Shown here: one piece after another, positions 1 to 64,000 of the stretch | How the letters are laid out: each line of letters starts with the position of its first letter | How positions within the stretch are numbered: position 1 is the first letter of the stretch | From: Pirellulales bacterium | GTDB taxonomy: Bacteria; Planctomycetota; Planctomycetia; Pirellulales; JAICIG01 | Length of the DNA stretch: 64,000 bases | Direction of reading: 5' to 3' | Assembly: GCA_040901675.1 (NCBI GenBank) | Contig: JBBDYJ010000035.1 | Span: forward strand, 74,054 to 138,053 | Translations under genes and position numbers: made by a program | The notes under the pieces: generated by a model | What the model was told of the DNA's origin: nothing | Databases searched by the model: none | What the model saw: the letters and a program-made list of their open reading frames with translations, nothing else

Positions 1-198
1 CACGCCGTAGCCGCGCGCCAGCACAGTCTCGCCATCCTTGACGACGGCGATCGCCAGCCCGGGGACCCTCCACGTGTCCATGGCCTCGCGAATGTACGCA
101 TCCATCCCCCCAAAGCGGTCGCCGCCCCGCGCGTTCTGCGGACCGAGTGCCAGCCAGCCCACCACCCCATACGATAAGAATCGCGCGGCGACGCTCAC
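1..198 (-). CDS. Serine hydrolase (beta-lactamase class C-like), 5' part only; runs off the window edge
   Basis: Manual translation from GTG at 198: MSVAARFLSYGVVGWLALG...MDAYIREAMDTWRVPGLAIAVVKDGETVLARGYGV. The VPGLAIAVVKDG...GYG motif is typical; AAAGGA RBS upstream. Not in the ORF track. Confidence 0.8.
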   Translation of the reverse strand, partial: MSVAARFLSYGVVGWLALGPQNARGGDRFGGMDAYIREAMDTWRVPGLAIAVVKDGETVLARGYGV

Positions 199-459
199 AA
201 TCCTTTCCCTTCGAGTTGGATGATAACCTCTGCGGCGTTGCCGGGCAGGCCACCGTGAAGGCCGGCGCGAACAAGAAGGCCGTTGCAATGTGGGCACCGA
301 TCGGCCGTCCCCGAGATACGTAGGCACGCAACCCCTTACCGCCAATGCAAGCCTAATTATATAGCGGGTTGCGCGTGCACCGGACAAGGAGGGGGGCGAG
401 ATTAGGATTGTGTGAGCGCCGCTGGAGGCACCGTGCAGATGGTCCGCACTCCCGTTGCA

Positions 460-1707
460 CTACCACTGAACCGGCAGGGCAACCAGCGCGCGGGTGCCGA
501 TGCGGGAGGAGAAGCGGATTTGGGAGCGGGGAACGGCCAACTGGAGTTGCGGGAGGCGGGTGAAGAGCCGCTCCAGGGCGATTGCCGTCTCGACCCGGGC
601 CAGCTTCGCGCCGAGGCAGACGTGGATGCCGGTGCCGAAGGCGAGGTGACGGTTCGGCTGGCGGTGGATGTCCAGCCGCTCGGGATCGTCGAAGACGCCC
701 GGATCGCTGTTGGCCGCCGCCAGGCAGCCAAAAAGCATCTGGCCGCGGCCGATCCGCTGGCCGCGGAACTCCGTGTCCTGGCGGGCGTAGCGGGGCTTCG
801 TGACCTGGGCAAACGAAATGTAGCGCAGCAGCTCCTGGGCCGCCGAGTCGGCCAGGCTCCAGTCGGCGGTCAGCTCGGCGAGCTGACGCGGATGGTCGAC
901 CAGTGCGAGCACGCTGAGGGCGATCTGGTGGAGTGTCGTTTCATGGCCGGCCGCCAGCAGCAGGAAGACCATCGCCACCAGTTCGTCCTCGCTGAGCCGG
1001 TCGCCGGCCTCCTCCGCCTCGATCAGGGCCGCCATCAGCCCGCCGCGCGGCCGCTTCGACTGCCGCCGGAACTCCGCGCGCACGTACTGCATCATTTCGC
1101 TGAGGCCGGTGAACATCCCCCAAAAAATGCCCAGGATGTTGGTTGACGTGGTGAAGCGTGAAGCCCAGCGGGTGAAGCTCGGACGGTCTTCAGGCGGCAG
1201 ACCGAGCATCTCGCAGATGACGGCCAGCGGGAAAGGTCGTGTAAAATGGGCGACTAGATCGACGCCGCCGGGGGAGCGGGCCGCCTGCCGGGCCAGCCCA
1301 TCCAGTGCCTCGTCGGCCAGCGCTTCCAGCCGCGGGCGAAGGGCCTCGACGCTCTGCCGCTGGAAGGCCTGATCGACGAGGCCGCGGAGGCGGCGATGGT
1401 CCGGCGGGTCGCGCAGCAGCATGTTGGTGGCCAGCGGCTTGAGGTTCCGCGGCAGCCAGCGGACGATGGTTCCCATCCAGCGGTTGCCGGCCGCGGTGGG
1501 GTTTTGCACGAAGCGATGATGATCGCGCAGCAGGTCGTTGACGGCGTCGTAGGTCGTGGCCATCCAGACCTTGCCGAACAGCGGGAACCGCACTCGGATC
1601 ACCGGCCCCAGCTCGCGCATCGCCGCCAGCGTGGGAAACGGATTCTGCTTGAACGCCTGTGAACACAGGTCGAATTCAAGGGCGGGCGGCTCGCTAGCGA
1701 TGCTCAT
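460..1707 (-). CDS. Cytochrome P450
   Basis: DPPDHRRLR, I-helix AAGHETT, ExxR (ELLR), heme motif FGTGIHVCLG; start set at ATG 1707 with a GAGGA RBS. Confidence 0.95.
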   Translation of the reverse strand: MSIASEPPALEFDLCSQAFKQNPFPTLAAMRELGPVIRVRFPLFGKVWMATTYDAVNDLLRDHHRFVQNPTAAGNRWMGTIVRWLPRNLKPLATNMLLRDPPDHRRLRGLVDQAFQRQSVEALRPRLEALADEALDGLARQAARSPGGVDLVAHFTRPFPLAVICEMLGLPPEDRPSFTRWASRFTTSTNILGIFWGMFTGLSEMMQYVRAEFRRQSKRPRGGLMAALIEAEEAGDRLSEDELVAMVFLLLAAGHETTLHQIALSVLALVDHPRQLAELTADWSLADSAAQELLRYISFAQVTKPRYARQDTEFRGQRIGRGQMLFGCLAAANSDPGVFDDPERLDIHRQPNRHLAFGTGIHVCLGAKLARVETAIALERLFTRLPQLQLAVPRSQIRFSSRIGTRALVALPVQW

Positions 1708-1879
1708 CGGACGTTCCTCGGCGCTGCGGAGGCTTGCCTCGTCATTGCCGTCTACCTCGTCCCACAGCATATCGGCAAACCGACACGCACGCGAACTTCG
1801 AAGGGAACCAAACCTCGTCGGCCTGCGTCCTAAGATATAGTCACCGAAGCACTTCGTCATTAGCGGGAAGGATACAGCC

Positions 1880-4195
1880 ATGACTGGTTCCTGCAGGCTC
1901 GTGATGTGCTTGTCCGCGTTGGCCGTGTGCCTGGCCTTCGCTGGCCCCGCGCTGGCTGACCAGCCCGGCGAGCCTGAATTCCGGCAGGCAGAAACGCTGC
2001 CGCGCGGAGCCATGATGCGCCTCGGGGAAAGGCTCGCCGACAAGCGTGACCCTGATGACGATAAGGCCGGCCCCAGCTCCGAATATCCTCTGGCGTTCTC
2101 GCCCGACGGATCGACCCTGGCGGCCGGCGATTACCCGGCCCGCTCGTGGGACCGATCGGTCGTGCTGTGGGATTTGAAAACAGGCAAAGAATCGCGGCGG
2201 CTGCACGTGGAGAAAGAGGTGCTCATGGGGCTGGCTTTTTCCCCCGACGGAGACACTCTGGCCTGGGGCGGCTACGGCAAGATCCACCTCTGGGATCTCG
2301 CGACGGGCACGAAGCGCGTGCAATTGGAAACGCAAGAGCGGACGAATATCGGCTCAGTCGCATTCTCTGCGGACGGTAAGCGAATTGCCGCCATCGGGGG
2401 AAAGCACGTCCACATTTGGGAGGCTGCGACGGGGCAGGAAATCGGGCGCTTCACCGGCGACGGTGGCTGGGCACGCGCGGTCGCGATTTCTTCTGACGGC
2501 CAAGCCTTCGCAGCGGCGATCGGCACGAGCGTCCACGTCTGGGAGATCGAATCGGGCCGGCAACGGCGGCATCTGCCGGAGGCCGCCGGCAAATGGGGCG
2601 CGAGCGCCGTCGCGTTTTCGCCGGACGGGAAGTTGCTGCTCTCGGCCGGCGACAAGCGGCTTCAGCTTTGGGACGCGGCCACTTGGGAAAATCGCCTGAG
2701 GCGCGACTTCGAGTCGGCCCATTTGTTTGCGGCGGCGTTCGCCCCTGACGGAAAAACGTTCGCCGCCGGTGACGGCTTCGCGGTCCGCTTCTGGAATACG
2801 GACTCGGGCCGGGAGTTCTTCAGCTTCGAGCCCTATGGCCAGGCGAGCGACTTCTCCGCGTTCGCGTTTTCGCCGGATGGAAAGACGTTCGCCACGGTGG
2901 ACGATCGAGGGGCGGTGCTCATCTGGGATAGGGAGAGACTCCCGAATTATCCTCCGGCGAGCTCGCCGGACGGCCTGCCGGTCGGCCGGTGGGTGATCGA
3001 GTTCGCCAACGGTGTCGTGGAGACATGCGAGATCCGGAGTGATGGAACGGCTGCCGTCGCCGAGCCGAACCGCAACTCCGGCGGCAGGGTGGCCAGCGGC
3101 GAGGGGGCGGTCGTGATCGCCTTCGATGACGACCGAGTCGAGCGCTGGACGCCGATCGGCCAGCGCATCGTCGTTGAACACTGGTACCCGGCAGACAACT
3201 TCCCGTGCGCAACACCCGTTCTGGGCATCGCCCATCGCGCGTTGACGCACGATGGCGTGCCCGTGGAGGAGAAGGACGGTTTATCGGCCCTGCCGATCGA
3301 CGACGGGCGGCAGGCGTTTTTCAAAGCCATCGCCGAGGGGCGATTCGACGACGTCGCCCAGGCCATCCAGGCCGACCCGCAGCTTGTCCACGCCACGTAC
3401 CAATACGGCGGAACGCCGCTATTCTGGGCGGCCTTCTCCGGCCAGGAGCAGATTGCGGCCTTGCTCCTGGAGCAGGGGGCCGAGGTCGATGCTCGCGGCA
3501 TTGAATCCGCCACGCCGCTGTACGTGGCCAGCGAGCGAGGACATGCCGGCACGGCGAAGCTCCTCCTGGACCACAAGGCCAACGTCGAGGCCGCGAACGA
3601 GCGCGGCCTCACGCCCTTGTACGCCGCGGTGTCGCGGGGCCACGAGGAGGTGGTGGAGATTCTGCTCATAGGCGGCGCCAATCCCAGTGGTCCTGCGGCC
3701 GAACCGGGGCGTCGGGCCGTTCACGCCAGCGGCCGCGACAGTCCGCTGATGCTCGCCGTGTCGTCAGCCACACGGCGGACTGCCAGGACGGCGTTGACTC
3801 GCGAAGCCCAGCAGCGCCAGAAAGAGCGTCGGCAGGCAGCCCGCCGAATCGCCAAGGCGTTGATCGCTCACCCCGAGTCCGAACTCAACCAGCTCTACAT
3901 GGGCCAGCAGACTCCACTTCACATGACAGCGGCCGCGGGCGACGTGGAGCTTACGCGTCTGTTGCTGGAGCATGGCGCCGATCCGAATCTGCGGGATGGC
4001 CCGCCGCAGACGCGCAGACACCCGCACCCTTACTTCTCCACGCCCCTGCACTATGCCGCCAGCGCGGGCAACACGGAGCTGATGGAGCTGCTCGAGCGGC
4101 ACGGGGCGAGCCCGGACATCAAGAACAGTCTCGGCCAGACACCCGCCGACCTGCTGCGGGAGAAAATGCGCGAAAAGAAAAGGCGAAAGCAGTAG
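1880..4195 (+). CDS. Secreted WD40-repeat plus ankyrin-repeat protein
   Basis: Signal peptide; repeated AFSPDG...WD units; C-terminal ankyrin repeats (GGTPLFWAA, TPLHMTAAAG, TPLHYAASAG). Confidence 0.9.
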   Translation: MTGSCRLVMCLSALAVCLAFAGPALADQPGEPEFRQAETLPRGAMMRLGERLADKRDPDDDKAGPSSEYPLAFSPDGSTLAAGDYPARSWDRSVVLWDLKTGKESRRLHVEKEVLMGLAFSPDGDTLAWGGYGKIHLWDLATGTKRVQLETQERTNIGSVAFSADGKRIAAIGGKHVHIWEAATGQEIGRFTGDGGWARAVAISSDGQAFAAAIGTSVHVWEIESGRQRRHLPEAAGKWGASAVAFSPDGKLLLSAGDKRLQLWDAATWENRLRRDFESAHLFAAAFAPDGKTFAAGDGFAVRFWNTDSGREFFSFEPYGQASDFSAFAFSPDGKTFATVDDRGAVLIWDRERLPNYPPASSPDGLPVGRWVIEFANGVVETCEIRSDGTAAVAEPNRNSGGRVASGEGAVVIAFDDDRVERWTPIGQRIVVEHWYPADNFPCATPVLGIAHRALTHDGVPVEEKDGLSALPIDDGRQAFFKAIAEGRFDDVAQAIQADPQLVHATYQYGGTPLFWAAFSGQEQIAALLLEQGAEVDARGIESATPLYVASERGHAGTAKLLLDHKANVEAANERGLTPLYAAVSRGHEEVVEILLIGGANPSGPAAEPGRRAVHASGRDSPLMLAVSSATRRTARTALTREAQQRQKERRQAARRIAKALIAHPESELNQLYMGQQTPLHMTAAAGDVELTRLLLEHGADPNLRDGPPQTRRHPHPYFSTPLHYAASAGNTELMELLERHGASPDIKNSLGQTPADLLREKMREKKRRKQ

Positions 4196-4437
4196 GCCGT
4201 GCAACGTCCCAGAGCGCGTGGCACCGGCGAACGCAAACGGGCAGCACGGACCACCAGACGTGTGTCCGCTTGGCGGCTTTTGCTCCTCGCGGCACAACAC
4301 TTGCCATTCAATGCGACCACTCATTCCGTGCCCGCACCCATCGAAATGCGCCTGCTTCCCTCCACGTGGGCGATCGATCGCCGTTGTTGGCGAGTAAGAC
4401 AGGGCATCGCTCGACAGCGTCGTGCGGAGTCGTCCTA

Positions 4438-5610
4438 ATGTCGGTTATGTCGGCCAGCGCGAACCCACCTTCGGCCAGCGGAACTTTCAGGATCTTTCTC
4501 TGCGGCGACGTCATGACGGGCCGCGGAATCGACCAGATCCTGCCGCATCCGTGCGATCCCACGCTGCACGAGCCGTATGTCCTGGATGCACGGCGCTATG
4601 TGCAGCTCGCGGAAGAGGTGCACGGAATGATTCACTGGCCGGTCGACGAAAGCTACATCTGGGGTGATGCCCTCGAGGTGTGCGACCGCATGGGGCCTGA
4701 TTTCCGGATCGTCAACCTGGAGACCGCCATCACCACCAGCGACCGCTATTGGCCGGGCAAAGCGATCCATTACCGCATGTCGCCGCGGAACGTCGGCTGC
4801 CTGACCGCTGCCCGCATCGACTGTTGCGCCTTGGCGAACAATCACCTGCTCGATTGGGGGTCGGAGGGCATGCTGGAGACGCTGGAGACGTTGCGGCGCT
4901 TTGGCATCAAGGCAGCCGGGGCAGGCAGGGACCGGTCGGAAGCTGAGTCCCCGGCGACGCTCGAACTGCCCGGAAACGGGCGCGTTCTCGTCTTCTCATT
5001 TGGAACACCGACGAGCGGGATCCCCTTGGAGTGGGCGGCAACCGACGACCGGCCCGGCGTCCATCTCCTGCCCGATTTGTCGGCGACGACGGCACGGGCG
5101 GTCAGCCAACTCGTTGCACGGCACCGGTGTGGCGGCGACATCGTCGTGGCCTCCATCCACTGGGGTGGAAACTGGGGCTACACGATCCCCGGCAGCCAGC
5201 GGCAGTTTGCGCGCCGGCTTGTCGACGAGGCGGGAGTGGCCGTTGTCCACGGCCACTCCTCGCACCATGTCCAGGGGATCGAAGTTTATCGGGATCGGCT
5301 CATCCTTTACGGCTGCGGCGACTTCCTGACCGATTATGAGGGCATTCGCGGACACGAAGACTTTCGGCCCGATTTGGCGCTCATGTACTTTGCGGACATC
5401 GAGACAAGCTGGCCGGGACGCCTTGTCCGCCTGCAAATGGCGCCCTTGCAGTCCTATCGCTTTCGGCTGCGCCGCGCCACGAACGACGACACCCTAGAGA
5501 TCTCGAATACTCTTAACCGCGAAGGGCTTTCGTTCGGAACTCGCGTTCGGCTGGACAGCCACGGCATGCTGGAGCTCCAGTGGGGCAGGGCCGCTCCCGA
5601 ACAGGCTTAA
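4438..5610 (+). CDS. CapA/PgsA-family metallophosphatase-fold protein
   Basis: GDVMTGRG, VNLETAIT, LANNHLLDWG, SIHWG, HGHSSHH and YGCGDF motifs. Confidence 0.9.
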   Translation: MSVMSASANPPSASGTFRIFLCGDVMTGRGIDQILPHPCDPTLHEPYVLDARRYVQLAEEVHGMIHWPVDESYIWGDALEVCDRMGPDFRIVNLETAITTSDRYWPGKAIHYRMSPRNVGCLTAARIDCCALANNHLLDWGSEGMLETLETLRRFGIKAAGAGRDRSEAESPATLELPGNGRVLVFSFGTPTSGIPLEWAATDDRPGVHLLPDLSATTARAVSQLVARHRCGGDIVVASIHWGGNWGYTIPGSQRQFARRLVDEAGVAVVHGHSSHHVQGIEVYRDRLILYGCGDFLTDYEGIRGHEDFRPDLALMYFADIETSWPGRLVRLQMAPLQSYRFRLRRATNDDTLEISNTLNREGLSFGTRVRLDSHGMLELQWGRAAPEQA

Positions 5611-5646
5611 ACTAGAGCGGGGCAACGAAAACGGAGGGAATGTTCA

Positions 5647-6123
5647 ATGTCTGACGCATCACTTCGGGACCATCTCCTTTACCTGCTGCGTGGGGGCGGG
5701 GCGCATTTGAGCTTCGACGACGCCATCGCAGGTCTTCCCGTCAAATTAAGAGCAGCCAAGGTCGACGGCGTCCCGCACACGCCTTGGCGTCTGCTCGAAC
5801 ACCTGCGGATCTGTCAGTGGGACATTCTTGAGTTCTCCAGAAACGCCGGCCACGTTTCGCCTGACTTTCCGGATGGCTACTGGCCCAAGACCGATGGTCC
5901 GCCAGAACCGGGAGCATGGGACCGCAGCGTTGAAGCCTTTCGAGCCGACTTGAAGGCCATGACCGATCTGGTCGTCGATCCAAAGACCGATCTGTTCGCG
6001 CCGATCCCGCACGGCGACGGCCAGACCATTCTTCGAGAGGCTCTCTTGATCGCGGATCACAACGCTTACCATTTGGGCCAATTGGTCCTGCTCCGCCGAT
6101 GCCTGGGTGCCTGGAAAGACTGA
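5647..6123 (+). CDS. DinB-family protein
   Basis: GGGAH...[16 protein letters not shown]...DHNAYHLGQ; GGAGG RBS. Confidence 0.85.
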
Positions 6124-6147
6124 TGACCTGAGCAGCGTTCCGCGCCG

Positions 6148-7500
6148 TCACACCTCCGGATGCTTCCACGGCTTGCGGTACGGCCGCCGCAGTAGCTCGT
6201 TGGCTTCGGCGTCGCCGGCGACTTGTCCCGTTTCAGCGTCCCAGGCGAGCGCTCGGCCGAGCTGCATCGACAGGTTGGCCAGGATGCAGCTTGCCGTGGA
6301 GATGTGCCCTTGCTCGATGTCGGCGACCGGTTTCGTGCGGTTGACAACGGCGTGCACAAAGTCGCGCTGGTGGGCCCGGTTGGCGGTGGCGGCGTGCAGC
6401 TCCATGTCTTCCTCGGTCTTGTCTTCCGGGTACTTGTCCTCGGGGTCGAAGGCGGCCGTCCCCGACAATTCCGCCTCCCTCTTTCCGATCGGGATGAAGT
6501 CGTAGCGGTGAACGTCCAGCTTCAGCGTCCCCTTCTCGCCATGGATAAAGGCGGCCCAGGGATAATCGGGATTAGGCGGGTTGCCCCAGGTCCGGTGCTG
6601 CCAGACGACCGCCAGGTCGCCGAAGTCGAAGGTGGCCGCCTGCGTGTCGGCCGTGTTCGATTTGCCTCCCTTCTGCACCAGGATGCCGCCCGTCGATGAA
6701 ATCCTCAGCGGCCAGCCCAGGTCGAGCATCCACCGCACCATGTCGAGCATGTGGATGCACATGTCGCCCATGATGCCGTTGCCGTATTCCATGAACGTCC
6801 GCCACCAGCGCTTGTGGGGCAACCCGTCGTAGGGCCGCAGCGCCGCGGGGCCGGTCCACATCTCGTAGTCCAGGTGCTCCGGCGGACTGGTGACCGGCGG
6901 ATCGCCGTTGGCCCGCATGTGATAGTAGCAGCAGACCTCCACGTGGCCGATTTTTCCCAGGCGGCCTTCCTTGATGACTCGATCCCGCGCCTCGACGAGG
7001 TGGGGCGTGCTGCGGCGCTGCGTGCCGACCTGCACGACGCGGCCATGCTCGCGGGCGGCGGCCACCATCGCCTGCCCCTCGACCACGTCGATGCTGATCG
7101 GCTTTTGCACGTAGATATCCGCCCCCGCTTCGCAGGCGGCAATCATCGCCAGGGCGTGCCAGTGGTCGGGCGTGCCGACGAGAACGATGTCGAGGTCCTT
7201 CTCCTTGAGCATCTCGCGGTAGTCCCCGTAGAGCCGCGGCCTTTTCTTCGACGTTTGCCGCTCGGAAACAATCTGGGCGGCCCCCTCGAGCTGCTTCTGG
7301 TCCACGTCGCACAGCGAGACGACATCGACGGGTGCCACCTGGATCAGGCGGAACAGGTCGTTCTTGCCATACCAGCCGCAGCCGATGAGCCCCACGCGCC
7401 TGGGCTTCTGGTCGGCAATCTCCTCGGCCAAGAGCCGGCGCGAGGCGGCGAGCGACAAACCGGCGGCCGTCGTGGCGGTCAGAAAACGTCGGCGGTCCAT
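6148..7500 (-). CDS. Gfo/Idh/MocA oxidoreductase with Tat signal
   Basis: MDRRRFL Tat motif; GLIGCGWYG, TPDHWH, YVQKP, QVGTQRRS. Confidence 0.92.
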   Translation of the reverse strand: MDRRRFLTATTAAGLSLAASRRLLAEEIADQKPRRVGLIGCGWYGKNDLFRLIQVAPVDVVSLCDVDQKQLEGAAQIVSERQTSKKRPRLYGDYREMLKEKDLDIVLVGTPDHWHALAMIAACEAGADIYVQKPISIDVVEGQAMVAAAREHGRVVQVGTQRRSTPHLVEARDRVIKEGRLGKIGHVEVCCYYHMRANGDPPVTSPPEHLDYEMWTGPAALRPYDGLPHKRWWRTFMEYGNGIMGDMCIHMLDMVRWMLDLGWPLRISSTGGILVQKGGKSNTADTQAATFDFGDLAVVWQHRTWGNPPNPDYPWAAFIHGEKGTLKLDVHRYDFIPIGKREAELSGTAAFDPEDKYPEDKTEEDMELHAATANRAHQRDFVHAVVNRTKPVADIEQGHISTASCILANLSMQLGRALAWDAETGQVAGDAEANELLRRPYRKPWKHPEV

Positions 7501-7733
7501 GGAAAACCTCCTGGAGAAGAGCTGTGGCCATGAGAACTTGGGCACCCGCCATTATCCCAGAAAGCCGCGCCAGATGCAGCCAGCCCTCGTCAAATCGGCG
7601 ATCGTCGCGGCGATTGGTGGCCGCCGGCGCCTACTTCGTGCCTCGACGGCGACCGCCGTCACGCCTTGTCGTCCTTCCCGGCTAGCCAGCCAAGCAGCCC
7701 CTTGGTTCGCCGCTCGTTGCCTGGTCGTTGCGA

Positions 7734-10442
7734 CTAAACCCGCACGGCCGTGCCGTCGGCGGGCACGGGCGGCGAGTTGAAGTACTCGTCGGTATCGAGA
7801 ATCTGCGTCTGGATATCGCGCTGCGAAGCTCCCTGCTGCAACTGCGACACAAAGGGAGCAATTTCGGCGTCGCTCGTCGGCTGGCGGTTGAGGTATTGCT
7901 GGAACCAATCGGTTACCAGGTTGCGGAAGTTCTCGTCGCTTTTGACAAAGCCCAGCACCACCTGCTCCCGGCCGAGCCTGCCATTGTCAAGGTGGTCCGT
8001 CCAGAAGTCGAGCCCTTGCTGGTCGGGCTCGCGGTTCAATAATCGGCGATACATCTCGGTGACCCACAGTCGGTTGGTGCCTCCAGCCGAAGCGAAGAAC
8101 TCCGGTGAGCTGATCATCCCGGCAATCACGTTGTCCGGCTCCCCCTCAACCTGCCAGCGAGTGCGCCAAAACACCAGCCCTTCTTGCTCGGGCTCGCGGA
8201 GCAGGAAATCGCGGTAGAACTGCGAGACGATCGGATCGAGCCGCTCCGCGCTCAGGAAGATGCCGGCAGCCACGTTGCCCAGGCTGGCCTCGCCGGAGTC
8301 AATACGACGCGACCAGAATTCCCAGCCGCTGGGCTCGACACCCCGTCCCAGGATCTGCAAATACAGCTTCTCGACGAGAGCCGCCGTATGGGAGAGCAGC
8401 ACCACGGGAGTCGCATCGCTCGTGGCCACGCCATCGTCCGCCTGGTAGCTGAACGAATCGAAGCCCCAAAAGCCGGTGCCGGGCGCGTAGGTGAACGATC
8501 CGTCGGCCAACAGGCTGAGCGTGCCGAACTGTGTCTGCGTGGCCTCTTGCGCCGCCAATGCATCGCCGTCGGCGTCGCTATCGTTCGAGAGGACGCTGCC
8601 GGTGGAGTTCACGGCGGCGCCGCTGCCAACGAGGAATCGATCGGCCACGGCTTGCGGGGCGACATTGGCCACGATCGTGAACAGGTAGTCTTCCACTTCG
8701 CCGTCCGGCGCTGCGCCACGCGGGCTGAGGCCGCCGGCGGTGCTCAGCCGAAATCGTGCGAAGGTGTCGCCAAACGCGGCATCGGCCGGAACGTCGAAGT
8801 TCAGCGGATTGCCGCCGGCGGAGAGCAAAAGATCGGTCGCGATCTGCTCGCCAACGTCATCCCAATCGCCGTCGGCGTTGAAGTCGATCCAGGCGTTCAA
8901 CAACCCGGGAGCGGAAGCCGTCACCGTGAGTTCCGCGGACTGCTCGCGAGCCAGTGCAAAATCGCCGGTTACGCCATCTTCGTCATCCGCCCCGGCACCG
9001 TCGTCGCCCAGTGCGTCCGGACTGGGTTGTCCATCGGCCTCGGCATCTACCGTGGCGCCCAAAGACAGACCGGAACCGATAACGTGCCACGGGCCGTCGT
9101 TCTCCAACAGCGTAGGATACCTGCCGTCCACACCGGCCACTGGATCGGGCGCATCGCCGAAGTCAAAGGTGAGGCCATCCACCTCGTAGGCGCCGATGTC
9201 CACGCTCGCGCCCACTTCGCGCGGAAATCCGCTGCCGCGCTGATCGTTGAGCAGCGAGAGCGGATTGTCGCCCGCGTCGATGGCCGGGCTGTCCGGTCCC
9301 AGCGCATGCGTCAGCACGCCGCCGCCGTAGTCGGCCAAGGGCGCCAGCCGTGGATCCTGTTCTGTAATGTTGCCGCTGTCGGTGCCGTTGATCGTGCCCG
9401 CGGGAATGTTCTCCAGCAGGCTGTTCGACACGTCCAAGGCGCCGAAGGCACGGTGGATGTCGTTGGGGCCGGTCGAGTCGGCGTTGTCGGCCACGATCGT
9501 GCTCACCAGCGTCACGTCGCCGGCCACAAGTTGGATGCCGCCGCCCACACCGCCGTTGTCGTTATTGAGATCCGAAACATTGTCGGCGATCGTACTGTTG
9601 CGGATCGTGGCCGCGCCGGCAGGGGAGTTGAAGTTCAGACCGCCGCCATCGTCGCCCGACCTATTGCCCGAGATCGTGCTCTGCGTGATTTGCAGCGTGA
9701 CGAAGCTATTGTTGGCGATGACCATGGCGCCGCCGAATTGAGCCGCCTGGTTATCGGCAAAGGTGCTGTCCACCACCGTCATGCTGCCGTTGTTGGCCCG
9801 GTAGTCCACCGCCCCGCTGTCGTTGACCGAGGTGTTGCCAATGAAGCTGCTGGAAAAAATCAGCAGGTCCCCGCCCCCGCCGGCGACAGCCACTGCGCCG
9901 CCCCGGCTGCTCTGATTGCCCACGAGCAGGCTGTTCTCGATGCGCAAGGTGGCGCCGAAGTTGCTGAAAATGGCCCCGCCGAAGTTGCTGAAAATGGCCC
10001 CGCCGAAGGTCGCCTGGCCCCCGGTAAGCGTAAGGCCGTCGATCTCCACCGTGCCGCTGGTCGCCGTCACGTGGAACAACCGCGACTTCGCCTGGGCATC
10101 GATTGTCAACTGCTCGGCTCCGGGGCCGGCGATGGTGAGCGGATTGGAGATTTCCATCTGGCCCCGCGACAGTTCGATCGATCCGCTCAGACGGGAGGCG
10201 AACTGCACCGTGTCGGCGTCGGCGGTGAGATTAGCCTGCTCGATCGCTTCGCGCAGCGTGAAGTCGCCGGCGCTGAAGTCGCCGTCGCTCTCGTCGGCCA
10301 GCGAATCCACCGTAAACACGGTGGCTAGCATCCGCCGATTTTCCAGCCGCTCAAACCCCCGCCGATCAACCCTGCCGGGCCGGTTGCGGAGACGGCCCGA
10401 AGAGCGGCTTTGCCGCGTGGGCCTTCTGGTGAGCCAGTGCAT
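7734..10442 (-). CDS. Planctomycete extracellular protein (CSLREA-like, beta-helix/choice-of-anchor Q, GEVED, Ig-like, DUF4214-like)
   Basis: FERLENRRMLA, FTLREAI, SPAIDAG...DQRG...DIGAYE, DFGDAP...GEVEDY, VLSNDSDADGD, C-terminal LYxxLLxREP repeats. Confidence 0.88.
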   Translation of the reverse strand: MHWLTRRPTRQSRSSGRLRNRPGRVDRRGFERLENRRMLATVFTVDSLADESDGDFSAGDFTLREAIEQANLTADADTVQFASRLSGSIELSRGQMEISNPLTIAGPGAEQLTIDAQAKSRLFHVTATSGTVEIDGLTLTGGQATFGGAIFSNFGGAIFSNFGATLRIENSLLVGNQSSRGGAVAVAGGGGDLLIFSSSFIGNTSVNDSGAVDYRANNGSMTVVDSTFADNQAAQFGGAMVIANNSFVTLQITQSTISGNRSGDDGGGLNFNSPAGAATIRNSTIADNVSDLNNDNGGVGGGIQLVAGDVTLVSTIVADNADSTGPNDIHRAFGALDVSNSLLENIPAGTINGTDSGNITEQDPRLAPLADYGGGVLTHALGPDSPAIDAGDNPLSLLNDQRGSGFPREVGASVDIGAYEVDGLTFDFGDAPDPVAGVDGRYPTLLENDGPWHVIGSGLSLGATVDAEADGQPSPDALGDDGAGADDEDGVTGDFALAREQSAELTVTASAPGLLNAWIDFNADGDWDDVGEQIATDLLLSAGGNPLNFDVPADAAFGDTFARFRLSTAGGLSPRGAAPDGEVEDYLFTIVANVAPQAVADRFLVGSGAAVNSTGSVLSNDSDADGDALAAQEATQTQFGTLSLLADGSFTYAPGTGFWGFDSFSYQADDGVATSDATPVVLLSHTAALVEKLYLQILGRGVEPSGWEFWSRRIDSGEASLGNVAAGIFLSAERLDPIVSQFYRDFLLREPEQEGLVFWRTRWQVEGEPDNVIAGMISSPEFFASAGGTNRLWVTEMYRRLLNREPDQQGLDFWTDHLDNGRLGREQVVLGFVKSDENFRNLVTDWFQQYLNRQPTSDAEIAPFVSQLQQGASQRDIQTQILDTDEYFNSPPVPADGTAVRV
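9953..10008. repeat. Perfect 24-bp in-frame tandem duplication (GGAIFSNF x2)
   Basis: CGCCGAAGTTGCTGAAAATGGCCC at 9953-9976 and 9977-10000, plus a partial third copy. Confidence 0.9.
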
Positions 10443-10899
10443 TCAGCACCTCCGTTCGTTATCGACGTCTCGGAGTTGACGTCCGCCGCGCAGCGGGCCT
10501 CTCGATCCTTCCCGCGACGGCTTGCGGCAATGGGCGACTCCCACTCTAGGAAGGCAGGCCGCGAGATACAACCAAAAACTCGGATATTTCGGAGTTTTTT
10601 TCATGTCGCAAGTCTGCACCCGCCGTGCTGCCGGGATACGGCAATTTGAGAGAGGCAGCGAGCTTCGTGAGAAGCGCTCAGTGCATTGAGAGCAATTTGC
10701 CACCTGGTATTTCTCCCGGTCTGCCGCTGGTTCTCCGAGTCCGTGGGGCAATCTTGATCCCCGCCTGCCTTGCGGCCGTTCTCATTTGCATTATGCACGC
10801 ATCGGTCGTTGAACTGCTGTCTGGCCGCTGGTTAGAATGGGGGGGCCGAGCAGAACCGCTTACCTGACAGAACACGTCTGTTCTTGCGGAGGAAAAACG

Positions 10900-11421
10900 A
10901 TGCGACATCAAACATTCTGGAGCGCGGCGGTCGGTCTGGGCCTGCTCGTGGGGGCCGGCGCAGTCTGGGCCGAGGAAGACGAGCAGGATATTGCGCTGGA
11001 GGATCTGCCGAAGGCGGTTGTCGAGGCCGTCAAAGCCCGATTCCCCGGCGCGGAACTTGCCGAGGCGGAGAAGGAGACGGAGGACGGCCGAACTCTGTAC
11101 GAGGTCGAACTGAAGCACAACGCTCAGGAGATCGAAGTCTTGGTGACGCCGCAGGGGACGATTGTCGAAATCGAGAAGGAGATCGCTGAGAAGGACCTGC
11201 CCAAGGCCGTGCGCAAGGCAGTCGCCCAAAAGTATCCAAGGGCCACAATCCAGGAGGCCGAGGAGATTACCGTCGTGAAAGACGGCAAGGATCGGGTCTC
11301 ATCCTACGAGGTTGTCGTTGCGACCCCTGACAAGAAGACGCGCGAACTGTTGCTGAAGCCCGATGGCACGATCAGCAGCGATGAACCGGAGAATGACGAC
11401 GACCTGGAAACGCATCCCTGA
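10900..11421 (+). CDS. PepSY-like (BLIP-like) secreted protein
   Basis: Signal peptide; two LPKAV...YEV repeats; GGAGG RBS. Confidence 0.85.
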   Translation: MRHQTFWSAAVGLGLLVGAGAVWAEEDEQDIALEDLPKAVVEAVKARFPGAELAEAEKETEDGRTLYEVELKHNAQEIEVLVTPQGTIVEIEKEIAEKDLPKAVRKAVAQKYPRATIQEAEEITVVKDGKDRVSSYEVVVATPDKKTRELLLKPDGTISSDEPENDDDLETHP

Positions 11422-11440
11422 AGGCAACGAGGCGAAATCC

Positions 11441-12097
11441 ATGTTCAACATCTGTCGGCGGTTGGCCGGCGCCGGGTCGTGCCGGTGGGCGGCCTTGGCA
11501 ACGTATCTTGTCGCTGTCTCATCCGCGGCGATCTATGCGGACACGCGGGTCGGGCAACCCGGCGATGGCGCTGCGGACACGGAAACGATCTACCGGCTCG
11601 ACCCGGTGCTCGACGAGCTGCTGCCCGTGCCGCGGGAGGAACAAAGAGCGGGGCACATCTACCTGCACTACAGCCAGCGGCTGGGCCGCCGCGTGTGGAG
11701 CTTCCACCTTGCCAACGGGCGATTCTGGCATGACTTCGGCGAAGGGACCGTGCAGCCGGCGCGCCTGTTCGACCTGCGCCGCACGCGTGAAGAGTCATTG
11801 GAGCTGCTGGGGCCCGGCCGGGCAGCCCTGAGGGACGAGCTGAGGCGCACCGGCGGGGCCGCCATGCTGCGTCTGGGCGAAAACGGCCGTTGGACCCCAG
11901 CCCACGTTGGTTCGGCGCCCACGATCTACGACAGTCAGACCCGCCGGCTCTGGCAGCTTGGGGCCAGCGACTATATTCCGGTCAGCCACTCGCCATTCGG
12001 CTATTTGTGGACCCGCAGCTCCGGACAATTTGTGCCGTCGTCCAGGGTCGAGCGTGCACCGAGTCATCCGGCGTTTTCCAGCGAGTGCGGCCGCTGA
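11441..12097 (+). CDS. Hypothetical secreted protein
   Basis: Follows the PepSY-like gene; hydrophobic N-terminal segment; GAGG RBS; no motif recognised. Confidence 0.6.
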   Translation: MFNICRRLAGAGSCRWAALATYLVAVSSAAIYADTRVGQPGDGAADTETIYRLDPVLDELLPVPREEQRAGHIYLHYSQRLGRRVWSFHLANGRFWHDFGEGTVQPARLFDLRRTREESLELLGPGRAALRDELRRTGGAAMLRLGENGRWTPAHVGSAPTIYDSQTRRLWQLGASDYIPVSHSPFGYLWTRSSGQFVPSSRVERAPSHPAFSSECGR

Positions 12098-12161
12098 CTT
12101 CAGCCAACGACTCCTCGCGATAGGTCTCCAACTTGTACGACCTGGCGATGTCATTGCGGCA

Positions 12162-12659
12162 TTACACGTCGTCTTCCGTCGACGCGGCGCTTGAACTCTG
12201 GCGCGGCACGACCAGCTTCGCGATAAGCACCTGGACGATCTCGCCCGACTGATTGCGGGTTTCGCTGCGGATCGTGGCGATGCCGCGGTCCGGACGAGAT
12301 CGTGACGGTCTTGCTTCGACGACTTCACTTTCGACATGCAGCACATCGCCCGCCCGCGTCGGCTTGGGCCAGGCCATTTCCGCGCCAACTCCGACCATCC
12401 CGCCGGCAATCGGCACTCCTTCGACGAGCAGCCGCATCGAAACGGCCGCCGTGTGCCAACCGCTCGCCACCAGCCCTTCGAACATCGTGTCCTTCGCAGC
12501 TTCGGCGTCAAGATGAAACGGCTGTGGATCGAACTGCTTCGCGAACGCCTTGATCTCGTCTTCGCCGATCCGATGCGTGCCGCTGGTGAACCGTTGTCCA
12601 ACGCGCAGATCGTCAAGGTAGAGGATTCCTTTGCCGCGGAGTTGATTCGGGTCCGCCAT
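12162..12659 (-). CDS. MaoC-family (hotdog) dehydratase
   Basis: LYLDDLRVG, FAKQFDPQPFHLD, ASGWHTAA. Confidence 0.92.
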   Translation of the reverse strand: MADPNQLRGKGILYLDDLRVGQRFTSGTHRIGEDEIKAFAKQFDPQPFHLDAEAAKDTMFEGLVASGWHTAAVSMRLLVEGVPIAGGMVGVGAEMAWPKPTRAGDVLHVESEVVEARPSRSRPDRGIATIRSETRNQSGEIVQVLIAKLVVPRQSSSAASTEDDV

Positions 12660-12665
12660 AATGTT

Positions 12666-15600
12666 TCATCCTCCATGGTTCCGGAAACGCGCACCTGAGA
12701 TCCGGCGCAAGATCACGTAAAAGCTCGGCGTCAGGAACAGTCCAAAGGCCGTCACGCCGAGCATGCCGATGGAGACGGCCGTGCCGAGCACCTGCCGCAG
12801 CTCGGCTCCCGGACCATGGGCGATTGCCAGCGGCAGCACGCCGAGAATGAAGGCAAACGAAGTCATCAGAATTGGGCGAAGCCGCAAGCGGGAGGCCTCG
12901 ACCGCCGCTTCGATCGCGCTGCGCCCTTCTTCTTCGAGCTGCTTGGCAAATTCCACAATCAGCACGGCGTTCTTGGCCGCCAGGCCGATCAGAACCACAA
13001 AGCCGATCTGGGTAATCAGGTTGTTGTCCATGCCTCGGCTCCAGATGCCGCCCAGGGCAAATGGCAAGCAGACGGGCGCAATGAGAATGATCGCCAGCGG
13101 CAGCGACCAGCTCTCGTACTCGGCGGAGTGCACAAGGAACACGAACAACACGCACAGCGGAAAGATGAAAAGCGCCGTGTTGCCGGCAAGCCGTTCCTGA
13201 AAGGCAAGCTCGGTCCACTCGATCGCCATCCCGCTCGGAAGCTTCTCGCGCGCCAAGCGCTCGACCGCCGCAATGGCGTCACCCGAGCTGCGTCCGGCCG
13301 CCGCGTTGGCTTGCACTTCCGCGCCCGGAAACATGTTGTAGCGGACGACGCGATCGGGACCACTACGCCAATCGACGTTGACCACGGAGCCAAGTGGAAC
13401 CATGTGTCCCGTGGCGCTGCGGGTCTTGAGCCGCCCAATGTCCTCGGGCGTGGCTCGGAAGTCGCCCTCCGCCTGGGCCCGCACCTGAAACGTGCGGCCG
13501 AAAAGATTGAAGTCGTTGACGTAAACCGACCCCAGATTCACCTGCAACGCTTCAAAGATGTTCGCCAGCGGCACGTTGAGCATATTCGCCTTGACGCGAT
13601 CGACGTCGGCGTAGAGCTGCGGCGTGCTGGCTCGATAGGTCGAGAACACCCCGGTCAGCGCGGCGTCGCTGCGGGCGGCGGCAACCAGCTCATCGGTCGC
13701 TTCCTGAAGAGCGCGGGCGCCATGCCCGGCGCGGTCCTGGACGATGAATTTAATGCCGCCGGCCGTACCGAGGCCCTGCACTGGCGGAGGCGGAATGACA
13801 AAGATGTCGGCGTCGACAATGGTCCACAGCTTGGCCTGCAAGGTTGCCAGCATCGCGTCCGCATTCCAAGTTGGATCGTCCTCGGTCCGTTCCTCAAAAG
13901 GCTTTGGTCCGACGAAAATGGCGCCGGCGTTCGGGCTATTGGCGCGAGTGGCGCCGGAGAAGCCGACAAAGGACACCGCAAATTCGACGCCCGGCGTCTC
14001 AAGAATCATGTCAGTGGCACGCCGCACTACCTCATCCGTGCGCTCCAGCGAGGCTCCATCTGGAAGTTGGACCACCGTAATCAGATAACCTCTGTCCTGC
14101 GCCGGAATGAACCCCGCCGGCACCGTTCGGAAGCCATAGGCGGTAAACCCAATCAACAATACGTAAACCGCAACGGCCAACACGACGCGGCGAAGCAGCC
14201 AGCCGACCGTGCGGCTGTACACCGAGTTCGTCGCATCGAAGCTGCGGTTGAACGTTCGAAAAAACCAACCCAATGAGAAATCCCAGGCGCGCCCGAGCCA
14301 GTCCTTGCGAGCACCGTGCGGCTGAAGCAAAATGGCGCACAGAGCCGGGCTCAGCGTCAATGAATTGAAAGCCGAGATCAACGTGGCCACTGCGATCGTG
14401 AGCGCGAACTGCCGGTAGAACTGGCCGGAAATGCCGGCGATGAACGCGGTAGGCACGAACACGGCCGAAAGGCCGGCCGCGATCGCGATCACGGCGCCGG
14501 TCACTTCGTCCATGGCCTTGTGCGCCGCCTCACGCGGCTTCAGCCCGGCGGCGATGTGCCGCTCGACGTTTTCAACGACCACGATTGCGTCGTCGACCAC
14601 GATGCCGATGGCCAGGACAAGTCCGAACAGCGAGAGCATGTTCAGCGAAAAGCCAAAGGCCGCCATTGCCGCAAACGTGCCGATCAGCGACACCGGGATG
14701 GCAATCAGCGGAATCAGGCTCGCCCGCCAGTTCTGCAAGAAAACGAGCACGACGATGACGACCAGGATCACCGCTTCAAACAACGTGTGGATCACCGAGT
14801 CGATCGACTCGCGTACAAACACGGTCGGGTTGTACACGATGCGATATTCGAGACCATCGGGGAAGCTCTTGGAGAGTTCCGCGATCGTTTGCTGCACTCC
14901 TTCCGCAGTCGCAAGGGCATTCGAGCCGGGACGTTGGGCGATCACCAGCGCCACGGCCGGCTCGTTGTTCAAATAGCTGTTGACGGCATAATCGCGCGCG
15001 CCCAGCTCGATCCGTGCCACGTCGCGGACCCTGATCACGCGGCCTTCCTCTCCGGTCTTCAGTATGATGTTGCCGAACTGCTCAGGCTCCAGGAGCCGGC
15101 CAAGAGTGTTCACTGAAAGCTGGTAGTCGGCGCCGGTGGGAATAGGGGCCTGGCCAATGACGCCGGAGGCGACTTGCAGGTTCTGCTCGCGCAGCGATCG
15201 CACCACGTCGCCGGGCGTGAGCGAAAGGTGAGCGAGCCGTTCCGGGTCAAGCCATGCCCGCATGCTGTATTCACGCAGACCGAAAGGCGTCACGTCTCCC
15301 ACTCCATCGACGCGCGCCAAGGCGTCGCGAAGCTGAATGAGCGCGTAATTGCCGATGTAGAGTTGGTCATACCGCTTGTCCGGTGAGATGATGTGGATGA
15401 CCATCAAGAGATCCGGCGATGACTTGAGCGTCGTCACGCCCAATCGGCGGACGTCCTCCGGCAGGCGGGGCTCGGCAATGGCAACCCGGTTTTGAACCAG
15501 CACCTGGGCCGTGTCTAAATCCGTTCCCAGCTTAAACGTGATGGTCAGCGTCATCTGCCCATCCGTCGTAGTCTGGGACGACATGTAGAGCATGTTTTCG

Positions 15601-15833
15601 ACGCCGTTCACCTCCTGTTCGATCGGAGTGGCCACCGTTTCCGCAATGACTTCAGGCGACGCGCCCGGATACGAGGCGCGGACGACGATGGTGGGCGGCA
15701 CCACGTCGGGGTATTGAGCCGCGGGCAGTGACAAGTACGCGATCCCGCCCAGGATCACGATGAAGACCGAGACGACGGTGGCAAAGATCGGACGGCCGGA
15801 TAGACAGCCACTCCGCCTTCGGCACCGGCTCAT
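12666..15833 (-). CDS. RND multidrug efflux permease (HAE1, MexF/BpeF-like); N-terminus abnormal
   Basis: RPIFATVVS, GIVVDDAIVVVENVER, GLAAKNAVLIVEFA, RLRPILMTS. The usual MxxxxFFI start before RPIF is missing. Confidence 0.9.
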   Translation of the reverse strand: MSRCRRRSGCLSGRPIFATVVSVFIVILGGIAYLSLPAAQYPDVVPPTIVVRASYPGASPEVIAETVATPIEQEVNGVENMLYMSSQTTTDGQMTLTITFKLGTDLDTAQVLVQNRVAIAEPRLPEDVRRLGVTTLKSSPDLLMVIHIISPDKRYDQLYIGNYALIQLRDALARVDGVGDVTPFGLREYSMRAWLDPERLAHLSLTPGDVVRSLREQNLQVASGVIGQAPIPTGADYQLSVNTLGRLLEPEQFGNIILKTGEEGRVIRVRDVARIELGARDYAVNSYLNNEPAVALVIAQRPGSNALATAEGVQQTIAELSKSFPDGLEYRIVYNPTVFVRESIDSVIHTLFEAVILVVIVVLVFLQNWRASLIPLIAIPVSLIGTFAAMAAFGFSLNMLSLFGLVLAIGIVVDDAIVVVENVERHIAAGLKPREAAHKAMDEVTGAVIAIAAGLSAVFVPTAFIAGISGQFYRQFALTIAVATLISAFNSLTLSPALCAILLQPHGARKDWLGRAWDFSLGWFFRTFNRSFDATNSVYSRTVGWLLRRVVLAVAVYVLLIGFTAYGFRTVPAGFIPAQDRGYLITVVQLPDGASLERTDEVVRRATDMILETPGVEFAVSFVGFSGATRANSPNAGAIFVGPKPFEERTEDDPTWNADAMLATLQAKLWTIVDADIFVIPPPPVQGLGTAGGIKFIVQDRAGHGARALQEATDELVAAARSDAALTGVFSTYRASTPQLYADVDRVKANMLNVPLANIFEALQVNLGSVYVNDFNLFGRTFQVRAQAEGDFRATPEDIGRLKTRSATGHMVPLGSVVNVDWRSGPDRVVRYNMFPGAEVQANAAAGRSSGDAIAAVERLAREKLPSGMAIEWTELAFQERLAGNTALFIFPLCVLFVFLVHSAEYESWSLPLAIILIAPVCLPFALGGIWSRGMDNNLITQIGFVVLIGLAAKNAVLIVEFAKQLEEEGRSAIEAAVEASRLRLRPILMTSFAFILGVLPLAIAHGPGAELRQVLGTAVSIGMLGVTAFGLFLTPSFYVILRRISGARFRNHGG

Positions 15834-17136
15834 AATCGTCGGGCAGTCCGTCGTCCGCCCCGGTCTCGATTGCCTCAACGGTCGTCGTCACCTGGATCCC
15901 CGGCCGCACGCGCTGCAGGCCGCGTACGATGACTTGCTCGGACCCGTCCAGACCGCTCCGGATGATCCGCAGGCCGCCGGACAGGGAACCGGCCGAGACG
16001 GACTGGCGGCGCACCTTGTGGTCGCTGTCGACTACCAGCACGAATTTCTCGGCTTGATCGCTGCCGACCGCCGAATCCGGGACAAGCACCGCCTCATACC
16101 TTGCGCTGCCGGGCAGCCGCAGCCGCGCGAAGAGGCCGGGCGCCAGCGACAGATCGGGATTCGCCAGGATGGCACGGGCGCGCATGGTGCCCGTGTTGGG
16201 ATCCATGCGATTGTCGACAAAGTCCATGTGTCCCTTGTGCGGAAAGCTGCCATTCTCGTCCGCCAGGGCGATGTACACCGGATTCTTCACGTCGCGCGAA
16301 CTTTGTCGCTTGCCTTCCTTTGCCAGACGGGTGTACTTGAGGAACGCCTGCTCGTCGGCGTCGAAATAGACATGGATCGGGTCAAGGGAAACGATCGTGG
16401 TCAACAGCGACGACTCTCGAGTGCCGCCGCTGATGAGGTTTCCCTCGGTCACATCGCGGTGACTGACGCGGCCCGTGATGGGAGCAACAACACGCGTGTA
16501 CTCCAGGTTCAATTCCGCAATGCCGATCGCCGCCTCGGCGGTTTCGACCGCCGCGCTCGCCGTTGCAATCGCTGCCCGCGTTGATTCGATCCGCGCCTGT
16601 GCGGCCTTCACTTCCGCCTCAGCTTGAAGCAGCTCCGATTGATGCAGCTCGAGCTCGTCTTTGCTGAGCGCTCTTTTCGCGGCGATGGCCTCCGACCGTG
16701 CATATCGCTGGCGGGCATATCCGAGGGTCGCTTCGGTTCTGCTATGCTCAGCCTCTGCCTGGGCGAGCTGTGCGGTGGATTGCGCGACCGCCGCGCCGGC
16801 CTCTTCAAGCTGCGCTCGGGCGCGATTCAATTCGGCCTCGAACGGACGTGGATCGATGACGCAGAGCAGGTCGCCCTTCCGGACGATTTGGCCTTCCTCG
16901 AAGTGGATCGACTGCAAGTAGCCGCTCGCGCGGGCGCGAACCTCCACAAAGTCCACCGCCTCCAACCGGCCCACGTATTCGTCCCACTCCACGATTTGCT
17001 TCTTAATCGGCGTGGCAACGACTACCTGCACTTCGGGCGGCGGTCCAGGCTGGCCGCCAAGTCGGCTGCAGCCAAGTACCAGCGAAAGACAGGCAAGGAT
17101 TGCCAGTTTGAACGAATTAGATTCCATGGAATCCAT
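15652..17136 (-). CDS. RND periplasmic adaptor (MFP) lipoprotein; C-terminus reads into the permease
   Basis: Lipobox-like LVLGC, VEVRARASGYL, APITGRV, DNRMDPNTGT. Confidence 0.88.
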   Translation of the reverse strand: MDSMESNSFKLAILACLSLVLGCSRLGGQPGPPPEVQVVVATPIKKQIVEWDEYVGRLEAVDFVEVRARASGYLQSIHFEEGQIVRKGDLLCVIDPRPFEAELNRARAQLEEAGAAVAQSTAQLAQAEAEHSRTEATLGYARQRYARSEAIAAKRALSKDELELHQSELLQAEAEVKAAQARIESTRAAIATASAAVETAEAAIGIAELNLEYTRVVAPITGRVSHRDVTEGNLISGGTRESSLLTTIVSLDPIHVYFDADEQAFLKYTRLAKEGKRQSSRDVKNPVYIALADENGSFPHKGHMDFVDNRMDPNTGTMRARAILANPDLSLAPGLFARLRLPGSARYEAVLVPDSAVGSDQAEKFVLVVDSDHKVRRQSVSAGSLSGGLRIIRSGLDGSEQVIVRGLQRVRPGIQVTTTVEAIETGADDGLPDDYEPVPKAEWLSIRPSDLCHRRLGLHRDPGRDRVLVTARGSIPRRGAAHHRRPRLVSGRVA

Positions 17137-17443
17137 GACCTCCGTCTTCTGCCAAACGCCGGACGAGCACCGGTGACTGGGCAATCTCGGACACGACAGA
17201 CTTCATCAAACAGCCGGCGGCCACGAGCTCCGCCCCCTCGGCGTATCGGGCCGCGAGGAATTCCTTTCCCACGGCGTCGATGGCGGTCAGGCCGGTAAGA
17301 TCAAAGCGGACCACCCGCCGGCGGTCGCCGGCTGCGGCAGTTTGCCAGCACATCTGGAGTTCCCGGACCCACGGCCCCGCCAACTTTCCTTCAAGCTGAA
17401 AGGTCAGCGACTCCGGCTTGTCGTGTGTGGTAATTCGAAGCAT
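17117..17443 (-). CDS. Small STAS-like protein upstream of the efflux genes
   Basis: MLRITTH...LEGKLAGPWVREL...FDLTGLTAIDAVGKEFL, a STAS-like DLxxxxxIDxxG motif; AAGGA RBS. Confidence 0.75.
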   Translation of the reverse strand: MLRITTHDKPESLTFQLEGKLAGPWVRELQMCWQTAAAGDRRRVVRFDLTGLTAIDAVGKEFLAARYAEGAELVAAGCLMKSVVSEIAQSPVLVRRLAEDGGHGFHGI

Positions 17444-17481
17444 CGCTTGGTCCTTGCCGCTCACTTGCCGGTGAGGCGGAG

Positions 17482-17497
17482 AGCAAGCGGTGTACCA
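17482..17497 (-). promoter_or_regulatory. Sigma-54 (-24/-12) promoter
   Basis: Minus strand reads TGGTAC-ACCGC-TTGCT against consensus TGGCAC-N5-TTGCW, about 40 bp upstream of the STAS-like ATG. Confidence 0.7.
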
Positions 17498-17784
17498 AGC
17501 GAGCGCCAGAGGCCGGGGGCGCGGTATAACAACCCACTGCCCGTTAGACTTACGCTGCACGAAAATCCGGAAAAGTTGCATGCCGGATCTGGAAGTGCCG
17601 AAGTCGAGAGGTGCCGAAGGATCGGCAAGTGCCGACACGCCGGCACTATGGGGGACGCGTGCCCGCCTCATCCCTTATCCAAGCAGCGCGGTGCGATCCG
17701 AGATGAGCTGCTTGTATTCGGCCTTCTCACCGAGGCCGCGAGGGGCTGCCCCAATTTCCCCTCGCTTCAATCGGCCCTGCCCTT

Positions 17785-18984
17785 TCACTCGATCGCTATC
17801 CGTTGGTACAGCTCCGGCGGATGGCGGCTGGGATCGTACTGCTCCAGCAAGCCGGCGCTCACCAGCTCGGCCCGCAGCACCACGGGCCGCGGGACGCCGC
17901 TGTCGCTGATGCACGACGGGTCGAAGGGGTGGAAGCTGAAAATCCGGTCCGAGCCGCGGATTCGGCCATACCAGTCGCGGACGGCATCGAAGCGCCTCAC
18001 GCCGGTGTTGACCGAGCTGTGGCAGCGGTTGCACGACTGCTGATCGACCGCGATGAAACCGGCGTCGTAGTTGGCCGGAACGATGTGCCAGTCCGCCAGC
18101 GTGGTTGGGGCGTGCGTCTCGAGCTGCTCCTTGCCGATCCGCCAATACTGCCCCAAGGCCGATCGAAACTCGGTCTTGTGCAATAACTCCTTGACCAGCT
18201 TCGGGTCATCGATGGCCGGCAGCACGTCCATGCCCATCCATTGATCGAAATCGGGGAGCGGGTGCATGATGTCGGCCAGCCGGGCCCGGTGCAGCTCGGG
18301 CTCTGGGTGCTCCAGGTGCTCGACCAGCCGCACCAGGTCCGGCGCGTGGGACCAGTCGGGCCGCAGTTCCTTGATCCGCCTGGCGAGCGACTCGGCCGTG
18401 GGGAAGGGCCGAAACACGTCCGGCTCCCAGCCTTCGTAAACCCGCGTCCTGGTCCGCAGCTCGAACGTGTAATACCAGCCTTCTGGGCCCCGCATGGTCA
18501 GCACCTCGCCAAAGACGGTGCCGACCGGGTAGATCCAGGCATATCCCTCGCTCTCGTCCCCCTCGAGCTGTTGGCGGAACCAGGCCACGCTCTGCCGTTT
18601 GCCGTCCTTGACCGGCAGCTTCAAGAAACGGAACGTGAACAGGTTGCTCGAGCGGTGGGTGCCTCCCGGGTCGGACCAGGGGAACTCCACGTTTCCGTTG
18701 CCTCCGCGGCCGTGCCCCTTCGCTTTCTCGGTTTCCTCGGCCGAGATGTTGAAGTTGGCGCTATGAACGCTTTGCAGCCTGCCCTCCCAGTGCTGGTAGG
18801 CCGGCGGCATCTCCTCTTCGGTGTACAGAATCAAGCTCGTGTCGTGCAGAATCGCCTGCAACTGACGGCTCTCGACCTGGGGAAAGAAGTTCCTCAGGTT
18901 CTGTTCCTTTTCCGGCGACATCAACTGGGCCTGTGCGGCCGACGACGTCAGCATCAACGTCGCCCATAGCAAAGTGCGCTTCAT
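17785..18984 (-). CDS. Secreted hypothetical protein with one CxxCH (putative c-type cytochrome)
   Basis: Signal peptide ending AQA; CNRCH near the C-terminus; GGAGGAGG RBS. Confidence 0.8.
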   Translation of the reverse strand: MKRTLLWATLMLTSSAAQAQLMSPEKEQNLRNFFPQVESRQLQAILHDTSLILYTEEEMPPAYQHWEGRLQSVHSANFNISAEETEKAKGHGRGGNGNVEFPWSDPGGTHRSSNLFTFRFLKLPVKDGKRQSVAWFRQQLEGDESEGYAWIYPVGTVFGEVLTMRGPEGWYYTFELRTRTRVYEGWEPDVFRPFPTAESLARRIKELRPDWSHAPDLVRLVEHLEHPEPELHRARLADIMHPLPDFDQWMGMDVLPAIDDPKLVKELLHKTEFRSALGQYWRIGKEQLETHAPTTLADWHIVPANYDAGFIAVDQQSCNRCHSSVNTGVRRFDAVRDWYGRIRGSDRIFSFHPFDPSCISDSGVPRPVVLRAELVSAGLLEQYDPSRHPPELYQRIAIE

Positions 18985-19278
18985 GGCGTTCCTCCTCCGT
19001 AGGAAACTTAGGTCTTAGATCCGGCAAACGGCGCCGGCTGTCCGGCCCAAGTAGCGACCAGCCTAGTTGCCCGACGCCGTAGGGGAAGTACCCCATAGGG
19101 GGTCTCCTCGCCCCCAAAGGTCGGAAACCCGCCCTAAGTTTCCACGTACCAACAAGAAGCGGCGAGCGAGGTGGCCCAAAAACCAGTGAGTGGACGTGGG
19201 CCGCGCCAGTGCCCTATATTGCGTCATCCGCCGAAATTACCGATGCCGCGGCTTGTAACGAACCTCCGCGAGGACACG

Positions 19279-20115
19279 ATGATCCAGATTGCCGGCGTAC
19301 AAATGGATGTCAGCCTCGGACGCCCGGCCGAGAACCTCGACAAGATCGAGCAGGCCGTCGCTCAGGCGGCCCGCGAGGGGGCGCGGCTGGTCGTTTTTCC
19401 CGAGTGCGCCATCACGGGCTATTGCTTTGAGAGCCTGGGCGAAGCCCGCGAGTTCGCCGAAACGCTTCCGGGCCCGAGCACCGGCCGCCTCGGCCGGCTG
19501 TGCCGCGAGTTGAAACTGCACGTGGTGGTCGGCCTGCTCGAGACCGACGGCCAGCGGTTGTTCAATGCCGCCGCGCTGATCGGGCCCGACGGGCTGGTGG
19601 CAACCTACCGCAAGGTCCACTTGCCGATGCTGGGCGTCGACATGTTCACCACTCCGGGGGATCGGCCTTTTGCAACATGGCAAGCAGGCGCCATGCGCGT
19701 CGGGATGAACATCTGCTACGACGGCTCCTTTCCCGAAGCGGCCCGCGTGATGGCCTTGGAGGGGGCCGACCTGATCGTGCTGCCCACCAACTGGCCCCCC
19801 GGCTCGCAGTGTACGGCCGAATTCGTCATCAACGCGCGGGCCTTGGAGAACAATGTTTACTACATGGCGGTCAACCGCGTCGGAGAGGAACGGGGCTTCA
19901 GGTTCATCGGCAAGAGCCGCGTCTGCGACCCAAGCGGGCGGGTGCTGGCCGATGCGCCGCACGACCGCGAGGCGGTCCTGCACGCCGAGATCGATCCCGA
20001 GCGGGCCCGCAACAAGCACCTGGTCCGCGTGCCCGGCAAGCACGAAATCAATCGCTTCGCCGACCGCCGGCCCGAGATGTACGCCAAGATCGTCGAACCG
20101 AAAGCCGGCGCGTGA
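19279..20115 (+). CDS. Carbon-nitrogen hydrolase (nitrilase superfamily)
   Basis: VVFPE, YRKVHL, ICYD triad motifs; RALEN; GAGGA RBS. Confidence 0.95.
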   Translation: MIQIAGVQMDVSLGRPAENLDKIEQAVAQAAREGARLVVFPECAITGYCFESLGEAREFAETLPGPSTGRLGRLCRELKLHVVVGLLETDGQRLFNAAALIGPDGLVATYRKVHLPMLGVDMFTTPGDRPFATWQAGAMRVGMNICYDGSFPEAARVMALEGADLIVLPTNWPPGSQCTAEFVINARALENNVYYMAVNRVGEERGFRFIGKSRVCDPSGRVLADAPHDREAVLHAEIDPERARNKHLVRVPGKHEINRFADRRPEMYAKIVEPKAGA

Positions 20116-20172
20116 AGCCAGATGATCATTCACACCGGCGCCAAAATCGCTGGGGTCGAGCAGAGGGCGCTG

Positions 20173-20988
20173 ATGCCTGCCTGGACGCACGATGGCCTGG
20201 AGTTCTACTACCGCGAAGCGGGCCAGGGATTGCCGTTCGTGTTCCAGCATGGGCTGGGTGGCGACTCCGAGCAGACCTTCGGCTTGTTCAAGCCGCCGCC
20301 AGGTGTGCGGCTGCTCACGCTCGAAGCCAGAGCGCATGGCCGAACGCGCCCCGTCGGCGACGAGCAAAAGATTTCGCTGACCGCCTTCGCCGCCGATCTG
20401 GCCGCCTGGATGAACCACCTCGCGCTGCCCCAAGCGGTGGTCGGCGGTATTTCCATGGGGGCGGCCGTGGCCCTGCGGTTCGCGCTTGCGTATCCCGAGC
20501 GGCTGATCGGCCTGGTGCTGTCGCGGCCCGCCTGGCTGGACCGGCCCAACCCTGACAACGTCCGCGTCTTCGCCGAGATTGCCCGCCTGCTGCGCGCGCA
20601 CACGCCCCAGACCGCGCTGGCGCACTTCAAGCAGTCGGAGACTTACCAGCGGACGCTGAGGGAGTCGCCCGACGCGGCCGCCTCCCTCTTAGGGCAGTTC
20701 ACCCAGCCCAGAGCGGTCGAAGCCGTTGCTCGACTGGAACGGATCCCGGCCGACGCCCCCGCGAAGAGCCTGGACGAGCTGCGGCGGATCCGAGTGCCCA
20801 CGTTGGTGCTGGCGAACCGGCAGGATCCAATTCATCCTTTTGAGTACGGTCGGACACTGGCCGAGGCGATCGACGGCGCGCGATTTGCCGAACTCACGCC
20901 CAAATCTCAAAGCATCGAAGCCCATGCCGCTGATGTGGCGCGGGCGCTCGGCGAGTTTCTGGACAGCTTGATTGATCGAGGTATCTGA
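20173..20988 (+). CDS. Alpha/beta hydrolase
   Basis: QHGLGG oxyanion motif, GISMG nucleophile elbow, DPIHP. Alternative start at 20122. Confidence 0.88.
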   Translation: MPAWTHDGLEFYYREAGQGLPFVFQHGLGGDSEQTFGLFKPPPGVRLLTLEARAHGRTRPVGDEQKISLTAFAADLAAWMNHLALPQAVVGGISMGAAVALRFALAYPERLIGLVLSRPAWLDRPNPDNVRVFAEIARLLRAHTPQTALAHFKQSETYQRTLRESPDAAASLLGQFTQPRAVEAVARLERIPADAPAKSLDELRRIRVPTLVLANRQDPIHPFEYGRTLAEAIDGARFAELTPKSQSIEAHAADVARALGEFLDSLIDRGI

Positions 20989-22265
20989 TGGCCATCGACA
21001 CTCCTGCCCGTATCGCCGTGCTGGGCGCGGGTCCGATCGGGCTGGAGGCCGCCCTCTATGGCCGCTATCTCGGCTACGACGTCGATGTTTACGAACGGGG
21101 CGGCATCGCCCAGAACCTGATTGATTGGGGGCACGTGCGGCTCTTTACTCCTTTCGGCGGCAACCGCACGGCGTTGGCATTGGCAGCGCTTGCCGCGCAA
21201 GATCCCGCCTGGCGGCCGCCGGATGACGACGCCTTACTGACGGGCCGCGAGCATGCCGAGCGATATCTGCTGCCGCTCGCCAGGTCCGATCTCCTCGAGG
21301 GGAGTATCCACGAGCAGACCCGCGTCGTGGCGGTCGGCCGCACGGAGTGGATGAAAGGCGACCTGGTGGCCGATGAAGCGCGCGGCGACGACCTCTTCCG
21401 CATCTTGCTCGACAGCGGCGGGCAGGAGCGCACCGCCCAGGCCAACGTGATCATCGACGCCACGGGCACCTATGGCAACCACAATTGGCTGGGGCGAGGC
21501 GGTATACCGGCGGTGGGCGAGCGGGCACTCGCGGATCGGATCGAATATGGCCTTCCCGACATCCTGGGCCGCGACCGCGCCAGCTACGCGGGCTGCCGCG
21601 TGTTGGTCGTCGGCTCCGGCTATTCGGCCGCCACGAACATCGTGTTGCTTGCCGAACTGGCAGCCCAGAGCCCCGCGACTCAAATCACCTGGATCACTCG
21701 CCGTCCGCCCGAGCCGGCCGATGGCCCCGCCGGCGGTCCGGTCCGCCTGGTGCCCGGCGACCGCTTGAGCGAACGTGAGCGGATGGCCAAGGTGGCCAAT
21801 GCCCTGGCTGCAAGCGGCGGCGCGGTCCAGCACCGCTCCGGCACGATGGTCGACCGCGTCGAGTGGCAGGCGGACAAGGATTCCTTTCTGGTCCACTTGT
21901 CCCACGACGGGCCGGCGGAAACCGTCGAGGTGGATCGAATCATCGCCAACGTCGGCTACCGGCCCGACAACAGCCTGTTTGCCGAGCTGCAGGTCCACGA
22001 GTGTTATGCGACCTCGGGACCGATGAAACTGGCGGCCCGACTGGCCGCTCATCCATCGCACGACTGCCTCGACCAGCCGCCGTCCAGCGCGTCGGCGCTG
22101 TTGAACCCGGAGCCGAATTTCTACATCCTGGGAGCCAAGAGCTACGGCCGCAACTCGAACTTCTTGCTCTCCACCGGCTTCGACCAGGTCCGCCAGGTGT
22201 TCTCGATCGTGGCCGACCGGGCCGATCTCGACCTCTATGCAACTGCGGGGAAGTCCCGGCCATGA
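20988..22265 (+). CDS. FAD/NAD(P)-dependent oxidoreductase (flavoprotein monooxygenase-like)
   Basis: GAGPIG, DATG, GSGYSA, ANVGYRPD, GAKSYGR; TGATG coupling to the upstream gene. Confidence 0.9.
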   Translation: MAIDTPARIAVLGAGPIGLEAALYGRYLGYDVDVYERGGIAQNLIDWGHVRLFTPFGGNRTALALAALAAQDPAWRPPDDDALLTGREHAERYLLPLARSDLLEGSIHEQTRVVAVGRTEWMKGDLVADEARGDDLFRILLDSGGQERTAQANVIIDATGTYGNHNWLGRGGIPAVGERALADRIEYGLPDILGRDRASYAGCRVLVVGSGYSAATNIVLLAELAAQSPATQITWITRRPPEPADGPAGGPVRLVPGDRLSERERMAKVANALAASGGAVQHRSGTMVDRVEWQADKDSFLVHLSHDGPAETVEVDRIIANVGYRPDNSLFAELQVHECYATSGPMKLAARLAAHPSHDCLDQPPSSASALLNPEPNFYILGAKSYGRNSNFLLSTGFDQVRQVFSIVADRADLDLYATAGKSRP

Positions 22266-23185
22266 CAAGTGCCTCATCAGTCAGCGCGTGGCACACCAGC
22301 AGTCCACCGGGGGAGGTACGCATCTCGCACCTGGACGATCTCTGGTTCCAGGTCACCGGCACGCTCTGTAACCTCTCCTGCCGGCACTGCTTCATCAGTT
22401 GCAGCCCCAAGAACGACGCCTTCGGATACCTCTCGCTGGACGAGGTGCGCCGCCGGCTGGAAGAATCGCTGCCGCTGGGGGTCAAGGAGTACTACTACAC
22501 CGGCGGCGAGCCCTTCCTGCACCCCGACATGACGGCCATCCTCTGCGAGACGCTTCGCTACGGCCCGGCCACCGTGCTGACCAACGGCACCATCTGCAAG
22601 CACGAGTGGCTCGAAAGGCTGGCCCGCGCCGAGGCGGCCAGCCTCTACAGCCTCGAGTTCCGCGTGTCGCTGGACGGCTTCTCGCCCGAGACCAACGATC
22701 CGATACGCGGCGAGGGGACCTTCGAGCGGGCCATGCGCGGAGTCGCCATGCTGGTGGAGCACGGCTTTCTGCCGATCATCACCGCCGCCCGCACCTGGGA
22801 CGATGCGCGGGATGCATCGGTGGTGGCCGCCTTTGTCGAGCTTTTGAAATGCGCCGGCTATAAACGGCCCCGCATCAAGATCCTGCCGACGCTGCGGCTG
22901 GGGGCCGAATCGACCCGGACCCATGGCTATGCCGACGACGAACGCGTCACCCGGGAGATGATGGCTGGTTTCGATGCCACCCAGTTGATCTGCGAGCACA
23001 GCCGCACCGTGACCGACCGCGGCGTCTGCGTCTGCCCCATCCTGATCGAGTCGCCCGATGCCCGCTTGGGCGATACGCTGTCCGAGTCGTTGCGGCCTTA
23101 CGAAATGCGGCACGGCGCATGCTCCACCTGCTACCAGCACGGAGCCATCTGCTCGAACCCATCGCGGGGGAACGGAGCGGGATAG
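22262..23185 (+). CDS. Radical SAM protein with Cys-rich C-terminus
   Basis: CNLSCRHC (CxxxCxxC), TGGEPF, VSLDG; C-terminal C...CVC...CSTC...C; ATGA overlap with the upstream gene. Confidence 0.92.
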   Translation: MTSASSVSAWHTSSPPGEVRISHLDDLWFQVTGTLCNLSCRHCFISCSPKNDAFGYLSLDEVRRRLEESLPLGVKEYYYTGGEPFLHPDMTAILCETLRYGPATVLTNGTICKHEWLERLARAEAASLYSLEFRVSLDGFSPETNDPIRGEGTFERAMRGVAMLVEHGFLPIITAARTWDDARDASVVAAFVELLKCAGYKRPRIKILPTLRLGAESTRTHGYADDERVTREMMAGFDATQLICEHSRTVTDRGVCVCPILIESPDARLGDTLSESLRPYEMRHGACSTCYQHGAICSNPSRGNGAG

Positions 23186-23973
23186 TGACGACGCGGATTG
23201 CGTGTTTTGGAGGCGTCTACAGCAACTACCTGGCGCTGGGGGCGGCGATCCGCAGCGCGCGGAGCAGAGGAGCTGAGGCGATTTATTGCTTGGGCGACTT
23301 GGGAGCTTTCGGGCCGCACCCGGACCGCGTGTTTCCGATTCTCCGCGAAGCCGGCGTCCACTGCATCCAGGGCAACTACGACCATTCGGTCGGGCATGAG
23401 CTCGACGATTGCCGTTGCGGGTATACCGATCCGCGCGACAACTACTTCGCCCAGATCAGCTACGACTACACGCTGGCCAATACTTCGGCCGCCAACCGGC
23501 GCTGGCTGCAAAGCTTGCCGCCGCAGATGCGTCTGCAGCTTGGGCCGGCAAAGCTGCTCTTGTGCCACGGCAGCCCGCGGAAGGTGAACGAGTTCCTCTG
23601 GGAGTCGACCACGCCGACGCACTTTCTGGACAAGCTGGCCGACGACCACGCGGCCGACGTGATTCTGGCGACGCACACGGGCATCCATTGGCAGCGGCCG
23701 TTGGCCCGCGGCCGCAGCTTCGTGAACGTGGGCGCACTGGGCCGCCCCGAGAACGGCGGCCGCACAAACGTCTGGTACACGCTCGTGGAGCATTCACCGT
23801 CCGGCGGCCTGACCGTCGAATTCGTGCCGGTCGAGTACGACCACCTCAGGCTGGCACGGGAGATGGCGGCCGAACGTCTGCCGGACGAATTCCAGCAGAC
23901 CATCCTGACCGGGTGGTGGACCACCTGCCTCGAGGTGCTGCCCAGCAAAGAGCGCCGCCGCGGCCGCTTCTAG
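23185..23973 (+). CDS. Metallophosphoesterase (YfcE-like) with atypical motif I
   Basis: CLGDL, QGNYD, CHGSP, THTG; motif I is FGGVYSN instead of DxH; TAGTG coupling. Confidence 0.88.
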   Translation: MTTRIACFGGVYSNYLALGAAIRSARSRGAEAIYCLGDLGAFGPHPDRVFPILREAGVHCIQGNYDHSVGHELDDCRCGYTDPRDNYFAQISYDYTLANTSAANRRWLQSLPPQMRLQLGPAKLLLCHGSPRKVNEFLWESTTPTHFLDKLADDHAADVILATHTGIHWQRPLARGRSFVNVGALGRPENGGRTNVWYTLVEHSPSGGLTVEFVPVEYDHLRLAREMAAERLPDEFQQTILTGWWTTCLEVLPSKERRRGRF

Positions 23974-24006
23974 GACAGAGGTCGGAGGTCAGAAGTCAGA
24001 GGTCGG
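23974..24006. repeat. Heptamer array (CAGAGGT-type) abutting a stop codon
   Basis: GACAGAGGTCGGAGGTCAGAAGTCAGAGGTCGG. Confidence 0.8.
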
Positions 24007-24008
24007 TC

Positions 24009-24240
24009 GGGTGGCTGGTGGCAAAGCGTCAGCGTGCCCCAGTCCTTGTCCCCCTTCCTCCGCCCCTTCTTCTATGCCGCCACCGTTACCAGCAGCTCTT
24101 GGGCCACCGCCTCGACTTGGGCGGGGTGGCTGGTGGCAAAGCGTCAGCGTGCCCCAGTCCTTGTCCCCCTTCCGCCGCCCCCTTCTTCTATGCCGCCACT
24201 GTTACCAGCAGCTCTTGGGCCACCGCTTCGACTTGGGCGG
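24009..24240. repeat. About 116-bp tandem duplication containing a REP-like unit and the 3' end of the ExeA-like gene
   Basis: Copies at 24009-24124 and 24124-24240 with only a few differences. Confidence 0.95.
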
Positions 24241-25006
24241 CGGCGACCGTGGGGCGTTCCTCGGCAAAGCCGATCAGCAAGGCCAGGTCGGCCAGGCGGT
24301 GGATGCGGCGCGGCACGCCCTGCGTCAGGTAAAACAGGGCCTCCAGGGCATCTGCCTCGAAGATCAACCGCGTGGCGCCTGCCGCTCGCAGGCGGTGCTC
24401 GACGTAGGCGGCCGTCTCGTCGAGCGACAGGGGACGCAGCAGGCACTTGCTTGCGATCCGCTCGTCGAGCGACGTCTTGCGCTCGATCGTCGTTGCCAGG
24501 CATGGCTGGCCGACGAACAGTATGGTCAGCACGGGGCGGGCGGCCGCCTCAAAGTTCATCAGTAACCGCAGCGCATCGAAGGCCCGGCCGTCGTCGAGCA
24601 GGTGCGCGTCGTCGATGGCCACCACGGCGTGCCGCCCCTGCGCGGCGTTGTCGGCTAGTGTCCGCTGGATTCGCTCCACCGCCTCGGCCAGCGACGACGC
24701 AGCAGGCACCTGCGCCGGATCGAGGCGTGCGGCCAGAGCGGTCACGAGCTCGGCCGCGGGCAACTGTGGAAAATCGAAGTGGACCACCGGCCTGTACCGT
24801 TCGGGCAATTGCTGGGCCAGCATCCGCACCAGCAGGCTCTTGCCGGTGCCGGGCTCGCCGGCCAGCAGGGCCGCGTGCCGTTGGCTCTCGATCGCATAGC
24901 GCAGCTTGAGCAGCGCCGCCTGGTGCGACTCGGCCGGATAATAGAGCCGCGTATCGCCGCCGGACTCGAAGGGCTTGGAGTTGAGCCGCCAGTAAGACTC
25001 GTACAT
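24188..25006 (-). CDS. ExeA-family AAA ATPase
   Basis: MYESYWRLNSKPF, GEPGTGKS, IDDAH, GQP, GVPRRIHRLADLALL. Confidence 0.92.
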   Translation of the reverse strand: MYESYWRLNSKPFESGGDTRLYYPAESHQAALLKLRYAIESQRHAALLAGEPGTGKSLLVRMLAQQLPERYRPVVHFDFPQLPAAELVTALAARLDPAQVPAASSLAEAVERIQRTLADNAAQGRHAVVAIDDAHLLDDGRAFDALRLLMNFEAAARPVLTILFVGQPCLATTIERKTSLDERIASKCLLRPLSLDETAAYVEHRLRAAGATRLIFEADALEALFYLTQGVPRRIHRLADLALLIGFAEERPTVAAAQVEAVAQELLVTVAA

Positions 25007-25007
25007 G

Positions 25008-25886
25008 TCAGGCTCGCACGAAGGTTTCCACAATGTCCCACTGCGCGATGCCGTACCGCGCCAGCGACCGGCCCACGGCCTGGCAATCTTCCATGGTCGA
25101 GTGGCGCGTGTCGCGAACCACCAGGGCGGCGTCGATCATCGGGTGGCAGTCGAGGATCGACATCCGGCGATCGCCCGCCGCACCGATCCACGGGCCGCCG
25201 TCGATACAAACCAGCGCGTATTGGTGGACCAGCGACTCGATCACGGACTGCACGCGGGTCGCGACCCTGGCCGTGCGGGCGCCGAAGGCCAGCGAGGTCG
25301 CCGGCAGCAGTGTGACCGGCTCGGCCAGCGACTCCACCAGCGCTTCGCTCAGCGGCTGCTGCCCGAACAGCAGGTCCTGCCAGCCCGCCTGGGGCACGAT
25401 GCCCAACTGGTCGGCCAGTTGCGGACGCCCAAAGTCGGCTTCGACCAAGGCAACCTTGCCAAGCTTGCCGGCGGCAAGGCGGGCCAGCGCCATGGCGAGC
25501 GTGGTGCGTCCCTCGCCGCGGCGGCAGCCGGTCACCAGGATCGACCTGGGCCGCGTTGCCCCGGTCAAGGTCGGCAAATAATCGCAGAAATAGCCGGCCG
25601 GATCTTCCAGCAGTCGATTGACGGCGTCGGGCCACTCGAACCGCTGCACCTCGTACGCGGGGAGCATCGGTTCCGGCGCCTTGGACGTTTCGACGGCGGC
25701 TGGAGCACTCGCGCCCGGTGGATGCGCGACTCGGCCGGAGTCGGGCGCCACCGGGTCAAGCGGAATGTGCGGCGCCGCGATCGGCGGATGCCCGCTGGCC
25801 CTTCCTTGCTCGGCCGGCTGCGCCGTCGAGACCTGCTGGTCCTGCTTCTGATAGGCGCGGATGAATGCCTGGTCGAGCGTGCTCAT
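25008..25886 (-). CDS. CpsD/CapB-like (BY-kinase/ParA-type) P-loop protein
   Basis: MSTLDQAFIRAY, degenerate Walker A GCRRGEGRTT, LVEADFGRP, CIDGGP. Confidence 0.75.
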   Translation of the reverse strand: MSTLDQAFIRAYQKQDQQVSTAQPAEQGRASGHPPIAAPHIPLDPVAPDSGRVAHPPGASAPAAVETSKAPEPMLPAYEVQRFEWPDAVNRLLEDPAGYFCDYLPTLTGATRPRSILVTGCRRGEGRTTLAMALARLAAGKLGKVALVEADFGRPQLADQLGIVPQAGWQDLLFGQQPLSEALVESLAEPVTLLPATSLAFGARTARVATRVQSVIESLVHQYALVCIDGGPWIGAAGDRRMSILDCHPMIDAALVVRDTRHSTMEDCQAVGRSLARYGIAQWDIVETFVRA

Positions 25887-26707
25887 GGTTGGCGTCCGTT
25901 TAGCGCGGTATCGCCGGCGGCGCTGTCCAAGGGCTCGATGCCCCCGAGCGTGGCCACGCCCGGCTCGATCGTTGCACCAGATTTGAACTCGGGCCAAAAC
26001 TGCGGCCGGGTGGCCACGCGCAGGGCCGGGTCGTCGGACTGCGGCGGTTGTCGCGCCAAGTCGACTTCCAGCGGTGCAGTCTCGCCCGCCGGGGCCATTT
26101 CATAGTTTGGCATGGCCGGATCTTGCTCCGCCCCCAACGCGCGCGATGGCGATTCGAAACCGTCGGGCTGCGGCACGACAATCTCTACCGGCCCGGCGTC
26201 CGCCGACCTTCGGACTGGGCTCCCCGCCGTGGCCGGCAACTGGCGGGCCGACCAGGCTGGAGGCGCTTTCGATGGCCCAGGCTCGGCCGCGCCATTGAAC
26301 AACACCGGCGCGATCACCTGCACCGCCAGGGCCGAAACGATGGCCAGCCAGGCCTTGGGTTGCTGGAGAACGAAATAAACCGCGCTCAAAGAGGCCAGCG
26401 TGCTTCGCGATCGTCTGGTCAGGTTATCGACCAGCAGGGCCAGGCGAGGCCGGGCTCGGAGCTCGGCGGGCGGCACATGCTGCGATGCAGCCGGCGCTGT
26501 CTCGGCCTCTGGCGGGCGGACCGGGGCGGATTCAATGCCTTCTGCAATCGGCGCGCTGCCATCCTCGGCCGTTCGAATCGCCGGAAGGACGGCGCCGGCA
26601 TCAGCCGTTGCCAGGTCGGGGAGCCGGATCACCACCCGCGGACTTGCCCCTTCAGAAGCCGCCAGGTGAGGGGCATGACTGATGTTTCGAGCCGAGTGCA
26701 TGGGCAA
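25883..26707 (-). CDS. Hypothetical Pro/Ala-rich membrane protein
   Basis: 4-bp overlap with the downstream gene; one hydrophobic segment; start uncertain. Confidence 0.55.
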   Translation of the reverse strand: MPMHSARNISHAPHLAASEGASPRVVIRLPDLATADAGAVLPAIRTAEDGSAPIAEGIESAPVRPPEAETAPAASQHVPPAELRARPRLALLVDNLTRRSRSTLASLSAVYFVLQQPKAWLAIVSALAVQVIAPVLFNGAAEPGPSKAPPAWSARQLPATAGSPVRRSADAGPVEIVVPQPDGFESPSRALGAEQDPAMPNYEMAPAGETAPLEVDLARQPPQSDDPALRVATRPQFWPEFKSGATIEPGVATLGGIEPLDSAAGDTALNGRQP

Positions 26708-27028
26708 TTTGGTCCGGCCGTAGATCGCGTGTGCGCTGAATCACGTTATCTATCGGTTCCGGTCGTAAGGAACTTGAGCAATAAACGGGTTTTGACGACT
26801 GGGTAATTTGGGCCGGCCAGGGAAGCAGAGTGAAAAGGCGGGTTGGTAAGGCCCTCTCGCGCCACTGCTGGGTTAGCTGCCGTCGTGTCGGCAGCTCCAA
26901 GCAGTGCGGTATGGGCAGCACATTTTTGCCTAGCGGCTGATCCCCCTCCCGGGTTCGTCCCCCTTGATTATGATTATTGTCTTCCTCTATGCCGGCGGCA
27001 CGCGGTCAATTAGGGGAGAAGAGTTGCA

Positions 27029-27307
27029 ATGCCGATAATGACCTTGGAAATCCCCGACGAAGTCCTTTTCGCTCTCCGTCAATCGCCTGCGGAGTTCGTT
27101 CGCGAAATGCGGCTGGCGGCCGCCATACACTGGTACGCGCGCGGAACAATCTCGCAAGAGAAAACGGCTGAGATTGCCGGTTTGGACCGGACGGACTTCC
27201 TCATGGCCCTTGCGCGCGAACAGGTCCCCGCGTTTCAAGTCGACATCGAGCAACTTCGCGGAGAGATTGAGCGTGGTCTTGAACCAGGCACTCTCCCTGG
27301 TCGATGA
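27029..27307 (+). CDS. UPF0175-family protein (putative antitoxin), no partner gene
   Basis: EMRLAAAIHWY..GTISQEKTAEIAGLDRTDFL HTH-like motif. Confidence 0.85.
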   Translation: MPIMTLEIPDEVLFALRQSPAEFVREMRLAAAIHWYARGTISQEKTAEIAGLDRTDFLMALAREQVPAFQVDIEQLRGEIERGLEPGTLPGR

Positions 27308-27363
27308 ATAGTAAGAAAAAACGACCTGTACTTTTCATGGCTTTCCATAGCCGAGGGCGCAGT

Positions 27364-29217
27364 TCAATCTGCCTGGAACACGCGCAGCGAAGCCAGGGCG
27401 GATTCGATGTCTGCAACGGCTTGCGACTCCGGCGCCTCCGCCCCGGCACGCAGGTCGTCGAGCAGGCCCCCAAGCAGCTCCCTCTCCAGCCAGCCGGCCA
27501 GCCAACCGGCCCGGCGCTCGGCGTAGCCGGTCTGCAAGCGGCGAAATAGCCGGGCGGCGGCCTGCTTCACCCCCTCGCCCGTGGCCGTCACCACCGCCTC
27601 GCCGCCCCCCGTGATGCCGCCGGCGATCGCCGCTTCGGTCGCCAACGTCGAGACGGTCTGGCCGGCCACGTGCGCCGCCGCCTGCCCCACCACGTCGCCC
27701 GCCACAATCCAACCGCTCACCGCCAGCGACACGGTAATCGCCGGCCGCGCCAGCGCCGCCACGTGGTCCAACGATCGCAGCAGGCTGACCGCCCTCGGGT
27801 TCGCCTCGCCCCAACGGTCCAGCTCCGCGCGCAGAAAATCGCGGTAATCGTCGTCCAAGGCCGGCAGCTCGGCATGAGCCGCGATCACGCGCTCTAGTAA
27901 CTGCTGCCGCGAGGCGCCGCCCAACAGCCCGGCCAGCCGGGGTCGAAGCGTGTCGTTGCCGACCTGGCTGAGGCGGTCCAGCTCGTCGAGCAACTTTTGA
28001 ACCGCCTCGACAATCGCGTCGCGCTCGCTGGTATGAAAGGCGGCCAGCGGTTCGGGGGCCGGTCCCGCAATGCCCTCCCAGGCCTTGCGCACCGGCCAGA
28101 GCACTCCCTGTCCCAACACCCGGTAAAAGCCGTGCACCTGCCGCGACCAGGGACTGCGGCTGGCATCCCACCAGCCGCGGATCTCCTCGACCAGCAACCG
28201 CGCCGGCAACGCCGGCCATTGCACGCGGGCCATGTCGCTGGTCGACAGCGCCGCCGCCGCCGCGGCAAACTCGCCGCTCGCCTGCCGCAGCCGGGCCAGG
28301 TAGCCGGCCGCCCCTTCGCTCTCGTCCAGCACGCGCGCCAGCGCGCCCTGGAACGTGCGGATCTTGATCGCGTCGAAGTGCAGCGACGCCAGCTCCTCGC
28401 GCAGCGAAGACGCCGGCCCCAGCGGACCCTGGCCATCGGCCCCGGCCGGATAAAACGGCAACTGCAGCTCGCCCGCCGCCGCGCGGTCATACGGGATCAC
28501 GTACACCAGGTGCGGCGTGGCGCCCGTTTCGCCGCTGAACGTCTCCAGCCAACGCGGCCAGTAGTCGCGGTCCCCTTCCAGGTCGCACTGGTTAAAGACG
28601 ACGACCACCGCCTTGTCCGCTTCGGCCGCCTTGCGAAAGAACTGCTTGACGGCGGCGTCGTTGTATTTCTGCTGCGTCAAGACGGCGATCAGCACGTCGG
28701 CCGATTGGCGGATCTGGTCGGCGCGCTGCCAGTTGACCGCCACGTCCGAGTCGATGTCCGGCGTGTCCAGCAACAAGAGCCGCTCGGGCACGGCCTGGCC
28801 GCGCCGCCAGAACAAGAGATGCTCGGCCGTATCGGCCAGGGCGTCGTCAGCCGACTGCCAGCGGCGCAGTTGAAATCCGTCGAACAGACCCTGCAGCAAC
28901 TCCTCGCGGTCGCACCCCTCGGGCGCCAAGCAGACCGGGTGCCGGGTGCCGGCCGCCAACGGGCTGACGGCGCTGGCCATCTCGCCGCCCAGGTGGTTGA
29001 AAACCAGCGACTTGCCGATGTTGGTGCCCCCCACCACCGCCACCACCAGCACCGGCGGGGCGTCCAACTGGGCCAACAGCTTATGAGCCAAAAGCTCGTA
29101 CCATTCCTCCTTGTCCGGCGGCGGCAGGCCGACCGCGCGGGCCGCCGGCGCCAGCGCCCCCAGCGCATGGTGCAAGCGTTTGACCTGTGCGGCCCAGGCA
29201 TGGAAGTCGGCACTCAT
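27364..29217 (-). CDS. Dynamin-like/Era-like GTPase domain protein
   Basis: G1 GGTNIGKS, G3 DTPDIDS, VFNQ; helical C-terminus with a hydrophobic stretch. Confidence 0.85.
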   Translation of the reverse strand: MSADFHAWAAQVKRLHHALGALAPAARAVGLPPPDKEEWYELLAHKLLAQLDAPPVLVVAVVGGTNIGKSLVFNHLGGEMASAVSPLAAGTRHPVCLAPEGCDREELLQGLFDGFQLRRWQSADDALADTAEHLLFWRRGQAVPERLLLLDTPDIDSDVAVNWQRADQIRQSADVLIAVLTQQKYNDAAVKQFFRKAAEADKAVVVVFNQCDLEGDRDYWPRWLETFSGETGATPHLVYVIPYDRAAAGELQLPFYPAGADGQGPLGPASSLREELASLHFDAIKIRTFQGALARVLDESEGAAGYLARLRQASGEFAAAAAALSTSDMARVQWPALPARLLVEEIRGWWDASRSPWSRQVHGFYRVLGQGVLWPVRKAWEGIAGPAPEPLAAFHTSERDAIVEAVQKLLDELDRLSQVGNDTLRPRLAGLLGGASRQQLLERVIAAHAELPALDDDYRDFLRAELDRWGEANPRAVSLLRSLDHVAALARPAITVSLAVSGWIVAGDVVGQAAAHVAGQTVSTLATEAAIAGGITGGGEAVVTATGEGVKQAAARLFRRLQTGYAERRAGWLAGWLERELLGGLLDDLRAGAEAPESQAVADIESALASLRVFQAD

Positions 29218-29412
29218 CGAGCACGGCAGTATAGCGGAAGGAAGAAGGCAGTCAGCCGCGCGACCACAACAGTCCCGTGCCGCTGCTTAAAGCTGGTGGC
29301 TTGGCCGGCAGTTTCAAGCACTGATCTTCAGGCTCCCCTCCCCGTCCGACCCAGTTTGTTGTCCTAAGCGCCACGGACAGGGCGACTTGTGGCTGTGGCC
29401 TATTTTTGGCAC

Positions 29413-29440
29413 TTGACGCATGTGCGACAGCCTCTATATT
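29413..29440 (+). promoter_or_regulatory. Possible sigma-70 promoter for the HicAB-like pair
   Basis: TTGACG-N16-TATATT in an AT-rich intergenic region. Confidence 0.4.
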
Positions 29441-29640
29441 GGTCGTTCTCAATTTCCCGCTCAACCTGTTGCTCGCAGCTTTGCACGGCGTAAGATAGGT
29501 AAAGTGCCCAGCGCGCCGATCCCGATAGCAGGAAAAGCCAGGGATGGTCTGCGGCGTGCCAAACTGGAAGGCTTGCTGCTTGGTCGTCGCATTCTGCGGC
29601 GACTTTGTTTTTGCGCTGTGCGGCGACCGAAACGGCCTTC

Positions 29641-29864
29641 ATGTCGCGCCCAGGCACAAAAACGATGATATCGAGTATGCCATTCAATACGCCGAAGCCC
29701 ATAATTGGCGGTTCGTCAAGTCCGAAGGGCATCCATTCTGTCGGCTCAAGTGTCCGCATGCCGCTCGTGGTGGTTGCACAATGTCGGTCTGGTCCACGCC
29801 AAAGGATCCGTTTTTGCACGCACGCCGAATAATGCGGAAGGTGGACAACTGCCCGCATCATTGA
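29641..29864 (+). pseudogene. HicA-like toxin with an apparent 1-bp deletion after codon 3
   Basis: Body HKNDDIEYAIQYAEAHNWRFVKSEGHPFCRLKC...SVWSTP. ATG 29641 joins this frame only if one C is added at 29649-29651 (MSRPRHK). Confidence 0.65.
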
Positions 29865-29883
29865 GGCTGGATGGGAGAGCAAA

Positions 29884-30255
29884 ATGAGTGCTGCTACTAC
29901 AGAACGTTCTCGGCTGGGGGCCGAGAAGGACGTATATTCGTTCACGCTACTGCTGGAAGGCGTCAACGAAATCACAGATGATCTGGAGCGCGTGCTTTAC
30001 GATGCCGGATGCGATGATGCTTTGCTGAGCGCGTCGGAGGACGAAGTATCCCTCGATTTCGACCGGGAGGCGTCGTCAATGTTCGAGGCGATTCGCAGTG
30101 CCATTCACGCCGTGGAAACTTGCGGATTGCCGATTCGCGTGCGAAGAGTCGTCCCCCCGGGACACCATGCGATTCGCATGATGAATAACTTCCTCGAATT
30201 GAGAGACGAACAGCCAGATCTCGTCGAGGAACTTCGGAAGCTGAATCGCGGCTGA
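29884..30255 (+). CDS. HicB-like putative antitoxin
   Basis: YSFTLLL...LYDAGCDDALL...LDFDREA.S...AIRSAI pattern; directly downstream of the HicA-like ORF. Confidence 0.7.
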   Translation: MSAATTERSRLGAEKDVYSFTLLLEGVNEITDDLERVLYDAGCDDALLSASEDEVSLDFDREASSMFEAIRSAIHAVETCGLPIRVRRVVPPGHHAIRMMNNFLELRDEQPDLVEELRKLNRG

Positions 30256-30548
30256 CGTCGCGATTCTGGGCATCGATGCCCAGATTCCTCTCGGCAAGCG
30301 GTCGCCCGACAACACCAGGCGGTTCATGCTGGACATGAGCCGGCGGGCGGGGTTCCCCGGTCTGCACTCCAGCGGTGCCCACCCCTTCGGGGCCCGTGGA
30401 TTCCCGTCCTATCGTCCAAATCAGCACCGATGCCTTCGGGGGCTATCCGTCTCGCGACGGGGGTCCCTTGTAGGGCTCCGCGGAGCTGTTCTACAATCCA
30501 GGGTTCAACCTTTCGCCACCGAAACGGATTTCCGCACGTCCGCCGCCT

Positions 30549-33500
30549 ATGGCAGCATCCGACATCGTCATCCAAGGGGCCCGCGAACACAACCTGCGGG
30601 ACGTGAACCTGGTCCTGCCGCGAAACCGGCTGATCTGCCTCACCGGCGTCAGCGGTTCGGGAAAAAGCTCGCTGGCCTTCGACACGCTGTACGCCGAGGG
30701 GCAGCGCCGCTATGTCGAGAGCCTCTCCAGCTTCGCGCGGCAGTTCCTGGGCCAGATGCCCAAGCCCGACGTCGACTCGATCTCGGGACTCAGCCCGTCC
30801 ATCTCGATCTCGCAGAAGTCGAGCGGCCAGAACCCGCGCTCCACCGTCGGCACCATCACCGAGATCTACGACTACCTGCGGGTGCTGTATGCCCGCACCG
30901 GCTTGGGCCATTGCCCCAAGTGTACCCGGCCCATCACGGCCCAAACCCGCGACCAGATCCTCGACCGCATCTCGACGCTGGCCGAGGGCACACGGTTCAT
31001 CGTGCTGGCCCCCGTGATCAAGGCGCAAAAAGGGGAATACCGCGATCTGTTCGAAGACCTGCTCAAGCAGGGGTTCGTCCGCGCCCGCGTCGACGGCAGC
31101 CTGGTCTCGCTCTCCGACAACTTGAAGCTCGACCGGCAGATGCGGCACAACATCGAGGTGGTCATCGACCGCCTGGTGGCCGCTCCCGGATTGCGGCCGC
31201 GCCTGGCCGAAGCCGTCGAGCTGGCGCTGCGGATGGGCGACGGCAACCTGATCGTCGCCACCGAGGCCGCTGCCGCGGACCAGCCGGCGCCCGCCGAGGC
31301 CGCGCCGCGCCGCAAGCGCCGCGCCGCTGCGGCGCACAACGACCTGCAGCTCTCGGCCCATTACGCCTGCACGCACTGCGGCCTCAGCTTCGAGCCGCCC
31401 AGCCCGCAGTTGTTCAGCTTCAACAGCCCGCAGGGGATGTGCCTGGCGTGCGACGGCCTGGGAGAGATCTACAACTTCGATCCGGCGCTGTTGATCCCCG
31501 ACCCCGGCCGCTCGTTCAAGCAAGGCTGCATCGAGCTGATCGGACCCTGGACCGACATGGGCCGCTGGAGAAAGCACATCTACCACGGAGTAGCGGAGAC
31601 CCTGGAGCGAACCGTTGGTCTCGATCCGGGCGACCTGCTCGAAACGGCCTGGGAAGAGCTCGATCCCGCGCTGGCGCGGCAGTTGCTGTGGGGCACGGGC
31701 GAGATGCACGTCACCTACTCCTGGAAGCACGGCGGCGGAGTTCACAAGTACGGCGGCAAGTTCGAAGGCATCATCCCCGAGCTGTTGTCGAAGTACCGCA
31801 ACTCGAAGAGCGGCATGCAGCGCCGCCAGTTGGAAAAGTACATGCGCGTCATCGGCTGCGAGGCCTGCCGCGGCGCCCGCCTCAACGAGCAGGCCCGCGC
31901 CGTCACGCTGGCCACGCGGCATCCGCGCTTCGCCGATCGGTCCGCCCGGGCGCTGCACGAAGTCTGCTCGCTGGCCGTTTCGGACGCGGCCGACTTCTTC
32001 AGCGAGCTGGAACTGGGCGCCACCGGCCAGTTGATCGCGGCCGAAGTGCTCAAAGAGATCCGCGGCCGATTGGGCTTTCTGACCAACGTGGGGCTCAATT
32101 ATCTCTCGCTCGATCGCACCGCCCCCACGCTCTCCGGCGGCGAGTCGCAGCGCATCCGCCTGGCCGGCCAGATCGGCTGCGGTCTGGTCGGCGTGCTCTA
32201 CATCCTCGACGAGCCCTCGATTGGACTGCACCCCCGCGATAACGACCGGCTGCTCGCCACGCTGGCCAAGCTGCGCGACCTGGGCAACACGGTCGTCGTC
32301 GTCGAGCACGACGAAGACACGATGCGGGCCGCCGACCACCTGGTCGATTTTGGCCCCGGCCCCGGCGTGCGCGGCGGCGAAGTGGTCGCCTCCGGAACAG
32401 TCGAAGCCGTTTGCAGCCAACCCCGCAGCCTCACCGGCCAGTATCTCGCCGGCCGGTTGAAGATCGAAGTGCCTCCCAGCCGCCGTCCCACGGGCGAGGG
32501 CTGGCTGAAGATCGTCGCCGCCGCGGCCAACAATCTCAAGCAGGTCGACGTGGCGATTCCGCTGGGCACGTTCGTCTGCGTCACGGGTGTCTCCGGCTCG
32601 GGCAAGAGCTCGCTTGTCAACGACATCCTGGTCGAGGCCTTGCGCCGCGACCTCAACGGCGGCCTGGGCGAGCCGGGCCCCCACCAGCGGATCGAGGGGC
32701 TGGAGCACCTCGACAAGCTGATCGCCATCGATCAGTCGCCGATCGGCCGCACGCCCCGCTCGAACCCGGCCACGTACATCAAGGTCTTCGACGACATCCG
32801 CCGGCTCTACGCCCAACTGCCCGAGTCGAAAACCCGCGGCTACCAGGAGGGGCGGTTCAGCTTCAACGTGGCGGGCGGGCGCTGCGAGGCCTGCGAGGGG
32901 AACGGCTCGAACCGCCTGGAGATGGATTTCCTGGCCGACGTCTGGGTCACCTGCCCGGTCTGCGAAGGGCACCGCTTCAACCGCGAAACGCTGCAAGTCC
33001 GCTTCAAGGGCAAGAGCATCTCCGACGTCCTGGAGATGGACGTCCAGCAGGCCCTGGATCACTTCGAAAACATCCCCAAGGTGCGGCACAAGCTGCAAAC
33101 GCTGCACGACGTGGGGCTCGACTACCTGAAGCTCGGCCAGCCCTCGCCCACGCTCTCCGGCGGCGAGGCCCAGCGGATCAAGCTGGCCCGCGAGCTGGTC
33201 AAGAAGAGCACCGGCCGTACGCTCTACCTGCTCGACGAGCCGACCACCGGGCTGCACTTTGCCGATATCCGCATGCTGCTCAAGGTGCTGCACGACTTTG
33301 TCGACGCGGGTAACACCGTGCTGGTGGTCGAGCACAACCTTGACGTGATCAAGACGGCCGACTGGGTCATCGACCTCGGGCCTGAAGGGGGCGAGGCCGG
33401 CGGCCGCATCGTGGCCTGCGGCACCCCCGAGCACGTCGCCGGCTGCGCCGGTGAGGAGGGAAGGGGTGAAGGGGTGAAGGGGGGAAGGGGAGAAGAACCT

Positions 33501-36500
33501 CTCCCAAGCCACACCGGTGCCGCCCTGGCGCCCCTCCTGGCCGGTGGCTCGAAACCGCGGCGCGGCCGGCCCACCGCGCCGCCGCCGGCGCCGATCGCCA
33601 CCTCGATCAAGGTCCAGGGCGCCCGCCAGCACAACCTCAAGTCGATCGACGTCGAGATCCCCCGCGATCAACTCACCGTCTGCTGCGGGCCCAGCGGATC
33701 GGGCAAAAGCTCGCTCGCCATGGACACCATCTATGCCGAAGGCCAGCGGCGATACGTCGAGAGCCTCAGCGCCTACGCCCGCCAGTTCGTCGGGCAGATG
33801 CAAAAACCGCAGCTCGACCACATCGAAGGCCTCTCGCCCGCCATCGCCATCGAGCAGAAGCACCTGGGCCACACCCCACGCTCGACGGTCGGCACCGTCA
33901 CCGAGATCTACGACTACCTGCGGATCCTCTTCGCCCGCCTCGGCAAGCCCTACTGCCCCGATTGCGACGTGCCCATCGGCACCCAGTCGGCCGACGAAGT
34001 GATCGACAAGGTCATGGCCCACCCCGAAGGGACGCGCCTGTATCTGATGGCCCCCTTGGAAATCGACGTCGGCGAGCAGTACGAGTCGCTCTGGGAAGAC
34101 ATCCGCAAGGCCGGCTACGCCCGCATGCGCATCGACCGCAAGACCTGCTCCGTCGATCAGCCCCCCCGCATCGACCGCCGACGCAAGCACCTGGTCGAAG
34201 TGCTGATCGACCGCGTCACCATCCGCCCCGCGGCCCGCTCGCGCGTCGCCGGCAGCGTGGAGAATGCCCTGGCGCTGGGACGCGGCGTGTTGCACCTTGC
34301 CTTCCCCGACGACCAGACGCCGGAGGAAAACTGGCCCACCGAGATCCACAGCCAGCACTTTGCCTGCCAGCGCTGTGGGCGCAGCTTCGAACCGCTCACG
34401 CCGCACAACTTCTCCTTCAACAGCGCGCTGGGCTGGTGCCCATCCTGCGAGGGGCTCGGCACTCAGACCGGCGCCAACACGGCCGCCCTCTTGAGTGATC
34501 CCAAGCGCACGCTCGCCGAAGGCGCCGTGGCCGTCTGGCCGGCCGCCGACAACCGCCTCTTTCGCCCGATGCTCGCGGCGCTGGCCGCCCAGACCGGCCT
34601 GCCCATCAATGTGCCCTTTGAGCAGCTCTCCGCCCGCCATCGCCGCATCGTGCTGCACGGCGCCAGCGACGCCTGGATCAACGTCTATCCCCCAGGCCGC
34701 AAAAGCGGCGGCACGCCTCTCTTCCGCTTTCAATATAAAGGGCTCTACCCGGCGCTCGACGAGGCCTCCCGGCTCTCCAGCGCCTTTCGCGGCCGGCTCG
34801 ATCACCTCGTCGACCAGGTCGAGTGCTCCACCTGCTGTGGCAGCCGCCTGCGCGACGACGCCGGCACCGTGCGGTTCCGTGGCCAGACCATGGACGAGAT
34901 CGGCCGCACGCCGCTGGGCCAACTGCTCGATTGGTTCAAGTCGTGGAAGCCCACCGCCGCCGACCGCAAGATCGCCGGCGAGCTGCTGCGCGAAGTCGTC
35001 AACCGCTTGCAATTCCTGGTCGACGTGGGCCTCGACTACCTCACGCTCGGCCGGGCCGCCCCCACGCTCTCCGGCGGCGAGGCCCAGCGGATCCGCCTGG
35101 CCAGCCAGGTCGGCAGCGGCCTCACCGGCGTGCTCTACGTGCTCGACGAGCCGACGATCGGACTGCACCCCCGCGACAACCGGCGGCTGATCCAGGCCCT
35201 GGTCCGCCTCCGCGATCTGGGCAATACGCTGCTGCTGGTCGAGCACGATCGCGAGGTGGTCCAGGCGGCCGATCAACTGCTCGACTTCGGACCGGCGGCC
35301 GGGCAGCACGGCGGCCAGATCGTCGCCCGCGGCACGCCCGCCCAGGTGGCCAGGCAAAAGGGCTCGGTCACCGGGCCCTACCTGTCCGGTGGCAAGGCCA
35401 TCCCGGTGCCGACCAACCGCCGCATGCAACGTGCGTCGATCAACGCCGGCGGCGGCACCCAGCCTCCCGCGCCCGCCACGTCCACGAAAGCGGCCAGGCG
35501 TCTCAAAACCAACGGTCGCAAGCCAGCCAAGGCGGCTGCCCGTGACAAAGACCTGCCGAAGAGCGGGCTCTCTGCGCCTCCCGGCGGCGGCTGGCTGGAG
35601 ATCGTCGGCGCGCGGCACAACAACCTGCGGCACATCGACGTGGCCATACCGCTGGGCACCTTCACCGTGGTCACCGGCGTCAGCGGCAGCGGCAAGAGCT
35701 CGCTCGTCGAAGACGTACTCTACAACGCGCTGGCCCGCTCGTTGCACCGCGCCCGCACGTTTCCCGGTGCGCACGACGCCATCCGCGGCCTGGAGCGGAT
35801 CAACAAGGTGATCCGCGTCGATCAGCAGCCGCTGGGCCACACGCCCACCTCGAACCCCGCCACGTACACCGGCGTCTTCGACCTCATCCGCACGCTGTAC
35901 GCCCAGTTGCCCGACGCCCGCCTGCGGGGCTACGCGCCACGCCGCTTCAGCTTCAACGTGCCCGGCGGCCGCTGCGAAAAGTGCGAGGGCAACGGCCAGC
36001 TTTCGATCGAGATGCACTTTCTGCCCGACGTCTGGGTCGAGTGCGACGAGTGCCGCGGCCGCCGCTACAACGAGCAGACGCTGGCCGTGCGGTTCCGCGG
36101 CCAGTCGATTGCCGACGTGCTCGACATGTCGTGCGGGCAGGCGCTGGAGCTGTTTGCCAACATTCCCAACATCCGCCGCGTGCTCCAGACGATTTGCGAC
36201 GTGGGTCTCGACTACCTGCGTCTGGGCCAGCCGGCGCCCACGCTGTCGGGCGGCGAGGCGCAGCGCGTCAAGCTGGCCGCCGAGCTGGCGCGCCCCGACA
36301 CGGGACAGACCCTGTACCTGCTCGACGAACCGACCACGGGGCTGCACTTCGACGACCTGGCGCGGCTGCTCGACGTGCTCAATCGCCTGGTCGACCTGGG
36401 TAACACGGTGGTGGTCATCGAGCACAATCTCGACGTGATCAAGACGGCCGACTGGGTGATCGACATGGGCCCCGAAGCCGGTGAAGGCGGCGGCCACGTC

Positions 36501-37859
36501 GTCGCCTCCGGAACGCCAGAGCAGATTGCCGCAGAGGCGGCAATCCGACAAGGGGACAAGGCGACAAGGGGACAAGGCGACAAGGCGATAAGCCCCGCGG
36601 CCGAGGACACGTTCAGGCGGCGGGTGCCTGGGTCAAAGCGTCAGCGTGCCCCAGTTGACCCCCCGTCTTCCGTTCCCCTTGTCGCCTTGTCGCCTTGTCG
36701 CCTTGTCGATTCAGTCCCTCCCTCCCCTCCTTTCTCCTTTCGCAGCCACACCGCCGAGGTTCTTGCCCCGGTCCTCGCCGCCGGGCCGCACGCCGAGCGC
36801 CGGCCCTACGACTTCACCGCCCACCTGGCGACCCGCGATGACGACCTGGAACTCCACGAGGTGGGACGCGACGCCCAGATGCCCTGGGAGCAGGATGGCC
36901 GCCGCTGGCATACCGTCGACCGCGTCGGCCGCAACGGCCGGCCTTGCCGCTGGGACGGCCGGATCCTGGCCAGCATCGTCGACCGCATTCACGAGCTGGG
37001 CCAGTTCAGCTCCACCAATTGGAACGCGCGGACCATCGTGGAGATTTCGGCTGCCCGCAAGGCCGACGGCTGGTTCATGCACGCTATCACCGGCGAAGAG
37101 TGGCTCTTGAAGCTCAAGTTCCGCGTCGCCAAGCGCACCTTCCAGCGAGAAGAGCTCGTCTCGCGGCTCGACCTCAAGCCGCTCAACGACCTGCCCGACC
37201 TGCCCGTCTACGGCTCCGAGCCGCGAGTGCAGTGCAAGCAGCTTCGCGGCCCATGGCAGGAAGTGCAGTTGAAGGTCCACTCTCTCGACGAGGTCGACCG
37301 GCCCGCCTTCTGGGAGTTTCTCTCTCAGGCGGTCGCCGGCTTCCGGCAGTTCACCGAGCGGGTCGAGCAGCAGCCCGAGGATGTCATGCCCTGGAAGGTG
37401 CTGGGCCGCAAGTGGCACCTCTCGCGCAAGGGCTTTCCGCCCGGCAAGAAGGTTTCCTGGGACACGACCGTGTTGGAGGAGCTGTGCGAGCTGTTGGCCG
37501 AGACGGCGCCGTCGGGCCAGTTTCTCTGGAACAACCAGCAGGTGGTGCACCTTTGCGTCAACGGCGCGGGCGAGCCTTGGGCCACCATCCATACCAAGCG
37601 GCCGGCCGCCGTCGACCTGGTGCTCACCGGCCCCAAGAACCGCTTCGCCCTGGGCCGCGTGGCCCAACTGGGCCACGACCGCCAGGTCGAGACCGACCGC
37701 CCTGACAAGGACATGGTCAAGCTCAAGTTCGTCGAGGCCGCGCAGGTCGTCAGCGACGAGCTGGCCCGTTTCCTTCAGGAGCACCTTCGTGCGGTCCTCG
37801 TGGGGGCCGAACGGACAACACTCACCCGACGCGCCAGCGAGAGACCCTCCCCACACTAA
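30549..37859 (+). CDS. uvrA: Excinuclease ABC subunit A, tandem double UvrA with C-terminal extension
   Basis: Four ABC cassettes (GVSGSGKSS x3, GPSGSGKSS), four LSGGE signatures, zinc fingers; about 370 aa extra C-terminal region. Confidence 0.97.
33460..33495. repeat. In-frame octamer array (GAAGGGGN) within uvrA
   Basis: GAAGGGGT GAAGGGGT GAAGGGGG GAAGGGGA GAAG. Confidence 0.85.
36547..36708. repeat. In-frame inverted octamer arrays enclosing a REP-like unit within uvrA
   Basis: (GACAAGGS)x5 at 36547-36586 and (SCCTTGTC)x4 at about 36675-36708; the centre holds CAAAGCGTCAGCGTGCCCCAGT, identical to the unit at 24022 and 24137. Confidence 0.92.
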
Positions 37860-37920
37860 CCCGACGCGCCAGCGAGGCAACATGCCCGCCAGAGCATGTA
37901 CGATCCCGAGCGCTAGCGAG
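37824..37920. repeat. REP-like ACCCGACGCGCCAGCGAG x2 plus a degenerate third copy
   Basis: 37824-37841, 37859-37876 and 37905-37920; straddles the uvrA stop codon. Confidence 0.85.
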
Positions 37921-37929
37921 CCCTGTTCC

Positions 37930-37978
37930 CTGACCTCTGCCTTCTGACCTCTGACCTCTGTCCTCTGCCTTCATCCTT
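37930..37978. repeat. Heptamer array (CTGACCT-type) just before an ATG
   Basis: CTGACCT CTGCCTT CTGACCT CTGACCT CTGTCCT CTGCCTT. Confidence 0.85.
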
Positions 37979-37982
37979 CCCC

Positions 37983-38630
37983 ATGCCGTTGCTTCCCGCC
38001 AGCTTCCTCTTCCGCTTCGCGGTTCCTTGCCGGTTCAAGGACCCCGTGTGGACTGATGCGGGTCCACAGCTCGACGAATCGTATCGGCTGGCGAGTCCGG
38101 GCGAGTTGGACGTGCAGCGGACGTTCGCGGAGGTTCGGGCCGCCTGGAGCCAGGCCGGCCTGGCGATCTCGGCCCGCGTGGAGGGCAAGCGGCAGCCCCC
38201 CTGGTGCCGCGAGAGCCGTCCCGACGACAGCGACGGCCTGCGGGTCTGGATCGACACCCGCGACACGCACAACATCCACCGCGCCACTCGCTTCTGTCAT
38301 CAGTTCATGTTCATGCCGTCCGGCGCCGGCCGCGGTCTCGACGAGCCCTGCGCCGAGCAGCTTTTGATCAACCGCGCCCGCGAGAACGCCAAGCCTGTGC
38401 GTCCCGGCCAGCTCGCCGTCCGCCGCGAGAAGCGGGTCGACGGCTATCTCCTGGAGGCCCACGTCCCTTCGGCCGCGCTGACCGGTTTTGATCCGAGTGA
38501 AAACCCTCGTCTTGGTTTCACCTACGCCATTTTCGACCGCGAGCTCGGCGAGCAGACCTTTCTGCTCGACAACCAGTTCCCCTACCAGGAAGACCCCAGC
38601 GTCTGGGCCACCCTCGACCTCGTCCGATAG
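37983..38630 (+). CDS. DOMON/CBM9-like conserved planctomycete protein
   Basis: DGLRVWIDTRDTHNIHRATRFCHQF...GYLLEAHVP...EDPSVWATLDL. Confidence 0.75.
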   Translation: MPLLPASFLFRFAVPCRFKDPVWTDAGPQLDESYRLASPGELDVQRTFAEVRAAWSQAGLAISARVEGKRQPPWCRESRPDDSDGLRVWIDTRDTHNIHRATRFCHQFMFMPSGAGRGLDEPCAEQLLINRARENAKPVRPGQLAVRREKRVDGYLLEAHVPSAALTGFDPSENPRLGFTYAIFDRELGEQTFLLDNQFPYQEDPSVWATLDLVR

Positions 38631-38750
38631 CAGCTCACGTCAATCTGCCCCCGGCTTGGCTAGCCGTCTTGCGTGTGTTGCATCGAATGCTGGTCCGTTC
38701 TATTGCGGCGGGCTACACTTGACACCCAAAGAGCGGGAGGTCCAGGACCC

Positions 38751-39302
38751 ATGGCACGCAAAAGTCGGGCGGGAACGACAAAGAGTGCGGTTTCAGCAAA
38801 CCAGATCGAACGCTCGATTGTGGTGGTCCGCGGCCAACGGGTTATGTTGGATGCGGACCTCGCCAGACTGTACCGCGTGTCTACCAAAGCGCTCAATCAG
38901 GCGGTCAAGCGCAACTTGAATCGATTCCCACCCGACTTCGCGTTCCGCATGACTCGACCGGAGTTCAACAACTTGAAGTCACAAGATGTGACCTCAAGTT
39001 GGGGCGGTCGGCGCACCCTTCCCTGGGCCTTCACTGAGCATGGGGTCGCCATGCTGAGCAGTGTCCTGCGCTCACCCATGGCTGCCCGGGTCAACATTGA
39101 GATCATGCGGGCGTTCATCCGCCTTCGCCGTCTCCTGGCGACGCCAGGCGAGCTCGCTCAGCAAATAGCCATACTCGCGCAAACGGTCGACCTTCACGAC
39201 GATCAGATCAAAGCACTGATTAACGCTCTTAAGCAAATGATGGCGGAGCCACCCAAGTTGAGAGAAATCGGGTTCCACGCACTCCGCCACGAAAAGAAAT
39301 GA
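38751..39302 (+). CDS. ORF6N (KilA-N-like) domain protein
   Basis: RGQRVMLDADLARLY...LNQAVKRN..RFPPDF...AFTEHGVAMLSSVLRS; C-terminal IGF. Confidence 0.92.
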   Translation: MARKSRAGTTKSAVSANQIERSIVVVRGQRVMLDADLARLYRVSTKALNQAVKRNLNRFPPDFAFRMTRPEFNNLKSQDVTSSWGGRRTLPWAFTEHGVAMLSSVLRSPMAARVNIEIMRAFIRLRRLLATPGELAQQIAILAQTVDLHDDQIKALINALKQMMAEPPKLREIGFHALRHEKK

Positions 39303-39357
39303 CGGTACTCGTCGATCTACGCAACCCCCCAGTCAGTAGTCAGTGACCAACAAACGG

Positions 39358-39611
39358 ATGGCACGCAAGCGAACGAAGAAGACGGATTCCGGGAAGAAAT
39401 CGGGCCCCCCTGAGGCAGATATCCGCAGGCGATTCGCCGCCGGCCTGCGGAACGTCTTCGGGCTGTACCGCCCGCTGGTGGATGAATGGTCCTTGTACGA
39501 CGCTTCGCGATTTCCACCGCGGCTAATCGCTACCGAGAAAGGGGGCGAAATGCAAGTCGCGCAGGCGACGCAGTTCGACCAGATCCGGCAAAGTGCTGAG
39601 GAAATGAACAG

Positions 39612-39615
<4 letters not shown>
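39358..39615 (+). pseudogene. Zeta-toxin/AAA-like ATPase remnant lacking the P-loop domain
   Basis: Basic N-terminus joined directly to PEADIRRRF..GLRNVFGLYRPLVDEWSLYDAS...PRLIA, which resembles zeta-toxin-like C-termini; no Walker A. Confidence 0.65.
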
Positions 39616-39872
<257 letters not shown>

Positions 39873-39927
39873 CAACTCCGGCTCCGGCGGAGCCTCTGCC
39901 CCGTCCGATGTCTCCGCATCGGTCCTG

Positions 39928-40072
39928 TGATGTGGTCCACTCGCTCCGCGGCTCTCCCCTTGTTCCCCGCCGGACGTCTCTCCGTAAAGTAGTCGTCACG
40001 CTCCGCGTGACGCATCCGTCGTCTTGCTGTCTCGTTGTGCTCCACTTGGGCTGCAAGTCCGCCTCCGGCGGA
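39928..40072. repeat. Cluster of three REP-like units
   Basis: TGATGTGGTCCACTCGCTCCGCG (inverted copy at 54206-54228); CGTCACGCTCCGCGTGACG hairpin; CTGCAAGTCCGCCTCCGGCGGA (also near 41969-42003 and 56300-56361). Confidence 0.8.
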
Positions 40073-40174
40073 TCGCCTCATCCCCTCATCGGCCCTCCCC
40101 CTTCCGCTTCCCTCGCCCCCTCGTTCCAGCCGCGGGGCCCGCTATAATGATCGGCGCTCCCGGAGCCACCCACT

Positions 40175-41644
40175 ATGACCGATGAGCCTCATCCGATCTG
40201 GGCCTCGATGGAGCGGGCGATCGATGCCGCTCCCAGCGACAGGGAGTCGCTGTTTCCCCCGGACTGGCTGCCTCGCCCCTTGTCCCCCTGGGCGTTTTGG
40301 TCGCTGATTGCACTCGTCCGCCACCGGGCCAGGCAGCATTGGGCGCTTGGTATCGTGCGAGACCGCCTGGGAATCGCCCCGGCCGACATGGTCACCGATA
40401 AAAAATGGTGGCGGATCGAGCCCCGCGGCGGCGTCGTGCCCGGCCTTATCGAATGGAGCTACGAGCTCGGCGGTTCTGTCTTCCAACTCACTCATCGCCT
40501 GACCGGAGAAGTCATTCGCGCCGTGGTCTACGAAGAGACCGGCGAAACGTTCTTCCCCGGCTACTGCGGCGGCTACATCGCCAGCCTGCGGGCGCCGGAG
40601 CCGCCGGAGCGGCGCTTGAGGGAGTTGCACCCTTCGATTTGGACCATGTGCCTCGCCGAACGCGAGCTCCAACGCGCCGGCCTGCTGCTGCCTTCTCCCC
40701 ATTCGGACGGAACATTCGTGCTGCCTCCGCAAGTCATCGACCGCGCGGAGCTGGCGTCGGCCTTCTGCCAGGCCTGGTGCGACGACGCCCGCCGGCCCGG
40801 GGCCGCCTTGGCCGTGGGCGATTGGATGGCCGCCGCCCGCCTGATGCCGGATGCCAGCGCCGATGTGCGCGACCGAATTCATGCGGAAATGCAGGACTGC
40901 CAGTTGCGGCGAGTGCGGATGCTCATGAACCGGATCGCCAGCAAGAAGTGGGGCGGCGAAGCGTTGACCGCCTTTGCGGAGCTCGATCCGCGGTGGGGCA
41001 GCTTAGTGATTGGCGAGGTGCTTGCCGGCTGCCGGCGATTGAGTCTGATCTATACTGCTCTCGACATGATCGTCGAAGCCGACAACGCATCCTGGTGCCC
41101 GTCGGTTGGTCGCCTGTTCAAGCGGCTCGACCCGAATCGAAGCGAAATGCAGGCGATATGTTGGCGGATATGCGCCGAGATTCTGCTCCGGCACGGCTAC
41201 CGCAAGCGCGAGGTGCTGAAGCGGCTGAGTCGGGCCAGGCGGTTCGAGGTCTCGGACGCTGCCTTCTTGGCGCTCAAATACGATCCTCCCCGCGCCCCGC
41301 CTCTCTTCCGGCGAGCGTTGAGCTTGAAGGATATGCCGGACCGCGGGAACGCCGCGGCGGTCCTGGCCATCTTGGACGAGGACTGGTCACGGCGTCTGAT
41401 GCTGGAAACCATGAACGAATCGGACGACGTCGACGCAGCCATCGAGTGCTGCTGTGCCCTCTCCTTCAGTCGTGATCCGTCGGCCCGCCGTGCCGCGGAG
41501 CAATGGGAGCGAGCGTTCGACTCCAGCTCGCAATTGAAAGGCACATCCCTGCCCGTACGGCGCCAAGACGCCGACGAGATGATGCGGGCCGCGATGGACG
41601 CCTGCCACAACACGGTCCTGCCGCTGCGCGGCCGCATCCCCTAG
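40175..41644 (+). CDS. Hypothetical protein with HEAT-like helical C-terminus
   Basis: 489-aa ORF, TATAAT at 40143 and GGAG RBS; helical Ala/Leu-rich C-terminal half. Confidence 0.7.
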   Translation: MTDEPHPIWASMERAIDAAPSDRESLFPPDWLPRPLSPWAFWSLIALVRHRARQHWALGIVRDRLGIAPADMVTDKKWWRIEPRGGVVPGLIEWSYELGGSVFQLTHRLTGEVIRAVVYEETGETFFPGYCGGYIASLRAPEPPERRLRELHPSIWTMCLAERELQRAGLLLPSPHSDGTFVLPPQVIDRAELASAFCQAWCDDARRPGAALAVGDWMAAARLMPDASADVRDRIHAEMQDCQLRRVRMLMNRIASKKWGGEALTAFAELDPRWGSLVIGEVLAGCRRLSLIYTALDMIVEADNASWCPSVGRLFKRLDPNRSEMQAICWRICAEILLRHGYRKREVLKRLSRARRFEVSDAAFLALKYDPPRAPPLFRRALSLKDMPDRGNAAAVLAILDEDWSRRLMLETMNESDDVDAAIECCCALSFSRDPSARRAAEQWERAFDSSSQLKGTSLPVRRQDADEMMRAAMDACHNTVLPLRGRIP

Positions 41645-41718
41645 CCGGTGCAGGGTGATCCACTCGCTCCGTCCGCGCTACGGAAGGATGTGATTGATGG
41701 ACGCTACGAACGACAAAC

Positions 41719-41938
41719 CACAAAGAACACAAGGGACACAAAGAGAATACAGAGTTACGGACGCTACGGGTTACGGACCTCTCGCCAAGGCGCCAAGGCG
41801 CAAAGAGGAAAACGGGACGGAACGAAAGGCACGAACAGACGACGACGAGGGTTAACCACTGAGTTACGGAGAACACGGAGACGCCGGGACATGGACGACG
41901 GATGGACGAAGAAGATTGGGCACGAAAAGGCACGAAAA
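41719..41938. repeat. Mosaic of short 8-10-mer tandem blocks
   Basis: CACAAAGAA-type x3, TACGG-type, CGCCAAGG x2, ACGGAGA-type, GGCACGAAAA x2. Confidence 0.75.
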
Positions 41939-42043
41939 GACGACGACGATCGTTTTTTCCGGCCGTCTGTCCGCCTCCGGCGGAACCGTGCTGCAAGTCC
42001 GCCGCCGTTCGGCCTAGAGGCTCTCGACAGGCAGGCGGAACCT

Positions 42044-42071
42044 CTGTCCTCTGACTTCTGACTTCCGACTT
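42044..42071. repeat. Heptamer array abutting a stop codon
   Basis: CTGTCCT CTGACTT CTGACTT CCGACTT. Confidence 0.8.
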
Positions 42072-45000
42072 CACCGTTGGCGTTGGAAGGCCGCTTCATG
42101 CCGCAGGATCCGTAGTATCCGAGCAAAGCTCGCCTTGCGGTTGATCACGGAGAACTGCGAATCGGAGGCGGTCTTTTCAAACGTGGCGAGGATTTCTTGC
42201 AGCCGGTCCGAGCCCTCTTGTGGCCGGCCCGCCGCCCGCGCAGCGGCGATTTGCTCCAGCTCCGACAACCGCAGATATTTGATCCAGCCCGGTCCGTTTC
42301 TCGTCGCGTCTAGATCCCGCCTCAGTGCCCGCACGTCGCGCAGCCACTGCTGTGAATAGCCGCCAGTGCCGGGTTGCCTGCGAGCCGCCTCTTGTCTCGT
42401 CCTTGAACGATCCGCACTGCCGAGCCCCGATCCGTTCCTGGAACTCTCGGAAGTCCGGCCTTGACCGGCGCTTGCCGCGCTTCTCGCGGCCGGCTTCTGG
42501 CTGGGAACAAGCTCCTTTCCCGCCAGTGTGAACAGGTTGCCGCTGGCCAGATCGGCAGTGTCGATGGCCAAATGCAGGTTGCGCGGCTCGTCCATCACGC
42601 GCAGCCGAACCAGCATCTCCATCTTTCCGCCTTCCTGGAAAACCGACAATCCCGCGGACAGCCGGGCGCTCTCCACGCGGAGAAGCCGGCCCGAGGCCGC
42701 CGCGGCCGTTGCCTTCGCGCCCCACTGGACCGCGTCGCCCGTGGCGTTGACCGCGAACTGCGAAGCATCCAGAGCGGCCAGTGCCCCATCCCGCGCCACA
42801 AACAGCGGGGCCACACGCGGATCAGCGTCCACGGGCGCGGCATGGGCCAACTCAAAAGCCTTTTGGGTCACTTTCACGGCGGCCAGCGCCACATCGCGGC
42901 CGACAAACAGCCCCGCCACGCGCGGATCGGAATCGATCGGGGCCGTGCCGTGAATCGCCCGAAGTCCATCGTTGGCGACGTTGAGCGCGGCCTGCGCCGT
43001 CTTCTGGGCCGCGAACAGGACCACGATTTGCGGATCGGCGTCCACCGGCACCGCGTTCACGGCCGCGCTGACTGCGTCATACACCTTCGCTTTCGCCTGG
43101 TAGGCGAGCCTTTTCACGTCGCGGTCGATTCCCTTCGCGTCCTTGTCGATGCCCTTGGCAATCTTGTCGAGCCCCGCGGCTTTCTTCCAGGCTGCGACGG
43201 CCTTATTGAAAGCCGCCTCGGCTCTGTCCAAGGCGACCTTGGCTCGATCCCGATCCGCTTTCACTCCCGCCAGATCCTTGACCCGCTGCGCTTTCACCGC
43301 TGCGCGGCGCGCGTTGATCTGCCGGCTGATGCCGTCCAAATCCCGCTTTGCCTTGCCGATGGCGCCCAGGTGTTGGCCTCGCTCGCGATTCACCTGGGCC
43401 CGCATCTTGGCGATGTCCGTATTGATCCGGTTCAGATCGGCTTCGGCGCGCCGCAGCGCGGCTTCGTTCGTGGCCCGGTCACGCCTCACCTGGGCCCGCG
43501 CATTGGCAATGTCGGTATCGATCCGTTGCACGTCCCGCTTGGCTTGTTCCAAGTCGGCGTCGGCCTTGGCAAAGTCTCGCTCAGCCTGTCTCGCCCAGGC
43601 CAGGATGTCGTCCGAGACCTTGCTCTGAAACGAATTGGCAAAGTCATTCTTGAACCCGGCCGAAAACTGCCAGGCCGGTCTCTCCAGCGAACTCGTACAG
43701 CTCACGTCCACCTCAAACGCGTCGGCCAATCGGCCGACCATGGTCACTTCCGACCGTTTGGCATTGAGATCCGCCAGGGCCGCGACGCGATTGCCCAGCA
43801 GGTCGCAGCCGCCGCTGGCCCGAAAATGGCTGTCCCTGCTCGCGGCCAACAGCAAGTCGAGCTTCGCCTCGTGCAGTTGAATGGGGCCCAGTCGGAACTC
43901 GCTGACGGTGGCCTTGACCGAGGTCCGCGGCTTGCGGCTCGAAACGTCCACCAGTGCGTCGACTTCCGCCGCGCGCGAGCCGAACAGGTAGAGCTGGCCC
44001 TTGAGTCCTACACCGTTGGGCACGCCCAGCTCCTCCGATCCGCCGGCGGGCGCATAGAGAACGTCTACTGCCCGCAAATCGAAGTCGGGCAGCAGCACGC
44101 CGACCACCCTGGCGTCGATGCCCCCGTGCGCCGCGCTGGCCAGATCGTTTGCCACCGCCACTAAATCATCTCGAGTCAACGAATCGACCGAACCCCGGAA
44201 GAAAACGCTCGGCACGCCTTGGCGCGTCGTCATGCCGCCCGCCACGCTGACGAGCTTGGCGGCCAGCTTCATATCCCCCTTTACCCCGACCAACATCCGC
44301 GGCGGTCCACCGCTGGTGCTTTCGGCGCGCAGCTCCAAGGCCGCCGAGTGCAGCTCCAAGCCTTGGATACCCAACGCGTTGCGCCAAGGCCCGTCGTCAT
44401 CGGACCGTGCCGAGATCGCCAGGCCGCTCTTGCCGCCTCTCCCGGCCGCGTCCCCCAAGAACAAGGCGCGGCAATCGAATCGCCGTTGGTCGCTGCCGCT
44501 GCCGACGAGCATGTTGAATGTCACACCCGCCATGGGTCTGCCCGTCACCAGCAGCGCCAGATCCTCGATCCGGAAGGCCTCCGGCAAGCCCGCCAGCGTG
44601 CCGCTGGCCAGCTTCGCCCGCAGCTCGGCATCTTTGGCCGCCGTGCTCATCAGCCGGCCTTGCTCGCGCGCCTTGCGGAACGTCTCCTGGTCAAAGTTCT
44701 TGAGAATCACGCCTTCGAGCACCAGGTTGTCGATATTCGGCCCCAGCATTTGCAGTCCGGCGAGAATCTCCGCGCGCACTTCCACCGCGGTGGCCAGGTT
44801 CACACCGTCTTGCACGCTCAGCGAGAAGTCGCCGCTGCCGTAGATGTCTCGATAAAACTCGCGGACCGCGGGTGCCATCGACGCCGACGAAACCGTCAAG
44901 CGATGGCGTGAGAAAATGACTACCGGCGTGGCCATCTGCAGTCCTTGGCCGGCGATTGTTCCCACCGCCGGGATCAACTGGTCCAGGTTCTGAGTGGGCA

Positions 45001-45349
45001 ACCGCCACGCTAACAGCCACTGCCCCACGCCCCCCGCTGATTTCTCCACGTACTGCAGCAGCACGGGAGCATCCTGCCCCGCAAACGTCGCCGTGCCGGC
45101 CACGCTTCCATCGCTGCCAACCCGCGGCGTCTGAATCGTGATATCGGCCAGGTAGGTGTCTTTGAAGGCGGCGATCTCCCCCAGCGCGATTTTGCCTTGC
45201 GCTGCCGCCGCCGTGCGGAATTCTTCGGCCAGCTCGGCCGGTGCTGCAGCACAGACCGCGCCCCACGTTGCGACCAATGCTTGCACCGTTGCGACCTCAA
45301 TCCAGCGGCGAGCGGTTCGACGGCGGATAGGTATCATGACGTGTCGCAT
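42071..45349 (-). CDS. Large secreted protein: beta-rich region, long coiled coil with DxDP repeats, C-terminal helical domain
   Basis: 1092-aa ORF; GGAG RBS; signal-like N-terminus; heptad region; P(V/I)D(A/S)DP x3. Confidence 0.8.
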   Translation of the reverse strand: MRHVMIPIRRRTARRWIEVATVQALVATWGAVCAAAPAELAEEFRTAAAAQGKIALGEIAAFKDTYLADITIQTPRVGSDGSVAGTATFAGQDAPVLLQYVEKSAGGVGQWLLAWRLPTQNLDQLIPAVGTIAGQGLQMATPVVIFSRHRLTVSSASMAPAVREFYRDIYGSGDFSLSVQDGVNLATAVEVRAEILAGLQMLGPNIDNLVLEGVILKNFDQETFRKAREQGRLMSTAAKDAELRAKLASGTLAGLPEAFRIEDLALLVTGRPMAGVTFNMLVGSGSDQRRFDCRALFLGDAAGRGGKSGLAISARSDDDGPWRNALGIQGLELHSAALELRAESTSGGPPRMLVGVKGDMKLAAKLVSVAGGMTTRQGVPSVFFRGSVDSLTRDDLVAVANDLASAAHGGIDARVVGVLLPDFDLRAVDVLYAPAGGSEELGVPNGVGLKGQLYLFGSRAAEVDALVDVSSRKPRTSVKATVSEFRLGPIQLHEAKLDLLLAASRDSHFRASGGCDLLGNRVAALADLNAKRSEVTMVGRLADAFEVDVSCTSSLERPAWQFSAGFKNDFANSFQSKVSDDILAWARQAERDFAKADADLEQAKRDVQRIDTDIANARAQVRRDRATNEAALRRAEADLNRINTDIAKMRAQVNRERGQHLGAIGKAKRDLDGISRQINARRAAVKAQRVKDLAGVKADRDRAKVALDRAEAAFNKAVAAWKKAAGLDKIAKGIDKDAKGIDRDVKRLAYQAKAKVYDAVSAAVNAVPVDADPQIVVLFAAQKTAQAALNVANDGLRAIHGTAPIDSDPRVAGLFVGRDVALAAVKVTQKAFELAHAAPVDADPRVAPLFVARDGALAALDASQFAVNATGDAVQWGAKATAAAASGRLLRVESARLSAGLSVFQEGGKMEMLVRLRVMDEPRNLHLAIDTADLASGNLFTLAGKELVPSQKPAARSAASAGQGRTSESSRNGSGLGSADRSRTRQEAARRQPGTGGYSQQWLRDVRALRRDLDATRNGPGWIKYLRLSELEQIAAARAAGRPQEGSDRLQEILATFEKTASDSQFSVINRKASFARILRILRHEAAFQRQR

Positions 45350-45628
45350 TCAAAACTCCTTCCCTTGGGAACGGCCCGATAGAGCAATCGCAGCCGCGAC
45401 CCAGCAAGAAATGACAAGACCGCCGGACCGATGCGGGTTACCGGGGCAGCACGGACCAGCGCCGATTCCAACGCCGAACTTGCTTGTGACCGTCTCTTCA
45501 GCCCTTCGGGCCGCCGCTGGCTTGGATCCCGGCGGCTAGAGCACGCGCCAAAAGCATGGCGACCACCTGGGGCCGTTCTCCCGAGGGGCGTGAGGCCAGG
45601 ATCGTCTCCAAGCGATCTGGCGCACTGT

Positions 45629-45664
45629 GCACGGCAGGGGCGCCACGCACGGCAGGGGCGCCAC
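45629..45664. repeat. 18-bp tandem duplication
   Basis: GCACGGCAGGGGCGCCAC x2 followed by partial inverted GTGGCCCTGC. Confidence 0.85.
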
Positions 45665-45950
45665 GTGGCCCTGCGGCGACGAACGGACGATCTCCCAGGG
45701 CCGGCTGCCGGGCGGCGACCCGCCACGCGGGCGGCGTGATCGTCCTCCCTGGGGCGCGAGGGGTTGCCCGGCGTCTGATGCTTCACTCTTCCGCCCTCGC
45801 TCACGTTGCGGCCCAGAGGATGCGTGCGATCGACCTGCCCATTGCAGGTTCGAGTCGGGTTGGCTCCGTGAACGGAGCCGTTCCTGCTTGGCAGGCCCTT
45901 GAGCATACGGGAACAGGCCCCGATGTCCAGTAGAAAACCAGACTCTGTCT

Positions 45951-46824
45951 TCAAACCAGCCGGTCCAGCGCCTCCAACGCCACACGCCAACGCGGATGGC
46001 TCTCGCAGTAGGTCTCCCACCAGTCGCCGAGCAGCGTGGCCAGGTCGACGGGCCCCGCCCGATCCAAATGCCAGGCCTCCAACGCGCGGGCCAAGGGCCG
46101 CTCGCCCGGCGCGATCAGCTCGACCTCCTGGGCGGCGTCCAGCACGGCCGGGACCATCGCCAGCAGCGCTACGCGGTGCAGCCGCTGACGAGAGATGTTC
46201 TCCGAGAACTTCGGCAAGTCGCTGTTGAGCACCGACAACAGCCAACCCAAACGCACCACCTCCGGCAGCTCGGCCATCGGGGTCGCCGGCATGCCCTCGA
46301 AGATCACCAGGTTGTAGGCGGCGTAGGCAGCCCCGCCGCCGCCCGTGGCCGGGTGCACCAGCACCACGTCGGCCCGCTCGGCGATCAGCCCGGGCTCGGT
46401 GCGGCGGCCCACGGCGCCCAGCAGCCCGCCGCCGCGGGCTTCCCACTGCCCGCGGATCGGGCCGGCCCGCGCGGCCAGCTCGTCGAGCAGGCCGGGCAGC
46501 GCGGCGGCATACGCCTGCTTGAGCGCGATCAGCCAGGCCGGCCAGACTGCCCACGAGCGCCTCGGCCTTCTCGCGGCCGATTGTCTTGGTGAGGCTCAGC
46601 GAGGCCAGCTCGCGCTGGTTCTCATAGCCGACCGATAGCGGCACCAGGTGTCCGAAGAAGGTGTCCAGGTCGATGCCCGCCCCGGAAAGTCCCTCGCCCA
46701 GCGCCGCGGCCGGCTGCGCCAACGCTTCGGCCAGCCGTGCCTCGGCCAGCGGTTGGCCGCGGACCAGGTCCTCGGCCGCGTGGAAGCAGCCGGCCGATAC
46801 GCTAGCGAGCCAACGCAACGGAGG
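45951..46824 (-). pseudogene. Conserved-looking hypothetical protein split by a +1 frameshift near 46536
   Basis: LRWLASVSAGCFHAA...SLAG in one frame continues as WLIALKQAYAAALP...QWEARGGGLL...ALEALDRLV in another; no clear start codon before the upstream repeat array. Confidence 0.7.
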
Positions 46825-46980
46825 ATCTTGGTGCTTGGTGCTTGGCACTTTGGTGCTTGGATCTTGGTGCTTGGTACTTGGTACTGGGTGCTTGGTGCTT
46901 GGTGCTTGGGAAGGGCTCCGGCGTCCAAAGTCCAAAGGCCCAAGTCCCAAGACCCAAGATCCAAGAACAAAGACCTAAGT
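46825..46980. repeat. Inverted heptamer arrays (CTTGGTG)n / (CCAAGAY)n
   Basis: 46825-46910 and 46924-46980, separated by about 13 bp. Confidence 0.92.
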
Positions 46981-47108
46981 GCTACCCCGCAAGGGCCGCC
47001 CCCGCTAAGATACGCTATTCTTTCATTCGCGACGGCCCCGATCCATTCATCCGGCGGCCCTTTTCTGCCCTGCCGCAATCGAAAATCAAAAACCCCACGG
47101 AGCCGCTG

Positions 47109-49019
<1,911 letters not shown>

Positions 49020-49319
49020 GGACATGTCATTGGTCCTTTGTCATTGGTCCTTTGTCATTGGTCCTTTGTCATTGGTCATTAGCCGTTTGCAGGGCTACAC
49101 GTACCTGGAAGACCAGTGAGCGTCTTCGGACCGCCGCGCCGCCCGCGTCGACGGCTTTTTCGCCCCTTGGTGGCAAACCGGCCGCCGCTGGCCTATAATT
49201 GCTAACACCTTGCAATCCCGCCTGTTGCGCTTCGCGCGGGTCGCCCCACGGCCCTCCTGCTAGATCCGCACCGACCCGACAATCCAAAAGTTCGCGACCA
49301 CGGCCGCTGGAACCCCAGA

Positions 49320-50714
49320 ATGCACAATCGCGCCACGCCTGCCTCTGAACGCCATGCGATCTTGGACCTTGGATCTTGGAACTTAGAGCTTGGATCTTGG
49401 ACCTTATGTCTTGGAGTGGCGGGCAGGCTCGCCGAAAATCGCGCCCGAAAGCTCCTGGTCTTGGCCGCCTTGGGCATGTGCGGCTGCAATTCCTCGCGCG
49501 AGGCATCTGACGCCGGCCAAGCGGCTGCAACGCCCCAGGCGGTCGAAGTCGCCGCGGTCCAGGTACGAAGCTGGCCGAAAACGGTCAGGGCCCAGGGGAG
49601 CATGATCGGCGACGAGCATGCCGTGATCGGCGTCAAGGTGGCCGGCCGGGTGCGGGAAGTCATGGTCGACCTGGGGTCGGTCGTGTCGGCCGGCGACGTG
49701 CTGGCCAGGCTGGAAGCCGAAGATTTCGACCTCCGGGTGCAACAGGCCGAAGCACAGATCAACCAGGCGCGGGCCGCCTTGGGCCTGAAGCCCGGCGACG
49801 ACGATGAGCGGCTCGACCGCACGAAAGTGCCGCTGGTCCTGCAGGAGCGAGCCTTGCTCGACGAGGCCCGCTTGAACGACGAGCGCGCCCGGCAGCTTAT
49901 CGAGAAAAACGTGATCACCACCGCCGAGCTGCAGGCGACCGAGGCGGCCTTGCGGGTGGCCGAAGCACGGTTCGAGTCGGCCCTGAATAGCGTGGAAGAG
50001 CAGCTTGCGACCCTGGCGGTGCGCAAGGCCGAGCTGGCGGTGGCCAGGCAGTCGCAGTCCGATGCGGTCATCCGGGCCCCGTTTTCAGGGGTGGTGCAGC
50101 AGCGGCACGTGGGCCCCGGCGTCTATCTGAACGTCGGCCAGCCGGTGGCGGCCTTGGTGCGCACCGATCCCTTGAGGTTCCGCGCGGGGGTTCCGGAACG
50201 GCAGTCGGCCCGGCTGGCGGTGGGGCAGGCCGTGCGATTGTCGGTGGAAGGCATGGAACAACCGATCGAAGCCCGGATCTCGCGGATCAGTCCGGCCCTG
50301 GATCTTTCGAACCGTTCGTTGACCATCGAGGCCGACGTCGCCAATCCCAACTTCGCCCTGCGGAGCGGCTTGTTCGCGGAGGCCGAAATCGTGATTGACG
50401 CGGGGCAGCGGGCCTTGGCCGTGCCCGCGCCGGCCGTTGTGGAGTTTGCCGGCGTGGAAAAGGTATGGCTGGTTCGCAAGGGCCAGGCCGGCGAGCAACG
50501 GGTGCGGACGGGCCGCCGCAACGGCCAATGGATCGAGATCCTCGATGGCTTGCAGGAAGGCGACCAGGTCGTGGCCCGCGGCGAGCAAGGCCGGGCCGGC
50601 CAGGTCACGGTGCTGATCGAGCCGGGGGGCACGATCGAAGCCGGCGACTCCGGGCTGGTCCGGGGTAAAGAGGACCCGCCTTCCGTAAAAGGGTTGCCCG
50701 CCGTGGGAGGCTGA
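49320..50714 (+). CDS. RND periplasmic adaptor (MFP)
   Basis: IGVKVAGRV, RAPFSGVV, LRSGLFAEAEI; lipobox-like GMCGC; start uncertain. Confidence 0.9.
   Translation: MHNRATPASERHAILDLGSWNLELGSWTLCLGVAGRLAENRARKLLVLAALGMCGCNSSREASDAGQAAATPQAVEVAAVQVRSWPKTVRAQGSMIGDEHAVIGVKVAGRVREVMVDLGSVVSAGDVLARLEAEDFDLRVQQAEAQINQARAALGLKPGDDDERLDRTKVPLVLQERALLDEARLNDERARQLIEKNVITTAELQATEAALRVAEARFESALNSVEEQLATLAVRKAELAVARQSQSDAVIRAPFSGVVQQRHVGPGVYLNVGQPVAALVRTDPLRFRAGVPERQSARLAVGQAVRLSVEGMEQPIEARISRISPALDLSNRSLTIEADVANPNFALRSGLFAEAEIVIDAGQRALAVPAPAVVEFAGVEKVWLVRKGQAGEQRVRTGRRNGQWIEILDGLQEGDQVVARGEQGRAGQVTVLIEPGGTIEAGDSGLVRGKEDPPSVKGLPAVGG
49359..49415. repeat. Heptamer array (CTTGGAY) within the MFP N-terminus
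   Basis: ATCTTGG ACCTTGG ATCTTGG AACTTAG AGCTTGG ATCTTGG ACCTTAT GTCTTGG. Confidence 0.85.
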
Positions 50715-50718
50715 GGGG

Positions 50719-50777
50719 GGCAGAAGGAGGAAGGAGGAAGGAGGAAGGCAGAGGGCAGAAGGAGGAAGGCAGAAGGC
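50719..50777. repeat. Heptamer array (GAAGGAG/GAAGGCA) just after the MFP stop codon
   Basis: GGCAGAA GGAGGAA GGAGGAA GGAGGAA GGCAGAG GGCAGAA GGAGGAA GGCAGAA. Confidence 0.85.
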
Positions 50778-50868
50778 GTCAGACGCATTCGTTCGCCTTG
50801 TCGCCTGGGTCACGCTGACGCTTTGACCCAGCCACCCTGCCGCGAGTCGCAACCAGAGGAGCTTTGCA

Positions 50869-53800
50869 TTGCAGTGGCTTGCCCGGATCTGCGTTGGGCG
50901 TCCCGTGTTCGCGGTGATGCTGGTGATGGCCTTTGTCGTGGCCGGCGCCGCCTCTTACGGGGAGCTTGGCGTGGATCGCTTCCCCGACATGGACATGCCG
51001 ACGGTGATGGTGCGCACGGTGTACGTGGGCGCGGCGCCGGAGGAAGTCGAGTCGGAGATCACGCAGGTGCTCGAGGACGCGGTCGCCACGGTGGAGGGGA
51101 TCGACGAGCTTCGCTCCATCTCCGGCGAGGGCACGTCGTTTTTGCTGCTGACGTTCAATCTCGACCGGCAGATCGACGCCGCGACGCAGGACGTGCGGGA
51201 CGCGGTCGGCAGCGTGCTCAACCTGTTGCCGCCGGACACCGACCCGCCCGTCATTCGCAAGCGCGATCTCGACTCGTCGCCCATTATGTCCCTGGCCGTT
51301 TCCGGACAGCGGACCAGCCGCGAGCTGTACCTGCTGGCGGAGCGCTACGTGAAGAACGTGATCGAGTCGGCCCACGGCGTCGGCGAGGTGTCCATTGCGG
51401 GAGCGGCCGACCGGGCCGTGCAGGTCGATATCGAGTCGCGGCGTCTGGCCGCCTACCAGTTGTCGATCATGCAGGTCCGCGACGCCCTGGCGCGGCAGAA
51501 CACCGAGGTTCCCGGGGGGCGGGTCGATGCGGGTATCCGCGAGCTGAACCTGCGGACGCTGGGACGGCTGGACCACACCCGCGAGTTTGCCGACCTGGTG
51601 GTCGCCACCACCGAGGGCGCCTCGGTGCGGCTGCGTGACCTGGGCGAGGTCACCGACGGCTCCAAGGAAGTGCGGACCTTGGCCAGGCTGGACGGCACCC
51701 CGGCGGTGGTCCTGGAGGTGCAGCGGCAGTCGGGCGCCAACACGGTCGAAGTCATCGAAGCCGTGAAAGAGCGCTTGGGCCGCAGCCGCGAGCTGCTGCC
51801 CGCCGGAGTCGAGGTCGACGTCATCCAGGACCAGTCGCGGTACATCAACGCGGCCATGGACGAGGTGCAAAAGCATCTGATTTCTGGGAGCATCCTGGCC
51901 AGCCTGGTGGTGCTCCTGTTCATGCGATCCTGGCGGTCGATGTTGATCGCCTCGATCGCCATCCCGGCCTCGATCATCTCCACGTTTGCCGCTATGCGCG
52001 CGCTGGATTTCACGCTCAACAACATGACGATGCTGGCGCTGGTGCTGATGGTCGGCGTGGTGATCGACGACGCGATCGTGGTGCTGGAGAACATCTTCCG
52101 CTGTATCGAGGAAAAAGGCATGCCGCCGGTCCAGGCGGCCATCGAAGGGACGCGGGAAATCGGCCTGGCCGTGCTGGCCACAACTCTGTCGCTGGTGATC
52201 GTCTTTCTGCCCGTGTCGTTCCTGTCCAGCGTGACGGGCCGCATGCTCTACCAGTTCGGCATGACGGCCACGGTGGCGATCATGATCTCGTTGTTGGTCA
52301 GCTTTACGTTGACGCCCATGATGTGCAGCCGCATGCTGCGGGTCGGGCACCAGGCGGGCAAGGGGCCGGCCTCGCGGCGTGGCTTCTACCATTGGCTGGA
52401 GGCCGGCTACATGGTCTGTCTCAAGTGGTCCATGCGGCACCGCTGGATCGTTTGCGCCGTCGCGCTGATGGTCATCGCCGCCAACGTGCCGCTCTATCAG
52501 TGGGTGATGCAGGATTACCTGCCGACGAACGTGGACGAATCGGAGTTCGAAATCAGCATCGAGGCCCCCGAGGGCGCGTCGCTGGCGTCGATGGATCAGA
52601 CGATGCAGGCCGTCGAGGAGCAGCTCCGCTCGATGCCGGGCGTGGTTCACTTGCTGGCTGTCGTCGGCAGCCGCGGCATTGCCCGCGTCAACCGCGCCAA
52701 CGTGTACGTGCGGCTGGACGACATCGAACAGCGGACGTTCTCCCTGGGACGCCTGGTCCGCGCGACGCTGGCCGGCCGTCCCCAGGCCGCCTGGCGGGGA
52801 AACTATTCACAGCGCGACAAGATGCAGCAGGTCCGCGATCGCCTGGCCCAGTTCAGCGAGCTGCGGGTCGCCGTCCGCAACCTGACCTCGCTCCGCCAGG
52901 GCGCGCCCGTCGACATCGACTTCTCGATCACCGGACCCAACGTGCTGGTGTTGGCCCAGTTCAGCGACCAGTTGCGAGAAAAAGTCTCGCGGATCCCCGG
53001 CATCGTCGATGCCGACACCACGATGCGCCTCGACAAGCCGGAGCTACGAGTCGAGATCGATCGCGAGCGGGCCGCGGCCCTGGGGGTGGAAGTCCAGGAG
53101 ATCGCCGAAACGCTGCGCGTCGCGGTGGGCGGCGACGATCGCGTCTCGCGTTTTCACGATGCGCTGATCAACGACGCCTTCGACGTCGAGCTGCGGCTGG
53201 TCGGCATCGACCGCAGCAACCGTGACGCCATCTCGCAGCTTTACGTCCGCGCCCGACCGATGCAAAGCACCCGGGTCCGCGGAGCTCCGACACCATCCGG
53301 CGCCGAACCGCCCGCCGGCCTGACGCGGCTGGACAACGTGGTCCGCTTCCACTACGGAGAGTCTGCCCCCCGCATCGATCGCCTCGACCGGCAGCGCATG
53401 GTCGCCGTGCGGACCAACATCGCTCCGGGATACGCGCTGGCCGACCGCATCCAAGCGGTCCACCAGGCCGCGGAAGAACTGGGGGTGCCGGCTGGGTGCA
53501 GCACGCGCGTCTTGGGCCGCGGCCGCGAGCTGGAACGCACGCTGGCCGACTTCGCCTGGACCTTTGCGATGTCGTTCATCTTCATGTACATCGTGCTGGC
53601 GGCCCAGTTCGAGCACCTAGTGCACCCGCTGACGATCATGATCTCGCTGCCGATGGCCGTGCCCTTCGGGCTGATCAGCCTGTGGCTGGGAGGCGAGAGC
53701 TTGAACTTGTTTTCGGCGATGGGCATCCTGGTGCTGTTCGGCGTGGTGAAGAAGGCCTCGATCCTGCAGGTCGATCACACCAACCAACTGCGGGCCGCGG

Positions 53801-54135
53801 GAATGGACCGCCTACCGGCCATCCTGCAAGCCAATCGCGATCGCCTGCGGCCGATCCTGATGACCACCGTGTCGTTCGTGGCGGGCATGCTCCCCTTGCT
53901 GATCGGCGTGGGACCAGGCGCCGAAGAACGCCGCTCGATCGCGGTGCTGGCCGTGGGCGGTCAAACCTTGTCGCTGCTGTTGACGCTGCTGGCCGTGCCC
54001 GTCGTCTACTCCCTGTTCGACGACTTGGGATGGCTGATCCCACGTCGCCGCGGCTCCCAGGCGGACGCCGCACTCCCCCAGCCGGCCCCCGAAGCGGAGT
54101 TGGTCACGGCAGGCGACGGCAAGGCGGAAGGATGA
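50869..54135 (+). CDS. RND efflux permease
   Basis: RPVFAVML, GVVIDDAIVVLENI, GVVKKASIL, RLRPILMTT; TTG start with GAGGAG RBS. Confidence 0.95.
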   Translation: MQWLARICVGRPVFAVMLVMAFVVAGAASYGELGVDRFPDMDMPTVMVRTVYVGAAPEEVESEITQVLEDAVATVEGIDELRSISGEGTSFLLLTFNLDRQIDAATQDVRDAVGSVLNLLPPDTDPPVIRKRDLDSSPIMSLAVSGQRTSRELYLLAERYVKNVIESAHGVGEVSIAGAADRAVQVDIESRRLAAYQLSIMQVRDALARQNTEVPGGRVDAGIRELNLRTLGRLDHTREFADLVVATTEGASVRLRDLGEVTDGSKEVRTLARLDGTPAVVLEVQRQSGANTVEVIEAVKERLGRSRELLPAGVEVDVIQDQSRYINAAMDEVQKHLISGSILASLVVLLFMRSWRSMLIASIAIPASIISTFAAMRALDFTLNNMTMLALVLMVGVVIDDAIVVLENIFRCIEEKGMPPVQAAIEGTREIGLAVLATTLSLVIVFLPVSFLSSVTGRMLYQFGMTATVAIMISLLVSFTLTPMMCSRMLRVGHQAGKGPASRRGFYHWLEAGYMVCLKWSMRHRWIVCAVALMVIAANVPLYQWVMQDYLPTNVDESEFEISIEAPEGASLASMDQTMQAVEEQLRSMPGVVHLLAVVGSRGIARVNRANVYVRLDDIEQRTFSLGRLVRATLAGRPQAAWRGNYSQRDKMQQVRDRLAQFSELRVAVRNLTSLRQGAPVDIDFSITGPNVLVLAQFSDQLREKVSRIPGIVDADTTMRLDKPELRVEIDRERAAALGVEVQEIAETLRVAVGGDDRVSRFHDALINDAFDVELRLVGIDRSNRDAISQLYVRARPMQSTRVRGAPTPSGAEPPAGLTRLDNVVRFHYGESAPRIDRLDRQRMVAVRTNIAPGYALADRIQAVHQAAEELGVPAGCSTRVLGRGRELERTLADFAWTFAMSFIFMYIVLAAQFEHLVHPLTIMISLPMAVPFGLISLWLGGESLNLFSAMGILVLFGVVKKASILQVDHTNQLRAAGMDRLPAILQANRDRLRPILMTTVSFVAGMLPLLIGVGPGAEERRSIAVLAVGGQTLSLLLTLLAVPVVYSLFDDLGWLIPRRRGSQADAALPQPAPEAELVTAGDGKAEG

Positions 54136-54333
54136 GCGGGAAGCGACGTCCCTTAGCGGTTCGCGTGTCACGGCTCCGCGGCCAGTGCGCGAACGAAGAA
54201 CCACTCGCGGAGCGAGTGGACCACATCAGGACTTCCTCCTTCCCTGCCACGCGTATAATGGCCTGAATCGCCTCCGAGCGCCGGCCTGGCCCAGGGCGAC
54301 CAATCGAAGCTTTTAGCTGCATCAATCGCGCCC

Positions 54334-56283
54334 ATGCCTTTGCGTCCCGCCGCCAGCCGCGAGCGTTTTCAAGAATACCGCCAGGATCTTAAGCGCCGGC
54401 GCAGCCAGGCGGCGCCCCACACCGAGCCCGGCACCAACGGGCAGCCGGAAACGCCAAGGCCGGCGCATCGCTCGTTCTGGAGGCTGCTGGTCGAGTTCTG
54501 GAAGCTGCTCGGCGGCCATCGCGGGCTGGTCGCTTTCTCGCTGGCGACGCTCGGCGTTTCAACGCTGCTGAAGCTGCTGCCGCCCGCCGCCACCAAGATC
54601 ACGATCGACTACGTGCTGGCGGCCCAGCCGATCGAGAGCGTCTGGGCCGAGCGGCTGAACCTGCCCGACGATCGCGGCCGCTTGCTGCTCTTGTTGGCGG
54701 CGGCCGTGTTGGCCATTTCGTTCGTCTCGACGGCGGTTCACCTCTGGGGCCGCTGGCACGCCACGCGGGCCACCAAGCGGGTGCAGGCCGCGGTCCGCCG
54801 CAAAGTTTTCGACCACGCGGTGCGGTTGCCGCTGCACCGGGTCTACCAGCTCAAGTCGGGCGGTCTGACCAGCATGCTCCGCGAAGACGCCGGCGGCGTG
54901 GCCGAGCTGATCTTCAGCATGCTTTACAATCCCTGGCGGGCGATCATCCAGCTTACCGGCAGCATGGCCGTGCTGGCCTGGGTCGACTGGCGGCTGCTGT
55001 TGGGCTCGCTCGTGCTGTTGCCGTCGGTGTTCTTAAGCCACCGCACCTGGATCAGCCGCATTCGCCCGCTGCACCGCGACATCCGCCGGCAGCGGCAGGA
55101 CATCGACAGCCACGCCACCGAGGCCTTTGGCGGAATGCGGGTGGTGCGCGCTTTCAGCCGGCAGCGGAGCGAGACGGGCCGCTTCACCCGCGCCAACCAC
55201 CTGATGGCCCGGCAGGAGCTGCACGCCTGGTGGTGGGCGCGGGGCGTGGAGATCGTCTGGGAGATCCTGATCCCGCTGGCCTCGGCCGCGCTGCTGCTCT
55301 ACGGCGGCTGGCAGGTGTTGTCTGGAAACCTGTCGCTGGGCGACCTGATGATGTTTCTCGTTTACCTGACGATGCTGCTGGGTCCCCTGGCCACGCTGGC
55401 CGAGAGCGCCACTTCGCTGCAGAGCGGGCTGGCCGGCTTGGACCGCGTGCTGGACCTGCTCGGCGAGCCGACCGAGATGCCGCGCGTGCCCGGTTCGATT
55501 TCGGTCGACCCGGCCCGCGCGGCGGGCCGCGTCCGCTTCGACGGCGTGAGCTTCCGTTATCCGGGTTCGGACGAACTGGTGCTCAACGAGATCGATCTCG
55601 ACGTCGAGCCGGGACAGATGATCGCCCTGGTCGGCCCCAGCGGCGCGGGCAAAACGACGCTCTGCAACCTGGTCGCCCGTTTCTACGACCCGACCGAAGG
55701 CAGCATCGAGCTGGACGGCATCGACTTGCGCAAGATCGACGTGGAAAGTTACCGGCGGCTGCTGGGCATCGTCGAGCAGGATATCTTCCTGTTCGACGGC
55801 ACCGTGGCCGAAAACATCGGCTATGCCCTGCGAGGGGCCGATCCGGCCGACATCGAGCAGGCGGCCCGCGTGGCCCACGCTCACGAGTTCATCGCCGCCC
55901 TGCCGCTTGGCTACGAGACGTTGATCGGCGAGCGCGGCGTGCGGCTGAGCGGCGGGCAGCGGCAGCGGCTGGCGATCGCCCGCGCCGTGCTGGCCAATCC
56001 TCGGCTGCTGATCCTCGACGAGGCCACCAGCAACCTCGACACGGCCAGCGAGCGGCTGATTCAAGACAGCCTGCAGACGCTGATGCGCGGCCGGACCAGT
56101 TTCGTGATCGCCCACCGGCTGAGTACGATCACGCACGCGGACCGGATCGTGGTGGTTGAGGCGGGACGCATCGTCGAAACGGGCACGCATCGCCAGTTGC
56201 TAGCTTCCAGCGGCCGGTACGAGCAGATGGTCCGCCAGCAAATGGGCCTGGCTGGTCCGGTTGCGGCCAACGGCGATCCATAG
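54334..56283 (+). CDS. ABC exporter (fused TMD and NBD, MsbA-like)
   Basis: GPSGAGKTT, LSGGQRQR, ILDEATS, IAHRLST; TATAAT at about 54254. Confidence 0.95.
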   Translation: MPLRPAASRERFQEYRQDLKRRRSQAAPHTEPGTNGQPETPRPAHRSFWRLLVEFWKLLGGHRGLVAFSLATLGVSTLLKLLPPAATKITIDYVLAAQPIESVWAERLNLPDDRGRLLLLLAAAVLAISFVSTAVHLWGRWHATRATKRVQAAVRRKVFDHAVRLPLHRVYQLKSGGLTSMLREDAGGVAELIFSMLYNPWRAIIQLTGSMAVLAWVDWRLLLGSLVLLPSVFLSHRTWISRIRPLHRDIRRQRQDIDSHATEAFGGMRVVRAFSRQRSETGRFTRANHLMARQELHAWWWARGVEIVWEILIPLASAALLLYGGWQVLSGNLSLGDLMMFLVYLTMLLGPLATLAESATSLQSGLAGLDRVLDLLGEPTEMPRVPGSISVDPARAAGRVRFDGVSFRYPGSDELVLNEIDLDVEPGQMIALVGPSGAGKTTLCNLVARFYDPTEGSIELDGIDLRKIDVESYRRLLGIVEQDIFLFDGTVAENIGYALRGADPADIEQAARVAHAHEFIAALPLGYETLIGERGVRLSGGQRQRLAIARAVLANPRLLILDEATSNLDTASERLIQDSLQTLMRGRTSFVIAHRLSTITHADRIVVVEAGRIVETGTHRQLLASSGRYEQMVRQQMGLAGPVAANGDP

Positions 56284-56299
56284 CCTTCAGCCTTCATGT

Positions 56300-56361
56300 C
56301 CGTGCTGCAAGTCCGCCTCCGGAGGACTGAAGGTCCGCCTCTGGTGGGCTGCAAGTCCGCC
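56300..56361. repeat. REP-like CTGCAAGTCCGCC cluster between convergent genes
   Basis: Two CTGCAAGTCCGCC units plus GTCCGCCTCCGGAGGAC. Confidence 0.75.
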
Positions 56362-56381
56362 GAAGCTAGGATCCACTATCC

Positions 56382-59300
56382 TTACCGGGCGCGCAGCGCC
56401 GGCTGGCGGGTGAGGGCCGGCGTCGATGGCGGCGAAGCGAGATAGGCGAACAGGTCGGCAATCTCCGCCAGCGTGAGTGTGTTCAACAGCCCCTCGGGCA
56501 TGGCCGACTTCTGGCTGGGCACGATCTGCTCGACTTCGGCGTTCTTGAGCGCGGTTTTCTCGCCGTTGGGCCCAAGCACGACCAGCATGTCCTTGCCCAC
56601 GGGTGCCACGATGCCGGTGTACGTGAGGCCTTGGCGGGTGGTCACGGACTTGCTGGCATATTGATCGGAGATCACGTGCGAGGGGAAGACGATCGATTCG
56701 AGGATTTCCTTGCGCTGAAACCGCTGGCTCACCGTCGACAAGTCGGGCCCGACCGGCTCGCCGCGGCTGCCGTAACGGTGGCATTTGATGCACTGCGCTT
56801 TGACAAACGTCTCGGCGCCGCGGCGCGGATCGGCCTGCGAAGCCTCGTCGCTCGACAGAAAGCCCAGCAGCTCCTCGTAGCTCCACTGGGCCCCCGGATC
56901 TTCGACCGGCAGCGTGGCCGCCGGCTCGTCCGGATATTGCTCGACGAACCACTGCTGCCAGGCGGCCAGGGCCTGGTCCCAGCGGTCCTTCGGTTTTCCG
57001 ACGGTTTCGCCGGTCCATTTTGCCAGCAGTCGGATGGCCAGCGGCGCGCCCTGCTCTTTCAGCTTCAAGCCGGCCAGAATCACTTGCCGCACCGGCTCCG
57101 GCTCGCGGGGCGACCCTTCGACGCGGGCGAGCTGCGTGATCACTTCGCGGGCGGCCGCTCCTTCCACGATCGAGAGCGAACGCAGCAGCACCGGCCAGTT
57201 CTCGCCTTGGGGCGCCTGGGCCAGTCCCATGGCAAGTTCCTCGCGCCGTTCGGGGCTCCTTTCGTAGGCCTCCCGCAGGTGGGCCATCGCCTTCGAGTCG
57301 GTGCTGCGCCCCAATACGGCCACGACCCCGGTGGCCAGGCGAATGGCCGCCGGGTCGGTCATCTCCTCCAACTGTCCGTCCAGCTCGATCAGCCGGCGGA
57401 TCACATCGTCGCCGGGATGCTCCGGGAGCGAAACCAGAACGAACAGCGCGGCGGTTGGCCACTCGGCGGCCTTGTCCAGCACCAGCGACCGCTCTACTTC
57501 GCTGAACGAAGCGATGAAGTCGCGCGAGACGTTGTCGATATACCCTGAAAAGCTGTGGCCGCCCGGCAGGGCCCGTGCTTTCTCGTAGAAGTCGACCAGC
57601 GCCAACTTCTGCTGGCTGGTCCAGCCCTCGGTGAGAAAGCGGGCGTGCAGGCCGACGTGCAGCTTCTCCTCGATGGGCGCGGCGCCGGCGAGCGTTTCCA
57701 AGAAGCGGGGGATGACGCTCGGCTGCTGCAGGTAAACCAGCAACCGCACCAGCTCGCGGTTGATCCGCTGCTCGCGGCCCGGCGGCTCGTTGGCCGGATA
57801 CTCGTCGGCCAACTGCCGGCAGAGGTCGGGCACGTTCTCGCGCGTCAATTCACCGCGTTTCAAAGCCAGTTCCAAGACGCGCAGCAGATCGACGAAGTCG
57901 TCGTCCCTCATGTATCCGCGCATCAGGGCGCTGGCCCGCGTGATGACGGCGTCGATCGTCTTGGCATCCGGGTCGAGGACCAACAGGCCCGTCGCCCCCA
58001 CCAGGAACACCCGGTGGTTCTCGGCCTCCAAGACGGCCGGCTCCCACCGCTGGGTGGGCAGGCTTTCCAATGCCCGGCGGGCCGCCCACGACACGTATGG
58101 ATTCGGATCGGCCAGCAGGCGGATCAGCGGTTCGGCCGGGGGCTTGTAGCCGCCGCGGACCAGCGATTCGCAGGCCACGCGGCGGACCGTGGCATCGGCG
58201 TCGGTGAGCATCTCGACCAGCCGCTCGCCCGCCGGCTTGCCGGTGTGCAGCGCCATCAGCGAGGCCGCTTTCGACCGCAGCTCCGCGTTGGTCTCGCGCG
58301 AGACGCGGACCAGCATCTGCGTGGTCGGAAACGGACCGACAAGCTGCATCAAGTCCAAGGCCCGCGTCCGGTCGTTGATCGAGTAGGCCGAGTTGTCGAC
58401 CACCGCCGCCAGTTGGCGGTCCCACTCGCCGCCGAGCGACTGTTGGATGGCGGCCACGTGCTGCCTGGCAAAGGCACTGTGCAACTGCGGTTGGCGGATG
58501 GCCTCCAGCACGCCTTCGATCTTGGGCCGCGGCGGCACGCCGCCGGTCCATACCACGCGGTAGATGCCTCCCTGCGTGCCCCGGCCGCCGGTGCAGAAAT
58601 AGAGCCAGCCGTCGGGTCCCACGGCAATGTCGGTGGCGTTGAGCGGGCGTCCTTCGAGGAATACTTCGGCCTGGCCCGCGTACGTGCCGCCGGCCGGCTG
58701 CAGCCGCATGGCCAGGATCCGGCCCTGCGACCAATCGCAGGCGAACATGGCGTTGTGATAGCGAACCGGGAAGCGGAAGTGGTTGTAGAACTCGACGCCG
58801 GTGGGCGACCCCCGGCCGGTATCCAGCGTCGACGGGAGGCTGTCGACATAGTAGGGCGGCCAGACGGCCCAGCCGCTGCGCCAGCCATACTCGCCGCCGG
58901 CCACGATATGGTTGATCCGCGTGGGCCGGTACCAGGGCTGGCCCACGTCCCACTCCATGTCCGAGTCGTAGGTGAACAGGTCGCCTTGGCGGTTGAAGGC
59001 GATGTCGTAGGCGTTGCGGAAGCCGCCGGCAAAGATCTGGACGAAGTCGCCTTCGGTGTTGGTCCGCACGACGGTGCCCCCGGGCGCCTTGAGCCCCGCC
59101 GCATGGCCGTTGGCGTCCTCGTAGCGCGGCCCGACCAGGTCGCCTTCATAGAAATGATGGTGCGGGCTCTCCGCCGCCGGCTCGACGCTGATCTGCGCAT
59201 GGTTGCCCACCATCATGTAGATCAGCCCGTCGGGACCCAGCACCGGCACGTGCGCGCCATGCTCGCCCATCGCCCCGTCGAACTTCACCAGCATGGTTGC

Positions 59301-60215
59301 CGTTTCGGCAACGTCGTCGGCATCCTCGTCGGAGAGGCGGTAAAGCGCCGGGCCTTCCGCCCCCTCGCCGATCGCGAACACCTCCCCGTTGAGGGCCAGG
59401 ATTCCCTGGCAGTTCTTGACGATGTCGCAGTACGTGCTGACCGTCTCCACCACTCCGTCGCGATCCTCGTCGATGATGGCGATCAGCGCGCCGCCTTCCC
59501 TGGAGGCGATGATGTCGCCCCATTCGTTGAAGGCCATGGCCACCAGCGAGCCGGTCTGTTCCGGGCTGACGACTTGCTCGACCCGGAACTCGGCCGGCAG
59601 AATGAAGCGGCCCGCGCCCCCGCCGTCGCCCGCGACCTGGTTGGTCCAGGGGGGCGTCGATCCGAAGGGCCCGAAGCTGCGCGCCGGGATCCACTGCGAA
59701 TCGTCGAACTGGATGGTCTCCCAGCCGGGCGATTGCTTCAGGCTGGTCTTCCAGCTTGTATCGCTGACTTGGGCTATTTCGCCCCCTGCCGGCCCTGCCA
59801 GCTTGATCCGGACCGCGAGGCCGGCTGAAGCGCCCGTTTTATTGGCCGCCTTGACGGCGATCACGTTGCGGCCGCTCTGCAGGTATGGCACTAGCTCGTA
59901 GGTGGTCATCCGCCGCCAATCGTCGCCGGACGCCATCTGGCGGCCATTCACGTACAGCTCGTAGGCGTCGTCGCAGGCGATTTGGATGTGGCCCCGCTCG
60001 CTCCCCTTGAGCACCAGCGAGTGCCTGAAAAAGCAGGCGCCGGCCGGCACCAGGTCCTTGGTATGGGCCGGCGACCAGATCCATTGAGCTTCGGGGGCCG
60101 GGGCCGGGGCCGGGCCGGCCGCGTTTTGTGCCGGGGCATCGAGCAATCGCAGGACCAGGCAGGCCGAGAGCGTCGACGCCAGCAACATCAGCCGGCGACA
60201 GCATCGCAGGTTCAT
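56382..60215 (-). CDS. PVC-type membrane-bound dehydrogenase/heme-binding protein (beta-propeller, HEAT, cytochrome c)
   Basis: GFRNAYDIAF, DSDMEWD, HEAT repeats, CIKCH...GPDLS...SAMPEGL; N-terminal ACDDAYELYVNG sugar-binding-like module. Confidence 0.93.
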   Translation of the reverse strand: MNLRCCRRLMLLASTLSACLVLRLLDAPAQNAAGPAPAPAPEAQWIWSPAHTKDLVPAGACFFRHSLVLKGSERGHIQIACDDAYELYVNGRQMASGDDWRRMTTYELVPYLQSGRNVIAVKAANKTGASAGLAVRIKLAGPAGGEIAQVSDTSWKTSLKQSPGWETIQFDDSQWIPARSFGPFGSTPPWTNQVAGDGGGAGRFILPAEFRVEQVVSPEQTGSLVAMAFNEWGDIIASREGGALIAIIDEDRDGVVETVSTYCDIVKNCQGILALNGEVFAIGEGAEGPALYRLSDEDADDVAETATMLVKFDGAMGEHGAHVPVLGPDGLIYMMVGNHAQISVEPAAESPHHHFYEGDLVGPRYEDANGHAAGLKAPGGTVVRTNTEGDFVQIFAGGFRNAYDIAFNRQGDLFTYDSDMEWDVGQPWYRPTRINHIVAGGEYGWRSGWAVWPPYYVDSLPSTLDTGRGSPTGVEFYNHFRFPVRYHNAMFACDWSQGRILAMRLQPAGGTYAGQAEVFLEGRPLNATDIAVGPDGWLYFCTGGRGTQGGIYRVVWTGGVPPRPKIEGVLEAIRQPQLHSAFARQHVAAIQQSLGGEWDRQLAAVVDNSAYSINDRTRALDLMQLVGPFPTTQMLVRVSRETNAELRSKAASLMALHTGKPAGERLVEMLTDADATVRRVACESLVRGGYKPPAEPLIRLLADPNPYVSWAARRALESLPTQRWEPAVLEAENHRVFLVGATGLLVLDPDAKTIDAVITRASALMRGYMRDDDFVDLLRVLELALKRGELTRENVPDLCRQLADEYPANEPPGREQRINRELVRLLVYLQQPSVIPRFLETLAGAAPIEEKLHVGLHARFLTEGWTSQQKLALVDFYEKARALPGGHSFSGYIDNVSRDFIASFSEVERSLVLDKAAEWPTAALFVLVSLPEHPGDDVIRRLIELDGQLEEMTDPAAIRLATGVVAVLGRSTDSKAMAHLREAYERSPERREELAMGLAQAPQGENWPVLLRSLSIVEGAAAREVITQLARVEGSPREPEPVRQVILAGLKLKEQGAPLAIRLLAKWTGETVGKPKDRWDQALAAWQQWFVEQYPDEPAATLPVEDPGAQWSYEELLGFLSSDEASQADPRRGAETFVKAQCIKCHRYGSRGEPVGPDLSTVSQRFQRKEILESIVFPSHVISDQYASKSVTTRQGLTYTGIVAPVGKDMLVVLGPNGEKTALKNAEVEQIVPSQKSAMPEGLLNTLTLAEIADLFAYLASPPSTPALTRQPALRAR

Positions 60216-60622
60216 GGGACTTTGGCTCGCTGGAAATGGAAACGAGGCGGCTTTCCCGAGCGAATGCGGGCGGGATAAGGTAGCGAGATTGCCCGGCCGG
60301 GGCAACACCGATCCGCCCGGCCGGATGTGCCCGCCAGCCGCCGAACAGCGACCAGATCCACGTGTTCGGCCCACACCCACCCCTTTTTTGGCGCCGCCGC
60401 CTCTCAGGGCCCCTGGGGAGGGCTGTCCGTCTTCGTAACGCGGAGGCGGTTCCAGGGGGCGTTTTGGCCAGGGGCACTGCCATCGAAAGGCATCGCGAAG
60501 AACCGACCAGACGACGAGGAACTGCTCGGCTTCCGCGCCGAGGCGGAGGAACTGATGGGCATCGGCGAGGGGGCAGACTCCGGGGGTGAACGATGGGCCC
60601 AGAGCTCCGAACGGGAGGAAAA

Positions 60623-60949
60623 TTAATGCACGCGCAGCGATTGTTCGGTAATGAGGATTTCGAGCTGGTCGAACTCGCGCAGCAGGTCGCGTTTGAGCTG
60701 CGCGATGAACCGCGTGCTGCCCTGACGGCGGAAATCCAGCACGGTCATGAAGATGACCTCATCGAGGTAGAGCCGGCTCTCGCCGTGCCAGATGCCGCGC
60801 AGCGGGAACTCGCGCTGTTGAGAGGTCAGGCCGCCGAACCGGGCCACCAACCGCCGCTCCACCGCGTCAAAGAGCGCCTCGGCGATGGCTCGGCCGGCGT
60901 TGTCAGCCAAGGGGAGATAGAGGTCGTAGCGCCTGGCCGCCCTAGCCAT
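60623..60949 (-). CDS. Small hypothetical protein (possible ferredoxin/PII-like fold)
   Basis: RYDLYLPL...FGGLT...GIW...LKRDLLREFDQLEILIT. Confidence 0.7.
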   Translation of the reverse strand: MARAARRYDLYLPLADNAGRAIAEALFDAVERRLVARFGGLTSQQREFPLRGIWHGESRLYLDEVIFMTVLDFRRQGSTRFIAQLKRDLLREFDQLEILITEQSLRVH

Positions 60950-61142
60950 GATCGCGCCCCGCGCGCCGACCGTCGGCCGCCGCGACGACCTCGAAGGGCA
61001 ATTTCTTGCGGCGCAGCAACCGAATCTGCCGCTCGCTCACCAGGTAGACCGGTTCCTGACTGATTCGGGAGATCGGCCCGGAGGCGACCAGGACGCGCCA
61101 GACTTTGCCCCACTGTTCAGATGGAATCCGGATGGCCCGCAT
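60942..61142 (-). CDS. Small basic hypothetical protein
   Basis: 66 aa, 8-bp overlap with the downstream gene. Confidence 0.6.
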   Translation of the reverse strand: MRAIRIPSEQWGKVWRVLVASGPISRISQEPVYLVSERQIRLLRRKKLPFEVVAAADGRRAGRDHG

Positions 61143-61435
61143 CGCTCAGAATCCTTGGCCGAAAGCGTGAACATTGTGACTTCTCACCAGTGTATCTGGA
61201 AAAGCGAAAAGCGGAAACCGCACTGCTGCGCATTGATGAGAGAGCCGGCGGTGCTGACCGTCCCGTACGCGCGACGCGATTGCCTTTGTGGGCCGGTTGG
61301 TCGGCGACCATGAGACGGCGCTCTGGGTTGTCGATCTGGCCGAGCCGCTGGATTCGCCTTATCGGGTCGGCGCTTTACAATAGTGCTTGGTTGGGAAGTG
61401 GGCAGCGGGGAACGGGGAAGGCAGGGGAACGGGCC

Positions 61436-63346
61436 GTGTCGGTAACCCAAGATCCGAAGCGAACATCCGCCGCGGCGGAATCGAAGACACCGAACCGCAT
61501 CTGGCTCGATGGCTCCGTTCTGGCCTGCGCTTGTCCCGACTGCCAGGCCCTGATGTCGATCAGGCTCTGGCTGATGGTCGCCGACTGCTGGCAGTGCGGC
61601 GCCAGTGTCGAACTGACCCAGGAAGAACAGCAAGAGGCGATTCGACTGCTCGAGGGTGGCCGGCTCCAGGCGGCGGCTGGCGCCAGCGAAACGGATGGCG
61701 GGCAGCGGGTCCGCCCCCAGCCGCCACCGTCGGCGCCTCGCGAACCGAGCCAGCCGGCCCCCGGCTTGCCCTGTTCGCCTCCCGCCACCTGCCATCCGCC
61801 ACCTGCCGCTCATCCGCAACCTGCTACCCGCCAGCCGCCACTGCCCGCCCGGATTGCGGCCGCCCAGAAGCCCAGCCGCGCGAGAGCCAGGCTGGATGCC
61901 ATTCGTGCGCTGGGCGAGACCCGGTTGTGGCTGGCCAACTGGTGGCGCGACCTGCCGTGCTGGTTGACCAGCCTGGTGCTGCACATGCTGCTCATGATCC
62001 TGCTGGGCCTGTGGGCCGTTCCGAGCGGGGGGCCGCCCAGGCCGTTGACGCTGGCGACGCAGGTGAACTCGTTGGACCAGTCGGGCGACGCCGAACGATT
62101 CTTCGAGCCTGATGCCGGGCCCGAGTTCGACGACCCTGGCGCCGTGATGCTCGAGCCGGTCGACGAGGCCGATCCGTTTGCCCGGTCCGAATCGGAAACG
62201 CTGGTGGGAGTTGCTTTGCACCCATCGGGCGACGAGCCCGAACCGCTCCCCAGCGCCTTGTTTCCCAGCGGTCCGGCCGAGCTGCCTGCCATGCTCGTGG
62301 GCCGCGACCCCCGCTTGCGAAGCCACCTGGTCGAGCGTGAAGGCGGCACGATCGAAAGCGAGGCGGCCGTGGCTCGCGGGCTCCAGTGGCTGGCGCGGCA
62401 CCAGGACTACGACGGCAGTTGGGACCTGCGGGGGTTCTGCCTTGCCGGCGACTGCGATCGGCAATGCCGCGACGCGGCGGCCGCAAGCGACAAGGTGTCG
62501 GGCACCGCCCTGGCGTTGTTGCCCTTCCTGGGGGCCGGCCAAACCCACCTCGCCGGCGAGTATCGGGAAGTCGTGGCCGGGGGGCTGGATTGGATGGTCG
62601 ACCGTCAAGAAGAAAGCGGTGGGATGCCGCTCGAAACGCTGGGGCGGATGTACGGCCACGGTCTGGGCGCCATCGTGTTGTGCGAGGCGTATGGGCTGAC
62701 CCGCGATGAACGCTTGCGGGGCCCGGCGCAGCGTGCTCTCGACTTTATCGCGCGGGCCCAGCACCCGCGGGGCGGCTGGCGCTATCGCCCTGGGTCGCCC
62801 GGAGACATGAGCGTCGTGGGCTGGCAGATCATGGCCCTGCGCAGCGGGGAAATGGCCTACCTCGGCATTCCGCCCGACGTGTTTGACAAGGCCGCCGGCT
62901 TTCTCGACACCGTCCAGGTTCGTCCCGACCGCGGGCTGTTCGGGTACTTGCCGGGCAATCAGCCGACGTCGGCCATGACGGCCGAAGGACTGCTATGCCG
63001 GCAATACGCGGGTTGGCGAGCCGACGAGCCGGCGTTGGCCGCGGGCGTCGATTGGCTGATTCAGAACCATCTGCCGGCTCGCGGCCGCGAGGACATTTAC
63101 TACTGGTACTACGGGACGCAGGTCATGCATCACGTGGGCGGGCCGGCTTGGCAGGCATGGAACGAGGCGCTGCGCGACCTTTTGGTCTCGATGCAGGAGA
63201 CCGAGGGACACGAGGCAGGCAGTTGGTCGCCCCGGCGCGGCTTCGACTATGCCGGCGGCCGGCTGTACGTCACTTCGCTGTCGATCTGCACCCTGGAGGT
63301 TTACTACCGGCACATGCCGCTGTACCGGACCGACGCCGTGCAGTGA
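61436..63346 (+). CDS. Prenyltransferase/squalene-cyclase-repeat membrane protein with N-terminal zinc ribbon
   Basis: CPDC...CWQC; SLVLHMLLMILLG TM segment; WLARHQDYDGSW, GGWRY, YYWYYGTQ, LEVYYRHMPLY. Confidence 0.9.
   Translation: MSVTQDPKRTSAAAESKTPNRIWLDGSVLACACPDCQALMSIRLWLMVADCWQCGASVELTQEEQQEAIRLLEGGRLQAAAGASETDGGQRVRPQPPPSAPREPSQPAPGLPCSPPATCHPPPAAHPQPATRQPPLPARIAAAQKPSRARARLDAIRALGETRLWLANWWRDLPCWLTSLVLHMLLMILLGLWAVPSGGPPRPLTLATQVNSLDQSGDAERFFEPDAGPEFDDPGAVMLEPVDEADPFARSESETLVGVALHPSGDEPEPLPSALFPSGPAELPAMLVGRDPRLRSHLVEREGGTIESEAAVARGLQWLARHQDYDGSWDLRGFCLAGDCDRQCRDAAAASDKVSGTALALLPFLGAGQTHLAGEYREVVAGGLDWMVDRQEESGGMPLETLGRMYGHGLGAIVLCEAYGLTRDERLRGPAQRALDFIARAQHPRGGWRYRPGSPGDMSVVGWQIMALRSGEMAYLGIPPDVFDKAAGFLDTVQVRPDRGLFGYLPGNQPTSAMTAEGLLCRQYAGWRADEPALAAGVDWLIQNHLPARGREDIYYWYYGTQVMHHVGGPAWQAWNEALRDLLVSMQETEGHEAGSWSPRRGFDYAGGRLYVTSLSICTLEVYYRHMPLYRTDAVQ
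61781..61840. repeat. Degenerate in-frame heptamer array encoding a Pro-rich linker
   Basis: CCCGCCA CCTGCCA TCCGCCA CCTGCCG... Confidence 0.55.
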
Positions 63347-63348
63347 GC

Positions 63349-64000
63349 TCAGCCAAACAGCTCGCTGACCGCCTGGCCTCCGTCGACGATCTTGATCGGG
63401 CGGCCGATGGGACTCATGTTCTCTTTCGACGGATCGATGCCCAGGCTGTGGTAAAACGAGCAGAACAGGTCCTCGGTCGTAACCGGCCGGTCGGCCACTT
63501 CGGTGCCCGCCTCGTTGGTCCGGCCGATCGTTCGGCCGCCTTGCACCCCGCCCCCGGCGAGCGCCACGCTGAATGCCCGCGGATAATGATCGCGGCCTGT
63601 GCGCGGATTGATCCTCGGCGTGCGGCCGAATTCGCCCATCCAGATCACGAGTGTCTTGTCGAGCATGCCGCGTTGGGCCAGGTCTTCCAGCAGGTACGCG
63701 TAGGGCTGGTCCAACCGGGCCGTCAGGCCGCGTGTGCGGTTGAAGTTGTCGTCGTGCGTGTCCCAGCCGCCCAGGGCGACCTCGACAAAGGTGACACCCG
63801 CCTCGACCAAGCGGCGGGCCAGCAGGCAGCCGGCGCCAAAATCGCCTTCGCCGTAAGCGCCGCGAATGTTTTCCGGCTCGCGGCCGATGTCGAAGGTCTC
63901 CATCCGCGGACTGCGGATCATCCGGGCCGCCTTTTTGTAGAGACCGCGATGCTCGACGATCTCCTGCTCGATGTCGGTTCGCCGGTCGGCCGTCTCCAGC
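63349..64000 (-). CDS. DUF1501 domain protein, 3' part; starts beyond the window
   Basis: CLLARRLVEAGV, GGWDTH, GEFGRTPRIN, GRDHYP. Confidence 0.93.
   Translation of the reverse strand, partial: LETADRRTDIEQEIVEHRGLYKKAARMIRSPRMETFDIGREPENIRGAYGEGDFGAGCLLARRLVEAGVTFVEVALGGWDTHDDNFNRTRGLTARLDQPYAYLLEDLAQRGMLDKTLVIWMGEFGRTPRINPRTGRDHYPRAFSVALAGGGVQGGRTIGRTNEAGTEVADRPVTTEDLFCSFYHSLGIDPSKENMSPIGRPIKIVDGGQAVSELFG

Follow-up and report, generated by a model that had tools for sequence, protein, structure and literature searches.

Tandem heptamer and octamer arrays at gene boundaries of a planctomycete genome and their relation to S23p-type hairpin cassettes

What are the short tandem repeats that recur at gene ends in the window, the 64,000-nucleotide stretch of Pirellulales DNA analyzed here, and did genes travel between them? 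An earlier note on this DNA had read them as scars of a traffic in repeat-bounded cassettes, in which period and architecture are kept and unit sequence is not.

Arrays in the window and in the genome

TRF recovered every array that the earlier note had listed, multiple short arrays with different units and mostly of heptamer or octamer period (Table 1). Those described as abutting stop codons (23972, 39798, 42050, 49025 and 50719) lie at or within 5 nt of them. The array described as preceding a start (37930-37972) sits between the stop of the uvrA fusion and a 215-aa ORF starting at 37983, and the inverted pair reported between divergent genes was found at 46827-46909 and 46923-46979. Four arrays had been placed in frame. 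The two at 33460 and 36547 are indeed translated in the uvrA-uvrA-X ORF; those at 49359 and 61781 are ambiguous, both lying in N-terminal ORF extensions upstream of likelier starts. The translated array of linker 1 has GTPEHVAG on one side and an 11-residue stretch on the other. Linker 2, with about 72 aa, exceeds the 13-65 aa found in 13 relatives, and its two octamer arrays are mutually inverted, the RNA fold of the whole hairpin reaching z = -7.2. The fold of the inverted pair upstream of speA gives -74.5 kcal/mol (z = -4.5). Support from assemblies was uneven: over 46000-47434 a contig of the probable source run agrees throughout (0 differences), and a contig from a single RNA run, for which contigs only were used, likewise matches 49285-49492 (0 differences), but source-run contigs are interrupted at the arrays of 49025 and 50719. 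Contigs of a congener also break at arrays of the window's junctions.

Table 1. Arrays, duplications and associated genes, in positions of the window
Feature	Position	Strand	Context and basis
Metallophosphoesterase gene	23119/23185-23973		TAG 23971-23973; array at 23972 begins 1 nt before TAG end
Heptamer array AGGTCAG x4.7	23972..24004	+, G-rich on +	TRF
Tandem duplication, 116 bp x2, 96% matches	24009..24240		TRF
uvrA-uvrA-X fusion ORF, 2436 aa	30549-37859		Stop 37857-37859
Octamer/24-mer array GAAGGGGT x4.5	33450..33495	+	In frame, linker 1 of uvrA-uvrA-X
Hairpin element	36535..36741	+	In frame, linker 2; octamer arms 36535-36592 (G-rich) and 36677-36708 (C-rich) on either side of REP-like core 36635-36654, then CTCCTTT x2 36727-36741
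Heptamer array CTGACCT/CTGCCTT	37930..37972	+, C-rich on +	TRF
TA-type remnant region	38673..39827	+	ORF6N gene, Zeta_toxin-like remnant, 71-aa ORF
ORF6N-domain gene	38673-39302	+	Within the TA-type remnant region
Heptamer array GACTCCT x9.1	39798..39861	+, C-rich on +	TRF; encodes last 9 codons and TGA (39825-39827) of the 71-aa ORF
Short heptamer array TCTGACT x3.3	42050..42072	+	TRF; overlaps convergent stops 42059-42061 (+) and 42071-42073 (-)
Cargo-less inverted pair	46827..46979		Divergent spacer upstream of speA (ATG 47109); CTTGGTG x11.7 (46827-46909, G-rich), 13 nt, GTCCAAA/AAGACCC (46923-46979, C-rich)
Array TGTCATTGGTCCTT x3.8	49025-49080	+	5 nt past speA TGA (49017-49019)
Heptamer array CTTGGAC x6.4	49358..49406	+	TRF; just upstream of probable start and signal peptide of MFP gene, in frame if ATG 49320 is used
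Array GAAGGAG/GAAGGCA	50719-50777	+, G-rich	4 nt past MFP TGA (50712-50714)
Short heptamer array GCCACCT x3.4	61784..61807	+, C-rich on +	TRF; upstream of likelier start (61925) of prenyltransferase-like repeat protein ORF

These runs of 7- and 8-nt repeats at gene ends are real and form part of a population of about 600 in the genome. In the 5.4 Mb planctomycete genome TRF identified 461 arrays of period 7, 146 of period 8 and 16 of period 6; counted as TRF rows, period 7 occurred 483 times in the genome and 0 times after block shuffling, and period 8 gave 6 rows in the shuffled genome. Most arrays are intergenic (87% of those of period 7). Their units take 71 canonical heptamer and 32 octamer forms, five canonical heptamers accounting for 283 of the 461 period-7 arrays; most units hold GG and no GGG, and the commonest includes a GGAGG core. 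Gene starts are uncertain because gene boundaries were taken from our own crude gene finder. Placement at gene boundaries is non-random genome-wide, as the earlier note had supposed, with array-to-stop distances between -20 and +9 nt in 158 of 430 cases.

The arrays are also polar: read 5' to 3', the G-rich strand leads away from the adjoining gene. Arrays at most 30 nt from a gene on their left are G-rich on the plus strand in 123 of 133 cases, those adjoining a gene on their right are C-rich on that strand in 137 of 149, and the rule is valid across all four gene orientations. Neighboring pairs follow the order G to C 59 times and C to G 5 times. The 39798 array is an exception, since it is C-rich on the plus strand while abutting the gene on its left. 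Most neighboring G-to-C pairs lack complementarity: their units match about as well as in random pairing, re-pairing the arrays gives the same duplex energy (-0.757 vs -0.757 kcal/mol per nt), and the fold z-score falls below -2 in only 17 of 50 such pair regions.

Strand-specific cis signals might produce such polarity, outgoing RNA being rich in G or purines and incoming RNA in C or pyrimidines, which would insulate genes against read-through and antisense transcription. The polarity does not depend on gene orientation, arrays are densest in convergent spacers (106 per 127 kb, as compared with 68 per 237 kb in divergent ones) and the GGAGG core marks the commonest unit, all of which speak for a signal; G-quadruplex roles for heptamers are discussed in the available parts of Rehm et al. 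(PMC4692102). However, arrays also stand within a probable operon (MFP-RND), where a terminator would hurt, and most units carry only GG rather than GGG. We consider cis signaling improbable; its candidate routes would be Rho acting on C-rich inbound transcripts, or G-quadruplexes, R-loops or Shine-Dalgarno-like ribosome contacts.

S23p loci and comparison with a congener

A link to four-helix-bundle genes, which the earlier note had mentioned for some phyla, is borne out in the order. S23p, the four-helix-bundle family of 23S rRNA intervening sequences (IVS; PF05635), is flanked on both sides by period-7/8 arrays at 25 of 31 loci in 19 genomes of the order, in G-to-C order at 21 of these 25; by our reading, the left unit recurs on the right as its exact reverse complement at 12 or more of the 25. 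Array density within 250 nt of S23p is 3.83 per kb, 19-fold that elsewhere in the same loci (0.20 per kb). Nearly every S23p locus in the 19 genomes has a unit sequence of its own, in line with the claim that period and architecture are kept and unit sequence is not. Both S23p genes of this genome are enclosed by inverted arrays of one family, and in the fold of one cassette (C10) the arms close the whole element (z = -4.2). These two S23p genes compare with about 600 arrays, and neither is in the window, where no array pair encloses a gene: the window holds two cargo-less hairpins, and its remaining arrays are solo arms, which are incapable of forming a stem.

At four of five S23p sites of the congener our genome differs, the fifth being conserved. 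One is a clean 598-nt indel whose empty site retains 2.3 units; a second is an empty site with neither array nor gene, where the contig ends before the right junction; at a third, three REP cores (hairpins) replace S23p between the same arms; and at the fourth the same arms hold a CHC2 zinc-ribbon ORF as cargo. These sites show that, between two congeners, cassettes come and go together with their arms and conserved arms exchange their cargo. In all the clean polymorphisms the change concerns small cargo, 0.3-0.7 kb in length, between arms and leaves flanking genes unaffected. Cassette traffic, as originally proposed, is thus evident in the genus, but the array pairs of the window contain no gene.

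The comparison shows, furthermore, that arrays persist at a junction even as their copy number and unit change. In a sample of congener arrays chosen by similarity to arrays, 21 of 37 being unmappable, 14 of the 16 mappable ones have an array at the same site in both genomes, often with other units or lengths; most arrays are therefore stable landmarks and not fresh scars, though solo arrays may be scars of lost cassettes. The congener has a 64-nt array of other units at the 37930 site and keeps the 46827..46979 pair in place with one unit fewer and a remodeled second arm. Its ortholog of the 71-aa ORF ends with its own TAA and lacks the array. Two of the congener's S23p cassettes have arms of the same unit family as the 49025 array.

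Because units vary by locus and between congeners at one site, a sequence-specific cis signal is disfavored. Variation of units and copy number at a given site is also what plain simple sequence repeats (SSRs) would give, if slippage-favored heptamers grew in place in free spacer with neither element nor function. No gradient of unit decay was seen along the 82 arrays checked, and structure 3' of the 166 stop-abutting arrays was not above that of other spacers (300 controls, p = 0.51), both as SSRs would have it; a heptamer excess in bacterial SSRs and a polymerase-footprint idea are in print (PMC4692102, available parts, citing its ref. 33). Against this stand the recurrence of few unit families at hundreds of loci, the strict polarity to the nearest gene, the enrichment around S23p with complementary arms, and the coming and going of whole arrays together with cargo. 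Other genera of the family, moreover, have 1 array in 150 kb of speA-locus sequence, which tells against SSRs and against cis signals alike, as these genera manage without arrays. We regard plain SSRs as unlikely, although they deserve somewhat more weight than cis signals.

Gene-end duplications, REP-like units and larger genes

Duplicated gene 3' ends had been reported, and two were found. Copy 2 of the 116-bp duplication carries the last 53 nt of an AAA-ATPase gene (24188-25033, minus strand), copy 1 holds a duplicate of that gene end, and each copy contains a REP-like core (24023-24042 and 24138-24157). In the second case a 34-bp direct repeat (48987-49020, 49087-49120), which contains the final 9 codons of speA together with the stop, brackets the 49025 array. 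The REP-like units of the earlier note are likewise present, the window having 4 copies of the 20-nt core where 0.01 would be expected; one copy, on the minus strand (50805-50824), follows the 50719 array, and the RND permease start (50869) lies 45 nt beyond it. Genome-wide the core has 178 copies, 168 of them intergenic, often in tandem with fixed linkers, and an octamer array forms a fixed flank of it. Target duplications of unique sequence are rare, the direct repeats that flank arrays being mostly REP cores.

Neither transposase nor integrase was present among 22 ORFs scanned between 23 and 63 kb, as the earlier note had it, but the genome encodes four Y1_Tnp (RAYT/IS200-type) genes, which could move REP-like units. 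Its suggestion of toxin-antitoxin cargo holds as to the remnant: a Zeta_toxin-like gene that is intact in the congener has a deletion of about 380 nt at about 39408 in the window. No array pair, however, bounds this remnant or the ORF6N gene.

A stronger form of the cassette hypothesis would have the flanking genes (speA, MFP, RND, uvrA and others) shuffled by an array-dependent mechanism, with the arrays as scars. It could appeal to several observations: speA adjoins neither MFP nor RND in any of 14 relatives' loci, congener homology ends exactly at the 39798 array, the segment 41945-45944, which holds a 1092-aa gene, is replaced by other sequence in the congener, and copies of the duplicated speA end lie on both sides of an array. 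Yet synteny loss between genera is commonplace, the clean polymorphisms concern small cargo and not flanking genes, the 14 co-located arrays have the same neighbors in both congeners, and same-family G-to-C pairs around large genes (ABC transporter, sulfatase, aminotransferase) resemble two independent spacers. Movement of housekeeping genes as cassettes is not supported, and we consider this form very improbable.

Hairpin cassettes and their known relatives

The cassette interpretation of the earlier note is thus partly supported. With moderate confidence, we regard the window arrays as ordinary members of the population of about 600, which in the order serve as arms of S23p-type hairpin cassettes, and as a planctomycete version of the heptameric intergenic repeats that Xanthomonas and Nostoc carry. 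Gene-boundary arrays of few related unit families, their G-rich strand running 5' to 3' away from the gene, would be the paired, mutually complementary arms of IVS-type hairpin cassettes, with S23p as the usual cargo and REP-like hairpins or another small gene in some. Cargo-less pairs and solo arrays, all that the window has, would be arms left after cargo loss or the product of cargo-free spread. Array length may drift through replication slippage. Once transcribed, paired arms would form an extended double-stranded stem immediately behind the stop codon, and RNase III may cut this stem, as with rRNA IVS stems, setting mRNA ends. The simplest candidate mechanism for moving cassettes is recombination between arrays. 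The arrays may equally be a preferred target of S23p genes and not part of the element.

Rehm et al. (2015, PLoS One, PMC4692102) described G-rich heptamer repeats in the intergenic DNA of Xanthomonas (GGGAATC) and Nostoc (GGGGAYT). As given in the available parts of that article, these resemble the present arrays: they are tandem 7-nt units, about 90% intergenic, and share the polarity, with the 5' end of the G-rich strand by the nearer ORF in any orientation. They likewise overlap stop codons, favor convergent spacers, and are retained between the same genes in related species with varying length and sequence. The same parts mention no link to S23p cassettes or cargo exchange (PMC4692102), and they describe one unit family per genome, unlike the many forms here. 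Most units here, unlike theirs, lack GGG runs, which makes G-quadruplex folding doubtful.

Cyanobacterial STRR heptamers are known from Calothrix and Nostoc. Mentioned in PMC4692102, they and the TAACTGA direct repeats of Beggiatoaceae (PMC4679880) comprise, as here, several heptamer families in tandem, intergenic in one genome; no S23p link is stated in the available parts of either article. GTAG/CGTC-tagged REPs with RAYT transposases have been described, REPs being reported in Planctomycetes (PMC3733652), and the REP-like units here are similar in their GC-rich hairpin core, copy number and accompanying Y1_Tnp genes. Nevertheless, the arrays are tandem direct repeats and REPs and BIMEs are palindromes, and a mosaic with an octamer array as fixed core flank is not described for BIMEs in the available parts of that source (PMC3733652). 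None of the RAYT genes was tied to the REP-like core here. Rickettsia palindromic elements insert in frame in protein genes. Like the uvrA-linker repeats they are hairpins translated in frame at a tolerant site of a conserved gene, but they are another element, and the host site here is a variable low-complexity linker.

In the Coxiella burnetii IVS (Warrier et al. 2016, PMC4990558), as given in the available parts of that article, the S23p ORF is preceded by 2-3 tandem heptamers whose number varies by strain, and the first repeat is the site of RNase III cleavage. That cleavage is shown for Coxiella; for the cassettes here it would follow by analogy. The IVS occupies helix 25 or 45 of 23S rRNA, whereas cassettes here lie between protein genes, directly after stops; each arm here is an entire array of 3-27 units, and the arms of the window, unlike the IVS, lack an S23p gene. 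Both systems nonetheless enclose an S23p/PF05635 gene in terminal inverted repeats that pair into a long stem, with variable tandem heptamers just 5' of the ORF and a sporadic, element-like distribution.

Placement and polarity of the arrays

The assembly under study is that of an uncultured planctomycete (5.4 Mb in 45 contigs, ~65% GC), in which TRF revealed 2077 non-redundant arrays, including 461 of period 7, 146 of period 8, 16 of period 6 and 92 of period 9. This genome scan, suggested in the earlier note, showed period-7/8 arrays far beyond a shuffled control and concentrated at gene boundaries. Shuffling in 300-nt blocks, which approximately preserved dinucleotide content, returned 0 period-7 TRF rows (and 6 of period 8) versus 483 period-7 rows in the real genome. 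The 7-nt units, and also the 8-nt units, are repeated head to tail in at least 3 copies, well beyond chance, and thereby belong to the long simple-sequence repeats of Mrazek (2007, as cited in Rehm 2015). There are 71 canonical heptamers in total and the units are few and related; five of them, AAGGAGG (113), AAGGCAG (86), ACCTCTG (40), AATGACC (27) and AAGTCAG (17), account for 283 of the 461 period-7 arrays, and AAGGCGAC, AAGGGGGG and AAGGGGAC account for 92 of the 146 octamer arrays.

By the calls of our own dicodon gene finder (4168 genes, 84% coding, starts uncertain), 87% of period-7 arrays are mostly intergenic. Array-to-stop distances fell between -20 and +9 nt in 158 of 430 cases, and array-to-start distances did so in 40 of 354. 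Period-7 density was highest in convergent spacers (106 per 127 kb) and lowest in divergent ones (68 per 237 kb). Onset of an array within the stop codon itself (TGA-AGGAGG...) is common, and 67 of the 118 arrays located mostly within predicted genes occupy the final 60 nt, with the stop often 3-4 nt past the array end.

The polarity of the arrays is strict and independent of gene orientation. On the plus strand, 123 of 133 arrays located up to 30 nt from the left-hand gene are G-rich and 137 of 149 adjoining the right-hand gene are C-rich, and within one spacer the order runs from G-rich to C-rich 59 times and in reverse 5 times. The window arrays at 23972, 37930, 46827/46923, 49025, 50719 and 61784 keep this rule and the one at 39798 breaks it. 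Any cause given for the polarity would be an inference. As a separate genome-wide pattern, GAAGGAG-type arrays very often terminate in phase with ...GGAGGAAT(A/C)(A/G)G. ORFs reading through the array use the TAA or TAG inside this terminus as their stop codon, and in the S23p cassette of contig C10 this terminus points toward the cargo.

Every array listed in the earlier note was recovered by TRF on the window, and its observation of arrays at gene ends is confirmed. Reading of the junctions established overlap or direct adjacency at the stops it had named, and the array said to precede a start and the inverted pair said to separate divergent genes were found as described (see table). The claim of in-frame arrays stood for the two within the uvrA fusion ORF, but the other two lie in N-terminal ORF extensions upstream of likelier starts. 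Two of the proposed gene-end duplications could be verified, and in agreement with the reported absence of transposases and integrases, none occurred among the 22 window ORFs scanned (23-63 kb). Pfam matches identify the neighbours as a metallophosphoesterase, an AAA ATPase, a GTPase, the UvrA fusion, ORF6N, arginine decarboxylase, an HlyD-type MFP, an AcrB-type RND pump and an ABC exporter.

Coordinates of arrays, duplications and S23p cassettes (window positions unless a contig is named)
Feature	Location	Unit or size	Remark
Array at stop	23972		
Array at stop	39798		
Array at stop	42050		
Array at stop	49025		
Array at stop	50719		
Array before start	37930		start at 37983
Inverted array pair	46827-46979		between divergent genes
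In-frame array	33450-33495		within uvrA fusion ORF
In-frame array	36535-36741		within uvrA fusion ORF
Array in N-terminal ORF extension	49358		
Array in N-terminal ORF extension	61784		
Tandem duplication	24009-24240	116 bp x2	contains REP-like core and last 53 nt of AAA-ATPase gene
Direct repeat	both sides of 49025 array	34 bp	includes speA stop
S23p cassette	C10:378685-379211		arms GAAGGAG
S23p cassette	C20:80976-81546		arms GTGGTYG

The inverted arms of the window (46820-46985) form a stem when folded as RNA (z = -4.5), and its solo arrays have no pairing terminal inverted repeats. A contig of the probable source run covers 46000-47434 with 0 differences, and contigs from two other sediment runs extend into the 46827 array; such read data establish the presence of the arrays in the sample and no more. 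RNA evidence consists of contigs of one metatranscriptome, a small share, in which neither transcript ends nor strand can be read and gaps in coverage carry no meaning. Cumulative GC skew across 44000-52000 reaches a minimum near 48-50 kb and then rises; this could be a replication landmark or mere local gene orientation.

S23p cassettes and their traffic between congeners

S23p, the four-helix-bundle protein of PF05635 (23S_rRNA_IVP), is related to Avd, an accessory protein of DGRs, and S23p/IVS proteins constitute a widespread family that, to our knowledge, has no known function. Two S23p genes are present in the genome, both outside the window, and each lies between inverted arrays of one unit family; for comparison, arrays lie within 150 nt on both sides of only 56 of 4168 genes. 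The gene was present in 19 of 25 genomes of the order searched. Period-7/8 arrays were found within 250 nt on both sides of 25 of 31 retrieved S23p loci, on one side of 4 and on neither side of 2; of these last two, one is truncated where its contig ends. The G-rich to C-rich order was recovered in 21 of the 25 doubly flanked loci, with units exactly complementary in at least 12 by a reading of the table of loci, and nearly every locus has a unit of its own. Furthermore, array density in the same loci was 3.83 per kb beside S23p versus 0.20 per kb elsewhere.

The genome of a congener, G001 (93-97% identity in aligned stretches), contains five S23p sites that were mapped onto this genome, one of which is conserved. 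At C11:97479|97480 there is a clean empty site here for a 598-nt insert of G001 (arrays and S23p); the empty site retains 2.3 units, and these overlap the ATG with which the next gene starts. Both array and gene are absent here at C30:63082, the right junction lying beyond the contig end. At C25:290911-291152 three REP-like cores replace S23p between the same outer arrays, and at C38:28560-29220 the same arrays surround a 106-aa CHC2 zinc-ribbon (Zn_ribbon_DnaG) ORF where G001 has S23p. This ORF, which carries nested 23-nt inverted repeats with 100% and 91% complementarity (locus L191, G000:C38:28450-29320), may represent a further type of small mobile cargo. Given these filled, empty and swapped sites, cassettes come and go together with their arms, and elsewhere the arms persist and the cargo they enclose is replaced.

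Most arrays keep their place. Among 37 G001 arrays with flanks, a biased sample chosen by similarity to arrays, 16 mapped collinearly and 21 did not; for 14 of the 16 the corresponding site here also carries an array, frequently one of different unit or length. The window's pair at 46827 and its array at 37930 keep their position in G001 with remodelled units, and the 39798 array is missing there; the orthologous ORF has its own stop and homology ends at that point. A Zeta_toxin/AAA_33 gene that is intact in G001 (217 aa, L101:2594-3247), where the ORF6N gene and a 65-aa ORF flank it, has lost ~380 nt here (window 39303-39611). Contig C321 of G001 lacks the gene for a 1092-aa protein without Pfam family (42071-45349, minus strand) and in place of 41945-45944 contains ~600 nt of other sequence with small ORFs; these adjoin a (CCTTCTG)6 array abutting the stop of a conserved gene, and one of them looks HicA-like by eye. 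Overall, the repeat-bounded cassettes proposed in the earlier note are correct in kind for the genus, as the G001 sites reveal, but the proposal finds no support for the window's own arrays and large flanking genes.

G001 contigs end at arrays that correspond to junctions of the window. Several of the 810 contigs of G001 start or terminate at heptamer arrays or REP cores, C76, C167, C285 and C45 among those compared. Arrays and REP cores are probably one of the chief reasons why short-read MAGs of the genus are fragmented, and the disruption of short-read assemblies by arrays is of practical concern.

In-frame elements, REP-like cores and the reach of the cassettes

The 2436-aa ORF at 30549-37859 joins a pair of UvrA copies to a C-terminal domain (~430 aa) of no known family, and the fusion is conserved, since open frames of 2330-2509 aa occur at the orthologous locus of many relatives in the order. 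Alignment with 13 relatives places both in-frame arrays in linkers between GTPE..VA and (R)SHTG, which measure 13-65 aa in those relatives and ~72 aa in the second linker of the window. This second linker is a translated hairpin element composed of octamer arm, core and octamer arm (36525-36745, z = -7.2). The same linker of G014, a relative from another genus, contains an octamer array that belongs to the family seen in the window. In a further relative (G006, locus L134) the linker, TEFIPSECSTEFIPS..., reads like an in-frame insertion of a palindromic REP from a different family at this tolerant site. For annotators, the practical consequences are array-made in-frame insertions and changed C-termini.

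A 20-nt REP-like core with an 8-bp stem (CTGGGGCA/TGCCCCAG) occurs 4 times in the window versus 0.01 expected, and 178 times in the genome, with 168 copies fully intergenic. C-rich arrays lie 3' of the core in a ratio of 61 versus 7; the core has the octamer array as a fixed flank, and the ~100-bp unit of core and array also occurs as tandem copies. The flanks show further hairpin families, which have GTAG heads, and four Y1_Tnp genes of the genome exceed the Pfam cut-off. Direct repeats of at least 12 nt surround 42 of 671 array blocks versus 7 in the control, as target-site duplication by elements of MITE or IS type might produce, and we reject this origin since the flanking repeats are nearly all REP cores, with few unique ones (the 34-mer of speA).

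Several properties were tried as genome-wide rules and rejected. Hairpin arms fail as a general rule, as units of 59 neighbouring G-rich to C-rich pairs matched no better than random pairing and their duplex energy equalled that of the re-paired control. Polar growth toward or away from genes was dismissed because unit decay has no gradient (82 arrays, p = 0.92), and sequence 3' of arrays did not differ from array-free spacers in terminator-like hairpins (p = 0.51). Nor do genes within same-family G-rich to C-rich pairs behave as cassettes, the two S23p loci excepted: the interiors hold ordinary genes (ABC transporter, sulfatase, DegT aminotransferase, HAD hydrolase, histidine-phosphatase-family ORF) and small ORFs that are TA-like (DUF433, DUF2283) or without Pfam match. 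Because most neighbouring pairs are non-complementary, solo arms are unpairable, 3' sequence is not distinctive, decay shows no gradient and target duplication is not general, the step from the arms of S23p cassettes to all ~600 arrays as left-over arms is one that we infer.

Array density is ~11 per 100 kb in this genome, versus 1 array per 150 kb of speA loci and 8 per 56 kb of uvrA loci in other genera of the family. On these counts, albeit from small samples, it looks as though solo arrays have undergone an expansion within this genus. Searches with speA matched mostly other phyla (best 84% identity), the nearest named being Planctomycetota and Pirellulales MAGs; in loci of 14 relatives from other genera, synteny of speA with the MFP/RND pair was not found and only 1 array was present. 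Note that heptamer arrays also lie 3' of speA in unrelated MAGs (Acidobacteriota, Anatilimnocola; L009, L018, L023, L040, L041 and L050), beginning within ~150 nt, and at most of these loci within ~25 nt, of the end of the speA match, some as inverted pairs and each locus with its own unit.

Tentatively, and with considerable doubt, one might extend these observations to bacterial heptamer repeats at large, unexplained since 1990: they would be arms or footprints of widespread, integrase-less hairpin cassettes at stops and starts, in which repeat arms act as recombination handles and stay as cargo (S23p, REP hairpins, small zinc-ribbon genes) is swapped, S23p aiding spread or processing, with ~600 sites in the genus, some in frame in essential genes.

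Comparison with known repeats and intervening sequences

Many bacterial genomes contain an excess of heptamer tandem repeats, whose origin and function are described as unexplained in Rehm (2015, PMC4692102) and work cited there. The filled and empty sites and the cargo swaps in a genome pair link these repeats with S23p and make both puzzles testable. The questions that follow concern the mover of the cassettes, arms as RNase III sites that set mRNA ends, and the G-rich strand pointing away from the gene.

The fold of the C10 cassette, in which the arms close the entire element (z = -4.2), resembles that of rRNA IVS, but an IVS lies within 23S rRNA and all sites here are between or inside protein genes. 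According to PMC4990558, the IVS of Coxiella has tandem heptamers in strain-variable number 5' of the S23p ORF, and RNase III cuts at the first heptamer repeat; the cassettes described here might be processed by RNase III in the same manner. A literature search, which left much subscription literature uncovered, returned no description of S23p cassettes that have heptamer-array arms and lie between protein genes. The REP-like core is a short GC-rich imperfect palindrome in many intergenic copies, as REP/BIME elements are.

The heptamers of Xanthomonas and Nostoc, as portrayed by Rehm et al. (2015, PMC4692102), have the same polarity, stop-codon overlap included, and on that account polarity itself is not new. 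The placement of our arrays also agrees with that account, being mostly intergenic, near an ORF at the 5' side of the G-rich strand, and overlapping stops. GGG runs, a trait of the Xanthomonas/Nostoc subtype, are absent from the top units here except for GGGG-type octamers, which makes G-quadruplex formation by most units doubtful. The phenomenon is therefore a member of the known heptameric intergenic repeats, to which this analysis adds many unit families, a polarity quantified in a planctomycete, in-frame copies in uvrA, and arrays that bound exchangeable S23p-type cassettes.
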